Shown one piece after another: positions 1 through 64,000 of a DNA stretch of 64,000 bases. Numbering within the stretch: position 1 is the stretch's first letter; every line of letters starts with the position of its first letter. Source of the stretch: Hemiscyllium ocellatum (Eukaryota); the NCBI RefSeq assembly GCF_020745735.1, contig NC_083409.1, positions 23,952,048 through 24,016,047 of the forward strand, given 5' to 3'. The translations under genes and the position numbers were made by a program. The notes beneath the pieces are model-generated. The model saw only the letters and a list, made by a program, of their open reading frames with translations, did not search any database and was not told the origin of the DNA.

Positions 1-180
1 CCACCGCAACCTCTCTTGGGGCTGCAAGAATTCAACCTCCCTCCCTCAGACAGCTCCCCTCCCTGGAAGGTAATATTGCTGCACCTTGTTTTGGGTTAAT
101 TAACCACTGAAATATGACTATGGGGAGCCAGCATTGGCTGGGCAGGCAGCCATGACTGCTCTGACCCTGGATCCAGTAAT

Positions 181-310
181 TCCTGAAGAAGGGTTTATGC
201 TCGAAACGTCTATTCTCCTGTTCCTCGGATGCTGCCTGACCTGCTGCGCTTTTCCTGCAACACATTTTCAGCTCTGATCTCCAGCATCTGCAGTCCTCAC
301 TTTCTCCTCC
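181..310 (+). mobile_element. Penelope-like element terminal repeat with hammerhead ribozyme core
   Basis: CTGAAGA 183-189, stem GGGT-TTAT-GCTC, GAAAC-GTC 203-210; matches the 3' end of the Penelope element at 23783-23914. Confidence 0.8.
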
Positions 311-693
311 AGAAAATCCCCTCGGACTTCGGCAACACATATGAGAGCACAGTGCCCACTGCCTCTGAAATCCCTCCCTTACTGAGAATACACTCTCAGA
401 ATTCACTTTTTTCAGCTGCTATCTGAATTTGCTATAAATTCTGTGCCCAATGATCCTGCCCCTCCAGCTACCTAATGAAGGGGCAGCACTCTGAATGCTT
501 TTACTTCCAAATAAACCTGCTGACTATAACCTGATGTTGTATGTTTTTTTAACTTTGGCTATCTGAATGAGCTGCCTCTCAGTCTGAATCAGATTAACCT
601 TTTTTCATTCATGATTTGAGAAGATTAAAGCCTGATCTTCAATCCCCAGCACAAAGCCCATTCTCAATCCATCGCTTGGAGACACAGACCTCA

Positions 694-919
694 GAGAGAC
701 ACCTACAGGCAGCACAGAGTAACACACTCACACTGAGAGAGACACCTACAGGCAGCACAGAGTAACACACGCACTCTGAGAGACAGGCTGCACTGAGTCA
801 CATGCTCACACTCCATGCTGCCTGAAGGTGTCTCCGAATGTGGGTGCGTTACTGAGCGCTGCCTGTGAGTGTGTCTCTGAGTAACATGCCCACGCCCAGA
901 GAGACACCTACAGGCAGCA
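694..919. repeat. Array of direct and inverted copies of a ~21-43 bp unit 3' of the C exon
   Basis: GAGAGACACCTACAGGCAGCA at 694, 737 (period 43) and 899; inverted copies at ~816-834 and ~848-880. Confidence 0.85.
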
Positions 920-1314
920 TTAAGTTGAACAATCACACCAAGAGAGACAGAGCCGGCAATGTCTGTGAATGGCTGATGATTGTTTCATCGGCTGTCTGAC
1001 ATACAGCAGAGATTGCACAGTTCGATCCCATCAGCTGGGCCGGGACCAACCGAGTGAAGAGGGAATGCATCAGATTGTACTTATTGAGTCCCAACAACTT
1101 TCAGTTTCTGTTCTTTTTGGAATCTTGTAACCTACACAAATCCCTGATCAAAGGGATCATTTGAAAACGATTGATGATTGAAATTGATTGACAGGCCAAG
1201 TAACCAATTGTGACAAGGATCTGCTGAAATACAGCCAATCAACTGAGGGGTTTGGGGGTGGGGTAGAGGTCTGTTATTTCCAAAGCAGACAGAGACAGAG
1301 ACTGAATCTTCACC

Positions 1315-1320
1315 TTTATT
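1315..1320 (-). terminator. Probable polyadenylation signal of the Ig kappa transcript
   Basis: AATAAA on the minus strand ~490 nt after the stop, followed by a GT-rich tract (GTCTCTGTCTCTGTCTG). Confidence 0.7.
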
Positions 1321-1808
1321 CCCTTTTCCACATTCACATTGACAGAAAAGAAACAACTGCAATTAACAGCCCAGACAGAGGAAGCTGTTGAAATTCACAG
1401 CCACAATGGAGCTTGAGGAAAACATTTGGAGAGATTTTCTCAATAACACGAGAATCCTGTCCCTTCAAACAGTGACAAAACCTTAAATTGGAACTGGTGG
1501 CTGAGCAGGAAGGAGATCTGGTTTACTGAAGCAGAGACTTCTGAGGTTCACATTGTTTTTTGCAGCTAACATCACAAGGCAATCCTGTCCCCATCAAACA
1601 CTTCCAGGACAGTATGAGTTTTGACATGGTGTAAAGTTCTCTCACCACTATCCCAATGACATGCTTTAACATCCAAACCTCAGATGTTTCTCTGAGCAAT
1701 CCTCAGAAGGAAGGAAGAGAAATTCAGTGCTGACAATGACCTTTGTCCTGCCAGCTCAGCCCTGTCCTATTTAAAGTTGTGTCTCCTCTGTGGACTGTCT
1801 CCAACACT

Positions 1809-2137
1809 CTACACACATTCTGATCTCCTGATGCTCTTGCTGAGGGGAGAGGGGAGGGTCACGTGGGTGAGGGCACAGGAGAAGCGAGCGTTGGACTCCC
1901 AGTCAGACCCAGAGAGGGTCAGCAGGCTGCTGACACTGTAGGTGCTGTCCGAAGCTCGCAGGTAGTTGCTGGTCTGAACCCCGTCTGAAATGACTGCACC
2001 ATCCTTCTTCCACTGCACCTCCAGCTCATCGGGATAGAAGTGATTGGCAAGGCACACCAGGGTGGCAGTGCCCTTGGCATTGACCTGCTCCAGGGAGGGG
2101 GGCAGCAGTGTCAGCTTGGGCTGTGAGTTGTCATGGC
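1809..2137 (-). CDS. IGKC: Ig kappa constant-region exon
   Basis: Acceptor TTTCTCTTGTCTTTCAG|GC; (S)HDNSQPKLTLLPPSLEQVNAKGTATLVCLANHFYPDELEVQWKKDG...YSVSSLLTLSGSDWESNARFSCALTHVTLPSPLSKSIRRSECV*; C1-set Cys/Trp/Cys and penultimate interchain Cys; closely resembles shark NS4 C region as recalled. Confidence 0.97.
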
Positions 2138-3279
2138 CTGAAAGACAAGAGAAACAATTTTAATTCCTACCACTGAAAGGGAATTCAAACTTCCCAATAT
2201 TCACTGGCCATTCAATCTTTTTGAACATTTGTAGTCAATACAGAATAAACCCCATAAAAGGACAGGGCCTTTTAAAATTGTTTCTTGGGATGTGAGTGTC
2301 ACTGGCAGGGCCAGCACTTATTACCCATCCCTAGTTGCCCCTGAGAAGGTGATGGTGAATCAGCAGAGAGAGAAGGGACAGTTTTGGATCATTGTTTATA
2401 GAATAAATGTGGGCAGCTGGAAAGGCTATCAATGGGGGAGCATTTCAGTGACAGTGATCAGAACACAGTGAGCCTGAGAGTAGGGATGGAAATAAAGAAG
2501 CATGGAGCAAGTGTAGAAGTTTTCATTTTACTAAACTGTGTGGTGCTTTGGTAAAAGTGGACTGGAAGCAGTGACATGATGGGAAATCAGTGTCAGGGCA
2601 GTGGGAGCCCTCGAAGGATGAGCCAGAGATCGTTCAGAATCTGCTCCCACAATGAGTAAGGGTGGGACTTCCAGGTCTAGACTGAATGAACAAGAGGATT
2701 GGGGGTCATGTACTGACATGGATTGGGAACTGGTTGGCAGACAGGACAGAAGGAGTGAATCTTTTTCTGAATGACAGGTAGTTACAACTTCGTGTACCAC
2801 ACGTGTCAGTCCTTGGTACTCAGTTATTCATAATATAATACAATCGAGTCATAGAGTCAGAGAGACCCAAAGGCCGATTGTGTCCATACTGGTCAAAAAA
2901 CCACAACTCAATAATTCTCATCCATTTTACCAGCATGGTGGAATTAGATGCAGTATGTGTTCAATCAAGAATTAGATATAGTTCTTTGGATTAAAGGGAT
3001 CAAAGAATGTGGGGAGAAAGCAGGAACAGGGGATTGTGTTGGATGATCAGCCATGATCATATTGAATGGTGGAACATGCTGGACCGGCCGAATGGCCTAC
3101 TGCTGCTCCTGTGTTTGATGTTTCTATCTGTTTCTCAGATAATGAAGGAATGTCTCTCATCAGTTTGAAGCTGGAAGTCAAATGTGTGTGGAGGTGGAAG
3201 ATGTGGCCACGGTGATTACTGAATACAGGTCAGTGAGGTGGTAAGAAGACACATGGGATAAACTGTTCTTCATTTTCCC

Positions 3280-3608
3280 TTGATGGAATGAGGGCATTGC
3301 TGGATCAGCAGCATTTATTGCCCATCCCTAATCACCCAGAGGGCAGTTTAGAGTCAACCACATTGCTGTGGGCATGGAGTCACATGGTAAGGATGGCAGT
3401 TTCTTTACTGAAAGCTCATTAGGGAACAGATGGCTTTTTTCCTGACAATCAACAATGGTTTCATGGTCGTCATTAGACTCTAAATTGCAGATTTTTAAAA
3501 TTGAATTTGAATGCCACCATCTGCTGGATTCTAACCCTGGTCCCAAGAACATTACCTGGATCTCTGGATTAACAGCTCAGCAATAACACCATTAGACCAT
3601 CACCTCCC
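3280..3608 (-). mobile_element. tRNA-derived SINE
   Basis: Minus-strand tRNA-like head (GGGAGGTGATGGTCTAATGGTGTTATTGCTGAGCTGTTAATCC...) with a tail resembling the LINE 3' end at ~19200-19340. Confidence 0.65.
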
Positions 3609-3629
3609 TTATCTCATTTTTGGTTGACT

Positions 3630-5275
3630 GTGAAAGCAAAGAGTTTGTTTATTCTGGAACTGTATAAAACCCCAGTTAGAGCACAGTGAGAGAACTGTGT
3701 ACGGTTCTGGTCACCACATTACAGAAAGGATGCGATTCCATTAGAGACGGGGACAGAGGAGGAGTTTGTCTGGAATGGGGACTTTGAGCTTTGCGGAATG
3801 ATTGGTTTGGCTGGGAGTGTTTTCTTTGGAACAGAGGAGGCTGAGGGAAGATTTGATGGTGGCGTGTAAAATGATGAGGGGCGTGGACAGAGTGGGTAGG
3901 AAGGACTGATTTCCACCAGCACAGAGGGCAATAACCATGGGGAGAGATTGAAATCAGTTGGGGGCAGGATTAGAGGGGAGTTGAGGGTATTTGTTTTCAC
4001 CCAGAGGCTGGTGGGATGTGGGACTCACTGTCTGAAAGAATGGGAGAGGCAGAAACACTCATCACATTGAAAAAACACTTGGATATTCATTTGAAACAGT
4101 GAACCCTCTAAAGCTATGGAGCAAGAGCTGGAAAGTAGGATGGAGCTCGATAGCTCTTTAACAAATCTCCGATCACCCACAGATCAGGAGAACTTTGTCC
4201 AAGAACGTTGGAGCAGACTCGGATCCACACACTTTGGGAAAGAGTCACATTGGGGTGTCTGTGTAGAAGGTTCTAGATTACAATTCAAACCTTGCTGCAC
4301 ACTGCTGGGCTGAGGGTCAAGGGTTCGGCTGCAAAGAGTCTCAATGTCCTGGGGTCAGACAGGGTCACTGCTCCTCATGACCCCATGACTCCTGGAGGGT
4401 GAGAGTGCGCAGGCAATGGATGAGGACCCGGATCAGGAGACTCCAACCTTAAAGAAAGACTTGCATTTGTGTAGCACCTGTCCCCAACTCAGGATGTCCC
4501 ACTGGATCTTTCCAGCAGGCTGTGCACAGAGAGATTCCAAACACAGTATGACAATTAGCAGCGAAATAGATTTTTAGTGATTTTGCCTGGGGGATAAATA
4601 TTGATCAGGGACAACAGGGGGAACTGCCTGCTCTTCAACCAATCGTGCCATGGAATGGCACCTTTCACAACTGAAAGACTCTCAGTTCATCCAAAAAACG
4701 AAGAAAAGTTCCCTGAAAGTGGAGTTGCAGGTAGGTAGCGGGATGACGAAGTCATTTGGTTTGCTTTCCTTTATTGGTCAGTGCATTGAGTATTGGAGTT
4801 GGGAGCTGTTGCAGCTGTACATGACATCGGTTCGGCCATTTTTGGAATTCTGTCTGTAATTCTGGTCTCCCTGCTGTATGAAAAATGTTGTGAATCTTAA
4901 AATGGTTCAGAAAAGGTTTACAATGATGTTGCCAAGGTTGGAGGGTTTGCGCAAAAGGGAGAGACTGAATTAGGCTGAGGCTGTTTTCCCTGGATCATTG
5001 CAGGTTGATGGGTGACCGTATAGAGGTTTATAAAATCATGAGCGGGATAGATAGGGTGAATAGAGAAGATCTTTTCTCCAAAGTGGGGGAACTGGAGGGC
5101 ATAGTCTGAAGGTGACAGGGGAAAGATTTAAAAGGGACCTAAGGGACAACGTTTTCATTCAGAGGGCGTTAAATGTATGAAATGAGCTGCCAGAAGAAAT
5201 GTTGAAGGCTGGTACAATTACAACATTTAAAAGGCATGGATATGTGAATAGGAAGATGTTAGAGGGATATGGGCA
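3630..5275 (+). mobile_element. CR1 3' fragments with an intervening ancient SINE-like piece (~4450-4700)
   Basis: RT C-terminal motifs (SVRPFLEFC) and CR1 3' UTR-like sequence; SINE assignment from recalled resemblance only. Confidence 0.65.
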
Positions 5276-5467
5276 TCAATCCAGCCCTTAACATTTCAGG
5301 CTCTTCCAAATACATTTACAGGCAGCTTTGTTTGACAAGCTACACTGTCGCAATGTCAGGAACGTGGCAGCCAGTTTCTACAGCAAGATCCAAGTAGAAG
5401 CACTGAGATCAAAGAGCAATAATGAAGTTGGATTAATGATAAATATTGCCCTGATTAGATTCCCTCT

Positions 5468-5770
5468 AGTGTAGAAACAGGCAGTTCAGCCTGACAAGTC
5501 CACACCAACCCTCCGAACAGCAGCCCACCCAGGAACATTCCATACAGCTACTCCTGAGCTATTTCACCTAACACTGTAGGCAATTTATAACAGCCAATTC
5601 GCCTAGTCTGCACATCTTTGAACAGTGGGAGTAAACTAGAGCAACTGGGGGAAACCCAGGGACACAGAGAGAATGTGAAAACACTACACTAACAGTTTCC
5701 CAAGGACAGGAATTGAAGCCAGGTCCTTGATGCTGTGAGGTAGCAGTGCTAACCACTGAGCCACCGTGCC
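5468..5770 (-). mobile_element. HE1-like V-SINE
   Basis: tRNA-like head GGCACGGTGGCTCAGTGGTTAGCAC plus V-domain; homologous to 52562-52874. Confidence 0.85.
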
Positions 5771-5789
5771 TGAAGGTAACCCAAAGCGA

Positions 5790-8700
5790 AAGTAATTTGG
5801 TTCAGTTGGATGGAAAATGAGAAAACGGAAGGTGAAGAAGAAGGTAGGATTGTGGTTAGTGATGGGATTGATTGTTACCAGAAAATAAAAGGTGGGGACG
5901 GAAATTTCAAAATCAAAGGAACCAAAGAAGTGCCTGGAAAATCAATAATAGAATAAACTTAAAGAGTTTGTAACGAAATGCACGAAGCATTCCGAGTAAG
6001 GTAGACAAAGCGATGCCACAGATCCAGGTAAATTAAGTTTCCAAGGAATTTAAACTAGCTAAAGTGGAGGAGGGCTCAGGGGAGATTATTGAAGTTTCTC
6101 GAAGATGTAAAAGGACAGAGAGGGTGGAAAGGATCGGGTATCGAACGTAAAGCACAGCAGATAAGAGAACAATGATGAGAAGGAGGGCAGTCAATGCAGG
6201 ACTGAGGGTGTTGTACTTTAATGCACACAGTGTACACAATGAGCTTGTAGTGCAGATTGAAACTGGCAGGAACGATGTTATGGGTATCACAGAGACATGG
6301 CTGTAAGGGAATTCGGGCTGGGAACTAAATATCCAAGGATACATGTCCCATCAAAAGGACGGGCAGATGGGCAGAGGGGGAGGAGTTGCCTTGTTATGTG
6401 AGAAATGAAATTAAATCAATAGCAAGAAGTGATGTGGAGTAAGAAGGTGTAGAATCTGGGTGGGTAGAGTTGAGGAACTGCAAGAAATAAAGAATCTGAT
6501 GCAAGTTATGTCCAGGTCTCCAAGCAGTAATCAGAGTGTGGGGAAGGAAATCAATCAGGAGACAGAGAAGCCTGACACAAAATGTCAGGGCAGACCTCAA
6601 TGAATAGGTGGACTGGGTAGTGCGTCTCAAGGAAAGGATTTCATGGAATTCAAGGAGATGTTTTTTTGGAGCAGCTTGTGGTTGAGCCATGATGGAACAG
6701 GCAGGTCTAGATTCAGTGATGTCTAATGAGGCAAACTTGACTAGTGAGTTTAAGGTGAAAGTATTCCTGTGGATAAATGACCATAATATGATCGAATTCC
6801 CCCTATAGTTTGAGAAGGAGAAACTGCAATCAGATGGAACAGTATTTCAGTTGAGTAAAGGTAACTGCAAAGACATGAGGAAGGAGCTGGCCAGAGTTGG
6901 TTGTAAGGGGAGCCGAACAGGTAAGATGGTGGGGCAGCAAACAGCAGAGTTTCTGGGGGTAATTCAGGAAGCAGAGCAGGAACTCATCCCAAAAAAGAAG
7001 AAACATACCAAGGGGAGAACAAGGCAACCATGGCTGATGGGGAAGGTCAAGGACAGCATAAAAGCAAAAGAAAAGGCAGACAATATGGTGGAGAATAGTG
7101 GGAAGCCAGAAGGTGAGGAAGTCTTGAAAAACCTGCAGAAGACAATGATAGAAGCATTAAGGATGGGGAAGGTGAAATGTGGGGGTAAGCGCACCAGTAA
7201 TACAAAAGAAGATCGTCAGTTTTATCAGATATATGAAAAGGAAGAGGGAGGCAAAAATAGACATTGGATCACTGGAAAATGAGGTTGGAGAAAGAATAAT
7301 AGAAATAACAAAGGAATTGAATAGATACTTTGCATCAGTCTGCACCATGGAAAACACCAGCAGTGTACCAGTAATTCAAGACTATCGGGGGCAGAGGGGA
7401 GTGTAGTGGCCATCACTAAGGAGGAGGTACTGGGGAAGCTGGAAGGTCTGAATGTGGATAACTCACCCAGACTGGATAAACTTCATCACTGTGTTCTGAA
7501 GGAGATCGCTGAGGAGATTGTGGAGGCATTGGTGATGATCCTTCAGGAATCAATGGAGTCGGGGTGTGACGGTGGAGAGGGATTTGGTGGGGGCAAGGAA
7601 ATAGAAAATGGCTCCAGTAACAGCCCTGTTTCAGAAGGGAGGGAGTTGGAAGATGGGAAATTATCGGCCAGTTAGCCTGGACTGTTGTTGGTAAGGTTTT
7701 AGACTTCAATTTAAGGATGAAATTGCAGAAGACTTGGAAGTGCAATGGTAAACTAGGGCTGAGTCAACACGGCTTCATCAAGGGGAGGTCATGCCTGGCA
7801 AATCTGTTAGAATTCTTTGAGCAGGCAATGAGCCAGTCAGAAAAAGGAGTGTCTGAGGAAGTAATCTATTTGGATTTTCCAGAAGGCCTTTGACATAAAT
7901 TAAGTGCCCATAGTGTTAGGGGCAATGTACTGGCATGGACTGAGGACGGACAGGTTGGCATAAAGCCGAGAATGATGAAAGATGGCTGCTGGTGACTAGT
8001 AGATTGCTGCAGGTGTCAATGTTGGGACCATAACTATTCACGTTATACATGAACAATCTGGATGAAGGAAGTGAAGACATTGTTGCTAAGTTTGCAGGTG
8101 ACATGGGGTAGGTGGAGGGACAGGTAGTGTTGACGAAGTGGGAAGGCTGTAAAAGCTCCTGGATAGGTTCGGAGAGTGGGCAAAGAAGTGGCAGATAGAA
8201 TACAATGTGTGACAGTGTGAGGGTATGTACTTTGGTAAGAAGAAGAAATATAAAGACTGTTTGCTAAATGAGGAAAGCCTCTGGAAATCTAAAGCACAAA
8301 CCTCATTCAGGTTTCCCTTCAGGTGAACAGGCAGGTCCAGTTTGTGCTTGAGAAGGCAAATGAAATGTTCGCATTCATTTCAATAGGGCCAGAATACAAG
8401 AGCAGAGATGTACTGCTGAGGCTGTGTAAGGCTCTGGTCAGACTGCATTTGGAATGTTGTGAACAGATTTGGGTCCCAAATTCTAAGAAACAATGTGCTG
8501 TCATTGGAACAGTTTACAAGAATGATCCTGGGGATGAAAGGCTTGTCATATGAGGCGTGTTTGAGGACTCTGGGTCTGTACTCGATGGAGTTTAGAAGGA
8601 TGAGGAGGGTTCTTATTGAAATTTACAGAATACTGATCAGCCTGGATAGAGTGGATGCAGAGAAGATTTTTCCAATAAGAGGAGAGACTCGATAACCAAG

Positions 8701-8995
8701 GCACAGCCTCAGAATGAAGGGCCGACCATTTGGAGTTGAGATGAGGAGGAATTTCTTCAGCCAGAGGGTGGCGAATCTGTGGAAGACGTTGTTACAGAGG
8801 GCAGTGGAGGCCAAGTCACTGAGTGTATTTAAGACAGAGATAGATAGGTTTGTGATTATTAAGGGGATCAAAGGTTCCTGTGGAGTAGGCAGGAGAATGG
8901 GGGTGAGAAGCATATTTGCCAAGATCAAATGGCAGAGCAGATTCAATGGGCGGAATGGCTGATTTCTGCTCCTATTTCTTAAAGTCTTCTGGAGA
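5790..8995 (+). mobile_element. Degenerate CR1-type LINE (ORF1 end plus most of ORF2) in the J-C intron
   Basis: Endonuclease and RT fragments in several frames (ORFs 6851, 7179, 7406, 8323, 8459, 8714) homologous to 28419-31223. Confidence 0.88.
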
Positions 8996-9119
8996 GTTTC
9001 CCCAAAACCCTGGAACACTGAATCCACTGGACTGTGAGCCCTGCTAGAGCTGTTTGTCATCAGAACTTTGCCAAGAGATAACCAAAGAGTGAAGAGAGTG
9101 TGCTTCCATGTGGGAATTT

Positions 9120-10020
9120 TAGGATACTTTGCAGTTCCTGGAATGCCATGATTACAGGAAGTGTGGTCAGTGACAGCAGTTGGAGCTCCGGGTTTCGGAG
9201 CTTGAGCAGCAGCTGGTGTCAGTGTGGAGCGTCCGTGAGGCTGAGAGCTCCGTGGAGAGCACGTTTCTAGATGTGGTCATCTGCAGCTTCAGAGTATGCA
9301 GGGAGAGAGGGAATGGGGGAGCAGCAGACAGTCCAAAAGAATCAGGCAGCTAGTACAGAAATCCCCTGAGTGCATCCCACTCTCCAACCAGGATTCAGTT
9401 CAGAATCCTAATGAGAATGATGGTTAATCTGGGGAGTGCAGCCAGAGCTAAGTCCCTGGCAGCATGTGTGGGTCAGCTGTGGGGGGGGGGGGGGGGCACA
9501 AGAAGACTGGAAGAGTGAGAGGAGAGGAGATTCGAGAGTGAGGGCAATCGATAGGTGTTTCTGCAGCTGCAGATGGGAATCCAGGATGGTGTGTTGTCTC
9601 CCTGGTGCCAGGATCAAGGATGTCACTGAGTGGCTGCAGAGCACATTGAGGGGAGGGGGGAACAGGCAGCAGTCATGGTCCACATCGGTCCCACTGACAG
9701 TGGGAGGAAAGGGATGTGATCCTCCAGTCAGAATTTAGGGAGCTTGGGAGGAAATTAGGAGTAGGAGCTAAAAGGTAGGAATCTTCAGATTACTCCCATT
9801 ACCCCATGCAAGTGAGAAGACGAACAGGAGGGGAACACAGGTGACTGTGGAGCTGGAGACAGGGTCCAGGAGGGAGGGCTTTACATTCTTGGGACATTGG
9901 GAGTAAGTCTGGGGGAGATGGCACCTGGACAGACCAGACAGTGTTGCTCCTGAATAGAGCTGGGACTGAGTTCCTTTGGGGTGATTTACTAGTGCTGTTG
10001 AAGAGGATTTAAACTAACTT
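9120..10020 (+). mobile_element. CR1 ORF1 (SGNH/esterase-like) fragment
   Basis: DSRVRAIDRCFC...RMVCCLPGARIKDVTEWLQ...VMVHIG pattern; homologous stretch at ~35950-36430. Confidence 0.7.
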
Positions 10021-10294
10021 GGCAGGGCTGTGGGAGCCAGGGGGAATATCAGAGAGGGACATCAAGGTCCACAGAATTCTCAGTGCAGTCAATAAGTCAC
10101 CACCCAGTGGGAAGGATGTGGAAGAATACAAATGCCAGGAATTTACAGAAACCTGCAAATATGATAAAATGGTTATAAATGCGGGGAAGGGATCTTTAAT
10201 TTCTGTATATAAACTGGGATGGTAGCAATGTAACGGGCAGAGAGGGGCCAGAGCTGTGAGACTGTGTTCAGGTGAATTTTCAGGTGGCATCGTG

Positions 10295-12335
10295 GCCAGT
10301 GAAAAAGGCTGTCTAAGAGTACAATGGGATCTTGACCAACTGGGCCAGTGGGCTGAGGAATGGCAGATGGAGTTTAATTCAGATAAATGTGAGTGCTGTA
10401 TTTTGGTAAGACACAGGAGATGGGTGAGATCCTAAACAAATATTTCAGGTCAGTATTTATTGTGGAGAAGGACATGAATGCGACGGAATTTGGAAAAAAT
10501 AGTGATGCTTTCAACAAGTCCACAATACAAATGAGGAGATGCAAAAGGTCTTAAAACATATAAAGGTAGATAAATCCCTAGGACCTGATCAGGTATATCC
10601 CAGAACATTGTGGGAAACGAGGGAAGAGATTGCTGGGCCCCTTGCTGAGATATGTTTATGATCGACAGCTACAGGTAAGATGTTGGAGAACCAGAGAGGT
10701 TGGCTAATGTTGTACCATTATTTCAGAATGGCTGTAAGGGAAAAAACAGGGAACTATAGACCAGTGAGCATGATGTCAGTGCTGGGTAAGATGTTGGAGT
10801 GGATTCTGAGGGACAGGATTTCCATCCATTTGGATAATCAATGTGGTTTTGTGCGTGGCAAATTGTGTCTCCCTGATTTAATTGAGGAGGTGACAAAGAA
10901 GATTGATGAAAGCAGAACAGTAGACACTGTCTGTATGGACTTCAGTAAAGTATTTGATAAAGTTCCACATGATAGAATGGTTAGTAAGGTTAGACCACAT
11001 GGGATCCAGGGGGAGCCAGCCATTTGGGTAAAAAAAATTAGCTTGAAGATAGGAGAGAGGGTGTGGCGGTAAAGGGTTGATTTTCAGATCGGAGATCTGT
11101 GAATAGCTGTGTGCCGCAAGGAGTGGTGCTGGGTCCGCTGCTTTTGGTCATTTAAATAAATGATTTCACTGTGAATATAGGAGTTAACATAAGTTTGCAA
11201 ATGACATCAAAATTGGTGGGACGGTGGATAGTGAAGAACACTATCTCAGGGTACAGTGGGACCTTGATCAAATGGGGCAATGGGCAGAGGAGTGGAAAAT
11301 GGTGTTCAGTTTACATAAATGTGAGATGTTGCACCTTGGAAAGGCAAACCAGGGCAGGAGTTATACAGTTAATTGTAGGGCCTTGTGGAGTGTTGCTGGA
11401 CAAAGAGGGTGAGGGGTGAGGGGTGAGGGTGAGGGGTGAGGGGTGAGGGTGAGGGGTGAGGGGTGAGGGGTGAGGGGTGGGGGTGAGGGAAATGTACATT
11501 ATTTCTTAAAACTGGATCACAGGGCGATAAAGAAGGTTTTGGGAACGTTTGCCTTTATTGGTCACTGTATTGAGTATCGATGTTAGGACATCATGTTGCA
11601 GCTGTACAGGAGATTGGTGAGGCCACTTTGGGAATAATGTGAAGAATTCTGATCATTCTGTGATTGGAAGGATGTTGTTAAACTTTTAAAGGGTGCACAA
11701 AACGATTTACAAAGATTTTGCTAGGAATTGGAGGGTTTGAACGATAGGGAGAGGATGAATCGGAACATCGGAGGCTGAGAAATTTATAAAATCATGAGGG
11801 ACACAGATAATGTGACTAATTCAGGAAGCATGTGAATGTTTTGGATAGATGACAAATTATATTCCCAAAGGTCATTCCAGGGAATGAGGAACATCAGTTA
11901 TGAAGATCTACTGGAGAATTTGGGACCGTCTTCTTTGGAGAAGGCTGGAAGGAGATTTATTTGAGGAATTCAAAATCAGAAGGGGCCTGAACAGAATAAA
12001 TAGGGAGAAAATGTTCCCAATTGAGAAAGGATTGAGACCGAGAGAACACAGATTGAAAGTAATTGGGAAAAGTAACAAAAATGAGATGAGGAAAATCATT
12101 TTCAGCCAGTGAGTGGTTAAGGTGTGGAATGCGCTGCCTGAGAGTGTGGTGGAGGCAGCTTCAATTGAAACATTCTGAAGGGAATGAGACTGTTATTTGA
12201 AAAGGAACAATGTGCAGGGTGACAGGGAGAAGGCAGGAGAATGACACTCAGTGAATTGCTCATTCAGAGAGCCAGTACAGACAGGATGGGTGGAATGGCC
12301 TCCTTGTGCACTGTAACAATTCTGTGATTGTGTGA
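10295..12335 (+). mobile_element. Fragmented CR1 RT and 3' pieces in the J-C intron
   Basis: NYRPVS, CMDFSKVFDKVPH and 3'-end motifs (ORFs 10680, 11224, 11900). Confidence 0.85.
11405..11490 (+). repeat. G-rich tandem repeat (GAGGGT/GAGGGGT)n
   Basis: 13 units with a 6+7+7 higher-order pattern, inserted in a CR1 fragment. Confidence 0.95.
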
Positions 12336-12384
12336 TTGAGCAGAGTTAAAGCTGGGGGAGGTGGGAGCTCGGTGTCTCACTGTG

Positions 12385-12411
12385 CTGCTGCTGCTGCTGC
12401 TGCTGCTGCTG
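12385..12411 (+). repeat. (CTG)9 microsatellite ~375 bp 3' of J
   Basis: Nine perfect CTG units. Confidence 0.97.
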
Positions 12412-12785
12412 AGGTCAGTGAGATCAGAGACTGGGACAGGGAGCCAGAGCTCACATCAAACTCTGCCTGTGTCTGTCACACTGAGACTGGCAGGAGGCTA
12501 CTCACTGATTTCACTCCATGCTGCAGGAATGGGACCACAGGCTGCAAATGGACAGAGCTCCTCCACACGGTGAGTAAAACTTACTGACTTATATCTTGCA
12601 TTTTTTAAAGAGGGCATGAAAGTAAAGAAATACAGCTGGACACCCTGTTAGACACAGTGCTCCTCAATCAACCATTTCATTCACTGCAGCTCCCCACTAA
12701 CACCTTCAACAATTCAGCAACTGTATTTTAGAAAGTGTGTTTCAGTATTGACAGGGTTAATAACAGAGGATTGAGGTTTACTTAC

Positions 12786-12820
12786 TCAGTCTGAGCTTGG
12801 TTCCTGGACCGAACGTGAAC
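12786..12820 (-). CDS. IGKJ: Ig kappa J segment (FTFGPGTKLRL)
   Basis: F-G-X-G motif; donor CTGA|GTAAGT in phase 1, matching the C exon acceptor (A|GC = Ser). Confidence 0.96.
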
Positions 12821-12859
12821 CACAGTGAGAGCTCCCAGTGCAGGGGCTGTACAAAAACC
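12821..12859 (+). other. J recombination signal sequence, 23-bp spacer
   Basis: CACAGTG 12821-12827, 23-nt spacer, perfect ACAAAAACC 12851-12859; V-12/J-23 is the kappa-type arrangement. Confidence 0.97.
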
Positions 12860-13235
12860 TCTAATCTCTGCTTCCTTCTGTCACTTTCAACCTCTCCCTG
12901 TCTCTCCCTCATTTATGTCTTTCTTCATCTCTGTTTCTCTCATTCTGTTTCTCTCTCTCAGATGACATCTTTTTCGATGTTAAATCATGCAGCCATTCTT
13001 CACATGTGGCCATGGAGTGTAAGAGGGAAACTTGAGGCTTTCAGTGAGCGGTAGACACCACAGGGACTGGAGTGTGTAGGGGACAGTGACAATTCCGGCA
13101 TGGGGTAATTTGTTCAGTTTCATTTGTATATCACTGTGTTGGTATCAGTGACAGAGGTAGGGCTGTGTCTCTATTATTATGTATAACATATAATTATGAA
13201 TGTATCAGTATAGGAGGTGGTGCTGTGTGTATTGA

Positions 13236-13263
13236 GGTTTTTGGACGGCTCTGTATCACTGTG
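13236..13263 (-). other. V recombination signal sequence, 12-bp spacer
   Basis: Minus strand CACAGTG (13263-13257), 12-nt spacer ATACAGAGCCGT, nonamer CCAAAAACC (one mismatch to ACAAAAACC). Confidence 0.96.
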
Positions 13264-13560
13264 AAGGCCAGCTGTTACGTTGCTGACAGTAATAGTCAGC
13301 GACATCCTCATTCTGAACGTTGCTGATTGTCAGGGTGAAACTGGTCCCTGATCCACTGCCGGTGAATCGCTCGGAGACTCCTGTGAATCGATTTGTTGCA
13401 TCATAGATCAGGAGAGAGGGTTTCTGACCTTCTCGCTGCTGGTACCAAGCAAGGTAGCTGCTAATGCTTTGACTGGCCGTACAGGTGAGTGTTGCGGTCT
13501 GGTCCCGTCCCACTGACAGCACCGGGGGAGACTGAGTCATGATGATGTCCCCACTGATAC
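13264..13560 (-). CDS. IGKV: Ig kappa-type (NS4/type III-like) V segment, open frame, unrearranged
   Basis: Acceptor CCCCTCAG|GT; translates [100 protein letters not shown] with both Cys, WYQQ and DYYC; ends at an RSS heptamer. Confidence 0.97.
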
Positions 13561-13746
13561 CTGAGGGGTCAGAGAGAAACACAGTGAAGTCAGAACTGTC
13601 ACAGAAAGAGCCTGTCAAATGAGAGATTGTTGGAGACACTGAGCATTCCTCTGGTTTCAACATTTTCCCTTCAATCACAAGTCAGTGGAATTGGAGTGAA
13701 GTGGAGAGCAACTAAAGATTCAAGGTGGAAGGAGAGAGATTTGTAC

Positions 13747-13795
13747 CTGCGACACAGAATGCCAGGGGCCAGATCAGCTGGATGTGTGAAATCAT
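13747..13795 (-). CDS. IGKV: Ig kappa light chain leader exon (MISHIQLIWPLAFCVA/G)
   Basis: ATG at 13795-13793; 49-nt exon ending GCAG|GTAC (phase 1); hydrophobic peptide; splices in frame to the V exon across a 186-nt intron (13561-13746). Confidence 0.93.
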
Positions 13796-13855
13796 GGTGT
13801 GTGCTCCTGTCCCTGTGCCTGGTTCCTAATAAACTCTCCCTTCACTGGGCTCTGC

Positions 13856-13909
13856 TTTATAAAGCTGCAGCCTGTGAGAGTCTGACTGGGTGTTCCTCAG
13901 TATGTAAAT
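13856..13909 (-). promoter_or_regulatory. V promoter: TATA-like box and variant octamer
   Basis: TTTATAAA at 13856-13863 (~60 nt upstream of ATG) and ATTTACAT at 13909-13902 (consensus light-chain octamer ATTTGCAT). Confidence 0.7.
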
Positions 13910-14944
13910 GGCATCAGGCAGAGAGAGCCACGTCAGTCCCTCACACTTCCTCTTCTGTCTCTCTCTGTCTCCCCATTCTCCCTCTCTCTCTCTGTCTGTC
14001 TATCCTAGAGAGACATTGATGTGAACTGTGCTGAATTAGACCATTTGTCCCATTGTGTCTGTGCTGGACAACAAAGACCTTGACAAACTAATCCCATTTT
14101 CCCGCTCTTGGTCCATAGGCCTGGAAGCTACAGCAACACAAATGTATATCTAAACACTGCTCCAATGTCACGAGAGTTTGTGACTCAAACAGCCTTTCAG
14201 GCAGTGAGTTCCAGACTCCCACCACCCTCTGGGTGAAAACACTTCTCCTCAACTCACCTCTCACTCTCTAAGTCGACTGGGCCTGAACTCACTTGAGTTC
14301 AGTAGGATAAGAGAGGATCAGATTGAAATGTATCAATTTCTAATAGGGCTGGGCAGGGAGGAGGTTTCCCCTGGTTGGGAATTCTGGAACCAGGGGACCC
14401 AGTCTTGGGGGATACAAAGTTGACCATTTAGGACTGAGATGAGGAAACATTTCTTCACTCAGAGGCTAGTCAACCTGTTGAACTCTGTACCTACGATCCT
14501 GACAGCTATGGAGGAGAGAGAATTGAATATGTTCAAGATTATTGTTCTGCCTTTTCACAGCATGAATGGAATGGGGAGAAAGCAGGAATATGGCTTTGAG
14601 ATGGAGGATCAGCCATGATCATACTGAATGACAGAGCAGAGTCAAAGGGCTGAGTGGGCTACTCCTGTTTCTGTGTTTCTGTGTTTCTGTTACCCTCAGT
14701 TTCTGACCCTAGTTTCTGACACCTTTATCCATGTAAAAAGTGCCTTCCTGTCGAATTTAAATGTGCCCCTCATAATCTTACAGTCCTCTGTCAGGTTTCC
14801 TCTCAACTTTCACTGCTCCAAGGAAAACAACCCCAGTCTTTCCAATCTTTCCTCATCACTCAGACCCTACAGCCCAGGCAGCATCCTGGGAAATCTCTGC
14901 ACCCTTCCGAGTACAACCACTTCCTTCCCACAATGTGGTGACCA

Positions 14945-15450
14945 GATCCTGTCTCTCTCTCTTTATCACTTTCTCTCTTTATCACTCCCATTCTGTCTCA
15001 CATCTGCCAACTCTTTCTCTCTATCTCTCTCTTTGGCACTCCTAATCTCTCCCATTCTCTCTCTCTCGCACTCTGTCCCATCATCACTCTCTGCAACTCA
15101 CTCACACTTTCTCACTCTGTCTCATAATCTCTATTTCTCCATCTCTCACTGTTTCCCTCACTTCCTCCCTTTCTTGTTTCTTATCTATTCTTTCTTCTTT
15201 CTCCATCCTTCCTCTCCACCTATCTGGTCTCTCTCTCTCTCTCTCTCTCTCCGTCCCCCTTAGTCACACTATCTCACACCCTATTTCTTTCCCCATTTCC
15301 CTCAACCTCACCATCTCTACTTCCATCTGCATCTCTCTCGCTCCCTGTACACATCTCACACTATCGCAGACACACCTCCCTCTCTCTCACACACACATGC
15401 TCTCCCTCCAACTCTCATTCTGTATCTCTTCCCTCTCTTTCCCACAGTAT
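14945..15450. repeat. CT-rich low-complexity tract (mirrored as GA-rich at ~45690-46375)
   Basis: Degenerate (CT)n; same junction to a CR1 fragment in both copies. Confidence 0.85.
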
Positions 15451-15459
15451 CCCAAGTGG

Positions 15460-15815
15460 TGACAGTTAATTGCAGGTCAAATCTCCCTCTGCTCTGGCCC
15501 ACTAATGGATGTTTGACTGGGACAGCACTACTATTATAGGACAAGCCAAACAGAGAACAGCCAGGGAATTCCTAGAGGCATGGCACTCATCCACAGATTC
15601 AATCAATAAGCACATCGACCTGGACCCAATATACCAGCCACTGCAGTGGACAGCTGGAACTGACAACCGGAAGCAGCAGAGACAAATCACTATAAATGCC
15701 GGAGGAAAGATCACAGAAGCGCTTCACAGGAGGCTCCCAAGCACTGAGGGTGTCACTTAGACAGGGGACGAAACGTCTGCAACACAAATTCCCAGGTCGG
15801 CGAACAGAACCACAA
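15460..15815 (+). mobile_element. Penelope-like element 3' fragment (second family)
   Basis: FDWDSTTIIGQAKQRTAREFLEAWHSSTDSINKHIDLDPIY, typical of the C-terminal part of the PLE GIY-YIG domain; absent from paralogous block B. Confidence 0.75.
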
Positions 15816-16244
15816 CAGTGGATATTAACTCTTAACCTCAGAAGCATGTCTTCTCCTGAAGTAAGGCCCCATTTCCCACATTGACCAGTCATTAGCCTGT
15901 CTCAAGATGATGGACAGATTCTTGTTAAATGAAGACAGTTTTGTGCTGTTGGCCTATTCTCACTGGGGACGGTTTGGACACAAACCTCATTCCATGAAGG
16001 CCCAGCAGAGAGAGGAGATCCTCAGGCCATCAGTGTGAGCCAGGGGGACAGGACAGGCTCTGACCCACTGACCCATCCTGTCCATTCACAACATGTTCCA
16101 ATCCCTTCCCCTCTCCTTCCCCTTCCACAGTCAGGCTCTGGGTCAAGGTGTTTTACTGGGATGAGGTCAGGGCCATCACACAATTACACCAGAAAGGAAC
16201 TGAGCCCCACACCCACCATGATATCCATGACCCACTGGGACTCT

Positions 16245-16595
16245 CCAATGGAGACCAGTATACATAGGCCTCCTTCCCACTGGATGTCCAGCAGACACCA
16301 GTATATATGGATCTCCATACCATTGGATCATCCAATACATATCAGTAAACATGGACCTCCATTACACTGGGCCCTTCAATAGACACCAGTAATCACAGGC
16401 CCCCAGCCCACTGGATGCTCCAATAGACTCCAGTAAACATGGGTCACCATCTCACAAGATACTTCAGTCGAGGCCAGTAAACTAGGGCCTTCTTTCCCCT
16501 GAACTTTACAATAGAGACCAGTAGCATGCATCCTGTTCCCACTGATCCTCCAATAGAGACCAGTAAACATGGGCTTTCATGCCACTGCACCCTTC
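16245..16595 (+). repeat. Degenerate ~44-bp minisatellite, 8 units (inverted copies ~43285-43430 and ~45020-45165)
   Basis: Consensus about CCAATAGAGACCAGTAAACATGGACCTCCTTCCCACTGGATGCT. Confidence 0.85.
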
Positions 16596-17184
16596 AGTAT
16601 CTGAGCTTCAAACCGCACATCCTCTCCATCACGTGGGCTTCTTTTCTATCTCCACAACATTGTCTCTCTGCACTACGTCAGCCCCTTGACCACAGAAACC
16701 CTTATTCCTGTTCATCCCACCTCCTAACTCCATAATCCCGATGTCCTCTCCTACCTTCCTTCCACCTGCTCCATAAAGCCCAACTGTCTGAAATGGAGTG
16801 GTCATTTCCCTGTCTCACACCAAGGAGGAGATGAACAGATATTTAATGAGTAATGGGTTAAAGGATGATGGAAAGTGGGCAGGAAAGTGGAGTTGAGTCT
16901 GAGATGGGATCAGCCATGATTGTATTAAATGGTGGAGTGGGCTCGAGGGGCTGAATTGCCTGCTCCTGCTCCTAGTTCTTATGTTCCTCCACCCTCTCCC
17001 GCATCCCTCTTACTGCAACTCTGTGAACCATCTTGGAATGTTTTGGATATTGAAGGTGCTGAATTAATGTGGGGACAGAATTGTACAGAGGCTGTGAAAG
17101 CTCCTGTAGTTGAATATCCTGCTGGCAGGCTTCAGCCTTCCACATACAGAATGGGAAAGTCGGGGAGGTCAGAATGTGATGTTG

Positions 17185-19345
17185 GGATCCTTGGCACTGT
17201 CCCCCAGCAATGTGGTTGACTCTCTATTGCCCTGTGAAATGGCCGAGCAAGGCTATCGGTTGTATCAATTGTGACGACCTCTCAACAAAGAAATGTAACC
17301 GGACGGACCACAGGCATCGATGCAGAGACAGTAAAGGTATTGACATACCTGCTGCATCCTCTTTACTGACATCTGGGGGCAAGTGCCAAATTCAGGAGAG
17401 CTGTCTCACAGACTGGTCAAGCAACAGCTTGGCACAGCCATACTCACAGAACCATACCTTACAGCAAATGTCCCAGACACCACCATCACTGTCCCTGCAT
17501 GTATCCTGTCCCACAGAAAGGCAAACACAGCAGAGCTGATGACACAGTGTCTACAGCCAGAAGGGAGTTACCCTGAGAGGCCTCAAAGTTGATTCCAGAC
17601 ACCATGAAGTCTCATGACCCCAGCCTAAACATGGGCAAGGAAACCTCCTGGTGATTACAAGATATTTTGCTCCCTCGGCTGATAAATCAGTCTCTCCTGG
17701 ATGTTGAACAGCATTTGGAGGAAGCACTGAGGGTGGTAACAGCACAGAATGTACTTTGGGTGGAGGGGTTTCAATGTCCACCACTGAGAGTGGCTTGGCA
17801 GCAGCATTACTGATCGAGTTGGTTGGTTCCTAATGGGTGTAGCTGAGGGACTGGCTCTGCAGCTGATGGTGAAGGAAACAAACAGATGGAAAAACGTACT
17901 TGACCCCATCCTCACCAATTTTGCGGCTGTGGATGCATCTGTCCTTGACAGTATTGGTAAGAGTGACCATAACACAGTCCTTGTAGAAACAAAGTTTAAC
18001 CTTCACATTGAGAATACCCTCCATTTTGGTGTGTGGTACTATCACCGTGCTAACTAGGACAGACTCCAAACAGATATTGCAACTCAAGGCAATGATCATG
18101 AATGGGGAGCATTGCCAATGAGTGCACAATCTCAACGCCTCATATACTGAAACAGTCCATGTTCGAATGCAGCAATATCTGCACAATATCCAATTTCATC
18201 TGAGAAGCAATATTTCCCATTGGTGCCTTGCAAATGCCAGCCAATGACCATCACCAATTAGAGACAATCTAGCCATCGTCCCTTGACAGTCAATGCTATT
18301 ACCATCACTGAATCCCCACTATCAACATTCTGAGGTATCATTGACCAGAAACTCAACTGGACTCACCACAGAAACACAGTGATTACATGAGCAGGTTAGA
18401 GGCGAGGAATACTGTATCGAGTAACTCACCTCCTGATTCCTCCAAAGCCTGTCAACCAAGTCAGGAATGTGATCGAATACTCCCCACTTGCCTGGATGGG
18501 TGCAGCTCCAACAATATTAATAGAATAATGGTGTTACAGAGTCATACAGCACAGAAACAAACCCTTAAGCCAAACTTCTATATTCTGACCAGGTTTTCTG
18601 AAGTGAACGAGTCTCATTTGCCTGCATTTGGCCCATATCCCTCGAATCCATTCCTGTCTATGTCTATCATATCCTATGTCATTCTTATCCACTCAGAAAG
18701 CTTGATACTATCCAGAGCCAAGCAGCCTCCTTGATTGGCATCACATCCACAAAGCATCCACTCCCACCACTGCTCCATAGCAGCAGCGTGTATTATTGAT
18801 AAGATGCTCAGCAGAAACTCACCAAAGATCCTCAGATAGCACCTTCCAAACCCATACGGGAAAATAGAAATTGCACAAAAAGCTCAGCAGATCTGGCAGC
18901 ATCTGTGGAGAGAAATCAGAGTTAACATTTCGGGTTGCGCACGAAGCATCATGTGACCCAGAAAGTCAACTCTGATGACTCTTCACAGATGCTGCCAGAC
19001 CTGCTGAGCTTTTCCAGCAATTTCTATTTTTGTCCCGGATTTACAGTATTTGCAGTCCTTATGGTTCCCTTCCAAACCCACGTCCACGTCCACTTAGAAC
19101 AAGAGCAGCAGATACATGGGAACACTGAGCTGCAAGTTCCCTTCGATAAAAGCTTAGCATTCTGACTTGGAAATGTATCACTATTCCTTCACTGTCGCTG
19201 GGTCAAAATGCTGGCATTCCCTCCCCAAGAGCATTGTGGGTCAACTTACAGCTTGTGGACGATAACAATTCCAGAAGGCAGCTTCCCACCACCTTCTCCA
19301 GGGTAACGAGGGACAGGGTAAAAAATGTTGGCCCAGCCGGTAAAG
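17185..19345 (+). mobile_element. Degenerate APE-RT non-LTR retrotransposon (CR1/L2 group, distinct family)
   Basis: GELSHRLVKQQ...ILTEPYL endonuclease start and RT/3' fragments; same family at ~41470-42000 and ~52380-54500. Confidence 0.7.
18855..19067. mobile_element. 213-bp fold-back element built from Penelope termini, 13-bp TSD
   Basis: Arms ~18861-18926 and ~18965-19031 are near-perfect inverted repeats; TSD CCTTCCAAACCCA at 18842-18854 and 19068-19080. Confidence 0.8.
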
Positions 19346-19699
19346 CCCCCTTCCCACGAATGAATACTTAAAACCAAATGAAGTGTTCCTCAGGAGGGGA
19401 GAGGGAATGTTCAGGATCCTGAACTCCATTTCCCAGCCCAGGCAGTTTGTCTCCCAATGAATGAATGAGATGCCAATTTGAAGCCCAGCTTCAGAGCAGT
19501 ATCACTCTGTGGACATGAGGTCTATAAGAGGGAATTGGAGATTGAGCTGAAAAGGAATGATTTGCTGAGTTATGGGGAGAGAGCAATGGGGCTAATTGAG
19601 TAATTCCAAGGCATGATGGGCTGAATGGACGCCTCTGTGCTGTCAGATTCCAGGGAGTGAGATGTCTCACAGTTTTCTCCTGTCTCAGTAACAAACGTC

Positions 19700-19884
19700 C
19701 AGCTGCTTTGAGCTCCTTCTTTCACTTCCTCTCTTGGTGAAGTTTCAACCTTGCAATCTGACAGTCTTTGCAGTTATTTTTTACACTGGGGCTTTCTGCT
19801 GTGGTTAGAATCTCTAATAATAAGTGTCCAATCAGTGACAATCACAGCAGCTAAGAGCAGTCAGGACTGAGGAGCCAGGCTCAC
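19700..19884 (-). promoter_or_regulatory. Conserved module M1, copy U (candidate lymphoid enhancer/promoter)
   Basis: GGAAGTGAAA 19729-19720, TGTGGTT, CCAATCAG 19828-19835, CAGCTG 19700-19705; 95-96% identical to the other two copies. Confidence 0.55.
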
Positions 19885-21276
19885 TGGGAAACACATTGGG
19901 AAGATCAAAGCTATCCTCTTCAGCACCTGGTACAAGCTCCATCCCTCTTCCTGAGCACTGTCTGCTGCTCAACCAGACTCTTTATAACTTTGGCCTTATC
20001 TTTGGGGCTGATTTGAGGCCCAACTCCTCCACATCACAAAGATCAGCCACTGAAAATCTCAGCCATTTTTTTGGGACTCCAAATGTGACTATTCCAATGT
20101 TATCCAGGCCCACGTCACAGCCACTGCCTTCTGTAAATATCAGCTCATCCCAAACTCTGCTATTGGTGTTCCAACTCACACCAAGTCCACCCCACACCCC
20201 CGTCCCTATCTTCCATCCCACCATGAACACCACAATCCACACTGACCGACATCAGCTCCTGGTCCAGCAACACCTTGATTTTCAAATTCTCATCCTTGTT
20301 CTTAAACCGCTCCCTGTCCTTCCATCCTCCCTATCTCTGTGACATCCTCCAAGCCACCTCAGTGTGGTCAGCAATCTTGGATATATGGCTCTCTGTTTCT
20401 TCATCCAAGTCATTGAGAAATATCGTGAAAAGATGAGGTCCCAGCACAGATCCCTGGCAACACCACTACTCACATCTGGCTCATTGGAACACACACAAAT
20501 TATCCTTCCTCTCTGTCCCTCACGGTGGGCATTTTAGAATGGCCAATTCACCTGACCTGCATATCTTTGCACCGTGGTAGGAAACCCACGCAGACGCAGG
20601 GAGAATGTATAAACTCTACACACATCCAAAGCTGGAATTGAACCTGGGCCCCTGGTGCTGTGAGGCAGCAGTGCTAACCACTGAGCCACTATATTGAACC
20701 TTCAATGTCTGAACCTTTGTAAATCCATGCTGATTCTCTCGGACCAGATCATATTTGTCCGTTATTCTGTCTCTAAAAACAGACTCAATCACTTCCTGAC
20801 AACAGACACTCAACGGAGATGTTCATTGTGAATGAGGTTACTAAACCACTAGCACTGACATGAGGGGCTGAAGAGCCTCCTTCTGAGCTGGAGCCTTCTC
20901 TGTCTCCTGGATGGAAATATTTTACAGATTAAAAATTAAAGACTAACATCATTTTTTTAAAAAACATTAAAAACTCCTCAAATAATTTCCACATACAGGG
21001 CCGGGCGATGTGTAGTAATTGTACGATGGGGAAGGTGGTGGAGCCCATTGTAGCTCAGAGTGACCACATCTACAGCAAGTGTTGGTTGCTCAAGGCACTC
21101 CAGCTCAGAGTTGATGAGCTGGAATCTGAGCTTCAAACACTGCGACACATCAGGGAGGGGGAGAGTTACCTGGACACTGTGTTTGGGGAGACAGTCACAC
21201 CTTGTAGGTTAAATACTTCAAATTATAGTCAGTGGTCAGGGACAGGAGGGTGTGACGATAAGTGAGCAGGTCGATG

Positions 21277-23914
21277 TCACCACGTCTTACCCCGCCCCTA
21301 CATCGATCTCCTTCCCCGCCCTTGCCCCTAACCCCGCCCCCACTCCCAGCTCCAGTCCCACACCAGGTGCCCGCTTCCAGCCTTGCCAGATCTTCACCAT
21401 CCCTCCAGACCTCCCCCTCTCTGAGGATGAAAGATCAGTCCTCAGCAGAGGCCTCACCTTCATTCCCCTACGCCCTCAGATTAATGAGTTCAACACATGG
21501 CGAGGTATTGAACAATTCTTCCGCCGCCTTCGCCTCCGTGCCTACTTTTACAACCAAGACTCCCGACCACCCTCTGACGACCCCTTCTCCCACCTCTAAC
21601 ACACCCCATCCACCTGGACACCCCGTGCTGGCCTCTTACCCACCCTCGATCTATTTATAGTCAACTGCCGCCGCGACATTAACCGACTCAATCTGTCCAC
21701 CCCTCTTACCCACTCCAACCTCTCACCCTCAGAACATGCAGCCCTCCACTCCCTCCGCTCCAACCCCAACCTCACCATCAAACCGGCAGACAAGGGAGGC
21801 GCGGTAGTAGTTTGGCACACTGACATTTATACCGCTGAGGCTAAACGCCAGCTCGCAGATGCCTCCTCCTATTGCCCCCTTGACCATGACCCCACCTCCC
21901 ACCACCAAACCATCATCTCCGAGACCATCCATAACCTCATCACCTCAGGGGATCTCCCATCCACCGCCTCCAACCTCATAGTCCCACAACCCCGCATTGC
22001 CTGTTTCTACCTCCTGCCCAAAATCCACAAACCTGACTGCCCCGGCCGACCCATTGTCTCAGCCTGCTCCTGCCCCACCAAACTCATCTCCGCGTACCTC
22101 GACACGGTCCTGTCCCCCTTAGTCCAAGAACTCCCCACCTACGTTCGGGACACCACCCACGCCCTCCACCTCCTCCAGGATTTTCGCTTCCCCGGTCCCC
22201 AACGCCTTATCTTCACGATGGACATCCAGTCCCTGTACACCTCCATCCCCCATCATGAAGGACTCAAAGCCCTCCGCTTCTTCCTTTCCCGCCGCACCAA
22301 TCAGTACCCTTCCACTGTCACCCTCCTTCGACTGACTGAACTGGTCCTCATCCTGAACAACTTCTCTTTCCAATCCTCCCACTTCCTCCAAACTAAAGGA
22401 GTTGCCATGGGCACCCACATGGGCCCCAGCTATGCCTGTCTCTTCGTAGGATATGTGGAACAGTCCATCTTCCGCAACTACACTGGCACCACACCCCACC
22501 TTTTCCTCCGCTACATCGATGACAGTATTGGCGCTGCCTCGTGCTCCCATGAGGAGGTTGAACAGTTCATCAACTTTACCAACACCTTCCATCCCGACCT
22601 CAAATTCACCTGGACTGTCTCAAACTCTTCCCTCCCCTTCCTAGACCTTTCCATTTCTATCTCGGGCGACCGAATCAACACAGACATCTACTATAAACCG
22701 ACTGACTCCCACAGCTACCTGGACTACACCTCCTCCCACCCTGCCCCCTGTAAAAACTCCATCCCAAATTCCCAATTCCTTTGTCTCCGCCTCATCTGCT
22801 CCCAGGAAGACCAGTTCCAATACTGTACAGCCCAGATGGCCTCCTCCTTCAAAGACCGCAGACTCCCCCCAGACGTGATCGACGATGCCCTCCACCGCAT
22901 CTCCTCCACTTCCCGCTCCTCCGCCCTTGAGCCCCGCCACCCAACCGCCACCAGGACAGAACCTCACTGGTTCTCACCTACCACCCCACCAACCTCCGTA
23001 TACAGCGTATCATCCGCCGTCATTTCCGCCATCTCGAAACGGACCCCACCACCAGGGATATATTTCCCTCCCCTCCCCTATCAGCGTTCCACAAAGACCA
23101 CTCCCTTCGTGACTCCCTCGTCAGGTCCACACCCCCCACCAACCCATCCTCCACTCCTGGCACCTTCCCCTGCAACTGCAGGAAATGCAAATCTTGCGCC
23201 CATACATCTTCCCTTACCTCTCTCCAAGGCCCCAAGGGATCCTTCCATATCCGCCACAAATTCACCTGCACTTCCACACACATCATCTATTGCATCCGCT
23301 GCACCCGATGTGGCCTCCTCTACATTGGGGAGACGGGCCGCCTACTTGCGGAACGCTTCAGGGAACACCTCTGGGACGCCCGGACCAACCAACCCAACCA
23401 CCCCGTGGCTCAACACTTTAACTCTCCCTCCCACTCCACCAAGGACATGCAGGTCCTTGGACTCCTCCATCGCCAGAACATACCAACACGACGATTGGAG
23501 GAAGAGCGCCTCATCTTCCACCTGGTAACCCTCCAGCCACAAGGGATGAACTCAGATTTCTCCAGTTTCCTCGTTTCCCCTCCCCCCACCTTGTCTCAGT
23601 CGATTCCCTCGAACTCAGCATCACCCTTCTAACCTGCAACTTTCTTCCTGACCTCTTCGCCCCCAGCCCACTCCGGCCTATCACCCTCACCTTGACCTCC
23701 TTGCACCTATCACATCTCCATCGCCCCTCCCCCAAGTCCCTCCTCCCTACCTTTTATCTTAGCCTGCTGGACACACTTTCCTCATTCCTGAAGAAGCGCT
23801 TTTGCCCAAAACGTCGAATTTCCTGTTCCTTGGATGCTGCCTGACCTGCTGCGCTTTAACCAGCAACACAGTTTCAGCTCTGATCTCCAGCATCTGCAGA
23901 CCTCACTTTTTACT
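21277..23914 (+). mobile_element. Penelope-like retroelement (RT + GIY-YIG), near intact, 12-bp TSD
   Basis: One frame from ~21280 with a TAA at 21597-21599; RT motifs KPADKG, MDIQSLYT, GVAMGT, RYIDD; 1-nt deletion near 22940; then IYCIRCTRCGLLYIGETGR (GIY-YIG); TSD AGCAGGTCGATG at 21265-21276 and 23915-23926; host is a CR1 ORF1 fragment. Confidence 0.93.
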
Positions 23915-24966
23915 AGCAGGTCGATGCAGCCTGAATGTAGTATTGCAGGAGTCTCAGCTCCTTGTCCAACAGGAATGAGGTACTTGCTCCCTGTGTCAAT
24001 GAGGGAAATGATTGTCGGGAGAATGGGCAAACGTAATGTGAGCATTTTGGTGATAGTGACCATAAAGTGTGACAAATCCTTAGGATCTGACATTCTCCAT
24101 CTGAGGGTAATAAAGGTAGCAACAGACCACATTGTAGACACTCTGACTATAATCTTTCAGAGTTCCCTGTATACAGGAGTCGTACCTCTGGCTTGGAAAT
24201 TTGCAAATGTCACTTCACATTTAACAAGGATGTGAGAGAAAATCCAAGGAATTACAGGTCACTAAGCCAGCGTTTGTAGTGTGGGAATTGCTGAAATCTA
24301 TAAGCAAGGATGGGCGTGACTGAAGACCTTGAAAATGGTCAGATATTCACGGAGAGTCAGCATGGATTCATGACAAGGTGGTGAAAAACCTCATTGAACT
24401 TTTTTGAAGAGGAGACTAACGTACTGGGCACAGTAATGTCTATGGATGTTGTTCATATGGACTTCCAAAAGGCATTTGATAGTGTCCTTTGTAAGAAAAC
24501 GTCAACTTCGATAGAAGTCCACAGAATTGAGGCTAAAATACTGACACATTGGAATGCTGGTTGAGTGACAGGTGACCGAAAATAGGGATAATGGGTAAGT
24601 GCTGAAATTGGCAGGATGTGACTAGTGGTGTCCAATAGAGATGTGTGCTCATACCTCAATTATTTACATTATTTATCAATGACTTGGATCATGGCATAGA
24701 AAGTCAGATATTTCGGTTTGGTAATGACACAAAGTTTGGCAGCATTGTAGACAGTGTCGATAGAGTCAGAGACTCATACAGCATTCATTCAGGGCAGACT
24801 TTAACAGAGTATAATTTATCTTTGATATACAACTCCTTGAACTCTATCTCTCTCTCTCTCGCTGTATTCCCCCTCCTCTCTCTACCTCAGCTGCATGGAT
24901 CTTACTCTGATTTTAATCCCTCTTTTCTCTCTCCAAGCTCCATCTCCCTCTCTCTCAAAGCTCCCA

Positions 24967-24997
<31 letters not shown>

Positions 24998-25065
24998 CTG
25001 AGCACCATCTCTCCCTCATTCTGAGCTGCTGGGAGTTCGATCTGAGCCAATGCCAGTGAATCCCA

Positions 25066-25345
25066 TGGAGAATAATGACGGGATATTTGGAGTGTGAGTT
25101 TGATGATGTAAATGTGAACCATTGCAGCAAAGACATTACAGATGGTTTGTACAGACTGCAAAGCCCAAACCAGAACATTGTGTCAATCAACACAGAACTA
25201 ATGTACACTTCAATAAAAACGGGTATTAATGTGATTTTCAGAGATGTGTCATTATTCTCATTACAAATGGCTGTTTCCCAGTGAAGGCCCATCCTGCTGA
25301 ATATTAGATACAGCTGAGCTTTGGAAAATATTGGGCAGTTGGAGT
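25066..25345 (+). repeat. Conserved module M2, copy U (paralogues 32215-32436 minus, 46590-46740 partial)
   Basis: Core 25066-25180 differs from the reverse complement of ~32320-32436 at 4 of ~116 nt; contains ATGTAAAT 25106-25113 and CAGATG 25139-25144. Confidence 0.6.
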
Positions 25346-25379
25346 ATAATGTGGGGGAGTGTGACCTTATTCACTTTCA

Positions 25380-26720
25380 CGATAATCATTCAAATGTGAC
25401 TGGTGCACTCTTAAGTTCAAATGGCAATTGGGTATAATCCTGAAGGTGTAAGAGAGACAGAAACTCACATAGTTCTAGTTATTAATGAGGTTTTATCAAC
25501 AAATCAATTTTAGGAAAGAATGATACACTTCCAATTTATCTATGCAATCTTCTCATCTGGGAATAGGGAATGAATCTGGCTTTGTGACTATTTTCACTTT
25601 CTTAGAGTCTACACAGAATCAAATTGAACAGTTTGGTTCAGGAACCAATGTTACAGGAGAACTCCAATTACTCTGACTTGGTTCAATCAACTGATTCTCC
25701 AACATGGAAGCCCTCTGTTATGTTGGCCTGTTTCTGTTAGTTTTTGCTTTATTGTGTCTGAATTACCAATTCCATGTCATATTTGATTCATGTGGTACAT
25801 CCAAGTTATCATTACAAGACCATAAGATAAAAGAGTGGAATTGGGCTATTTGGCCCATCAAGTCTGGTCTCCCATTTATTTATGGTTAATAACGTCTCTC
25901 AGCCCAATTCTCTTACTTTCTCTGCAGCCCTCTGCAACAATCAATTCCACTGATTAATGACATGCTGGCTGAAGAAATTCCTCCTCAACTAATTTCGAAA
26001 GTTTGTCTCTTCTCTCTGAGACTGTTCCCTCAGGTCTTCAACTCTCCTATTATTGGAAACATCTTCCCCATGTCCTGTCTATCCAGGCTTCTCCGTATTC
26101 TGTAAGTTTCAATGACATTCCCTCTCATCCTTCTAAACTCCATCAAGTACAGAATCAAAGACCTCAACTACTCCTCATACAAACATCTTTGTATTTTCTG
26201 AGCAATCTCATTAAATCTACCTGTTGATCTTTCTCCAGATACAACAATACAGTGTCTGAATTCTCGAATAGATCTGAAATTGTTCATCCAATAACAGGAA
26301 GTTCACTTTGGGAATTATCGGATTCTCTTTGGATCTCTTACATTTTCTGATCGCCTCCTCTATTATACTCACTACTTGACAAACCTGTACATGACGGGAT
26401 GGTTCCTCAAAAACTGGGAGAGGAATTAAGGATGCTGGTTTTGTATTGAGGTTTACCTACAACTTGACAAGTAGTACACGTTTTATAAAACTGCTCCACA
26501 TCTTTATCCAATTGTGGCTCAGTAAAATACCTGTTTCTGGATGCCTGTGTTTTCCAAATCCCCATGTGACCTGCCATGGGAGTCTCATGTGCCCCTTGTA
26601 CTATCTCCCTCTGTCAGCTGGGTGGGACCAATAGCCGATGTCTAAACAACCATTCTTCAGCTGGAGGTCCATGAGGGGATCTCCAAATCCTCATCAGCAT
26701 TCTGTTTTGAAGTTAACCAT
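25380..26720 (-). mobile_element. Ty3/Gypsy relic (integrase HHCC region upstream of RT), copy U
   Basis: Minus strand: AHETPMAGHMG..KT..C..CQVVGKP...LIPLPVFEEP, then QSNWSSP and CVDSKKVKIVTKPDSFPIPR; interrupted by a CR1 3' piece. Confidence 0.7.
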
Positions 26721-27012
26721 GGTGGCACGGGGGCTCAGTGGTTAGCACTGCTACCTCACAGTGCCAAGGACCTGGGTTCAATTACATCCCCGGGTGACTG
26801 TCTGTCTGAAGTTTGCACATTCTCCCTGTGTCTGTGTGGGTTTCCTCTGGGTGCTCCAGTTTCCTCCCACAATCCAAAAGAAGTACAGGTGAGGTGAATT
26901 GGCCAAGCTAAATTGCCCATAGTGTTAGGTGTGTTAGTCAGAGGTAAATGTAGGGAAGGGCCTGGGTGGGTTACTGTTTGGAGGGCCAGTGTGGACTTGT
27001 TGGGCCAAAGGG
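26721..27012 (+). mobile_element. HE1-like V-SINE
   Basis: Full head, V-domain and tail; its head is mirrored at 28240-28282. Confidence 0.85.
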
Positions 27013-28418
27013 ACTGAATTGAGAAGGAACTTCTTCACCCAAGTCCTCGTAAATCTATGAAATTCCTTGCCCAAAGAAGTAGTTGATGTTAATTCAATAA
27101 ACATTTTTAAAGCTAAGAACGATTTTTTTCCAAGAATAAAGGAATTAAGAGATACGGTGAGAGCGCAGATAATTGGAGTTGAGTCCAAGAAATGATCAGC
27201 CATGATCTTATTGCATGGTGGAGCAGGCTCGAAGGGCCAGATGGCCTACCCCTGCTCCTGTTCCTAGTTCTTATGTTCCTTGGGAGTAGTGAGGAATGAA
27301 GGGACCTTGGTGTACAAGTCCATTGATCCCAGAAGATATCAGCACAGCTAGACAGGGTGGCGAAAAGGCATATGGGATGCTTGCCATCATTAGCCAAGTG
27401 TAGAATATAGGAGTAAGGAAGTCTTGTTGTTAATTTACAGAGCATTGATTAGGCCATATCTGGAACACTGTGTACAGTCTGGTCATGACACTGTCGGAAG
27501 GACATGACTGCACTGGAGAGGGTGGAGAGGAGACTCACCAGGATGTTCCCTGGAATGGACTGGCTTAGTTATGAGGAGAGACTGGATAGGCTGGGTTTGT
27601 TTTCTCTGGGGGAATTCTGATAAAGGTTTAAAAAATTATGAAAGACATAGACAAAGTAAATCGTGAGAATCTTTTCCCATGGCAGACACATCTGTGACCA
27701 GAGGGCATAAACAGAACGTGATGAAAAAGTGGTTTAGAGGGGTTTTGAGGACTTTTTTCCCCAGAGGGTGGTAGAAATATGGAATATGCTCCTTGAGAAT
27801 GTGCTGCTCCTCTCACAACATTTGAGAAACATCCAGATGAGCACAGAAAATGCCAGGGCATGGAAGGCTATGGACCAAGTGCAGGGGGGAGGGGTGGGGG
27901 GAGGATTAACACAGTTTGGTGATTACTGATCAGCATCGACATGTTAGGCAGGAGAACCTGTTTGTTTGCTGTATGACTCTATGACTGTGAAGTGAAGGAT
28001 TTGGAAGCATGAGAAGACAATTAAACAAGTGAGATGGGGAAAAATAATGGAGCTAGACCATGCAAAAATGAACTTGGGAAGCACAAGAGATTTCTGCATC
28101 CCTGTCAGAGGAATGTTCTCAGGATCATGAGGAGGTGAAAATGGCTATTCTATGCACACATGAGTCGGTCCCAGAAACATACAGACAGATGTTTCACAAC
28201 TTACAGATACAGCCTGGACAAACATCTACTGACTTTGAGACGGTGAGGTAGCAGTGCTAACCACTGAGACCCCGTGCCGCCATGGTTAACTTCAGAACAG
28301 AGTGCTGATGAGGAAGTGGAGACCCCCTCATGGACCCCTAGATGAAGAATGGTTGGTTAGACATTGGCTAGTGGTCCCACCCAGCTATCAGAGGGAACTA
28401 GTACAAGGAGCACATGAG

Positions 28419-31223
28419 TGCTTGAACTTGCAGTGTGGGTTGGTACCTGGGACTTCGATGTTGTGGCCATTACAGAGACGTGGGTAGAACAGGGACAAGA
28501 ATGGCTGTTGCAGGTTCCAGGGTTTAAATGTTTTAGTAGGATCAGACATGGGGGTAAAAAAGGGGGAGGTGTGGCATTACTTGTCAAAGATAGTATTACA
28601 GCAGTGGAATGGACGATGGAAGAGGACTTGCCATCTGAGGTAGTTTGGGCTGAGGTTAGAAATAGGAAAGGTGAGGTCACCCTGTTAGGTGTTTTCTACA
28701 GGCCTCCTAATAGTCCTAGAGAAGTAGAGGATAATATTGCGAGGATGATTCAGGAAAAGAGTGAAGGTAGCAGGGTGGTTGTTATGGGGGACTTTAACTT
28801 CCCAGATATTGACTGGGAGAACTATAGCTCGAGTTCATTAGATGGGTCGGTGTTTGTCCAATGTGTGCAGGAGGGTTTCCTGACACAATATGTAGACAGG
28901 CCAACAAGAGGTGAGGCTATACTGGATTTGGTTCTAGGTAATGAACCAGGCCAGGTGTTAGACTTGGAGGTAGGTGAGCACTTCGGGGACAGTGACCACA
29001 ACTCGGTGACTTTTACTTTAGTGATGGACAGGGATAAGTGTGCGCCGCAGGGCAAGAGTTATAGCTGGGGGCAGGGAAATTATGATGCAGTGAGGCATGA
29101 CTTAGGATGTGTGGATTGGAAAAACAGGCTTCAAGAGAAGAACACTAATGAGATGTGGGGATTGTTCAAGGAGCAGCTACTACGTGTCCTCGATAAGTAT
29201 GTACCAGTCAGGCATGGTGTAAAGGGTCTTGTGAGGCAGCCGTGGTTTAGTAAGGAATTGGAATCCCTTGTGAAAGGGAAGAAGGCGGCATATGTAAAGA
29301 TGAGGCGTGAAGGTTCAGTTGGCGCGATAGAGAGTTATAAGGTAGCCAGGAAGGATCTAAAGAGAGAGCTAAGAGAAGCGAGAAGGGGACATGAAAAGTC
29401 TTTAGCTGGTAGGATTAGGGAAAACCCAAAGGCTTTCTATAGGTATGTCAGGAATAAAAGGATGACTAGGGTAGGTATTGGTCCAGTCAAGGATAGTAGT
29501 GGGAAGTAGTGTGTGGAGGCGGAGGAGATTGGAGAGACACTAAATCAATACTTTTCATCAGTATTCACTCAGGAACAGGACACTGTTGCTGATGTGAATA
29601 TGGTGTCACAAATGATTAGAATGGATGGCCTGGAAATATGCAGGGAAGAGGTTCTGGGAATATTGGAGAGGATGAAAATAGATAAGTCTCCTGGGCCTGA
29701 TGGCATTTACCCTAGGATCCTATGGGAAGCTAGGGAGGAGATAGCAGAGCCATTGGCCTGGATTTTTATGTCGTCATTGTCAACGGGAATAGTACCAGAG
29801 GACTGGAGGATAGCGAATGTGGTCCCCTTGTTCAAGAAAGGGAGTAGGGATAGCCCTAGTAACTATAGGCCAGTGAGTCTGACTTCAGTGGTGGGCAAAG
29901 TCTTAGAGAGAATGGTAAGGGATAAGATTTATGAACATCTAGATAGGAATAACGTGATCAAGGATAGCCAGCATGGTTTTGTGAAGGGCAGGTCGTGCCT
30001 CACAAACCTTATTGAGTTCTTTGAGAAGGTGACTAAGGAAGTGGACGAGGGTAAAGCAGTAGATGTTGTGTATATGAATTTTAGTAAGGCGTTCGATAAG
30101 GTTCCCCATGGTAGGCTAATGCTAAAACTACGGAGGTATGGCATTGAGGATACATTAGAGGTTTGGATTAGGAATTGGCTAGCTGGAAGGAGACAGAGGG
30201 TAGTAGTTGATGGACTATGTTCATCTTGGAGTGCAGTTACTAGCGGTGTACCACAAGGATCTGTTTTGGGACCATTGCTTTTTGTTATCTTTATAAATGA
30301 TCTAGAGGAAGGGCTTGAAAGCTGGGTAAGCAAGTTCGCGGATGACACAAAAGTCGGTGGAGTTGTGGATAGTGAGGAAGGAAGTGGTAGGTTACAGCGG
30401 GATATAGATAAGTTGCAGAGCTGGGCAGAAATGTGGCAAATGGAATTCATTGTAGCTAAGTGTGAAGTCATTCACTTTGGTAGGAGTAACAAGAAGATGG
30501 ATTACTGGGCTAATGGTAGGCTACTTGGTAGTGTGGATGAGCAGAGGGATCTTGGTGTCCATGTACACAGATCTCTGAAAGTGGCCACCCAGGTAAATAG
30601 TGCTGTGAGGAAGGCATATGGTGTACTGGGCTTTATTGGTAGAGGAATTGAGTTCCGGAGTCCTGAGGTCATGTTGCAGTTGTATAAAACTCTGGTGCGG
30701 CCTCATCTGGAGTATTGTGTACAGTTTTGGTCGCCATACTATAGGAAGGATGTGGAGGCATTGGAACGAGTGCAGAGGAGGTTTACCAGGATGTTGCCTG
30801 GAATGGTAGGAAAATCTTATGAGGAAAGGCTGAGGCACTTGGGGCTGTTCTCATTGGAGAAGAGAAGGTTTAGGGGAGATTTGATAGAGGTGTATAAGAT
30901 GATTAGAGGTTTAGATAGGGTCGACACTGAGAACCTTTTACCGCTAATGGAGTCAGGTGTTACTAGGGGACACAGCTTTAAATTAAGGGGTGGTAGGTAT
31001 AGGACAGATGTTAGGGGTAGATTCTTTACACAGCGGGTTGTGAGTTCATGGAATGCCCTGCCAGTAGCAGTGGTGAACTCTCCTTCTTTATGGTCATTTA
31101 AGCGGGCATTAGATAGGCATTTGGAAGTTATTGGGCTAGTGTAGGTTAGGTAGGATTCGGTCGGCGCAACATTGAGGGCCGAAGGGCCTGTACTGCGCTG
31201 TATCTTTCTATGTTCTATGTTCT
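28419..31223 (+). mobile_element. CR1-type LINE (HER1-like), 5'-truncated, young, inactivated
   Basis: ORFs 28418-29509 (APE endonuclease) and 29513-31144 (RT, FADD) share one frame split by TAG 29507-29509; (TTCTATG)n tail; TSD ATGAG 28414-28418/31224-31228. Confidence 0.95.
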
Positions 31224-32717
31224 ATGAGACTCCCATGGCAGATCACATGGGGATTTGGAAAACAAGGCATCCAGAAACAGGTATTTTACTGAGCTACAAT
31301 TGGATAAAGATGTGGTGCAGTTTTATAAAACTTGTCCTACTTGTCAAGTTTTGTCAACACAAAACCAGCATCCTTAATTCCTCTCCCAGTTTTTGAGGAA
31401 CCATAGTGTCATGTACAGATTTGTCAAGAAGTGAGTATAATGAAGATGAGGATGACCCTTACTCCTTTCCATAATAACTTTGAAACTGACGGAGTTGTGT
31501 TCACTATCTCCAAAATGCTCACCCACTGACTCTTCAACCATTTGACCGGCTTCATTACCAATGATTGAGTCCAGCACTGCCCATGTGTAGACGGACTACC
31601 TATGTACTGGCACCAAAAGCTCTCCTGGATGGACTTTAAAATTTCTACCATTCACACAAAGGCAATCCCAGTTCATGCTCGAGAAGTTGAAACTCCCTAC
31701 TAACATAACCCTATTCCTCTCACACTTCTCTGTGATTTGCCAACATATTTGCTAATTTCACTCCATCTGACAATTGGGGAGCCTGTAGTATAATCCCAGC
31801 AAAGTGATTGTCCTTTTGTTATTTCTAGCTTTACCCAGATGGCCTCATTTGAAGAGCCTTCCCCTGTCAAGCCCCTTAAGAATTTGATACATTTCGATGA
31901 GATTCCCTCTCATTCTTCTAAACTCCAGTGATCAGATTCCTAACCTGTTTGACCTTTGCTCATAAGAGCATCACTCCATACCAGAAATCAGTCAAGGGAA
32001 CCATCTCTGAACTACATCCAATGCAGCTCCTGTCCTTTCTTCAATAAGGAGCCTGATACTGGACACCATATTCCAGATGTGCTCTCACCAAACCCCTAAC
32101 CCTAACAGCTGTAGTAAAATGTCCCTGCTTTTAGATTGCATTCTCTTCGAGGAGCACCAACACTCCATCTGCCTCCGGATTCACTTGCTGTAGCTGTGTA
32201 CTAACTTTATGATTCATGTCCCCCCACATTACATCCATCTGCCTAATATTTCTCCAAAGCCCAGCTGTATCTAATACTCAGCAGGATGGACCCCTTCACT
32301 GGGAAAACATCATTTGTAACAATGCTCTGGTTTGGGCTTTGCTGTCTGTACAAACCATCTGTAATGTCTTTGCTGCAATGGTTCACATTTACATCATCAA
32401 GCTCACACTCCAAATATCCCGTCATTATTCTTCATGGCTGAAGAATATGGCCCTGGCTGATCCTTTCCCTGCAGCAAGGGACCGAGTGGAATGTCATGAT
32501 TGGAATTGCTATTTGAGAGGAGCAGGTCCACTCCGGATCTGGATCTCAGGTTTGGGAATGTGCCGGGATGCTGGATCAGAGGATGGAACCTCCTCCAGAA
32601 CTGGGAAAATATAACAATGAGAATCCAATCAGACAGACCCTTGTCAGGGAAGGAGGGAGGGGGATGTCGGTGCTGGGCACAGTAAACCAGCTCATGGTGT
32701 CCAAGAGGCTGAGTGGG

Positions 32718-33022
32718 TAGATTAGATTACTTACAGTATGGAAACAGGCCCTTCGGCCTAACAAGTCCACACCGACCCACCGAAGCGCAACCCACTCATA
32801 CCCCTACATTTGCCCCTTACCTAACACTACGGGCAATTTAGCATGGCCAATTCACCTGATACGCACATCTTTGGATTGTGGGAGGAAACCGGAGCACCCG
32901 GAGGAAACCCACACAGACATGGGGAGAATGTGCAAATTTCACACAGTCAGGCGCCTGAGGCAGGAATTGAACCCGGGTCTCTGACGCTGTGAGGCAGCAA
33001 TGCTAACCACTGTGCCACCGTG
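32718..33022 (-). mobile_element. HE1-like V-SINE, young
   Basis: High identity to the 44671 and 52562 copies; (ATTAG)n tail. Confidence 0.92.
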
Positions 33023-33452
33023 GTTAGAAGTTGAAGCTTCTGCAGCTTCTCCTGGCTTCCAGCTCCATCATTAAATCAGGAGCAGTTTCAACACAGGAAC
33101 CCCATTTCTCATCAGTACACACAGACACCATCATCAGGACAGAAGAAATAGGGACAGCAGGAGGCCATTCAGCCTCTCCAGCCTGCTCCACTAAACCCCA
33201 GGGAATAATGTCCCAATAGACTCCATTTGGCCTCATCAGAGAATCCCCTTATGCCAGGAACCAACTTCACGAATCTTTGCTGCACCTCCTTCCAGGTAGA
33301 GTCTGGGTGAGTCTATCCTTCCATCGGGAAGGAAATCAAAACTGGACCCAGTGCTGCAGGTGCGGCCTCACCAAGGTCTGACATAATTGGAATAAGACTC
33401 CTTCCCTCAGACATGGACAACAGCTGGCTCCCAATAATTGGCTCCCTCTCCG

Positions 33453-33487
<35 letters not shown>

Positions 33488-33809
33488 TTTTTCCTCTCTC
33501 TCTCTCTCCCCCTTTCCCTCTCGTTGTCTTAGCATCACCCCATCTCTCCCTCTTTCTCAGTCTCAATGCTGACTTCTTCCTCTGAAGGGGTTCTCTGGTG
33601 GTCAGTGTTTAATAGAAGCGGCTGCGTGTCAGTATATTTTCGATGCTGTAGGATTTATGAGCATGGGGGGAGGGGATTCAGGCTCCGTTCTTTGATATCA
33701 GGCAGTGATGCCTGCCCCAGTGGGTCAGACTGTGATGCTGCTGTTTGCTGGCACTGACACTATGATATGGATTGCAATGTCACTCAGTGTGACAGGAGGT
33801 TACATGACT

Positions 33810-36800
33810 TGATGAGTGGTGTCTTACAAACTTGATTGAGTTTTTTGAAGAAGTAACAAGGAGGATTGATGAGGACAGAGTGTTGGATGGGATTTATGTG
33901 GACTTCAGTAAGGCATTCAACAAGGTTCCACATGGGAGACTGGCAAGGTTATGTCTTATGGAATACAAGGAGAACTAGCCATTTGTATACAGAACTGGCT
34001 GAAAAGTAGAAGACAGCGGATGGTGGTGGAGGGTTGCTTTTCAGACTGGAGGCCTGTGACCAGTGGAGTGCCACAAGGGTTGGTGCTAAATCCACTATAA
34101 ATGATTTATATAAATGATTTGGATATGAACATAGGAGATATAGTTAGTAAGTTTACAGATGACACCAAAATTGGTGGTGTAGTGGACAGCGAAGAAGGTT
34201 TCCCCAGATAACAATGGGGTCTTGATCAAAAGGTCCTATGGGCTGAAGAGTGGCAGATGGAGTTTAATTTAGATAAATGCGAGGTGCTGCATTTTAGCAA
34301 AGTAACTCTTAGCAGAACGTATGTACTTAATGGTCAGGTCCCAGAGAGTGTTGCTGAACAAAGACACCTTGGAGTGCAGTTTCATATCTCCTTGAAAATC
34401 GAGTCGCAGGTAGATAGGATAGTGAAGAAGGCATTTGGTATGCCTTCCTTTATTGGTCAGAGTACTGAGTACAGGAGTTGGGTGGTCATGTTGCGGCTGT
34501 ACAGGACATTGGATAGACCACTTTTGGAAAATTATGCACAAGTCCGGTCTCCATCCTATCGGAAGAATGTTGTGAATCTTGAAAGGGTTCAGAAAAAATT
34601 TACAAGGATGTTGCCAGGTTTGAAGGATTTGTGCTATAGGTAGAAGTTGAACAGATTGGGGCTGTTTTCGCTGGAGCATCAGAGGCTAAGGGGTGACCTT
34701 ATAGAGGTTTATAAAAGTATGAGGGGCATGCACAGGATAAAGAGATAAGGCCTTTTCCCTGGCGTTAGGGAGTACAAAACTAGAGGGCATAGGTTTAGGG
34801 TGAGAGGGGAAAATATAAAAGAGACTTGAGGGGGCCAATGTTTCATGCAGAGGGTGGTGTGAGTGTGAAATGGGCTGCCAGAGGAAGTGGTGGAGGCCAG
34901 TACAATTACAACATTTAAAATGCATCTGGACAGGTATATGAATAGGAAGGGTTTCGATGGACATGGGCCGGGTGTTGGCAGGTGTACAAGATTGGGGTGA
35001 GATATCTGGTCAGCATGGATGGGTTAGACTGAAGGGTCTGTTTCTGTGCTGAACATCTCTATGACTTAATGACTCCAGGAGGAGGTTGTTCAGCCCCTCG
35101 TGTCAGTGCTATCTGTTTACTAACCTCATTCACAATGAACATCTCTGTTGAATGTCTGTTGTTGGGAATTGATAGAATCTAGTTTTAGAGACAGAATGTC
35201 TGACAAATCTAAACTGATCGGAGTAAGTCAGCATGGAATTAAAAAGGTTCAGACATCTTCAACTAACCTGGTGACATACTATAAAGAGGTCACTAATGCG
35301 TGAGATAAGGGGATGTGTTGTTTATATGGACGTCCAGATGACATTCAAGGAAGTTACACACAAATGTTAAAATGTTATAATTGAAACAAAGAGATGACAG
35401 AGAAACATATTCTGGATCTTTCTTCACAAATGAATTCTCAAATATATCTTAAAAATGTTGGTGAACCCAGGGTCTTATCAGAGGAAGGAACTAAAGGAAT
35501 CAGTTTTTGTAGGGAAATGGTTCTGGGAAAATTAAAGTATGTTAAATCAGCAGGGACAAATAATCTATTTTCGGGAGTACTTCAGGAAGCGGTTGTAAAA
35601 TACTGGAAACACTGACAGTTATCTGTTTGTCGGCTGTGGGATAGGTTCTAGAGAGTGGAGGGCAGCTAATTTAACACAACTATTGAAAAAGAGAGAGGGG
35701 GGGAAAATAAGGAATTTGAGACCAATTAACCGGACATCAGCAGTGGAGAAAATGTTCAAGATCAGTCTAAAATGTTTTATAGCTTAGCACTTTGGAAACA
35801 GTGACAGAATTGGACAGAGTCAGCATGGATTGTCGAAAGGGAAATCATGCTTAACAAATCACCTGGAATTGTTCAAGGATGAAGCAAGTGGATGTGATCA
35901 TGTGGACCCCATGGATATGGTTTATTTGGACTTTGTAAGGGGAGAGGGCAGGTGGTTCTGTGGTCAAAAATGAGACTTCTGAATAGCATGTTGCCTCCCA
36001 GGTGCACAGGTCAGGGATGTGTCAGATCAGCTGCAGGACATTCTGAAGGGGGAGGTGAACAGCTAGCTGCGATGGTGCATGTAGGCACAAATGATATCAG
36101 TAATAAATGGGATAAGGTCCTACAGCAGAATTTAGGAGTTAGGAACCATGTTAAAAAGTAGAACCTCAGAGGTAGTAATCTCAGGATTGTTACCAGTGCC
36201 ACGTAGCAGAAATGAAAAAAAAAGCAGGATGAATGCGTGACCTGAGAGATGGTGTAGGAGGGAGATGCTCAGATTTTTGGGACATGAGGACCAGTTCTGG
36301 GCGAGGTGGGACTATTACAAATCAGATGGTCTACACCTGGGCAGGACTGGAACTAATGGCCTCTGGGGTACTTTTGCTCATACTCTTGGGGAAGGTTCAA
36401 GATAAGGTAGCAGAGGGATGGCAAGATTAGGGAACCCTGGATGGCAGATGAAATTGTGAGACTAGCTAAGAGGAAAATGGATGCATACATAAGGTCTAGG
36501 TGGCTGTAAATAGATAAAGCTTTGGAAGAATACCGGGAAAGTAGGACCGATCTGAAATGAGGAACTAAATGGGCTAAAAGGGGTCATGATATATCATTAG
36601 CAAACAGGGCTTAGGAAAATCCCAAAACCTTTTATTTATATAAAAGAAGCAAGTGGGTGACCAGTGAAAGGTTAGCCCACTCAACGACAAAGGAGGAAAG
36701 TTAGGCGTGGAGTCAGAGAAAATGGGAGAGCTTCTTAATGAGTAATTTGTTTCAGTATTCAACAAGAAGAGGGAAAAGATGGATGTTGAAATTGGGGATC

Positions 36801-39800
36801 GATGTTTGATTACTTTCGGTCAAGTCGGTTTAAGGGTGGAGGAAGTGTTGAGTTTTCTGAAAGGCATTAAGGTGGACAAGTCTCCAGGTCGGGATGGGAT
36901 CTATCCCAGGTTACCGAGGAAACTGAGAGAGGAAATAGCTGGGGCCTTAACAGATATCTTTGTAGCCTCCTTAAGCGTGGCAGAGATCCCAGACGACTGG
37001 AGAATTGCTAATACTGTCCTTTGTTTAAGAAGGGCAGCAAGGATAATCCAGGTAATTATAGACCGGTGAGCCTGACGTCAGCGGTAGGGAAGATGCTGGA
37101 GAAGATACTGAGGGATTATATCTATTTACATTTGGAAGAAAATTGACTTATCAGTGAAAGGCAGCATGATTTTGTGCAGAGAATGTCATATCTTACTAAA
37201 TTAATAGAATTCTTTGAAGAAGTGACAAAGTTGATTGATGAGGAAAGGGCTGTAGATGTCATATACACAGACTTCAGTAATGTGTTTCACAAAGTTCCCC
37301 ATGATAGCCTGATGGAGAAATCAAAGACACATGGGGTCCAGGGTGTACTAGCCAGATGGTTAGAGAACAAGCTGGACAACAGGAGACAGACAGTAGCAGA
37401 GGAAGGGAGTTTCTCAAAATTGAAAACTATGACCTGTGGTGTTCCACAGGGATCCATGTTGTTTATGATGTACATAGATGATCTGGAGGAAAGTATAGGT
37501 GGTCTGATTAGCAAGTTTGCAGATGACACTAAGATTGATGGAGTAGCAGATAGTGAAGGGGACTGTCAGAGAATACAGCAGAATATGGATAGATTGGAGA
37601 GTTGGGCAGGGAATGAAACAGACGGAGTTCAATCCGGACAAATGCGAGCTGATGAATTTTGGAAGATCCAATTCTAGAGTGAACTATACAGTGAATGGAA
37701 AGCCCTGGAAAAAATTGATGTACAGAGAGATCTGGGTGTTCAGGTTCATCGTAACCTGAAGGTGGCAACACAGGTCAATAGAGTGGTCAAGAAGGTATAT
37801 GGCCGGCTTTCCTTCATTGGATGGGGTACTGAGTACAAATCTTGGCAGGTCATGTTAGAATTATATTGGACTTTGGTTTGGCCCCATTTGGAATACTGCC
37901 CACAGTTCTGGTCGCCATATTACCAGAAGATGTGGATGTTTTGGAAAGGGTGCAGAGGAGGTTCACCAGGATTGCCTAGTATTGGAGGGCACTAGCTATG
38001 GAGAAAGGTTGAGTAGATCAGGATTATTTTCATGAGAAAGTCGAAGGTTGAGGGGAGACCTGCTTGAGATCTACGAAATCATGAGAGGGAGAGATAGAGT
38101 GGATAGCACGAATCTTTTTCCCAAGGGGGACTCAATTACTCGGGCTCATGAGTTGAAGGTTAGATGGGAAAGTTTAAGGGAGAAATGCATGGAAAGTTCT
38201 TTACACAGAATGTGGTTGGTGCCTGGAACGTGTTGCCAGCCAAGGTGATAGAGGCAGGCATGATCGCACCATTAAAGATGTATCTAGACAGTCACAGGAA
38301 TGGGCAGGGAGCAAAGGGATAAAGATCCTTGGAAAATTGATGACTAATTTAGGTAGATATTCTGGATCGGCGTAGGCTTGGAGGGCCGAAGGGTCTGAGT
38401 CTGTGCTGTAATTTTCTTTGTTCTTTGAACTGACGAAGCTCAGTGGCACAGAGTGATCGTGGGGTACTTGCCCACTGATCTCTGAATGTGGCAAGACAGG
38501 TTAACAGAGCAGTTATGAAGGCACTTGCATTTGTCATTCAGGTGTTGGCTATAAAAGCAGGAGGATTATGGTGCAGTTAAGCAGAACATTGGTGAGGTCA
38601 CAGCTGGGGTACTGTGTGTAGTTCAGGTCACCACACTGTAGGAAGGATGTGATTGCACTGGATGGGGTGCAGAGGGGAATCACCAGAATGTTGTGTGGGA
38701 TGAAACCTCTCAGTGATGAAGAGAATTTGGAACAGCTCGGGATTTTTTCTTCAGAGCAGAGAAGGTGGAGGGGGTGCCTGATCGAGGTGTATAGGGTATG
38801 AGGGGAATGGACAGGGTGGATAGAAGGCAGCTGTTCTCCTTTGTGGGTGGGGGGGGTCAAGAACAAGTTGGTTCACATTCAATGTGAAAGGTAACAGGTT
38901 TCAAGATGTTTTGAGGAAATTGTTTTTCACCCAGAGGATGATGTGGTTCTGGAATGCACACCGTGGGAAGGTAGTTGAAGTGGGAAACCTCATAAACCTT
39001 AAAAAGTACTTGGGTGAGTAGTTGAAATGTCAAGCGATGGGCCTTGTGTTGGAAAGTGAGACTGGTGTAGGTTTAGTGTAAATTGGCTGGCACACAGTTA
39101 ATGGGCCAAAGGGCCTCTTCTGTACTGTGTGATTTTATGATTCTATTGTGTGCAGTTTTGGACTCAGTATCTGAGAAATGATGTTCTGGTTGTGGAGGGA
39201 GGGAAATGAAGGTTTACCAGACTGACCCCTGCGACGACAGCACTTATATCTGTTGAGAAACTGGATCAGTTAGGACTATATTCACTGGAGTTTAGAAGAT
39301 TGAGAGGAATCGCACTGAAACCTTTAAAATCCTAACAGGAAAAGATGGAAAAACACAAGAAGGATGTTCCTAATGACTGGAGAATCCAGAACCAGGAATT
39401 ACAGTTTAAAGAAAAGGGAAAGGCCATTTCGGACTGAGATAAGGAGACATTTCTTTAGCCAGAGAGTGGGAAGTTGGTGGAATATTCTGTCACAGAAAGC
39501 AGTTGAGCCCAAACCATTAAATGTTTTCAAGAAGATGATAGGTACAGTTCTTGGGACTGAAGGGATTAAAGGTTATGGGGGAAAATGGGAACAGGGGACA
39601 AAGTTGAATAATCAACCATCGTCATATTGAATGGTGGAACTGACTCAAAGGGCTGAATGGCCTCCTCCTGCTCTTAGTTCCTTTGCTTATATGTATGAGA
39701 GATTGTTCATAAACATGGAAATAATGGAATTATCGAGTCACAGAGTCATCGAGTCCTACAGCACAGAGACAGGCCCTTTGGCCCAAACTGGACCGTGCTG

Positions 39801-40540
39801 ACCAAAATGTCCATCCACACTAACCCCATTTCCCTGCACTTGGCCCATATCCTTCAACGATTTTCCTATCTGTGCATTTGTCAAAATGCGTTTTCAATAT
39901 TGTTAATGTACCCCCCTCAATCATTTCCACTGCAGCTCATTCCATATGCGGACAACCCTCTCTGTAAAAATGTTGTCCCTTAGGTTCTCTTTTATTCTAA
40001 CCTTAAACTGATGCCCTCTACTCCTTGATTCCCCAACTCTGGGAAAAAGACTGAGTGCATTCACTCTATCCATGTCTCACATGATCTTTTCTACTTCTAA
40101 AAGATCCCCCTCAGTCTCCTACGCTCCAAGAAATGAATCCTAATTTGTCCAACCTCTCCCTGTCACTCAGATCATTGAGTCCAGCCAACATCCTTGTAAA
40201 GTTTTTCTGTCCTCTTTGTGGTTTAATAATATCCTTCCTATAACAAGGTGACCAAAATTGAACACAACACTCCAAGTGAGACCTCACTAATGTCCTGTAC
40301 AATTGTAATATAACTTCCCAAATTCTATACCCAGTACCCTGACTGATGAAGGCCATGACACCACTTCTTGTAGTGTCATCTGTAAACTTACTAATCATGC
40401 CTTGCAGATTCTCATCCAAATTATTGATAGAGATAACAAACAGTAATGGGCCCAGCACTGAACCCTGAGGCACTCCACAAGTCACTGGCCCCCAGTCAGA
40501 CTAGCATCCTTCCACTATGACCCTCTGCTTCCTACCATTA
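33810..40540. mobile_element. Stack of degenerate CR1 fragments (mostly +; ~39755-40540 on -)
   Basis: RT motifs in ORFs 34257, 36779, 37174, 37762 and 40111 (minus). Confidence 0.85.
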
Positions 40541-41188
40541 AGCCAATTAGAGAAAAATATCTGTCTTTGGTGAGGAATTCATTTGGGTGTAGGCGGCCTT
40601 TGGATGTAGGAGACAGAGAAGAGGGATAATGTGTGTGCTCTCCAATAATGTGAATATTGGTGTCCCCAGGGATCTGCGCTGGGACCTCAGCATTTCATGA
40701 TATTTCTCAATGACATGGATGAAGGAATAGCGAGCCATTTATCCAAGATTGCAGACCACACTGAGCAACACAGCTTGGAGGAGGTTACAGAGATAGGGAG
40801 AGTGAAGGACAGGGATGGATTTGAGAACAAGCATGAGAATTTGATGACCGAAGTATTGCTGGTCCAGGAGCCAATGTAGATATGGCGTGCAGGGGATTGG
40901 GGGAACAGAAGTTGGTGCAAGTCTGGACATGGGCAGCAGACTTTGGTAAGAGTGAGTGCAGTGTCTGTGATGTGTGCAAGCACAACATTAGAATGCCCAT
41001 GTTTGGAGTCACAACAGGACGGCTGAGATTTTCAGTGGCTGATCTTTGTGATGTGGAAGATGTGGGACTCAGATCAGCAGGAAAGATGAGGCCCAGGTTG
41101 AAAGGAGTCTGGTTGAGCAGCAGACAGTGCTCAGGGAGAGGGATGGAGTTTATACCGGGAGCTGAAGAAGATGGCTGCGACCTTCACA

Positions 41189-41372
41189 GTGAGCCTGGCT
41201 CCTCAGTCCTGACTGCTCTTAGCTGCTGTGATTGTCACTGATTGGACACTTATTATTAGAGATTCTGACCACAGCAGAAAGCCCCAGTATAAAAAATAAC
41301 TGCAAAGGCTGTCAGATCGCAAGGTTGAAACTTCACCCAGAGAGGAAGTGAAAGAAGGAGCTCGGAGCAGCT
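41189..41372 (+). promoter_or_regulatory. Conserved module M1, copy B
   Basis: CTGATTGG 41238-41245, ACCACA, GGAAGTGAAA 41344-41353, CATCTG just downstream; 5 differences from copy C in 184 nt. Confidence 0.55.
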
Positions 41373-43429
41373 CATAAACACACACATCTGCACTCAGAGA
41401 TCAGAAACAGAATCCAGCAGCAGCTCTGTCTCCAAGCTGTGAAACCTGCACAGAATTGTTCCCTCATTCAGTTTTTAACTGGCAGGATAGACCAAGCAGG
41501 GGAGGCAACACAGTGGTGTGTACAGTCGGAAGGGAGTTGCCCTGAGAGTCCTCACCATTAACTATGGAACCCATGAAGCCTCATGACAGCAGGTCAAACA
41601 TGGGGAAGGAAACCTCCTGCTGATTACCACATAGCACCGCCCTCCCCTCCAACCTCAACTGAGCAGTCAGCCCTCCTCCATGTTGAACAACACTTGGAGG
41701 GAGCACTGAGGGTGGGAAGGATGCAGGATATACTCTGAGTAAGGGACTTCAAAGTCCACCATCAAAAGCTGCTCAGAAGCATCACTACTGAGCAAGCTGG
41801 TCACGCTCCACCTGATTCAGCTGCTAGACTGGACCTGGGGCGGGTGGTGAGGGAACCAACAAGACCGGAAAACGTACTCACTATCACGTTCACCAATCTG
41901 CCTGCTGCTGGTGTAGCTGGCCATGACAGTATCAGTAAGGGTGACCACTGCACAGTCCGTGTGGAGACAAAATCCTGTCTTCACATTGAGAATACCTTAC
42001 ATTTTGTTGGGCAAGAGATATGGAATGTCAGAAAGAACTTTGATTTTAGCAGCAATTGGCAAAGTCTTGGAAATTAGTGTCCATTCAGGTGAGGCAGGTG
42101 AAGACACTCAGTGATTGCAATGGCAGATTGGATGGGCTCTTGATGGAAATAAACCTGCAAGGCTCTGGGGGTCGAGTAGGGGAGGGGGTGGGACTGACTG
42201 GATTGCTCCATGACATGACAGCATTTACCTGACAGGCTGAATGTTCTCCCCCTGTGCTGGAAATAGGTCTCACTCAATGAGGGGTTCACAATTAGAGAGT
42301 TTGGATGCAGTAAATACAGGACAAATTGTTTCTCCAGGCAGGAGGGTCAGTAACCAGAGGACACACATTTCAGAAAGGGTCTGAAGAACAAGAGAGAAGA
42401 TAGGAACATTTTTATCCAGTGAGCTCATGATGACTGTCTGCAAGGTGAGTGGAAGTGGATTCAACAGCAACTTTCAAAACGGCATTTGGAGAAATAGCTG
42501 AAAAGGAAACAATTGCAGGGTTTTACATGAAGGGCTGGGTAAGTGGGACTCATTGGACTCATTTGACTAACAGTCACTATAGGCCAAGTGACCTCTGTCT
42601 GTGCTGTATAAGAGCTCACACACACTTAGTCTCACCTTTACACAAAAACTGGGAGAAAGAGACAACCCAGTTTACAGAAAAGTGTTTTCTCAAGCAAAAC
42701 GCTCTTGAACCAACTCAGGGAACGCGCCAGACTAGATTTACTGGACTACATCAGCAAATCAATGGCAAGGAACAGTGAACCAAAAGTAATGGCACTCAAC
42801 AGTATATTCAATAGCACAACAATTGAGAGGGGGAGGGATGAAGGGCAGGGGGTCAGAGAGCTCTAGGGGTCTGAAGGCTCTGCTGTCAATAGTGGGATGG
42901 AGGAAGCAGCAATGCGCAGGAGACCAGCGAGAGAAGATGGAAGGGGGAGGGAGGGAATGTGAGTCTGCAGCAGGACACGGAGTGAGGGAGGAGAAAGGCC
43001 ATGGAGGCAATTGGCTGTCAGTGAGGTCAGGGGTCATTCTGGAACAACACATGGAAAGACATGGAAGAGACCACGCCATATCAGACAAGCTGGCGTTTAT
43101 AGAATTTGGCTTCAGGAAGCCGGGAGAGGACATTGGAATCATATAGTTAGAAGGCGGGACAAACAGGAATTAGGGTTTCTGTGGTCAAGGGGCTGAGGTA
43201 GTGCAGAGACGGACAATGTTGTTAAGACTGAAATAAGAGACCTACGTGATGGAGAGGATGTGGGGTTTGCAGCTCACGTATTGGACAGTCCTGAGGGAAG
43301 GAGGCCCATGTTTACTGGTCTCTTCTGAAGCATCCAGTGGGAAGGAGGTCCATGTTTATTGGTGCCTATTGGAGGTTCCAGTGGGAAGGACGTCCATGTT
43401 TACTGGTCCTATGGGAAGATGGACCATGT

Positions 43430-44670
43430 AGACATCATCATAGAGTTATGGAGGTTTATAACATGGCATTAGGCCCTTCAGCTCTACTCATCCATGCCGA
43501 CCAAGTTTCCAAAATTGAACTAGTCCCATTTGCCTGTGTTTGGCCCAAATCTCTCCGAATCCTTCCTATCCATGTTCCTGTAAAAATGTCCTGGAAATGT
43601 AGTAATTGTACTCACCTTTACCACTTCCTCTGGCAGCTCATTGCAAACACACGCCATCCTCTGTGTGAAAAGGTTGCCTCTCAGGGCCCTTCTAATTCTT
43701 TCCCCTCTCAACTTAAATCTATTCCTTCTAGTACTGGACTCTCCTACACTGGGGAAAAGACTTTGACTATTCATCTTATCAATGACCCTCATGATTCTAT
43801 ATGCCTCTATCTGGTCACCCCTCAATCTTCTGCATTCCCTGGAAGAACATCTTGGCCTATCCATCCTCGCCTTATAATTCAAACCCTCCAATCTTGGTAA
43901 CATCCCTGTTAATCTTTGTTTTATCCAAACCAGTGTAATAACTTCCTTCCTATAGCAGGGTGAGCAGAAATGTGCACAGTGTCTAAATGTGACCTTATCA
44001 ATGTCTTATACAGCTGTCACATGATGTCCCAGCTCCTGTACTCCCTGCTTTGACCAATGAAGGTGTGCGTGCCAAATACCTTCTTCACCACCCTGTCTAC
44101 CTGTGACATCATTTTCAAGGAACTATGTACCTGTACCCCTCAGTCTCGCTGTTCAACAACACTCCCCATGGCTCTACCATTAATTGTGTAATTTCTGCCC
44201 TGGTTTGTCTTACTAAAAGGTAACTCCTTCCATTTATCGAAATTAAACTCCATCTGGATTTGTTGACCCACTGGCCCAGTTGATCAAGATGACATTGCAC
44301 TCTTGCATAATCTTCTTCCCTGTCGACGATGCCAACAATTTTAATGTCAGCCACAAACTTACTGACCATTCCTGCTATTTTCTCATCCACATTGTTTATA
44401 TAAATGAAGACCAACAGTGGATCCAGGATCATTTCTTGTGGCAGACGGCTGGTCACTAGCCTCCAGTGTGAAGAATAACCCTCTCTCACCAGCCTCTGAT
44501 TCCTACCATTAGGCCCATTTTATATCCAATTGGCTCGATCTCCCTGGATCCTATGTGATATAATCTTACTGAGCAGTCTGCCATGGTGAGGGAAACCTTG
44601 TCTAAGGCCTTGCTAAAGTCCATGCAGACAGAGTGTACTGCTCTACCTTTATCTACCTTTTTGCTTACTT
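43430..44670 (-). mobile_element. CR1 3' half inserted in the minisatellite of block B
   Basis: Minus-strand ORFs 43520 and 44115 with CR1 RT motifs (KFVADIKIVG). Confidence 0.85.
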
Positions 44671-44981
44671 GATTAGATTAGACTTACAGTGTGGAAACAG
44701 GCCCTTCGGCCCAACAAGTCCACACCGACCCGCCGAAGCGAAACCCACCCATACCCCTACATTTACCCCTTACCTAACACTACGGGCAATTTAGCATGGC
44801 CAATTCACCTGACCCGCACATCTTTGGACTGTGGGAGGAAACCGGAGCACCCGGAGGAAACCCACGCAGACACGGGGAGAACGTGCAAACTCCACACAGT
44901 CAGTCACCTGAGTCGGGAATTGAACCCGGGTCTCAGGTGCTGTGAGGCAGCAGTGCTAACCACTGTGCCACCGTGCCGCCC
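44671..44981 (-). mobile_element. HE1-like V-SINE, young
   Basis: Nearly identical reverse complement of 52562-52874. Confidence 0.93.
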
Positions 44982-47900
44982 ACTGAGACTTCTTCAAACA
45001 CTCAGCCATCCACTCATCTCCATTGGAAAGTCCAGCGATTAGGAGCCCCATGTTTACTGGTCTCAATTTGGAGGTTCAGTGGGAATGAGGCCTATGTTTA
45101 CTGGTTTCAGTTGGGAGGTTCAGTGGGAAGGAGGTCCATGTCTCTCCATTGGGCAGCCCTGTGAACTGAATTCCACATTTGTTGCACTCTGTTGGAGTGT
45201 CCATTACATCATGGACGCCATGGTTGGTGTGGGGCCAGTTCCCTTCTGTTGTAACTTTGATGCTCTGAACATCATCCCAGTGAAACACCTTGACTCAGAG
45301 ACTGATCATGGAATGGGAAGGAGAGGGGAAGGGATTTGAACATGTTGTGAATGGACAGGATGGGTCAGTGGGTCAGAACCTGTCCTGCCCCATCCCCCCA
45401 GGTCATACTGATGGCCTGAGGATCTCATCTCTCTGCTGGGCCTTCATGGAATGAGGTTTGTGTCCAAACCAGTCCCCAGTGAGAATAGGCCAACAGCACA
45501 GAACTGCCCTTCATTTGACAAGAATCTGTCCATCTTCCTGAGAGAGGCTAAACCTTGGTCACTGTGGAAAATGGGGCCTTACTCCAGGGAAAAAAAACAC
45601 GCTTCTGGGGTCAAAGGTTAATATCCATTATCGGGGCAGAGCAGAAGGAGATTTATTCTGCATTCAACTGTCATCACCTGGGACACTGTGAGAAAGGGAG
45701 AGAAGTGAGAGAGAGAGAGAGAGAGTTCGAGGGAGAGTGTGTGTGTAATCGAGGAATAGAGGGAGGAGCATCTGAGACAGTGTGAGATATGTCAGGGGAC
45801 CGAGAGAGGTAGAGGGTGGTAGAAATGGTGTGGTTGATGGAGAGAGAGAGAGAGAGAGAGAAAAGGAGAGAGAGAAACGAGGTGTGATTGAAAGGGATGG
45901 AGAGAGAGAAAGAGGCAGGATGGGTGTGATACCAAGAGTGAAGGGAATCGGGAGAGAGAGGGTCAGGTTGAGTGTGAGTGAGAGAGAGAGAGACATGAGT
46001 ATGTTTAGAGACAGAATGACAGAGAGGGAAGGAGTGAGACTGTAGATTGGGATGCAGAGAGGGAGAGAGAGAGACAGAGGGAGGAATAGAGAGGGACAGA
46101 TAACATTTGGAGGCTTTCAATTGAAGCGAGTGATGGAGCGAGTGACGGAGACTGAGAGAGATGGAGAAATAGACATTATCTGACGGAGTGAGGAACCGTG
46201 AGTGAGTTGGAGAGAGTGGCTATGAGAGAGGGGCGGGGAGACAGAGAGAGAGAGAGAGAGAGAAAATATGAAAGAGAATATGAAAGAGATGAAAAGTGGG
46301 AGAGAGATAGAGAGGTAGAGAGAAAGAAGTGGCAGATGTGAGTCAAAAAGGAAGATAGAGAGAAAGAGAGAGGTGGACAGGTCGTGGTCACCACATTCTG
46401 GGAAGGATGTAATTGTACTTGAGAGGGTGCAGTGATTTACCAGGATGTTGTCTGCAATAGAGAGTCAGTTATGAGGAAAGATTGGAAAGGTTGAGGTTGT
46501 TTTGCGTGGAGCAGTGAAGGTTGAGAAAGAACCTCATTGAGGGGTATAAGATTATTCAAGGCTGTGATATGGTGGGTAGGAAATAAAAACATCAATAAAA
46601 CAGTTATTAATGTGATTCTCAGAGATGTGTCATTATTCTAGTCACAAACAATTATTTCCCAGTGAAGGGGTCCATCCTTCTGAATATTGGATACAGCTGG
46701 GCTTTGGAGAAATATTGGGCAGAATGGAGTGTAATGTGGGGGACAAGAATCACAAAGTTAGTACACAGCTACAGCAAGTGAATCCGGAGGCAGATGGAGT
46801 GTTGGTGCTCCTTGTAAAGGGAATGCAATCTAAAAGCAGGGACATTTTACTGCAGCTGTACAGGGGTTAGGGTTAGGAGCTAGGTGGGAGGACATCTGGA
46901 GTATGGTGTCCAGTATCAGGCTCCTTATTGAATAAAGGACAGGAGCTACATTGGATGTAGTTCAGAGATAGTTCCCTTGACTGATTCCTGGTACGGAGCG
47001 ATTGTCTTATGGGCAAAGGTCAAACAGGTTTGGAATCTGATCCCTGGAGTTTAGAAGAATGAGAGGGAATCTCATTGAAATGTATAGAATTCTTAAGGGG
47101 ATTGACAGGGGAAGTGCTGGATGTTTCCCTTCTTGGGAGAATAAAGGCGACACAGAAAACCACTGGGTAACCACTAGGACAGAATCAGGAATACAGGAGG
47201 ACCAGAAACCTGAACTGTATCTAATTTAATGTAAGGAGCTTGACGAGTAAGGAGGTTGAACTGAGAGCATTGACCAGCACGTGGGAATATCATATTGCTG
47301 CAAATGGTGAGACATGATTGAACAAAGATAGGACTGGCAACTCAACATTCCAGGTTAGAGAAGTCTCAGGTGGGATAGAGGGAATGCAGGAGAGGTGGGT
47401 GTATTGCATTATTGATAAAGGAGACCATCACTGCAAGATTGAAGAAGCATTTCTTGGAAGGCTCTTCAAATGAGGCCATCTGGGTGAAGCTAAAAATACA
47501 AAAAGAATAATGACTTTGCTGGGATTGTACTTTAGACTCCCAATAGTCAGATGGAGAGAGAGGAGTAGATATGTTGGCAAATCACAGAGAGGTGTGAGAG
47601 GAATAGGGTTATGTTAGTAGGGAGTTTCAACTTCTCTAAGATGAACTGGGATTGCCTTTGTGTGAATGGTGGAATGTTTAAAGTCCACCCAGGAGAGCTT
47701 TTGGTGCCAGTATGTAGATAGTCCCTCTAAACATGGGCAGTGCTGGACTCAATCCTAGGTAATGAAACCAGTCAAATAGTTGAAGAGTCAGTGGGTGAGC
47801 ATTTTGCAGATATTGAACATAAGTCCATAAGTTTTATAATTATTATGGAAAGGAATAAGGGTAGTGCAGAAAGGTAAGTGTCTAAAGTGAGGCAAGGCCA

Positions 47901-49869
47901 ATTTCAATGTCATGAGACAGGATCTGGCAAATACAGACTGGGAGCAGTTACTTACAGGTCAGTCTACATTTGGAAAGTGGGAAGCTTTTTAATGTGAGAC
48001 ATTGAGAATTCAGGGCCAGCTCAGAAAGAAAGGCAAGGGCAGCAACTCCTGGGATCCTGGATGTCAAGGAAGATGGATAGTTTGGGAAAGGAAAAGAAGG
48101 AAAGCTTTGTCAGTGACAGAGCATCAAAAACAAGGGAGGCCCTTCAGGAGGAGAGAAAGTGTGGGGAGGTGCTTAAAAACATAGGAGGGCAAAGTGGAGC
48201 CATGAAATATCTTCGGAAGCCTGAGCCCCTCACCCCAGAATGCTTAAGAAAAAGTGGCACTAGAAAGAACAGATGCACTTGTGGTCATCTTTCAGAATTC
48301 TAGACTCTGGAGCAGTTCCTATGGATTGGAGGGTGGCTAACATAACCCCACTATTTAAGAAGGGAGGCAGAGACCGGTTAGCTTGACATCAGTAGAGGGA
48401 GAAATACTGGAGACCATTATAAAAGATGTGCAGCAAATTTTGTTGTAACCTGCACCTTATGAACTAGTATTCTTGACAAACCGGCAAAAGTTATATTCCT
48501 CAAATGCCACAAAGTTTAAGCCATTAGTCTGTCCAATTATTATATATTTATAATGTATAAATTTCAATGTAAACACACTTGTTGCTTAATTGAATATCCA
48601 CATGAAATATCAACAGTTGATTCAATTTCGAGTCAATTTCTCCTCAAACACAGCAACCTGCCGCGATGTCTGGGTAATCAGTTGAGAGTGTGAGTGAGAA
48701 GGATAGGGAGAAAGTGGGCTATTCGAGATACAAAGCATTGCTGACCACAATCATCATCTAGTGGCCTGCTGGTTGTAGCTTTTCAGGAGCTGAACAAGAA
48801 AGAAAGAGTCATTAAGCTGAACAGGAAAGTTTGCAATTAAAGATGCCCAAGTTAAGTACAAAAGTCACATACTGAGAGCAAAAGGATTTGCCTGGATTCT
48901 GGAAAGGTAAGAGCGGTGGCAGTGATGTGGTGACTGACAGATGTGAAAACAGTGTAAGGGTTTGTTGGATTCATCAAATACGAAGTGTCAATTTCTAATT
49001 AGAGTGACAATCATGATGCTAGCCAACTATTCCCATCCCAGCTGCTGGTATTATTGGACAACACAGATCTCAGACTGCAACACAAACAGAAACTGCTGAA
49101 GAAATGCAGTTGGTCTGCAGCATCTGTGGAGCATAAGCACACAATGATTTAGATGTAATAATAAGACCTCCTTAGACAAAAGAAATGAAGATGAAACATA
49201 CTGACAGAAAACACAAACTCAAAAGATTTCAAAGCTCATGGCAAATTAAAATCCTTTCTAATCTAACATTATTTCTTTCCAGTACTCAAATAACAGGGAG
49301 AAGGGATCCATTTCTCTATCAGATCTTTCGGTTTAACTTAACTGTATTTTTCATTTCATTGCCTTTAAAGTTTGATTGCCTTTTCCTTGATTAATACTTC
49401 GCTGGCCACAGGTGAAGTGCCAGAGTAGAGGATTGTCATTTTGGTTCCTTTGTTCAAGAAGGGCAGCAGGGATACGCCAGGCAATTCCAGACCAGTTAGT
49501 CTGATGTCAGTGTGAGGGCAATTATGAGAAAAAATCCTGAAGTACAGGATTGAGCAATACTCAGAGAGGTCGGGATGCCAGTATTGATTATGTCAACAAA
49601 GACCCCACATGGAACGCTGGTCCAGATGGTAAGGGTGCATGGGTTCCTAGGCAAGTTGGCAAATTTGATTAAAAATTGCCTTCCAAATATGAGGCAAAGA
49701 GTGATGGTGGAGGGTTGTCTTTGTGATTGGAAGCCTGTGACCAGTGGTGTAAGACAGGGATTGGGGCTGGAACCCTTTCTGTTTGTAATGTACATTAGTG
49801 AATTGATTGTGATTGTATAATTAGAAAGCTTTCAGATGCCACATAAATTGGTGGTGTTGTTGATATTGA

Positions 49870-50610
49870 TTTGATTTTTATTTTATTGTCACAAGTACTC
49901 AAGTACAAAAGTACAGGATTGCAGTGAAAAGTATGTAATGTCGCCTCACAAGGTGCCATCTTACGTACAAGAACCTAGGTACAGAATCTTAAGAACAAGA
50001 TAGAAAGAAAGTTTAAAGTTAAAAGATACCCATTACAGATTAGTTTTAAGAAGACAATAAAGTAACAAATCTGAAAGTTCAATCATTAGTCTTTCCTAAG
50101 CACTTAGCTACCATGGGATCATACTGCGAGTCGTTACCCTGAGACCAGAAGTCCATGCGGAGGCCATGCTGGGCTGAGAGACCACCAAATACACCAAAAG
50201 ATAACCTGTGGGCTGAGAGACAACCACACTAGGTCACTGAGAGATGGCCTTGCTCGGCTGAGAGTCCATCACGCTGGGCTGACAGTCCAGCATGCTGGGC
50301 TGAGAGGCCACCACATTAAACTGAGAGGCCACTATGTCAGACTGAGAGTCTGCCTTTCTGGGCTGGGAGGTCTCCCTGCCAGGCCAGAACACTGCCACAT
50401 AAAGCTGAGAGGCCGTATCACTGGGTCTGCACTGGTCAGAGACCAGGTGTCTGAGGCCGCGAGTCTGTGGCTGGGAGAGAAAAGATGAAAGAAGGACAAA
50501 AGAAAAACACAAAAGAAAAGAAAAAAGATGGAAGAAAACCAAGTAAAGGAAACAGGTGGAGCAGGTGAACTCGGTTTGAAGAGTCCTACTCTGCTGCTAT
50601 CTTGGATTAC
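49870..50610 (-). mobile_element. Probable non-autonomous retroposon with internal ~21-bp degenerate tandem
   Basis: Minus-strand head CCAAGATAGCAGCAG, (GGGCTGAGAG..)n core at ~50170-50480, A-rich tail AATAAAATAAAAAAT; splits a CR1 fragment. Confidence 0.5.
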
Positions 50611-52379
50611 CGGGTCTCAGGCTACAGTCTGATATTGATCAGCTGCTAAATTGGGCAGAACAATGGCAGATGGAATTTAATCCTGATAATTACGAGGTGA
50701 TCCAATTTGGGAGGTCTGATAAGGGAGGGATATACAAAGTGCAAGGTATATGCCTTGGGTGTCCTTGTGCATGGATCACAGAGGGCTGATCTGCAGGTAC
50801 AACAAATAATGAGGAAGGCAAATGGAATTTTGTCCTTCATTGCAAAAGGGATTGAGTTTAAAAAGCAGAGAGGTTATGTTGCAGCTGTACAGGGTGCTGG
50901 TGAGGCCACACCTGGAGTTCTGCATGCAGTTTTGGTCTCCTTACTTGTGGAAGGGTGTACTGGCACACAAAGGGGTGCAGAGAAGGTTCACTAGGTTGAT
51001 TCTGGGGTTGAGAGGGTTGACCTGTGAGAGGAGAAACTGAGTCGACGGGGATACATTCATTGGAACTTAGAAGAATGAGGGTGGTGGGGGATCTTATAGA
51101 AACATATAAAATTATGAAGAGAATAGATAAGTCATAGGATGTTTCCACTGGTAGGTGAAACTAAAACAAAAGGGCAGAGCCTCAAAATTAGGGGGAAGGA
51201 AATTGAGAAGGAACTTCTTCACCCAGAGGGTCATAAATCTCTGGAATTCCTTGTCCAATGAAGTAGTCGATGCTACTTCAGTAAATATTTTCAAAACTAA
51301 GATTTTTTTTGAACAGTAAAGGAATTAAGAGATACAGTGAGATCGTGGGTAAGGGGAGCTGAGTCCATGAAAAGATCAGCCATGAATCTTATTGAATGGC
51401 AGAGCAGGCTTGAAGGGCCTGATGGCCTACTCCTGCTTCTAGTTCTTCTGTTCTTATGTTCCTTGGGAGTACTGGGGAACAAAGGGACCTTGGTGTACAA
51501 GTCCATCAATCCCGGAAGGTATCAGCACGGCTAGGTAGGGTGGTGAAGGAGGCATATGGGATGCTTGCCATCACTAGCCAGGGTATAGAATATAGGAGCA
51601 AGGAAGTCTCGTTGTTACTTTATAGAGCATTGATTAGGTCATATCTGAAATACTGTGTATCGTGCTGGTCATGACACTGTCAGAAGGTTGTGATTGGACT
51701 GGAGAGGGTGTAGAGGAGATTCACCAGGATGTTGCCTGTGATTGTCGGAGTGGGGAAAACATTCCCTGCTGAAGGAGTCGATTTCCTTCTGGGGAATGGT
51801 TTGTCAGGACTAAAGGCAGTAGCTTCCCCGTTAATTACAGAATGTCCAAAGGAGGTCCAAGAAACAGAACAATGACAGGAATAGGTTCCTGGTCTCTCTC
51901 CTTCGTGTGAGGTAACCAGGGCCATGGTTAAACAAAATCCATCAATAAGGGTTGATGTGACACCACAGCAAGCGAAAGGATCGCTGAAACTTTCTCAAAG
52001 GGTGAAGATAATCCAACTGGAGTGTTTGGTATGATGTCCCTAATTATAGCAGATCCAAGAAGCAGATCCTGAATGAACTAAATGAACACAGTCAGCTCAT
52101 ACTGAGGTCGAGGCAGAAGGAGTTTCAGAGTGCTATTACCTTCAGAATGGAGCACTGATTAGGAAGTGGAGACTCCCCCTCCTCATAGATCCCCAGAGAA
52201 AGAATGGTCGGTTAGACATTGGCTGGTGGTCCCACCCAGCTATCATAGGGAGATATTGTGGGGAGCACATCATATTTCCATGAGAGGACCATAGGGATTT
52301 GGAAAACACAGGCATCCAGAATCATGTGTTTTACTGAGCAAAAATTTTTTAAAATATGTGGTGCATTTTTAAAAAATGT

Positions 52380-54500
52380 GTCATACTTGACCTCATCCTC
52401 ACCAGTCCGCCAGCTGCAGATGCATCTGTCCTATACAGTATCAGTCAGAGTGAGCGTCGCACAGTCTTTTTGAAGGCCAACTCCTGCCTTCCACTGAGAA
52501 TAGCATCCATCATGTTGTGTGACACTATCACCACCCTAACTGGGACAGACTTACAACCGATGGGCGGCACGGTGGCACAGCAGTTAGCACTGCTGCCTCA
52601 CAGCGCCTGTAGACCTGGGTTCAATTCCCGACTCAGGCGACTGACTGTGTGGAGTTTGCACGTTCTCCCCGTGTCTGCGTGGGTTTCCTCCGGGTGCTCC
52701 GGTTTCCTCCCACAGTCCAAAGATGTGCGGGTCAGGTGAATTGGCCAAGCTAAATTGCCCGTAGTGTTAGGTAAGGGGTAAATGTAGGGGTATGGGTGGG
52801 TTGCGCTTCGGCGGGTCGGTGTGGACTTGTTGGGCCGAAGGGCCTGTTTCCACACTGTAAGTCTAATCTAATCTAAAAAAGCTCATGACTGGGCATCCAT
52901 GAGGCACAGTGGGCCATCAACAGCAGCAGAATTCTGCTCCAGCATAATCTGAAACATAATGGCCCAGCGTATCCCCCACTCAACCATTACCATCAAACCA
53001 GGGGACCAACAATGGAGAATTCAGGAGGGCATGCCAGGAACAGCACCATGCATGCATTAAGATGAGGTGTTAACCTGGCGAAGCCACTAAAGAGGGCTCC
53101 TTGCATACCAAACAGCATAAGCAGCAAATGATAGACAGAATTAAAGAATTCCACAACCAACAGATCAGGTCTAAGCTCTGCAGTCCTGAAACATCTTGTC
53201 ATGAGTGGTGTTGGATGATTAAACATCTCACTGGAGGAAGAGTCTCCACAAATATCCCCATCCTCAATGATGGAAGAGCCCAGCACAGCAGTGCAAAAGA
53301 TAAAGCTGAAGCTTTCGCAGCAATCTTCAACCAGAGGTACCAAGTGGATGATCCATCTTGGCCTCCTGCAGTGGTCTCCAGCATTACAGATAAAAGTCTT
53401 CAGCCAATTCGATTCACCCCACATGATGTCAACAAACGGTTCGAGGTCCTAACAAAACTGGAATCACTGGGTATCATTGGCAAACTCTTTGGTATTTAGA
53501 GCCATACCTGACACATAGGAAGATGGTCATGGTTGTTAGAGGTCAGTCATCTCAGCTCCTTGACATCTCTGGAGGAGCTCCTCAGGGTAGTCTCCTTCAC
53601 CCAACTATCTTCAGTTGCTTCATCAATGACCTTCCCTCCACAAGGTCAGAAGGGGTGATGTTCACTGATGATTGCACGATGTTCAGCACCATTTCCAACT
53701 CCTCAGAGAAGATCTGGATAATATCCAGGCTTGGGCTGACAAGTGATAAATAACTTTCATGCCATACAAATGCTAGACTCTGACTGTCACCAATAAGAGA
53801 CAATCTAACCAGTGTCCCTTGACATTCAGTGGTGTTACCATCAATGTGTCCCCCACTATCAACATCCTGGGAGTTGATAGCCAGCTGAAACTCACCAAAT
53901 AAACACAGTGGCTATAAAAGCAGGTCAGAGGCTAAGAATACTGCAGAAAGTACCTCACCTCTTGTCTCATGAAAGCCTGGCCACAAACTACAAGGCACAA
54001 GTCAGGAATGTAATGGAATACTCCCCACTTGCCTGGATGGGTGAAGCCCCCAACAACACTCAAGAAGCTGAACACCATCCAGGGCAAAGCAGCCGCTTGA
54101 TAGGCACAGCATCCACATGTAACCATGCCCTCTACCGCCAACATTCAGCAGCAGCAGTGTGCACTATCTACAAGATGCACTGCAGAAATTCACCAAAGAT
54201 CCTCAGACAGCACCTTCCAAACACAACCATTTCCATCTGGAAGGACAATGGTACCAGATATATGAGAACACCATTGCCTTCAAGTTCCCCTCCAAGCCAT
54301 CTTGACTTCAAAATGTGTTGTGTCCCTTCACTGTTGCGGGCTCCAGATCCTGAAATTCCCTCCCTAATGGTGTTGTCGGTCAACCCACAGAAGGTGTACT
54401 GCAGCAGTTCAAGAGCAGCTCAAGAGCCTTCTCAAGGGCAACTAGGGATGAGCAATAAATGCTGGCCAGCCAGCGATGCTCACATTCCACTAAATGAAGA
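52380..54500 (+). mobile_element. Same non-LTR family as 17185-19345, inserted into the Gypsy relic, with a nested SINE
   Basis: GAPQGSLLHPTIFSCFINDLP...FTDD RT motifs (ORF 53523) and ORF 53908. Confidence 0.75.
52562..52874 (+). mobile_element. HE1-like V-SINE, young
   Basis: tRNA-like head, V-domain GTGGAGTTTGCACGTTCTCCCCGTG, tail GGGCCGAAGGGCCTG shared with the CR1 3' end at ~31175. Confidence 0.93.
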
Positions 54501-56479
54501 TATTATAAAAAACCTTGTCAAGTTGTAGGTCAACCTCCACACATGATGAAAGCAGCATCCTTAATTCCTCTCCCAGTTTTTGAGGAAACATTCAGTCGTG
54601 TGGAGGTGTGTCCAGCACTGAGTGTAGCAGAAAGGGGATGAGAGCCAAAGAGAATTGGTCAATTCCCAAAGTGAACTTTCTCCTGTGAGGTGAACAAACT
54701 CAGAGGCATTAGAGAATTCAGACACTGCATTTTTGTATCTGGAGAAAGATTAACAGAGGGACAGAGGGAGATTGCTCAGAGAATACAAAGAAGTTTGTAT
54801 GAGGAGTGGTGGAGGCCTGTATTCGGTCCGTACTCGATGGAGTTTAGAAGGATGAGGGGGAATCTCAGTGAAACATACAGTAGACTGAGTGGCCTGGATA
54901 GAGTAGACATGGAGAAGATGTTTCCACTTGGCAGAGAGACTGGGACCTGAGGGCACAGCCTCAGAAGGGTCCATCCTTTGGAAGTGAGATGAGGAGGAGA
55001 TTCTTCATCCAAAGGGTGGTCAATCTGTGGATTGATCATTGCTGCAGAGTGCTGTGGAGGCCAAGTCATTGAGTGTATTTAAGACAGATAGCTAGGTTCT
55101 TGATTGGTAAACCAATCACAGGTAACAGAGAAGGCAGGAGAATGGGGTTGATAAACAAATCAACTATGATAGAATGGCAGAGTGGACTTGATGGGCTGAA
55201 TGGCCACATTCTGCACTGATACATGGTCTTTAAAAGATACACTTGCATGAGCCAGATTAATTGAACATGATGTGGAGGTAGATAATTCAGACCCAATAAA
55301 ACAAAACCCATTTTGGTTAAAACCAGAGAAACTGGCCAAAGTAACAAAGGAAGCTCAATGTTTATTTGAGAATCAATTGATTGATTTGTCAGAGTAATTG
55401 GAGTTCTCCCATGTTGGAATTGAGCAAATATCCCAATCATCTAAAACCCTGGATTTTTAAAAACCTTTTAAAAATAAAGAGACAGCTGGGCTGGGCTCTG
55501 GGAAAACACAGAGACACGGGGATGGCTGCCTGGAACCATTGTTCTGCCTGGAATTCCAGTTCACACCTCAACCCTTAAAGAGACACCAACCAGACCTCAT
55601 TCTCCAGACTGAACCTCACTTTTACACCTCAGCCGACTAACACAGACATTTTGGAACCTGTACAGATACTGGACATTCAACACAATCAATACTTACTCAC
55701 AGGGATATTGGGCGTTCAACAGCAGTCAAGATACATTCACAAATACTCTTAACTGTCAGGAAGTCAAGTGACCCCAAAGGGAACACCAGAAACACATTGG
55801 ACAACACAGATCTGAGGGGAGATAACGGTGCACACAGCCTGTATAACAGCCAGCCCTAATCTGAGGGTGAGCCTTTTCAACAACAAGTTTCTGCAGGAAC
55901 AGCTTCAGCAAGCCCCAACAAGCAGCTTCAGAACCAAGAACTACAGAGGCTGAACAGAGAAGCCGAATCCCGAAACCAAACCAAGAGCATCATCGCAACA
56001 AAGGACACCCGAGAGCAGGAACACCAACCAAACGCTATCTGAACAAGAGCTTCCAGAGACAGGCCTGTTCCAATCACATTCCCAGATTCCTTCGCCTCAG
56101 TCTTACCCCCCGCCATTTATCTCTCAGCTCCCAGTCCACAGGTCTTATTCTTGAGGAAGGGCTTATGCCCAAAACGTTGATTCTCCTGCTCCTCGGATGC
56201 TACCTGACCTGCTGTGCTTTTCCAGCACAACACTCTCAACCCTGATCTCCAGCATCTGCCGTCCTCACTTTCTCACAGACCTGTCCTGAGCCAAGAGAAC
56301 CGACAGCGAGAACCTCACCAACAGGACACAAATTAAACCTGTATTTTCCTCGGTGCTGAGCTGAAAACCCTGAGACCCCAAAGTTTCCCTCTGAGCTCGC
56401 AGGGAGGGGATGGTGGGTGGTGACAGTGCATTGGGACCCAAGGGTAGGGAGCCTGATTAAAGTTTGTGTGACTCAAACT

Positions 56480-57670
56480 GTTTTGCTTCGAATAGTAGAA
56501 AGTGAGGACTGCAGATGCTGCAGGTCAGAGTCGGAAAGTGAGGCGCTGGAAAAGCGCAGCAGGTCAGGCAGCATCCGGGGAGCAGGAGAATCGATGTTTT
56601 GGGCAGAGGTCCTTCATCAGGAATGTTGGGAAGGACGACTTGTGGAACATTTCTGGGACACATGCACCAAACAACCCCATCACCCTGTGGCCGGACACTT
56701 CAAATCCCCCTTCAACTCTGCCAAGGACATGCAAGTCCTGGGCCTCCTCCATTGCCAACTCCAAGCCACCTGAAATCTGATCAGATTAGATTAGATTGTC
56801 TACAGTATGGAAACAGGCCCTTCGTCCCAACATGTCCATACCAACCCTCCGAAGAGTAACCCACCCAGACTCATTCCCCTACCCTATATTTACCCCTGAC
56901 TAATGCACATAACACTATGAGCAATTTAGTATGGCCAATTCAGCTAACCTACACATTTTGATTAGATTAGGTTCCCAAGAAATTGGAAACAGGCCCTTCG
57001 ACCCAACCAGTTCGTACCGACTCTCCGAACATTAACCCACAGAGACCCATTTCCCTCTGACTAATGTACCTAACACTGCGGGAAATTTAGAATGGCCCAT
57101 TCACCTGAGCTGCACATCTTTGAACTGTGCACCCAGAGCACCCGAAGGAAACCCGGACATGGGGAGAACGTGCAACCTCCACACAGACAGTTGCCGAGGG
57201 CTGGAACCAAACCTGGGTCCCTAGGGCTGTGAGGCCGCAGTGCTAACCACTGAGCTCCTATGTCTGGAAGAAGCATGCCTCATTTTCCACCTTAGGAACC
57301 CCCAACCACACGGCATCAATGTTGTTTTCACTAGTTTAGTTATCTCCCCTCCCTCCATCCCCCAACGAATATCCAATCCTCCAACTAGACACCACCTCTT
57401 GAACCTTCCAAATCTATCCATCATCCATCCCACCTGTCTGCTTCACCATTCCTTCTGAACTATCACTATCACCTCCCCACCACCTGCATCTACCTATCCC
57501 CTTCCCAGCTACTTTCCTCCACCCCCTGCCCCACCCTCCTATTGATCTCTCAGTCCCCTTCCACTCCCCCAACCTTCCCGATGAAGAGCTGATGCCCGAA
57601 ACATCGATTCTCCTGTCCCTCAGATGCTGCCTGACCTGCTGTGCTTTTCCAGGGCCACATTTTTTTCACT
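56480..57670 (+). mobile_element. Penelope-like 3' remnant with inverted 5' terminal repeat, interrupted by two SINEs
   Basis: HPVAGHFKSPFNSAKDMQVLGLLHCQ matches the GIY-YIG tail of 21277-23914; inverted terminus ~56490-56620; SINEs ~56781-57256; terminus with CCGATGA...GAAAC at 57578-57605. Confidence 0.75.
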
Positions 57671-58239
57671 TTAGCTTCTAATAGTGTATAACCAGTGTTT
57701 AATTTGGTAGTGTATTTAATTTCTGTTCTCTGTATAATGGATACTGTTCATTTCACTGTTTATTACATTTACATTTGCTCCTGTATTATACTTACCTTTC
57801 CTATTGAATAAACCCAGAGATTCTTTTGCCCTGAAACATCCATCTACTACCCTCTTCATTTGTCATTTTTAAATAAATCCAGCAGCAGAACCAGGGATCT
57901 GGGCTTGATTCAAACCAACTAAAAATCAGCAAATTACTGATCATAAACTGGACAGGGTACCCTGATTGAACTGTAAGAGTAATTGGAGTTCTCTTGTAGT
58001 GTTGGTTCTGAAACTAATGTTTCAATTAGAATCTGTGTAGACAGTTGGAAAGTGAATGTAGTCACAAAGATGGATTTGTACCCTATTCCCAGGTCAGGAG
58101 ATTGCATTGATAGGGTATGTCTTGTGTCAGTCTTATCCAAAAGTGATTTGTTAAAAGTACTGCTGACAACAAGAGTAAAGGAAATTTCTGCATTTGCTGC
58201 ATTCTGAATCTTTGTATACAATGGAAAACTCAAATACAT

Positions 58240-60560
58240 TCGAAACATTTTGGGATGACAGGGTATAGACTGATAGCAGCACTGAAGAAAACTAGTTTTA
58301 TACGCGAAATGGTTTTGGAAAATTTATGGGATTAAATTCTGATAAATCCACAGGATCCAATAGTCTACACCTCAGATTACTTCAGGAAATGCCCAAAATG
58401 TTTGGAAACTTTGATGTTCAAGATTCTATGCATTCTGGAATAATTCCCACTGACTGGAGAGTTGCTAATGTAACATCACTATTTAAAATGGGAGAGAGAG
58501 AGAAAGTGGACAACTTAGACCAATCAGCCTGAAAATACTCAAGTCTATTATGAAGGATTTAATCACTGAAAGACAGTGACAGGATTAGACAGAGTCAGCA
58601 TGGTTTGTGGAAAGGGAAATCATGCTTAACAAATTGACTGGAATTGCTTGAGTCTGCAAAGAGCAAATTTGACAAGAAGGAGGCAATTGACATGGTATAT
58701 TTGAAACTTTTACAAGGTTTTTAATAAGTCCCACAGAAGAGAGCATAAAAAAATTAAGATTCATGGGACTGGGGGCAGTGTACTGACATGGATAAAGAAC
58801 TGGTTGGCAGGCAGGAAACAAAGAGTAAAAATAAACTGGAATTTTTCTGAAATGGTACCACAGGCCTGGATCCAGCTATTCACAATATTTGTTCATGGTT
58901 TAGATGAGGGAACTTAAGAGTAATATCTCCAAGTTTGCAGATGACACAAAGCTGGGTGGGAGGGGGAGCTGTGAGGAGGATGCAGAGATACCTCAGTGTG
59001 ATTTGGAGATGTTGAGTGATGGCAGATGAAATACAATGAAGTTAAATGTGAGGTTACCCAGTTTAGTAGCAAAAATTGGAAGCAGATTATTATCTGAATG
59101 GTGATAGATTGGGAATGGGGAGGTGCAATAAGACCTGGGTGCCTGTGTATGCCACAATGAAGATGAGAATGTGAGAGGTGAGGGGTGGGGGTGAGTGGAT
59201 GATGACTGAGTTTGTAGATGACATGAGGTTTGGCAGATGGTTGACAGTGAGGAAGAAGGTCTTAGGTTACAGGAGGATCTAACTGGATTGGTCAGATGGG
59301 CAGATCAGAGTCAGATGGAACTTACCCCTGGCAAATGAGAGGTGACAAATGAGAATTTTGGAAGATGGAACAGATGAAGAAGGCATTTATGAAGTCAGAT
59401 GTGATACTTACCTTTATCATTTCAGGTATAGATTAGAGGACCAAGGAAGAGATGTTGGAGAATACAGAACTTTGGTTAGGCCACAGCTGGAGTACTGTGT
59501 GCAGTTCTGGTCACCATGTGATCAGAAGGATGGAATTGTACTGGAGGGGGTGCAGAGGATAGTCACCAGAATGTTGCTTGGGATGAAACATTTCACCGAT
59601 GAAGAGAGGCTGGATAAACTTGGGTTGTTTTCTTTGAAGCAGAGAAGGTGGAAGGGGGACCTGATAGAGGTGTATAAGGGTATGAGGGGAATGGGCAGAA
59701 TGAAGAGAAAGTAGCTGTTCCCGTTGTACGGAGTTGGCACACATTCACTGTGAAAGATAGGAGCTTTAGAGGGGATTTGAGGAGCAGGTTTTTACTCAGA
59801 GGGTGGTGGGGGTCTGGTTTGCATTGCCTGGGATGGTAGTTGAGGTGGAAAATCTCACAATCTTTAAAAAATACTTGGATGAACACTTGAAATATCGTAA
59901 CATGTAAAGCTATGGCCCTTGTGTTGGAAAGTTGGATGAATGCAGGTTTAGTGTAGTTTGGCTGGTACAGGTTCAATGGGCCAAAGGGCCTCTTCTGTAT
60001 TGTGTGATTTTATGATTGTATTGTGTGCAGTTTTGGTTTCTTTATCTGAGGAAGAATGTTCTGGCTGTGGAGGGAGGACAATTAAGGTTTACCAGACTGA
60101 TTCCTGGGAGGACAGCACTTAGATCTGATGAGAAACTGGATCAGTTCGGATTATATTCACTAGAGGTTAGAAGATTGAAGGGAGTCACATTGAAATCTTT
60201 AAAATCCTAACAGGAAAAGGCAGGATGTTCCTGATGATTGGGGAGTCCAGAATCAGGGATTACAATTTAAGGATACGGGAAAGGCCATTTAGAGCTGAGA
60301 TAGAGAGATTTTTTTTTCATTCAGTGAGTGGGAAGCCTGTGGAAGTTTGTGTCACTGAAAGCAGTTGAACCCAAACCAATAAATGTTTTCCAGAAAAGCT
60401 ACACATATTTCTTCTAATGAAAGGTATCAAAGATGACGGGGAGAAAACAAGAACATGCGACTGAGTTGGATTATCAGCCATGATCATACTGAAAATTGGA
60501 ACAGGCTCGAAGGGCTGAATGGCCTACTCCTGCTCCTAGTTTCACTGTTTGAGAGACTGT
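58240..60560 (+). mobile_element. Degenerate CR1 fragments
   Basis: RT and 3' motifs (ORF 59349 RPQLEYCVQFWSP); ~59370-60590 is paralogous to ~38500-39750. Confidence 0.8.
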
Positions 60561-61151
60561 TCATCAACTTGGAAACATAATGAGTTAGAGAAAAGCATTT
60601 GCCTTTGGTCAGGAATTAATTTGGAGGAAGGAGACAGATTGGAGGGATAATGTATGTCTCCTCCAATGAGCAAGAGGTAAATAGTGGTGTCCCCAGGGAT
60701 CTGTGCTGGGACCTCAATATTTCATGATATTTCTCAATGACTTGGATGAAGAAACAGAGAGTCATCTGTCCAAGATTGCTGACCACACTGAGTGAGGCAG
60801 TTAGCAGGAGGTGACAGAGATAGGGAGGGTGGATGGACAAGGAGGGACTTCCGAACAAGGATGAGAATTTGAATATCGAGGTGTTGTTGGACCGGGAGCC
60901 AATGTCGCTCAGGGAGGACGGTGGGGGATTGGGATGGGACTTGGTGCAAGTTTGGATACGGGCAGCAGAGTTTGGGATGAGCTGAGGGTTACAGAGGGCA
61001 GTGGCTGTGATGTGGCCGAGGACAACATTAGAATGGTCATGTTTGGAGTCCCAAAGCAATGGCTGAGATTTTCAGTGAGTGATCTCTGTGCTGTGGAGGA
61101 TTTGGGGCTGAGATCAGCCTCAACGATGAGGCAAGGATTGAAAGGAATCTG

Positions 61152-61385
61152 ACACTAAATAAAAGATGAAAAAAGCTGTGGTTGTTGTAAATGAGGAACA
61201 AAAACTGAAATTGCTGGAAAGGCTCAGCAGGTCTGGCACCATCTGTGGAGAGAAAGCAGTTAGCATTTTGGGACAAGTGAACCTTCTTCAGAACTATTCT
61301 GAGAAAAGGTCACGCCACCCAAAATGTTAACGCTGATTTCTTTCCCCAGATGCAGCCAGACCTGCTGAGGTATTCTGTTTTTGCA
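61152..61385. mobile_element. Second fold-back Penelope-terminus element
   Basis: Inverted arms with CTGAAGA on the minus strand near 61283-61289; absent from paralogous blocks U and B. Confidence 0.7.
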
Positions 61386-61483
61386 AAGAGTTTAGTTGAG
61401 CAGCAGACAGTGCTCAGGGAGAGGGATGGAAGTTGTACTGGGAGCTGAAAAGGATGGTTGTGATCTTCCCAATGTGTTTCCCA

Positions 61484-61667
61484 GTGAGCCTGGCTCCTCA
61501 ATCCTGACTGCTCTTAGCTGCTGTGATTGTCACTGATTGGACACTTATTATTAGAGATTCTGACCACAGCAGAAAGCCCCAGTGTAAAAAATAACTGCAA
61601 AGACTGTCAGAGCACAAGGTTGAAACTTCACCCAGAGAGGAAGTGAAAGAAGGAGCTCGGAGCAGCT
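61484..61667 (+). promoter_or_regulatory. Conserved module M1, copy C
   Basis: CTGATTGG 61533-61540, GGAAGTGAAA 61639-61648, CAGCTG 61663-61668, CATCTG 61704-61709. Confidence 0.55.
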
Positions 61668-62489
61668 GGGTGTTTGTTACTGAGACGGGAGAAAAGTGTG
61701 AACCATCTGCACTCCCTGGAATCTGACAGCACATGAGAACATTAAAACCAGGAGCAGGAGCAGGCTATCTGGCCTCTTGGGTTGCTCTGCCATTCTGTAA
61801 GATCATGGCTCATCTTTTCATGGCCTCAGCTCCCCCTACCCACCTTTTCACCAAAACGCTTGATTCATTTACTGTTCAAAAAATTACCTGTCTTAGCTTT
61901 AAAACATTTACTGAGGAAACCTCAACCACTTCGCTGGGCAGGGAATTCCATAGATTCACCACCCTCTGGGTGAAGAAGTTCCTTCTCTATTCAGTCCTAA
62001 ATCTGCTCCCCCTAGCACACGAGGAGACCATTCAGCCCATCATGTCTGTGAGTGATCCAATTAATCCCACTGCCCCTCCCTCTCCCCATAACCCAGTAAA
62101 TCGTTCCTTTTCAGCTCAATCTCTAGTTGCCTCTTGTAGACCAGCAGAGCCTGTCCCTAACCTGGGCTCCAAATTGGCATCTCAGTCATTCACCGGGAGA
62201 CAAACTGCCTGGGCTGGGAAATGGAGCTCAGGACCCTGAACATTCTCTCTCCCCTCCTGAGGGACACTTGATGATGAGGGATAGTTCCAAGGAGCCCTAC
62301 AGTACACACTTCCCCATTCTGTGTGTAAAAGGCTGGAGCCTGCCAGCAGGATATTCAACTGCAGGAGCTATCATCTGTTTAATCAGTTCTGACCACCCCC
62401 ATTCTCCATAACCCTTCTAATCATTATTGATGGACAATCTCCTCCTTGTTGTGAGACAGGGAAGGGACTAGTCTGTTGCAGACAATTTG

Positions 62490-64000
62490 GAATTTACAGA
62501 GCAAAGGTTGAGGAAGATCCAAAGGGACATTACAAATACATTAAGGACAAAAGGGTAACTAGGGAGAGATTAGGGCTGCTCAAAGATCAGCTCAGTGGCC
62601 TTTGTTTGGAGCCGCAGGAGATGGGGGAGATACTGAGCAAGTATTTTGTGGAAAAGGAAATGGGTGATATAGAATGGAGGGAAATAGATGGTGACGCCTT
62701 GGAAAATGTCCATATATCAGTGGAGGAAGTGCTGGATGTCTTGAAACGCATAAAAATGGATAAATCCTCAGGATCTGATCAGGTGTCCTGTAGAACTCTG
62801 TGGGAAGCTAGAGAAGTGATTGCTGGGCCTCTTGCTGAGATATTTGTATCATCAATAGTCACAGGTGAGGTTCTGGAAGTCTGGAAGTTGGCTAATGTGG
62901 TGCCACTGTTTAAGAAAGGTGTTAAGGACAAGCCAGGGAACTATAGACGAGTGAGCCTGACGTCTTGGTGGGCAAGTTGTTGGAGGGAATTCTGAAGGAC
63001 TGGATGTTCATGTATTTGGAAAGGCAAGGACTGATTAGGGATCGTCAACATGGCTTTCTGCCTGGAAAATCATGTCTCACAAACTTGATTGAGTTTTTTG
63101 AAAAAATAACAAAGAGGATTGATGAGGGCAGAATGGTAGATGGGATCTATATGGATTTCAGTAAGGTGTTCAACAAGATTCCCCATGGGAGACTGGTTAG
63201 CAAGGCAAGATCTCACCGAATACAGGGAGAAATGGCCATTTGGATACAGAAATGGCTCAAAAGTAGAAGACAGAGGGTGGTGTTGGAGGGTTGTTTTGCA
63301 GATTGGAGACCTGTGACCAGTGGAGTGCCACAAAGATCATTGCTACATTTCATCAGTTATATAAATGATTTGGATGTGTGCTAAAGAGGTAGAGTTAGTA
63401 AGTTTTCAGATAACACCAAAATTGGAGGTGTAGTGGACAGCGAAGAAGGTTATCTCAGATTATAATGGGATCTTGATCAGATGAGCCAATGGGCTGAGGA
63501 GTGGCAGATGGAATTTGATTTAGATAAATGCTACATTTTCGGAAAGCAAATCTTAGCAGGACTTATACACTTAATGGTAAAGTCCTAGGGAGTTTTGCTG
63601 AACAAAGAGACCTTGGAGTGCAGGTTCATAGCTCCTTGAAAGTAGATTCGCAGGTAGATAGGATAGTGAAGAAGGCATTTGGTATGCTTCCCTTTCTTGT
63701 TCAGAGTATTGAGAGCAGGAGTTGGGAGGTCATGTTGTGGCTGAACAGGACATTGCTTAGACCAAGTTTGGAATATTCTGTGCAATTCTGGTTTCCTTCC
63801 TTTCAGAAGGATGTTGTAAAACTTGAAAAGGTTGAGAAAAGATTTCAAAGGATGTTGCCAGGTTTGGAGGATTTGAGCTACAGGAAGAGGTTGAATAGGC
63901 TAGGGCTGTTTCCCTTGGAACGTTGTAGGCTGAGGAATGGCCTTTTGGGGGTTTAAAAAATCATGAGGGGCATAGGGTAGATAGACAAAGTCTTTTCCCT
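62490..64000 (+). mobile_element. CR1 ORF2, degenerate, running off the window end
   Basis: ORFs 62606, 62965 and 63528 with YMDFSKVFNKIPH and GVPQ motifs. Confidence 0.9.

Follow-up and report, generated by a model that had tools for sequence, protein, structure and literature searches.

Triplication of the upstream flank of a kappa light-chain minicluster in Hemiscyllium ocellatum

The window analysed here, 64,000 nucleotides of Hemiscyllium ocellatum DNA without assembly gaps (NC_083409.1, positions 23,952,048 to 24,016,047), encodes one live, intact kappa-type light-chain minicluster on the minus strand, with V at 13.5 kb, J at 12.8 kb and C at 2.0 kb. The V-kappa exon (13265-13549, minus strand) has an open V domain with C23, W41 and YYC, shares 86% amino-acid identity with a C. 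punctatum V and 65% with human IGKV3-11, which places it closest to kappa V regions, and is bordered by a 12-spacer RSS (13236-13263) reading CACAGTG-12-CCAAAAACC. The J segment (12781-12819, minus strand) carries an FGPGTKL motif and a 23-spacer RSS (12821-12859), for which a heptamer-23-nonamer match is expected 0.01 times by chance. The C-kappa exon (1812-2123, minus strand) is an open Ig C1 domain of 104 aa with shark-like IgL constant domains as its best database matches. V with a 12-RSS, J with a 23-RSS and a single C exon, all on one strand, constitute a shark kappa-type IgL minicluster, here with a J-C intron of ~10.6 kb. Self blastn depth was 0 for 12.5-14.0 kb and 1.0-2.0 kb. Rfam and tRNA scans of the window returned no matches.

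A kappa V normally has a characteristic non-coding flank before it, and the DNA upstream of this V holds three paralogous copies of that flank. Arm U (14665-26762, minus strand), the live cluster's own flank, forms inverted chains with the other two arms and, down to 14664, is colinear with the upstream flank in four kappa V contigs of the bamboo shark. Arm B (28240-46582, plus strand) is an inverted, TE-inflated orphan copy of U, with 61% TE-like content versus 30% in U. Arm C (52136-64000, plus strand) is direct to B, inverted to U and continues off the window. The spacer between U and B (26763-28239) is 1,477 bp long and contains a SINE-like element (26721-27016), block X (27017-27608; a CR1 3' end plus a CR1 RT piece) and, after these, unique DNA. 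The segment between B and C, termed D (46589-52135, plus strand), consists of block t-t2 (46589-47862), an old full-length CR1 (47388-51459) and X' (51201-51749), a direct copy of block X at 84.5% identity; it is a 5.5-kb stub, mostly the old CR1.

Self-BLAST recovered every anchor that the earlier note had listed among U, B and C, with nearly the same coordinates, together with its old U/B palindrome around a ~1.5-kb spacer centred near 27.5 kb. The palindrome, between U 14772-26762 and B 28240-46582, is degenerate: its 11 inverted anchors keep a colinear order over 3,261 aligned bp and average 80% identity. Beside the spacer, U 26584-26762 pairs with the reverse complement of B 28418-28240 (89.4% identity) and U 26354-26588 with that of B 31451-31224 (89.5%). 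Farther out, U 25261-25357 pairs with B 32319-32221 (86%), U 25063-25181 with B 32437-32319 (96.6%), U 20705-20885 with B 35256-35076 (83%), U 19701-20517 with B 41372-40612 (77.5%), U 16474-16815 with B 43406-43057, U 15819-16248 with B 45627-45192 (85%) and U 14772-15513 with B 46555-45620 (72-73%), all in reverse complement. The proximal block of U and B is also present in C (52136-52389 and 54514-54626), U 19636-20517 matches the reverse complement of C 61733-60633 at 78-92%, and B 38582-39726 matches C 59465-60582 at 76.5%. Open reading frames at U 19896-20342 and C 60616-61059 were considered as a conserved coding region and rejected as chance ORFs, with different frames and unrelated translations.

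The order of the anchors was assessed by comparing chain scores with permutations. The U x B inverted chain scored 2896, above all 1,000 permutations (mean ± sd 1405 ± 225, maximum 2227), and the U x C inverted chain, with 10 anchors, scored 2190 (1339 ± 246, maximum 2216). The B x C direct chain alone was not significant (2292 versus 1767 ± 335), with LINE-LINE matches swamping the score; the B-C relation follows from transitivity and from a private common block of 1.1 kb. Control boxes containing TE matches only (the J-C intron against U, B or C) gave no significant chain. TE-like sequence made up 20% of anchor bases versus 47% of the whole region. The earlier note had also claimed common TE junctions, and these are borne out by a CR1 RT fragment at the equivalent position in U, B and C. 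Private insertions with empty sites occur as well. For example, a young CR1 LINE private to B (28418-31224, plus strand; open EN and RT ORFs of 363 and 543 aa with Pfam hits) lies precisely between the two innermost anchors, with a (TTCTATG)3 tail, and its empty sites are intact in both U and C. A LINE and a SINE in B likewise interrupt a 44-bp tandem array that runs unbroken in U. The U/B anchors are thus colinear beyond chance and mostly non-TE, and the arms are distinguished by private insertions with empty sites, as in an inverted segmental duplication.

Four kappa V contigs of the bamboo shark Chiloscyllium punctatum, denoted L001 (BEZZ01005289.1) to L004, place the arm in relation to genes. 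C 57934-64000 matches L001 1-5884 at 91-95% identity in three pieces (~5.6 kb aligned, 59294-59715 unmatched), and the match spans C-private TE insertions. Beyond it, L001 contains in turn the distal arm blocks u16730-16224, u16138-15851 and u15441-14665 (u, U coordinates) and then V with a 12-RSS and J with a 23-RSS, the V-J lying 4.1 kb past the point equivalent to the window end. Since C is the best match of L001, which runs into V-J, C most likely flanks and serves a neighbouring kappa cluster ~4 kb beyond the window, as judged from the contig of another species. The repeated arm belongs to the kappa cluster unit: its distal part is found immediately upstream of V in all four contigs, one of which has 10 kb of arm.

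Arm B ends abruptly. Matches of B to U and to L001/L002 give out at 46555-46582 (at 46582 for L002), whereas homology of U to the bamboo-shark flanks continues past the point where B stops. A four-way alignment puts the breakpoint at 46583-46589, where the cut end of B is joined to block t of D. B is the only orphan arm, cut ~0.86 kb before the expected V start. Homology of D to U 25207 onward begins at 46589; block t-t2 corresponds to the reverse complement of B 32320-31455 (88-90%) and to U 25207-25358 (85%), and the self-comparison placed no arm anchor distal to ~u25190 in D. Homology had seemed to stop at the ends of block t-t2, but an independently inserted TE was rejected, because in both B and D a CR1 3' fragment precedes a CR1 5' part, at 88-90% identity, D being the more complete copy. 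An ending of U-B homology at a common CR1 truncation was also rejected, since U stays colinear with the bamboo-shark flanks and only B is cut.

No V, J, C, leader or RSS relics were detected in 14.7-64 kb by tblastn or word-7 blastn; the best tblastn E-values away from the live genes were 0.2-0.4 or worse, an RSS pattern search gave one match in the window, and no J-C intron remnant was found in the upstream region. Neutral flank of equal age still aligns at 72-82%, so any coding parts are absent rather than decayed. The flank homology of a cluster unit is present in B and C, and D has only a proximal stub of it.

Divergence in neutral stretches (K2P) is 0.27 for U-B, 0.20 for U-C and 0.23 for B-C, and 0.083-0.087 for C-L001. 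U-B divergence falls to 0.11 in the proximal arm and ~0.035 in block a, and identity peaks beside the palindrome spacer, at 89-97% in the inner 1.7 kb versus 72-78% farther out, a gradient that points to conversion near the palindrome centre. These values suggest a dated ladder, with arm triplication as the earliest step, ~2.5-3 times older than divergence from the bamboo-shark copy, and exchange around the centre as a step that postdates this divergence. As B-C divergence is not below U-C or U-B, divergence does not fix the order of events; the family is said to number ~200 copies, and the nearest relative of any one arm may sit at another genomic site. In the central 5 kb, blocks q and r are common to U and C, t2 to B and D, a and t to U and B, and n and m to B and C. 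The CR1 is contiguous in D and split into two pieces of opposite orientation in the U/B centre, and the interiors of the two centres differ (q-r-p versus t2-t3). One duplication, or one or two inversions, were tried as simple origins of the two centres and none fitted; no single duplication accounts for the central 5 kb.

We consider it probable that the window contains one live cluster and three flank copies, with B an orphan and C leading toward a second cluster, and that the history ran as follows. An ancestral head-to-head cluster pair would have had a common palindromic intergenic region, and a segmental event would then have put a second copy of the palindrome-centre stub, spacer element and right arm in tandem, copy 1 being X + B and copy 2 being D + X' + C. 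An end-to-start junction joins these two copies, and t, X and the arm are colinear between them, although the centre interiors differ and B-C is no closer than U-C. Either a partial tandem duplication (~21 kb) or a deletion of two clusters between two such pairs could have been the event, and both would leave the junction seen at 46583-46589. The arms, B most, would later have been swelled by CR1, SINE and other insertions specific to each, a different block would have been lost from each arm, and sequence exchange would have held two small non-coding islands and the palindrome centre far more alike than the rest. The live cluster and the putative plus-oriented cluster beyond C would now stand head to head, ~55 kb apart.

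The main alternative is the earlier note's proposal that U, B, D and C, in the alternating order U<- ->B <-D ->C, are four former cluster units that arose by inverted duplication and later lost V-J-C by birth-and-death. In concrete form, there would have been two tandem head-to-head pairs, and one deletion would have taken the B cluster, the D cluster and most of the D arm. The alternating orientation is real and segmental, with U inverted to B and C, and the arm is part of a cluster unit; moreover, B ends short of V like a deletion end, the D blocks are oriented as in U, and X' precedes C as X precedes B. D as a fourth unit did not hold up, however: it has no distal arm anchor, and none had been listed for it. 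Nor do decayed units with lost coding segments describe all four pieces, as searches for coding relics, RSSs, leaders and remnants of the J-C intron found none, and U, and very probably C too, flank existing clusters, which leaves at most B and D orphaned. Deletion by birth-and-death and partial duplication without a cluster or gene loss give an identical B junction, and the window alone fits both. We regard four former units as unlikely beside the preferred history of three flank copies.

An assembly artefact, in which the palindrome and third copy would be collapsed or mis-joined haplotypes or paralogues, is very improbable. Repeat-rich multigene arrays mis-assemble readily and the B|D junction is a flush breakpoint, but the copies differ by 10-28% with many private insertions, far beyond haplotype differences, the window is gapless, and C is colinear over 6 kb with an independent assembly of another species. 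Least credible, and largely refuted, is the idea that nothing segmental links the matches, which would be dispersed TE copies only or derive from a single large composite mobile element: 47% of the region is LINE-like or multi-copy, several dot-plot matches are plain CR1-CR1 or SINE-SINE, and one apparent B-C anchor (32718-33015 / 56963-57255) reaches just 73% while its B copy matches the SINEs at 44671 and 52563 at 92%, but the order and orientation of the 11 anchors exceed every permutation, the TE-only boxes fail, 80% of anchor bases are not recognisably TE-derived, private insertions have empty sites, and four contigs of the other shark have the arm immediately before V.

Two conserved non-coding islands stand out within the arms. 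The first, a module at U 19701-19983 with copies at B 41090-41372 and C 61385-61667, is ~93% identical in all three arm pairs and 94-95% identical to L001, versus 77-82% in adjoining DNA; its core of ~185 bp hardly varies and contains a composite motif of ETS/IRF type. The second, at U 15851-16138 with a B copy at 45303-45592, is 90.8% identical between U and B and ~90% identical to L001, versus 69-79% in neighbouring DNA, and lies upstream of V in L001-L004 at 85-89%; it has no ORF (stops in all frames) and no codon periodicity. The two islands are concrete candidate regulatory elements. On sequence grounds, they might be upstream cis-regulatory elements of shark kappa miniclusters, orphan arm B being kept as a shared or 'shadow' enhancer block for two flanking head-to-head clusters, a speculative reading that we hold to be rather improbable.

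Few descriptions exist of how shark light-chain miniclusters are arranged over long distances. IgL genes of cartilaginous fish are organised in miniclusters with widely varying copy numbers (PMC12227049). The locus shares with kappa (type III) miniclusters one V, J and C per cassette, a V 12-RSS, a J 23-RSS and a kappa-like V, and differs in its long J-C intron, roughly half LINE-derived. It adds a conserved upstream arm, in three copies for at most two clusters, and shows that the amplified unit takes in 8-12 kb or more of upstream flank. In human IGK, the proximal and distal copies form a large inverted duplication. Zebrafish, a teleost, has IgL clusters in opposing orientation (PMC3014032). 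The present locus likewise has inverted segmental copies of Ig DNA and, if the putative second unit is counted, neighbouring V-J-C units transcribed oppositely; here, however, the inverted repeat is an intergenic flank of 72-90% identity, remodelled by CR1 and SINE insertions, with one arm gene-less. Neighbouring clusters would be arranged head to head with a degenerate palindrome between them, and orphan flanks can survive for long. Palindromes of the human Y chromosome undergo arm-to-arm gene conversion; the U/B pair resembles them in its two inverted arms, short spacer and identity highest beside the spacer, although its arms are old and degenerate and conversion is suggested by the identity gradient. 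Birth-and-death evolution of Ig multigene families has been reviewed (PMC3308330), and the locus shows the same repeated unit duplication, loss of some copies and patchy homogenisation. The usual signature of pseudogenes with recognisable exons is absent, and the sole candidate dead unit is the orphan flank B, its coding part wholly missing or never present. The locus is a well-resolved, ordinary example of gene arrays gaining and shedding copies, and leaves the accepted birth-and-death view of Ig gene evolution unchanged.

The window has no gaps and holds one light-chain minicluster, on the minus strand, comprising a V exon (13549-13265), after which come CACAGTG, a 12-bp spacer and CCAAAAACC; a J (12819-12781) with a 23-spacer RSS ahead of it (12821-12859; chance expectation 0.01 matches); and a single C exon (2123-1812). 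The V domain shares 86% identity with a Chiloscyllium punctatum V and 65% with human IGKV3-11, and the cluster is therefore of kappa type, from a shark close to bamboo sharks. An earlier note took upstream of this gene to mean higher coordinates, which fits its strand. The J-C intron (2124-12780, ~10.6 kb) is about half LINE-derived, with CR1 copies mostly on the plus strand (that is, antisense to the gene) and a (GGGTGAG)n array at 11407-11489; intron included, LINE-like or multi-copy sequence accounts for ~47% of the window.

Three copies (arms) of the kappa-cluster upstream flank were compared: U (14665-26762, minus), B (28240-46582, plus) and C (52136-64000, plus, running off the window), with a piece, D (46589-52135), between B and C. 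The earlier note read these as decayed cluster units arrayed in alternating orientation, and all of its anchors were recovered by self-BLAST at two sensitivities followed by chaining. U 14772-26762 and B 46555-28240 are linked by 11 inverted anchors in colinear order (3,261 bp aligned, mean identity 80%), U 16755-26716 and C 62516-52136 share 10 inverted anchors, and B and C share 9 direct anchors. When subject position and orientation were re-dealt, the U x B chain scored 2896 versus 1405 +/- 225 (maximum 2227, 1,000 permutations) and the U x C chain 2190 versus 1339 +/- 246 (maximum 2216), with no signal from TE-only control boxes (J-C intron paired with U, B or C). The B x C chain taken alone was not significant because big LINE-LINE matches dominate its score; the B-C relation rests on the U x B and U x C chains and on a private 1.1-kb block (38582-39726 = 59465-60582). 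Scattered TE matches lacking colinear order or shared junctions do not describe the array, since the U x B chain exceeds every permutation and TE-like sequence makes up 20% of anchor bases versus 47% overall. One pair at colinear positions in U and B (17547-18031 and 41516-42009, 70.8% identity) has the same orientation where inversion is expected; related pieces in C's private insert (52384-52551, 53709-54056) suggest that the two belong to a TE family and do not mark a local inversion.

The shared TE junctions claimed for the arms are likewise well evidenced. A young CR1 LINE in B (28418-31224; open 363-aa EN and 543-aa RT ORFs, (TTCTATG)3 tail), which may belong to a recently active family, is a precise insertion, with the same site intact and empty in U and C. 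A 44-bp tandem array is unbroken in U (16233-16600) and cut apart in B (43279-43420 and 45041-45141) by a LINE and a SINE, and a CR1 RT fragment occupies the same place in U, B and C. B is longer than U (18.3 versus 12 kb), having accumulated more insertions (61% versus 30% TE-like). A ~310-bp SINE-like element without tRNA or Rfam match has six copies (5453-5770, 26721-27016, 32718-33022, 44671-44982, 52563-52875 and 56963-57255); the copies at 44671-44982 and 52561-52873 are 97.4% identical, and the family was therefore recently active. A 436-aa ORF at 22218-23528, within a GC-rich (55%) stretch, contains a reverse-transcriptase domain and represents a second LINE family.

The arms were also compared with four C. 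punctatum kappa V contigs, L001 (BEZZ01005289.1, retrieved through its V protein) and the shorter L002-L004. Window 57934-64000 matches L001 at 91-95% identity in three pieces (L001 1-1229, 1505-1644 and 1640-5884), the largest (4,305 bp) reaching the window's last base. The alignment spans insertions private to C (a CR1 3'-end element at 61731-61997 and a LINE from 62640), which makes L001 the orthologue of C or its nearest paralogue, and not that of U or B. Beyond that point, L001 continues through blocks missing from C only owing to the window end: the 44-bp array (equivalent to U 16730-16224), a conserved island (island 2; U 16138-15851, 89%), a CT-rich tract with an old CR1 fragment (U 15441-14665), a V region that matches the live V at 88% identity and has a 12-RSS, and a J with a 23-RSS. 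The 44-bp array (L001 6211-6547) is a landmark conserved in U, B and L001. In three contigs (L001 7711-8347, L002 246-884 and L003 259-899), island 2 has a piece of the second LINE family immediately upstream of it. The L001 V exon (10001-10561) is open and has good RSSs, but Tyr replaces C23, the first of the conserved Cys; either a pseudogene or a sequencing error may account for this. In L002-L004, too, V is directly preceded by this distal arm, so the arm is the canonical kappa-cluster upstream flank and U is the live cluster's own. Judged from this other species, C most probably runs on to a cluster in plus orientation whose V would lie ~4.1 kb beyond the window end, and the two V genes would then stand head to head, ~55 kb apart.

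Two islands stand out within the arms, neither of them coding. A 283-bp module (U 19701-19983) is ~93% identical in all three arm pairs and 94-95% identical to L001, beside 480 bp at 77-82%; for island 2 (U 15851-16138), identity is ~90% across U, B and L001 and 85-89% for L002-L004, with neighbours at 69-79%. A regulatory role for the islands is hypothetical. C-L001 divergence in the module (0.066) is close to neutral (0.085); purifying selection accounts for the pattern no better than homogenization by conversion does.

Colinearity of U with L001-L004 extends down to 14664 and onward into the V region. B homology ends at 46555-46582, which corresponds to a point ~0.86 kb short of the V gene start called in L001 and L002, and B is an orphan arm. 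A flush junction without long homology leads at 46589 into block t of D; t-t2 (46589-47862) is the reverse complement of B 32320-31455 at 88-90%, its first 150 bp matching U 25207-25358 at 85%. D also holds an old, nearly full-length CR1 (47388-51459) and X' (51201-51749), a direct copy (84.5%) of block X (27017-27608) in the U/B palindrome spacer; X and X' share a join of a CR1 3' end to a CR1 RT piece. The arrow drawn for D was right, its pieces having U's orientation and X' preceding C as X precedes B; its status as a unit was not upheld, as no arm anchor distal to U 25190 is present. Searches with the live V, J and C (tblastn) gave no match outside the live genes (best E-values 0.2-0.4), and in word-7 blastn neither 12.5-14.0 kb nor 1.0-2.0 kb had a further copy. 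Since neutral arm DNA this old can still be aligned at 72-82%, exons that had only decayed would show up; coding relics are absent. The alternating layout stands, and the reading as decayed units is supported only in part, leaving a single orphan arm (B), a stub (D) and the flanks of an extant cluster (U) and of a probably extant one (C).

K2P distances in neutral stretches (U-B 0.27, U-C 0.20, B-C 0.23 and C-L001 0.083-0.087) indicate that the arms parted over a short period, ~2.5-3 times further back than the C/L001 split; distances among arms do not give the order of events. U-B identity rises near the centre (89.6% in p, 96.6% in block a), consistent with arm-to-arm exchange partly younger than that split. 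The layout X+B / t...X'+C has an end-to-start junction and would be the expected residue of either of two events: a ~21-kb tandem duplication in the intergenic region of a head-to-head pair, by which no gene would ever have been lost, or, as in the birth-and-death proposed earlier, deletion of two clusters between two tandem head-to-head pairs. The centre is reticulate, every arm pair sharing a block that the third arm lacks, and D's contiguous CR1 corresponds to two oppositely oriented parts in the U/B centre. No single-event explanation tried accounts for this pattern; each arm's nearest relative may lie elsewhere, in a family reported at about 200 copies.

Human IGK is an established instance of inverted duplication in an Ig locus. 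Both inverted duplication and birth-and-death are known kinds of change in Ig loci (PMC3014032, PMC3308330), and this locus is a well-resolved new example of them in a shark kappa array.

What the first reader, a model, noticed from the sequence alone, without database searches (positions are those of the whole stretch)
19700..19884. Triplicated 184-bp highly conserved module with exact PU.1/IRF composite: candidate shark Ig light-chain enhancer
Seen: three copies at equivalent positions of the duplicated units (19700-19884 minus, 41189-41372, 61484-61667; ~20-21.5 kb apart) differ at only 5-8 of 184 nt, while adjacent L2-derived sequence differs at 17 of 82 nt (B vs C). All keep GAGGAAGTGAAA, a RUNX site (TGTGGTT/TGTGGTC; the substitution stays within consensus) and an NF-Y box (CTGATTGG), with CAGCTG or CATCTG E-boxes next to the ETS-IRF site. 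Established: GGAAnnGAAA PU.1-IRF4 composites drive the mammalian Ig kappa 3' and lambda enhancers, beside an E2A site in the kappa 3' enhancer. Inference: a per-cluster upstream enhancer ~6 kb from V, retained even in unit B with no V-J-C, so possibly acting as shadow enhancers or as a non-coding RNA promoter.
Basis: partly seen in the sequence, partly recalled or inferred. Interest (0 to 1): 0.82.

Follow-up and report, generated by a model that had tools for sequence, protein, structure and literature searches.

The report
Conserved enhancer-like block upstream of shark kappa genes
A roughly 350-base non-coding block sits about 5-6 kb upstream of shark antibody kappa light-chain genes, stays almost identical between gene copies whose surroundings have drifted apart, and carries the same protein-binding-site pair, at the same spacing, as a mammalian kappa enhancer, so it is probably each mini-gene's own switch; its activity is untested.

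Summary
Three copies exist (A 19700-19884 minus, B 41189-41372, C 61484-61667) and differ at 5-8 of 184 nt, while collinear flanks differ by 18-22% (p 6e-7 to 1e-10). The conserved block is really about 350 bp (A 19636-19983, C 61385-61733). B has lost its 3' end.

It is not a structured RNA or a coding exon, and I found no transposon structure or scattered copies. In Chiloscyllium punctatum the block lies 6.4 kb and 4.7 kb upstream of two kappa V genes, on the same strand, as in unit A here (5.9 kb).

All five intact copies keep GGAAGTGAAA (GGAAATGAAG in one), exactly 14 nt, then CAGCTG. The human and mouse Ig-kappa 3' enhancer core has the same PU.1-IRF4 to E-box spacing.

Two points count against simple conservation. 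The near-orthologous pair, unit C and bamboo-shark L001, shows no slower change in the block (4.9-6.6% against 7.2%). Copy B keeps the core although it has no V-J-C. Gene conversion must therefore contribute.

Best reading: a per-cluster B-cell enhancer with a promoter-like core. No activity or transcript evidence was obtained. Earlier notes of this scan describe what appears to be the same block near other kappa clusters of this genome; I did not compare those sequences.

The parts
19636..19983 (-).
   Evidence: BLAST and MAFFT against copies B, C and bamboo-shark loci; nhmmer profile hit 19621-19999, E 7e-132
41098..41399 (+). Copy B of the block. The core 41189-41372 is intact. The 3' part has a deletion of about 35 bp that removes CAGCTG. 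The unit has no V-J-C.
61385..61733 (+). Copy C of the block (full length); the core is 61484-61667. Repeat insertions lie just 5' (61152-61381) and 3' (61734-62013), and both are shared with C. punctatum L001.
19700..19729 (-). Copy A: ETS-IRF composite GGAAGTGAAA (19720-19729), 14 nt, then E-box CAGCTG (19700-19705)
   Evidence: pattern search, 0 matches expected by chance in the window; coordinates
61639..61668 (+). Copy C: ETS-IRF composite GGAAGTGAAA (61639-61648), 14 nt, then E-box CAGCTG (61663-61668)
41344..41353 (+). Copy B: ETS-IRF composite GGAAGTGAAA. The partner CAGCTG is lost; CATCTG lies at 41385-41390.
19766..19806 (-). Copy A: most invariant core, TGACCACAGCAGAAAGCCCCAGTGTAAAAAATAACTGCAAAG. 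It holds the RUNX site (19800-19806) and the A/T-rich TATA- or MEF2-like stretch (19773-19786). The same core is at B 41267-41307 and C 61562-61602.
   Evidence: six-copy alignment; 40-nt window 95% identical even in the 25%-diverged copy L003a; coordinates
19828..19835 (+). CCAATCAG (NF-Y box; CTGATTGG on the block's strand). Also at B 41238-41245 and C 61533-61540. Not kept in either L003 copy.
13265..13795 (-). Kappa V gene of unit A: leader ATG at 13795, V exon to 13265, 12-spacer RSS heptamer at 13257-13263
   Evidence: V-set Pfam hit E 2e-16; motif and RSS scan; leader; 90% identical to an H. ocellatum 'immunoglobulin kappa light chain-like' protein
12786..12827 (-). J segment (FTFGPGTKLRL) with its 23-spacer RSS heptamer at 12821-12827; the nonamer lies 5' of the heptamer, outside these coordinates
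1812..2138 (-). Kappa C exon of unit A (the J-C intron is about 10.6 kb)
   Evidence: 83-91% identical to the C exons of bamboo-shark loci L003 and L005

Best explanation
The block is a cis-regulatory module that belongs to the 5' side of each shark kappa V-J-C cluster. Most likely it is a B-lineage enhancer. A Spi/PU.1-type ETS factor and IRF4/8 would bind the composite GGAAGTGAAA, and an E2A-type bHLH factor would bind CAGCTG exactly 14 nt away. That is the arrangement of the mammalian Ig-kappa 3' enhancer core. A RUNX site and an A/T-rich stretch lie 45-85 nt upstream.

The module would open and activate its own cluster, about 5-6 kb away, for transcription, rearrangement or hypermutation.

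Shown here:
- position and strand relative to V
- very high similarity among paralogs
- the motif content and its spacing

Inferred:
- which factors bind
- that the block acts as an enhancer

The near-identity among copies is kept at least partly by gene conversion between clusters, not only by selection on each copy.
For: - The core differs at 2.7-4.3% between copies A, B and C, while collinear flanks differ by 18-22%.
- Against the paralogous C. punctatum locus L001, the block is 93.5% identical. The flanks are 77% and 81%, and the V gene region is 88%.
- The block is found 6.4 kb upstream of V in L001 and 4.7 kb upstream in L003, on the same strand. L003 has a second, inverted copy that fits a head-to-head neighbour cluster. 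That gives three copies in 95 kb of independently fetched kappa DNA.
- An nhmmer profile finds no other copy in the window or the loci.
- EICE-N14-CAGCTG is present in all five intact copies, although the spacer letters differ. None is expected by chance.
- Human and mouse kappa 3' enhancers read GGAACTGAAA-N14-CATCTG, labelled PU.1/IRF4/E-box in the supplementary alignment of PMC3972084.
- In two DNA runs of different organism labels, the summed contig depth of the core bin is 3.5-10 times that of the neighbouring bins. Only 12-22 distinct contigs cover it, so many genomic copies collapse onto one sequence there.
- Exact 31-mers of the core are held by runs of at least five other organism labels.
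Against: - No functional, chromatin or transcript evidence. The one raw-read RNA run laid no reads. Contig runs showed no transcript starts, and the listed joints and loose ends all lie outside the block.
- In the near-orthologous pair, unit C and L001, the core changed at 4.9% and the block at 6.6%, against 7.2% overall (p 0.30 and 0.75). A constant-constraint model is rejected at P about 0.003. L001's V lacks Cys23, so that cluster may be dead.
- Against the 25%-diverged L003 copies, the block as a whole is no better kept than its flanks.
- Copy B keeps a 97%-identical core without any V-J-C.
- A bamboo-shark cluster with a frameshifted V (L005) shows no block, although an assembly gap could hide it.
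- The NF-Y box is lost in both L003 copies. There is no canonical MEF2 or NF-kB site as in lambda enhancers (MEF2 and NF-kB judged by eye from the alignment, no scan).
Confidence: 0.5

Rival explanations
1. It is a Pol II promoter, with the conserved 3' part as a non-coding first exon. It would drive sterile (germline) or lncRNA transcripts that run toward the V gene and open the cluster. The EICE and E-box would then act as promoter-proximal elements at about +30 and +54.
For: - In copies A, B, C and L001, a CCAAT box lies about 47 nt 5' of GT(A/G)TAAAAAATAA, and an Inr-like TCAGAT(C/T) lies 26-28 nt 3' of that.
- The orientation relative to V is fixed in all three testable clusters.
- Contigs of a run listed as probably RNA cover the block.
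Against: - The CCAAT box is destroyed in both L003 copies, and the Inr-like motif does not fit there.
- The expected start site is the most variable spot of the core, positions 129-131.
- The probable-RNA contigs also cover sequence 5' of the TATA-like stretch at similar depth. No transcript starts were reported, and no listed joint lies in the block.
- No splice donor is conserved at the 3' edge.
Confidence: 0.2
2. The block has no function of its own. It is a stretch of the kappa cluster repeat unit that is kept uniform by recurrent gene conversion (concerted evolution), and the motifs are incidental.
For: - In the near-orthologous pair, block divergence equals neutral divergence.
- All pairwise block distances among A, C and L001 (5.8-7.5%) are about the between-species flank distance (7.7%). 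That is a star-like pattern expected after one homogenisation.
- Copy B keeps the core without V-J-C.
- There is no excess conservation of the whole block against the L003 copies.
Against: - Conversion alone does not explain why the same 200-350 bp is homogenised in many copies of two genomes while both flanks are not.
- It does not explain why the EICE, the E-box and their 14-nt spacing survive 25% divergence.
- It does not explain why one 40-nt window stays 95% identical in L003a.
- It does not explain why the spacing equals that of a proven mammalian enhancer.
Confidence: 0.2
3. It is part of a transposable element (LTR, LINE tail or SINE) that merely happens to lie near kappa genes.
For: - Summed contig depth over the core is very high: 34,170 in X1 and 2,813 in X2, against lowest single contigs of about 5-18.
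- A LINE reverse-transcriptase fragment lies 480-640 bp upstream in all copies.
- CCAAT plus TATA resembles an LTR U3 region.
Against: - All six copies lie at collinear positions of a duplicated unit. None lies elsewhere in 159 kb searched.
- I saw no target-site duplication, terminal repeat, tRNA-like head, primer-binding site or simple-repeat tail (by eye; no repeat scan).
- Similarity falls off gradually rather than at sharp ends.
- The reverse-transcriptase homology stops about 480 bp before the block.
- The high depth fits a very large kappa cluster family. Earlier notes place kappa clusters over at least 17 Mb of this chromosome (unverified).
Confidence: 0.06
4. It is an exon on the opposite strand: a 55-codon open frame preceded by AG in all three window copies.
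For: - The open frame is at B 41206-41370 (minus), with an AG and a pyrimidine tract just 5' of it.
Against: - Copy A has a stop at codon 3.
- HMMER against 1.84 billion protein representatives gave only one spurious repeat hit.
- In the other copies, conservation runs straight across the supposed acceptor.
Confidence: 0.02

Closest known systems
Mammalian Ig-kappa 3' enhancer core (PU.1 / IRF4 (NF-EM5, Pip) / E2A sites)
   Same: - It has an ETS-IRF composite GGAAnnGAAA followed by an E-box exactly 14 nt downstream. Human and mouse read GGAACTGAAA-N14-CATCTG. The shark block reads GGAAGTGAAA-N14-CAGCTG.
- It lies in a kappa-type light-chain locus.
   Different: - The mammalian enhancer is a single copy about 9-12 kb downstream of C-kappa (from memory). 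The shark block lies about 5-6 kb upstream of V, once per cluster.
- There is no alignable similarity outside the motifs.
- The E-box type differs (CAGCTG against CATCTG).
- Binding and activity are proven in mammals and untested here.
Vertebrate Ig-lambda enhancers (human, mouse E-lambda 2-4 and 3-1, chicken)
   Same: - They have a PU.1-IRF4 composite site with E-boxes. In mammals a further E-box lies about 50 bp downstream of the PU.1 site, and these motifs are essential for enhancer and hypermutation-targeting activity (PMC3972084).
- The chicken enhancer also has CCAATCAG between its MEF2 and PU.1 sites.
   Different: - Lambda enhancers have conserved NF-kB and MEF2 sites. By eye, the shark block has no NF-kB site and only an off-spacing A/T-rich stretch, with a 9/10 MEF2 match in one diverged copy only.
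- They lie downstream of C.
Germline (sterile) transcript promoters of antigen-receptor loci, such as the mouse J-kappa germline promoters
   Same: - They are non-coding promoters upstream of the recombining segments, and their transcription accompanies locus opening.
- The block has CCAAT, a TATA-like stretch and an Inr-like motif correctly spaced in four of six copies.
   Different: - No transcript evidence was obtained here.
- The promoter motifs are not kept in the diverged copies.
- The block lies upstream of V, not between V and J.

Membership tests
Ig light-chain EICE-type enhancer (kappa 3' / lambda enhancers) | ETS-IRF composite element GGAAnnGAAA | tested here: met
   GGAAGTGAAA is present in A, B, C, L001 and L003a; L003b has GGAAATGAAG. 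The 64-kb window holds only six GGAAnnGAAA matches in all, three of them in the modules.
Ig light-chain EICE-type enhancer (kappa 3' / lambda enhancers) | E2A-type E-box beside the composite site | tested here: met
   CAGCTG lies exactly 14 nt 3' of the composite site in five of six copies, with 0 matches expected by chance. The spacing is the same as in the human and mouse kappa 3' enhancer. It is lost in copy B.
Ig light-chain EICE-type enhancer (kappa 3' / lambda enhancers) | Lies within an Ig light-chain locus and is linked to the genes it serves | tested here: met
   The block lies 5.9 kb (window unit A), 6.4 kb (L001) and 4.7 kb (L003) upstream of kappa V, on the same strand. No block was found in L005, which has a V pseudogene and an assembly gap.
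Ig light-chain EICE-type enhancer (kappa 3' / lambda enhancers) | Sequence conserved beyond the neutral level | tested here: inconclusive
   Between paralogs the core differs by 2.7-4.3% and the flanks by 18-22%. In the near-orthologous pair the figures are 4.9-6.6% against 7.2%, which is not significant. Against the L003 copies only the motifs and a 40-nt core stand out.
Ig light-chain EICE-type enhancer (kappa 3' / lambda enhancers) | NF-kB and MEF2 sites (lambda enhancers) | tested here: not met
   I saw no NF-kB consensus (by eye, no scan). TAAAAAATAA is one base too long for YTAWWWWTAR. Only L003a gives a 9/10 MEF2 match.
Ig light-chain EICE-type enhancer (kappa 3' / lambda enhancers) | B-cell-specific enhancer activity; binding of PU.1/Spi-B, IRF4/8 and E2A | not testable with these tools
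   This needs reporter assays, EMSA or ChIP, and ATAC or H3K27ac data from shark lymphoid tissue.
Pol II core promoter | CCAAT box, TATA box and initiator at canonical distances | tested here: inconclusive
   All three are present and correctly spaced in A, B, C and L001. The CCAAT box and the Inr are lost in L003a and L003b.
Pol II core promoter | Transcripts that start there | tested here: inconclusive
   Read laying reported no places where molecules begin. The only raw-read RNA run laid 0 reads. Probable-RNA contigs cover both sides of the TATA-like stretch.
Transposable element | Terminal structures (TSD, LTR or TIR, poly-A or simple-repeat tail, tRNA head) and copies at unrelated sites | tested here: not met
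   I saw no such structures (by eye, no repeat scan). All six copies are at collinear positions of the kappa unit, and none lies elsewhere in 159 kb. The genome-wide distribution could not be mapped.
Structured non-coding RNA | Rfam match or a fold more stable than shuffled sequence | tested here: not met
   Rfam gave no hit at gathering score (whole window) or at E<=10 (copy C region only). Folding z-scores are -0.54 and +0.60.

The most novel reading that the evidence does not exclude
The EICE-14 nt-E-box core is the true evolutionary counterpart of the mammalian Ig-kappa 3' enhancer core. It would have been inherited from the kappa locus of the last common ancestor of jawed vertebrates. In sharks it would be kept as one autonomous enhancer per V-J-C cluster, giving the physical basis for the cluster-by-cluster, probabilistic activation proposed to explain Ig exclusion in sharks.
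Probability: 0.2. Interest if true: 0.8.

Novelty: new variant of a known kind. Interest (0 to 1): 0.55.

Why it matters
I found no paper in the searchable library that describes an enhancer for a shark immunoglobulin cluster. How sharks switch on only a few of their many separate Ig mini-loci per B cell is an open question. The Hsu laboratory proposed that formation of a promoter-enhancer complex is the limiting step (PMC2435157).

A short, per-cluster element with the PU.1-IRF4-E2A architecture of the mammalian kappa 3' enhancer would be a concrete candidate to test with reporter, ATAC and mutation-targeting assays. If confirmed, this enhancer logic would predate the split of cartilaginous and bony vertebrates.

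The mix of very high paralog identity and near-neutral ortholog divergence also makes the block a useful case of concerted evolution of a regulatory element within a large gene family.

Tried and rejected
- **Antisense coding exon.** A 55-codon frame with a 5' AG was considered. It was rejected because copy A has a stop, there is no homolog among 1.84 billion protein representatives, and conservation crosses the supposed acceptor.
- **Antisense ORFs of about 147 aa in the upstream flank.** They lie in different frames in the three copies and are not conserved.
- **LINE 3' tail.** Reverse-transcriptase homology covers only about 60 aa and stops about 480 bp before the block. The block has stops in all forward frames.
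- **LTR.** I saw no TG...CA ends, no target-site duplication and no tRNA-like primer-binding site after the block (by eye, no scan). Similarity decays gradually.
- **Structured RNA.** Rfam and folding were negative.
- **MHC class II-type S-X-Y promoter (CTGATTGG Y box).** By eye, and from remembered consensus sequences, there is no X box at the required distance.
- **Transcript evidence.** The single read-laying run gave none. The raw-read single-cell run laid nothing, and the contig runs are dominated by repeats.
- **Copy number from contig depth.** This can only be bounded very roughly, because single-copy depth is unknown.
- **Upstream DNA from other genomes.** Fetching from the chromosome-level assemblies of Hemiscyllium, Cetorhinus and Heterodontus and from a Scyliorhinus torazame scaffold failed because the files were too large. 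Conservation beyond the family Hemiscylliidae rests only on shared 31-mers in runs with coded organism names.
- **Earlier-findings look-up by sequence.** It returned nothing.

Full report
**The observation**

In the 184-nt core, A-B differ at 7 positions, A-C at 8 and B-C at 5. All three keep GGAAGTGAAA, ACCACA (RUNX) and ATTGG within CTGATTGG.

A self-BLAST of the window and directed pairwise BLAST show that the copies sit in collinear duplicated units:
- A (minus strand) 20517 to 14772 matches B (plus strand) 40612 to 46555.
- B 38582-41372 matches C 59465-61667.
- A 20517 to 16741 matches C 60633 to 62530.

Substitution divergence in the collinear flanks is 17.8-21.6%, against 2.7-4.3% in the core. 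Fisher p is 6e-7 to 1e-10. Background identity is uneven: a LINE reverse-transcriptase fragment at 20368-20467 also reaches 84-94%. The core windows, at 92-100%, are still the highest.

It starts about 100 nt further 5' and, in A and C, runs 65 nt further 3' (A 19636-19983, C 61385-61733).

**The surroundings**

Unit A carries an intact kappa-type cluster on the minus strand:
- leader ATG at 13795
- V exon 13265-13549 with a 12-spacer RSS
- J 12786-12820 with a 23-spacer RSS
- C exon 1812-2138

The V is 90% identical to a protein that NCBI names 'immunoglobulin kappa light chain-like [Hemiscyllium ocellatum]'. This agrees with earlier notes of this scan that the genome is the epaulette shark.

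The core ends 5.9 kb upstream of the V start, on the same strand. Unit B has no V or C remnant, and its block has lost about 35 bp, including CAGCTG. Unit C's genes would lie beyond the window end.

**What the block is not**

- Rfam finds nothing at gathering score across the window, nor at E<=10 around copy C.
- Neither strand folds better than shuffled sequence.
- The upstream flank holds only about 60 aa of LINE reverse transcriptase ([10 protein letters not shown]...ADHT). That homology stops about 480 bp before the block.
- Antisense ORFs in the flank are in different frames in the three copies.
- A 55-codon antisense frame across the core, preceded by AG in all three copies, looked like a possible exon. 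Copy A has a stop in it. A full HMMER search of 1.84 billion protein representatives found only a spurious repeat protein. In the other copies, conservation continues across the supposed splice acceptor.
- By eye, I saw no terminal repeats, target-site duplications, primer-binding site or simple-repeat tail that would mark the block as a mobile element. I ran no repeat scan.

**Copy number and other organisms**

Sampled 31-mers of the core are held by DNA runs of three organism labels (shares 0.38-0.58). Smaller shares are held by runs listed as probably RNA from three more labels.

I laid contigs on 14101-20100. The summed word depth of the core bin and its neighbouring bins was:

| Run | Core bin | Neighbouring bins |
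|---|---|---|
| X1 | 34,170 | 3,393 and 5,723 |
| X2 | 2,813 | 726 and 809 |

Only 12-22 distinct contigs cover the core. Copy A's private letters (19708, 19806) are replaced by the B/C letters in essentially all of that depth. Many genomic copies therefore collapse onto one core sequence while their flanks do not.

Single-copy depth is unknown, because the lowest single contigs are about 5-18. I can only say the family has at least many dozens of members, and probably hundreds.

At first this looked like a transposon signal. Earlier notes of this scan report kappa clusters, each with a block of about 250-350 bp carrying EICE, E-box and RUNX about 5 kb upstream of V, at a dozen places. They span more than 17 Mb of this chromosome and other pieces. 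These notes are unverified, and I did not compare their sequences with mine. A very large kappa family would account for the depth.

A contig of the probable-RNA run X15 spans 19756-20066. It has 1 mismatch in the 129 core positions and 26 in the 182 flank positions, the same pattern in another organism label.

No transcript starts were reported, and the listed joints and loose ends all lie outside the block. The only raw-read RNA run laid no reads. Transcription is therefore untested.

**Independent test of the link to kappa genes**

I searched the protein database with the V region and fetched the DNA around the hits in the Chiloscyllium punctatum draft assembly.

| Locus | V gene | Block | Result |
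|---|---|---|---|
| L001 | V exon at 10247-10531 | 3264-3615, same strand, 93% identical | 6.4 kb before the gene start; whole locus collinear with unit A |
| L003 | complete V-J-C of a more distant subfamily | 4949-5284, same strand, 77% identical | 4.7 kb before the gene start; a second, inverted copy at 996-1350 fits a head-to-head neighbour |
| L002, L004 | present | none found | too little upstream DNA to test |
| L005 | frameshifted pseudogene | none in 38.8 kb | an 884-nt assembly gap lies upstream |

A profile of the six copies finds no further copy anywhere in the 159 kb held.

The block therefore belongs to the 5' side of kappa clusters in two genera and two V subfamilies. In the A-L001 comparison it is the best-kept segment of the whole unit: 93.5%, against 88% for the V gene region and 85% for the J region.

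**Architecture**

In the six-copy alignment, the most invariant stretch is TAGAGATTCTGACCACAGCAGAAAGCCCCAGTGTAAAAAATAACTGCAAA. It holds the RUNX site and an A/T-rich stretch. One 40-nt window is 95% identical even in the 25%-diverged L003a.

The composite GGAAGTGAAA is intact in five copies and reads GGAAATGAAG in the sixth. CAGCTG follows after exactly 14 nt in all five copies that still have that region, although the spacer letters differ. No match to this pattern is expected by chance in the window.

The supplementary alignment of Buerstedde et al. 2014 (PMC3972084) labels PU.1, IRF4 and E-box in the human and mouse Ig-kappa 3' enhancers as GGAACTGAAA, 14 nt, CATCTG. The spacing is the same. 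That paper also shows that PU.1-IRF4, E-box, MEF2 and NF-kB motifs are conserved and needed in chicken, mouse and human lambda enhancers.

The shark block differs from those enhancers in several respects:
- By eye, it has no NF-kB site and no canonical MEF2 site.
- The NF-Y box is lost in both L003 copies.
- The RUNX site is lost in L003b.

In A, B, C and L001 the order is CCAAT, 47 nt, a TATA-like stretch, 26-28 nt, then Inr-like TCAGAT(C/T). This is a textbook core-promoter layout. The expected start site, however, is the most variable spot of the core, and the layout is not kept in the L003 copies.

**Selection or conversion**

Unit C and L001 align over 4.3 kb without a break, at 7.2% substitutions. 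They share the repeat insertions that flank the block, so they are orthologous or nearly so.

Within that alignment the core differs at 9 of 184 positions (4.9%) and the block at 23 of 348 (6.6%). Neither is lower than the rest (p 0.30 and 0.75). If the A-C ratio of core to flank divergence (0.22) applied, 2.9 core differences would be expected. Nine were seen (P about 0.003).

All pairwise block distances among A, C and L001 (5.8-7.5%) are close to the between-species flank distance (7.7%). Uniform purifying selection on each copy cannot explain the data. The block must have been homogenised among paralogs, and copy B shows that a core can stay 97% identical without genes to serve.

Two caveats apply. 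L001's V has Tyr in place of the canonical Cys23, so that cluster may be dead and its block unconstrained. And with 9 differences seen against 13 expected, the test has little power.

Against purely neutral homogenisation stand three points: the same short segment is the homogenised one in many copies of two organisms, the motifs and their spacing survive 25% divergence, and the spacing equals that of a proven enhancer.

**Verdict**

The block is a cluster-linked, non-coding, probably regulatory element of shark kappa genes. I read it as an enhancer of the kappa 3' type (confidence 0.5). The rivals are:
- a sterile-transcript promoter (0.2)
- a functionless homogenised stretch (0.2)
- a transposable element (0.06)
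- an antisense exon (0.02)

The held literature describes no shark Ig enhancer. This is a new variant of a known kind, and function has not been shown.

The same scan has noted what appears to be this element near other kappa clusters of this genome, and one earlier follow-up reached a similar reading. This report adds:
- the 14-nt spacing match to the kappa 3' enhancer
- the true extent of the block
- the direct bamboo-shark loci
- the evidence that concerted evolution, not just constraint, underlies the paralog identity

Noticed in passing
window 15851-16138 (minus strand unit A); B 45192-45627; L001 8362-8651; L002 900-1227; L005 12208-12656: A second island about 2.1-2.3 kb upstream of the V start is 80-89% identical among paralogs and between genera, above the 70-77% of its surroundings. 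Its contig depth in X1 (13,195) is about 40% of the core's. It could be another regulatory piece of the kappa unit, or a repeat.
   Followed up: partly
window 46555-47900 and 31455-32320: Unit B stops being collinear with unit A about 1 kb before the place where V should start (B 46555 / A 14772). The next 1.2 kb (46641-47862) is an inverted copy, 88-90% identical, of 31455-32320. This suggests an inversion or deletion that removed B's V-J-C.
   Followed up: no
window 28418-31144 (+): A LINE has adjacent open frames for endonuclease (363 aa, Exo_endo_phos E 9e-19) and reverse transcriptase (543 aa, RVT_1 E 2e-32). It is possibly a young element, and it lies between units A and B.
   Followed up: no
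L001 10247-10531; L005 14541-14762: The bamboo-shark V next to the well-kept block in L001 has Tyr where the canonical Cys23 should be. The V in L005, a locus without a detectable block, is frameshifted and lacks CDR1. Both are probably pseudogenes.
   Followed up: partly
window 62384-62570 against L001: The slowest-changing stretch of the 4.3-kb alignment between unit C and its bamboo-shark counterpart is this one (3.3-3.8% against 7.2% overall), not the block. It lies about 0.8 kb 3' of the block.
   Followed up: no
window 1713-1722 (+): A further GGAAnnGAAA match lies about 90 nt beyond the stop codon of the C exon, on the opposite strand. It may be chance. Earlier notes of the scan mention candidate 3' elements in other kappa clusters.
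   Followed up: no
window 2139-12785: The J-C intron of unit A is about 10.6 kb and full of repeats. The bamboo-shark cluster L003 has about 3.6 kb.
   Followed up: no
proteins P0173 and P0179: Two Ig kappa-like fragments, 66-69% identical to the bamboo-shark light chain, are filed in NCBI under Aeromonas veronii and Salmonella enterica. They sit on contigs of 507 and 990 bp and are almost certainly host or sample contamination in bacterial assemblies.
   Followed up: no
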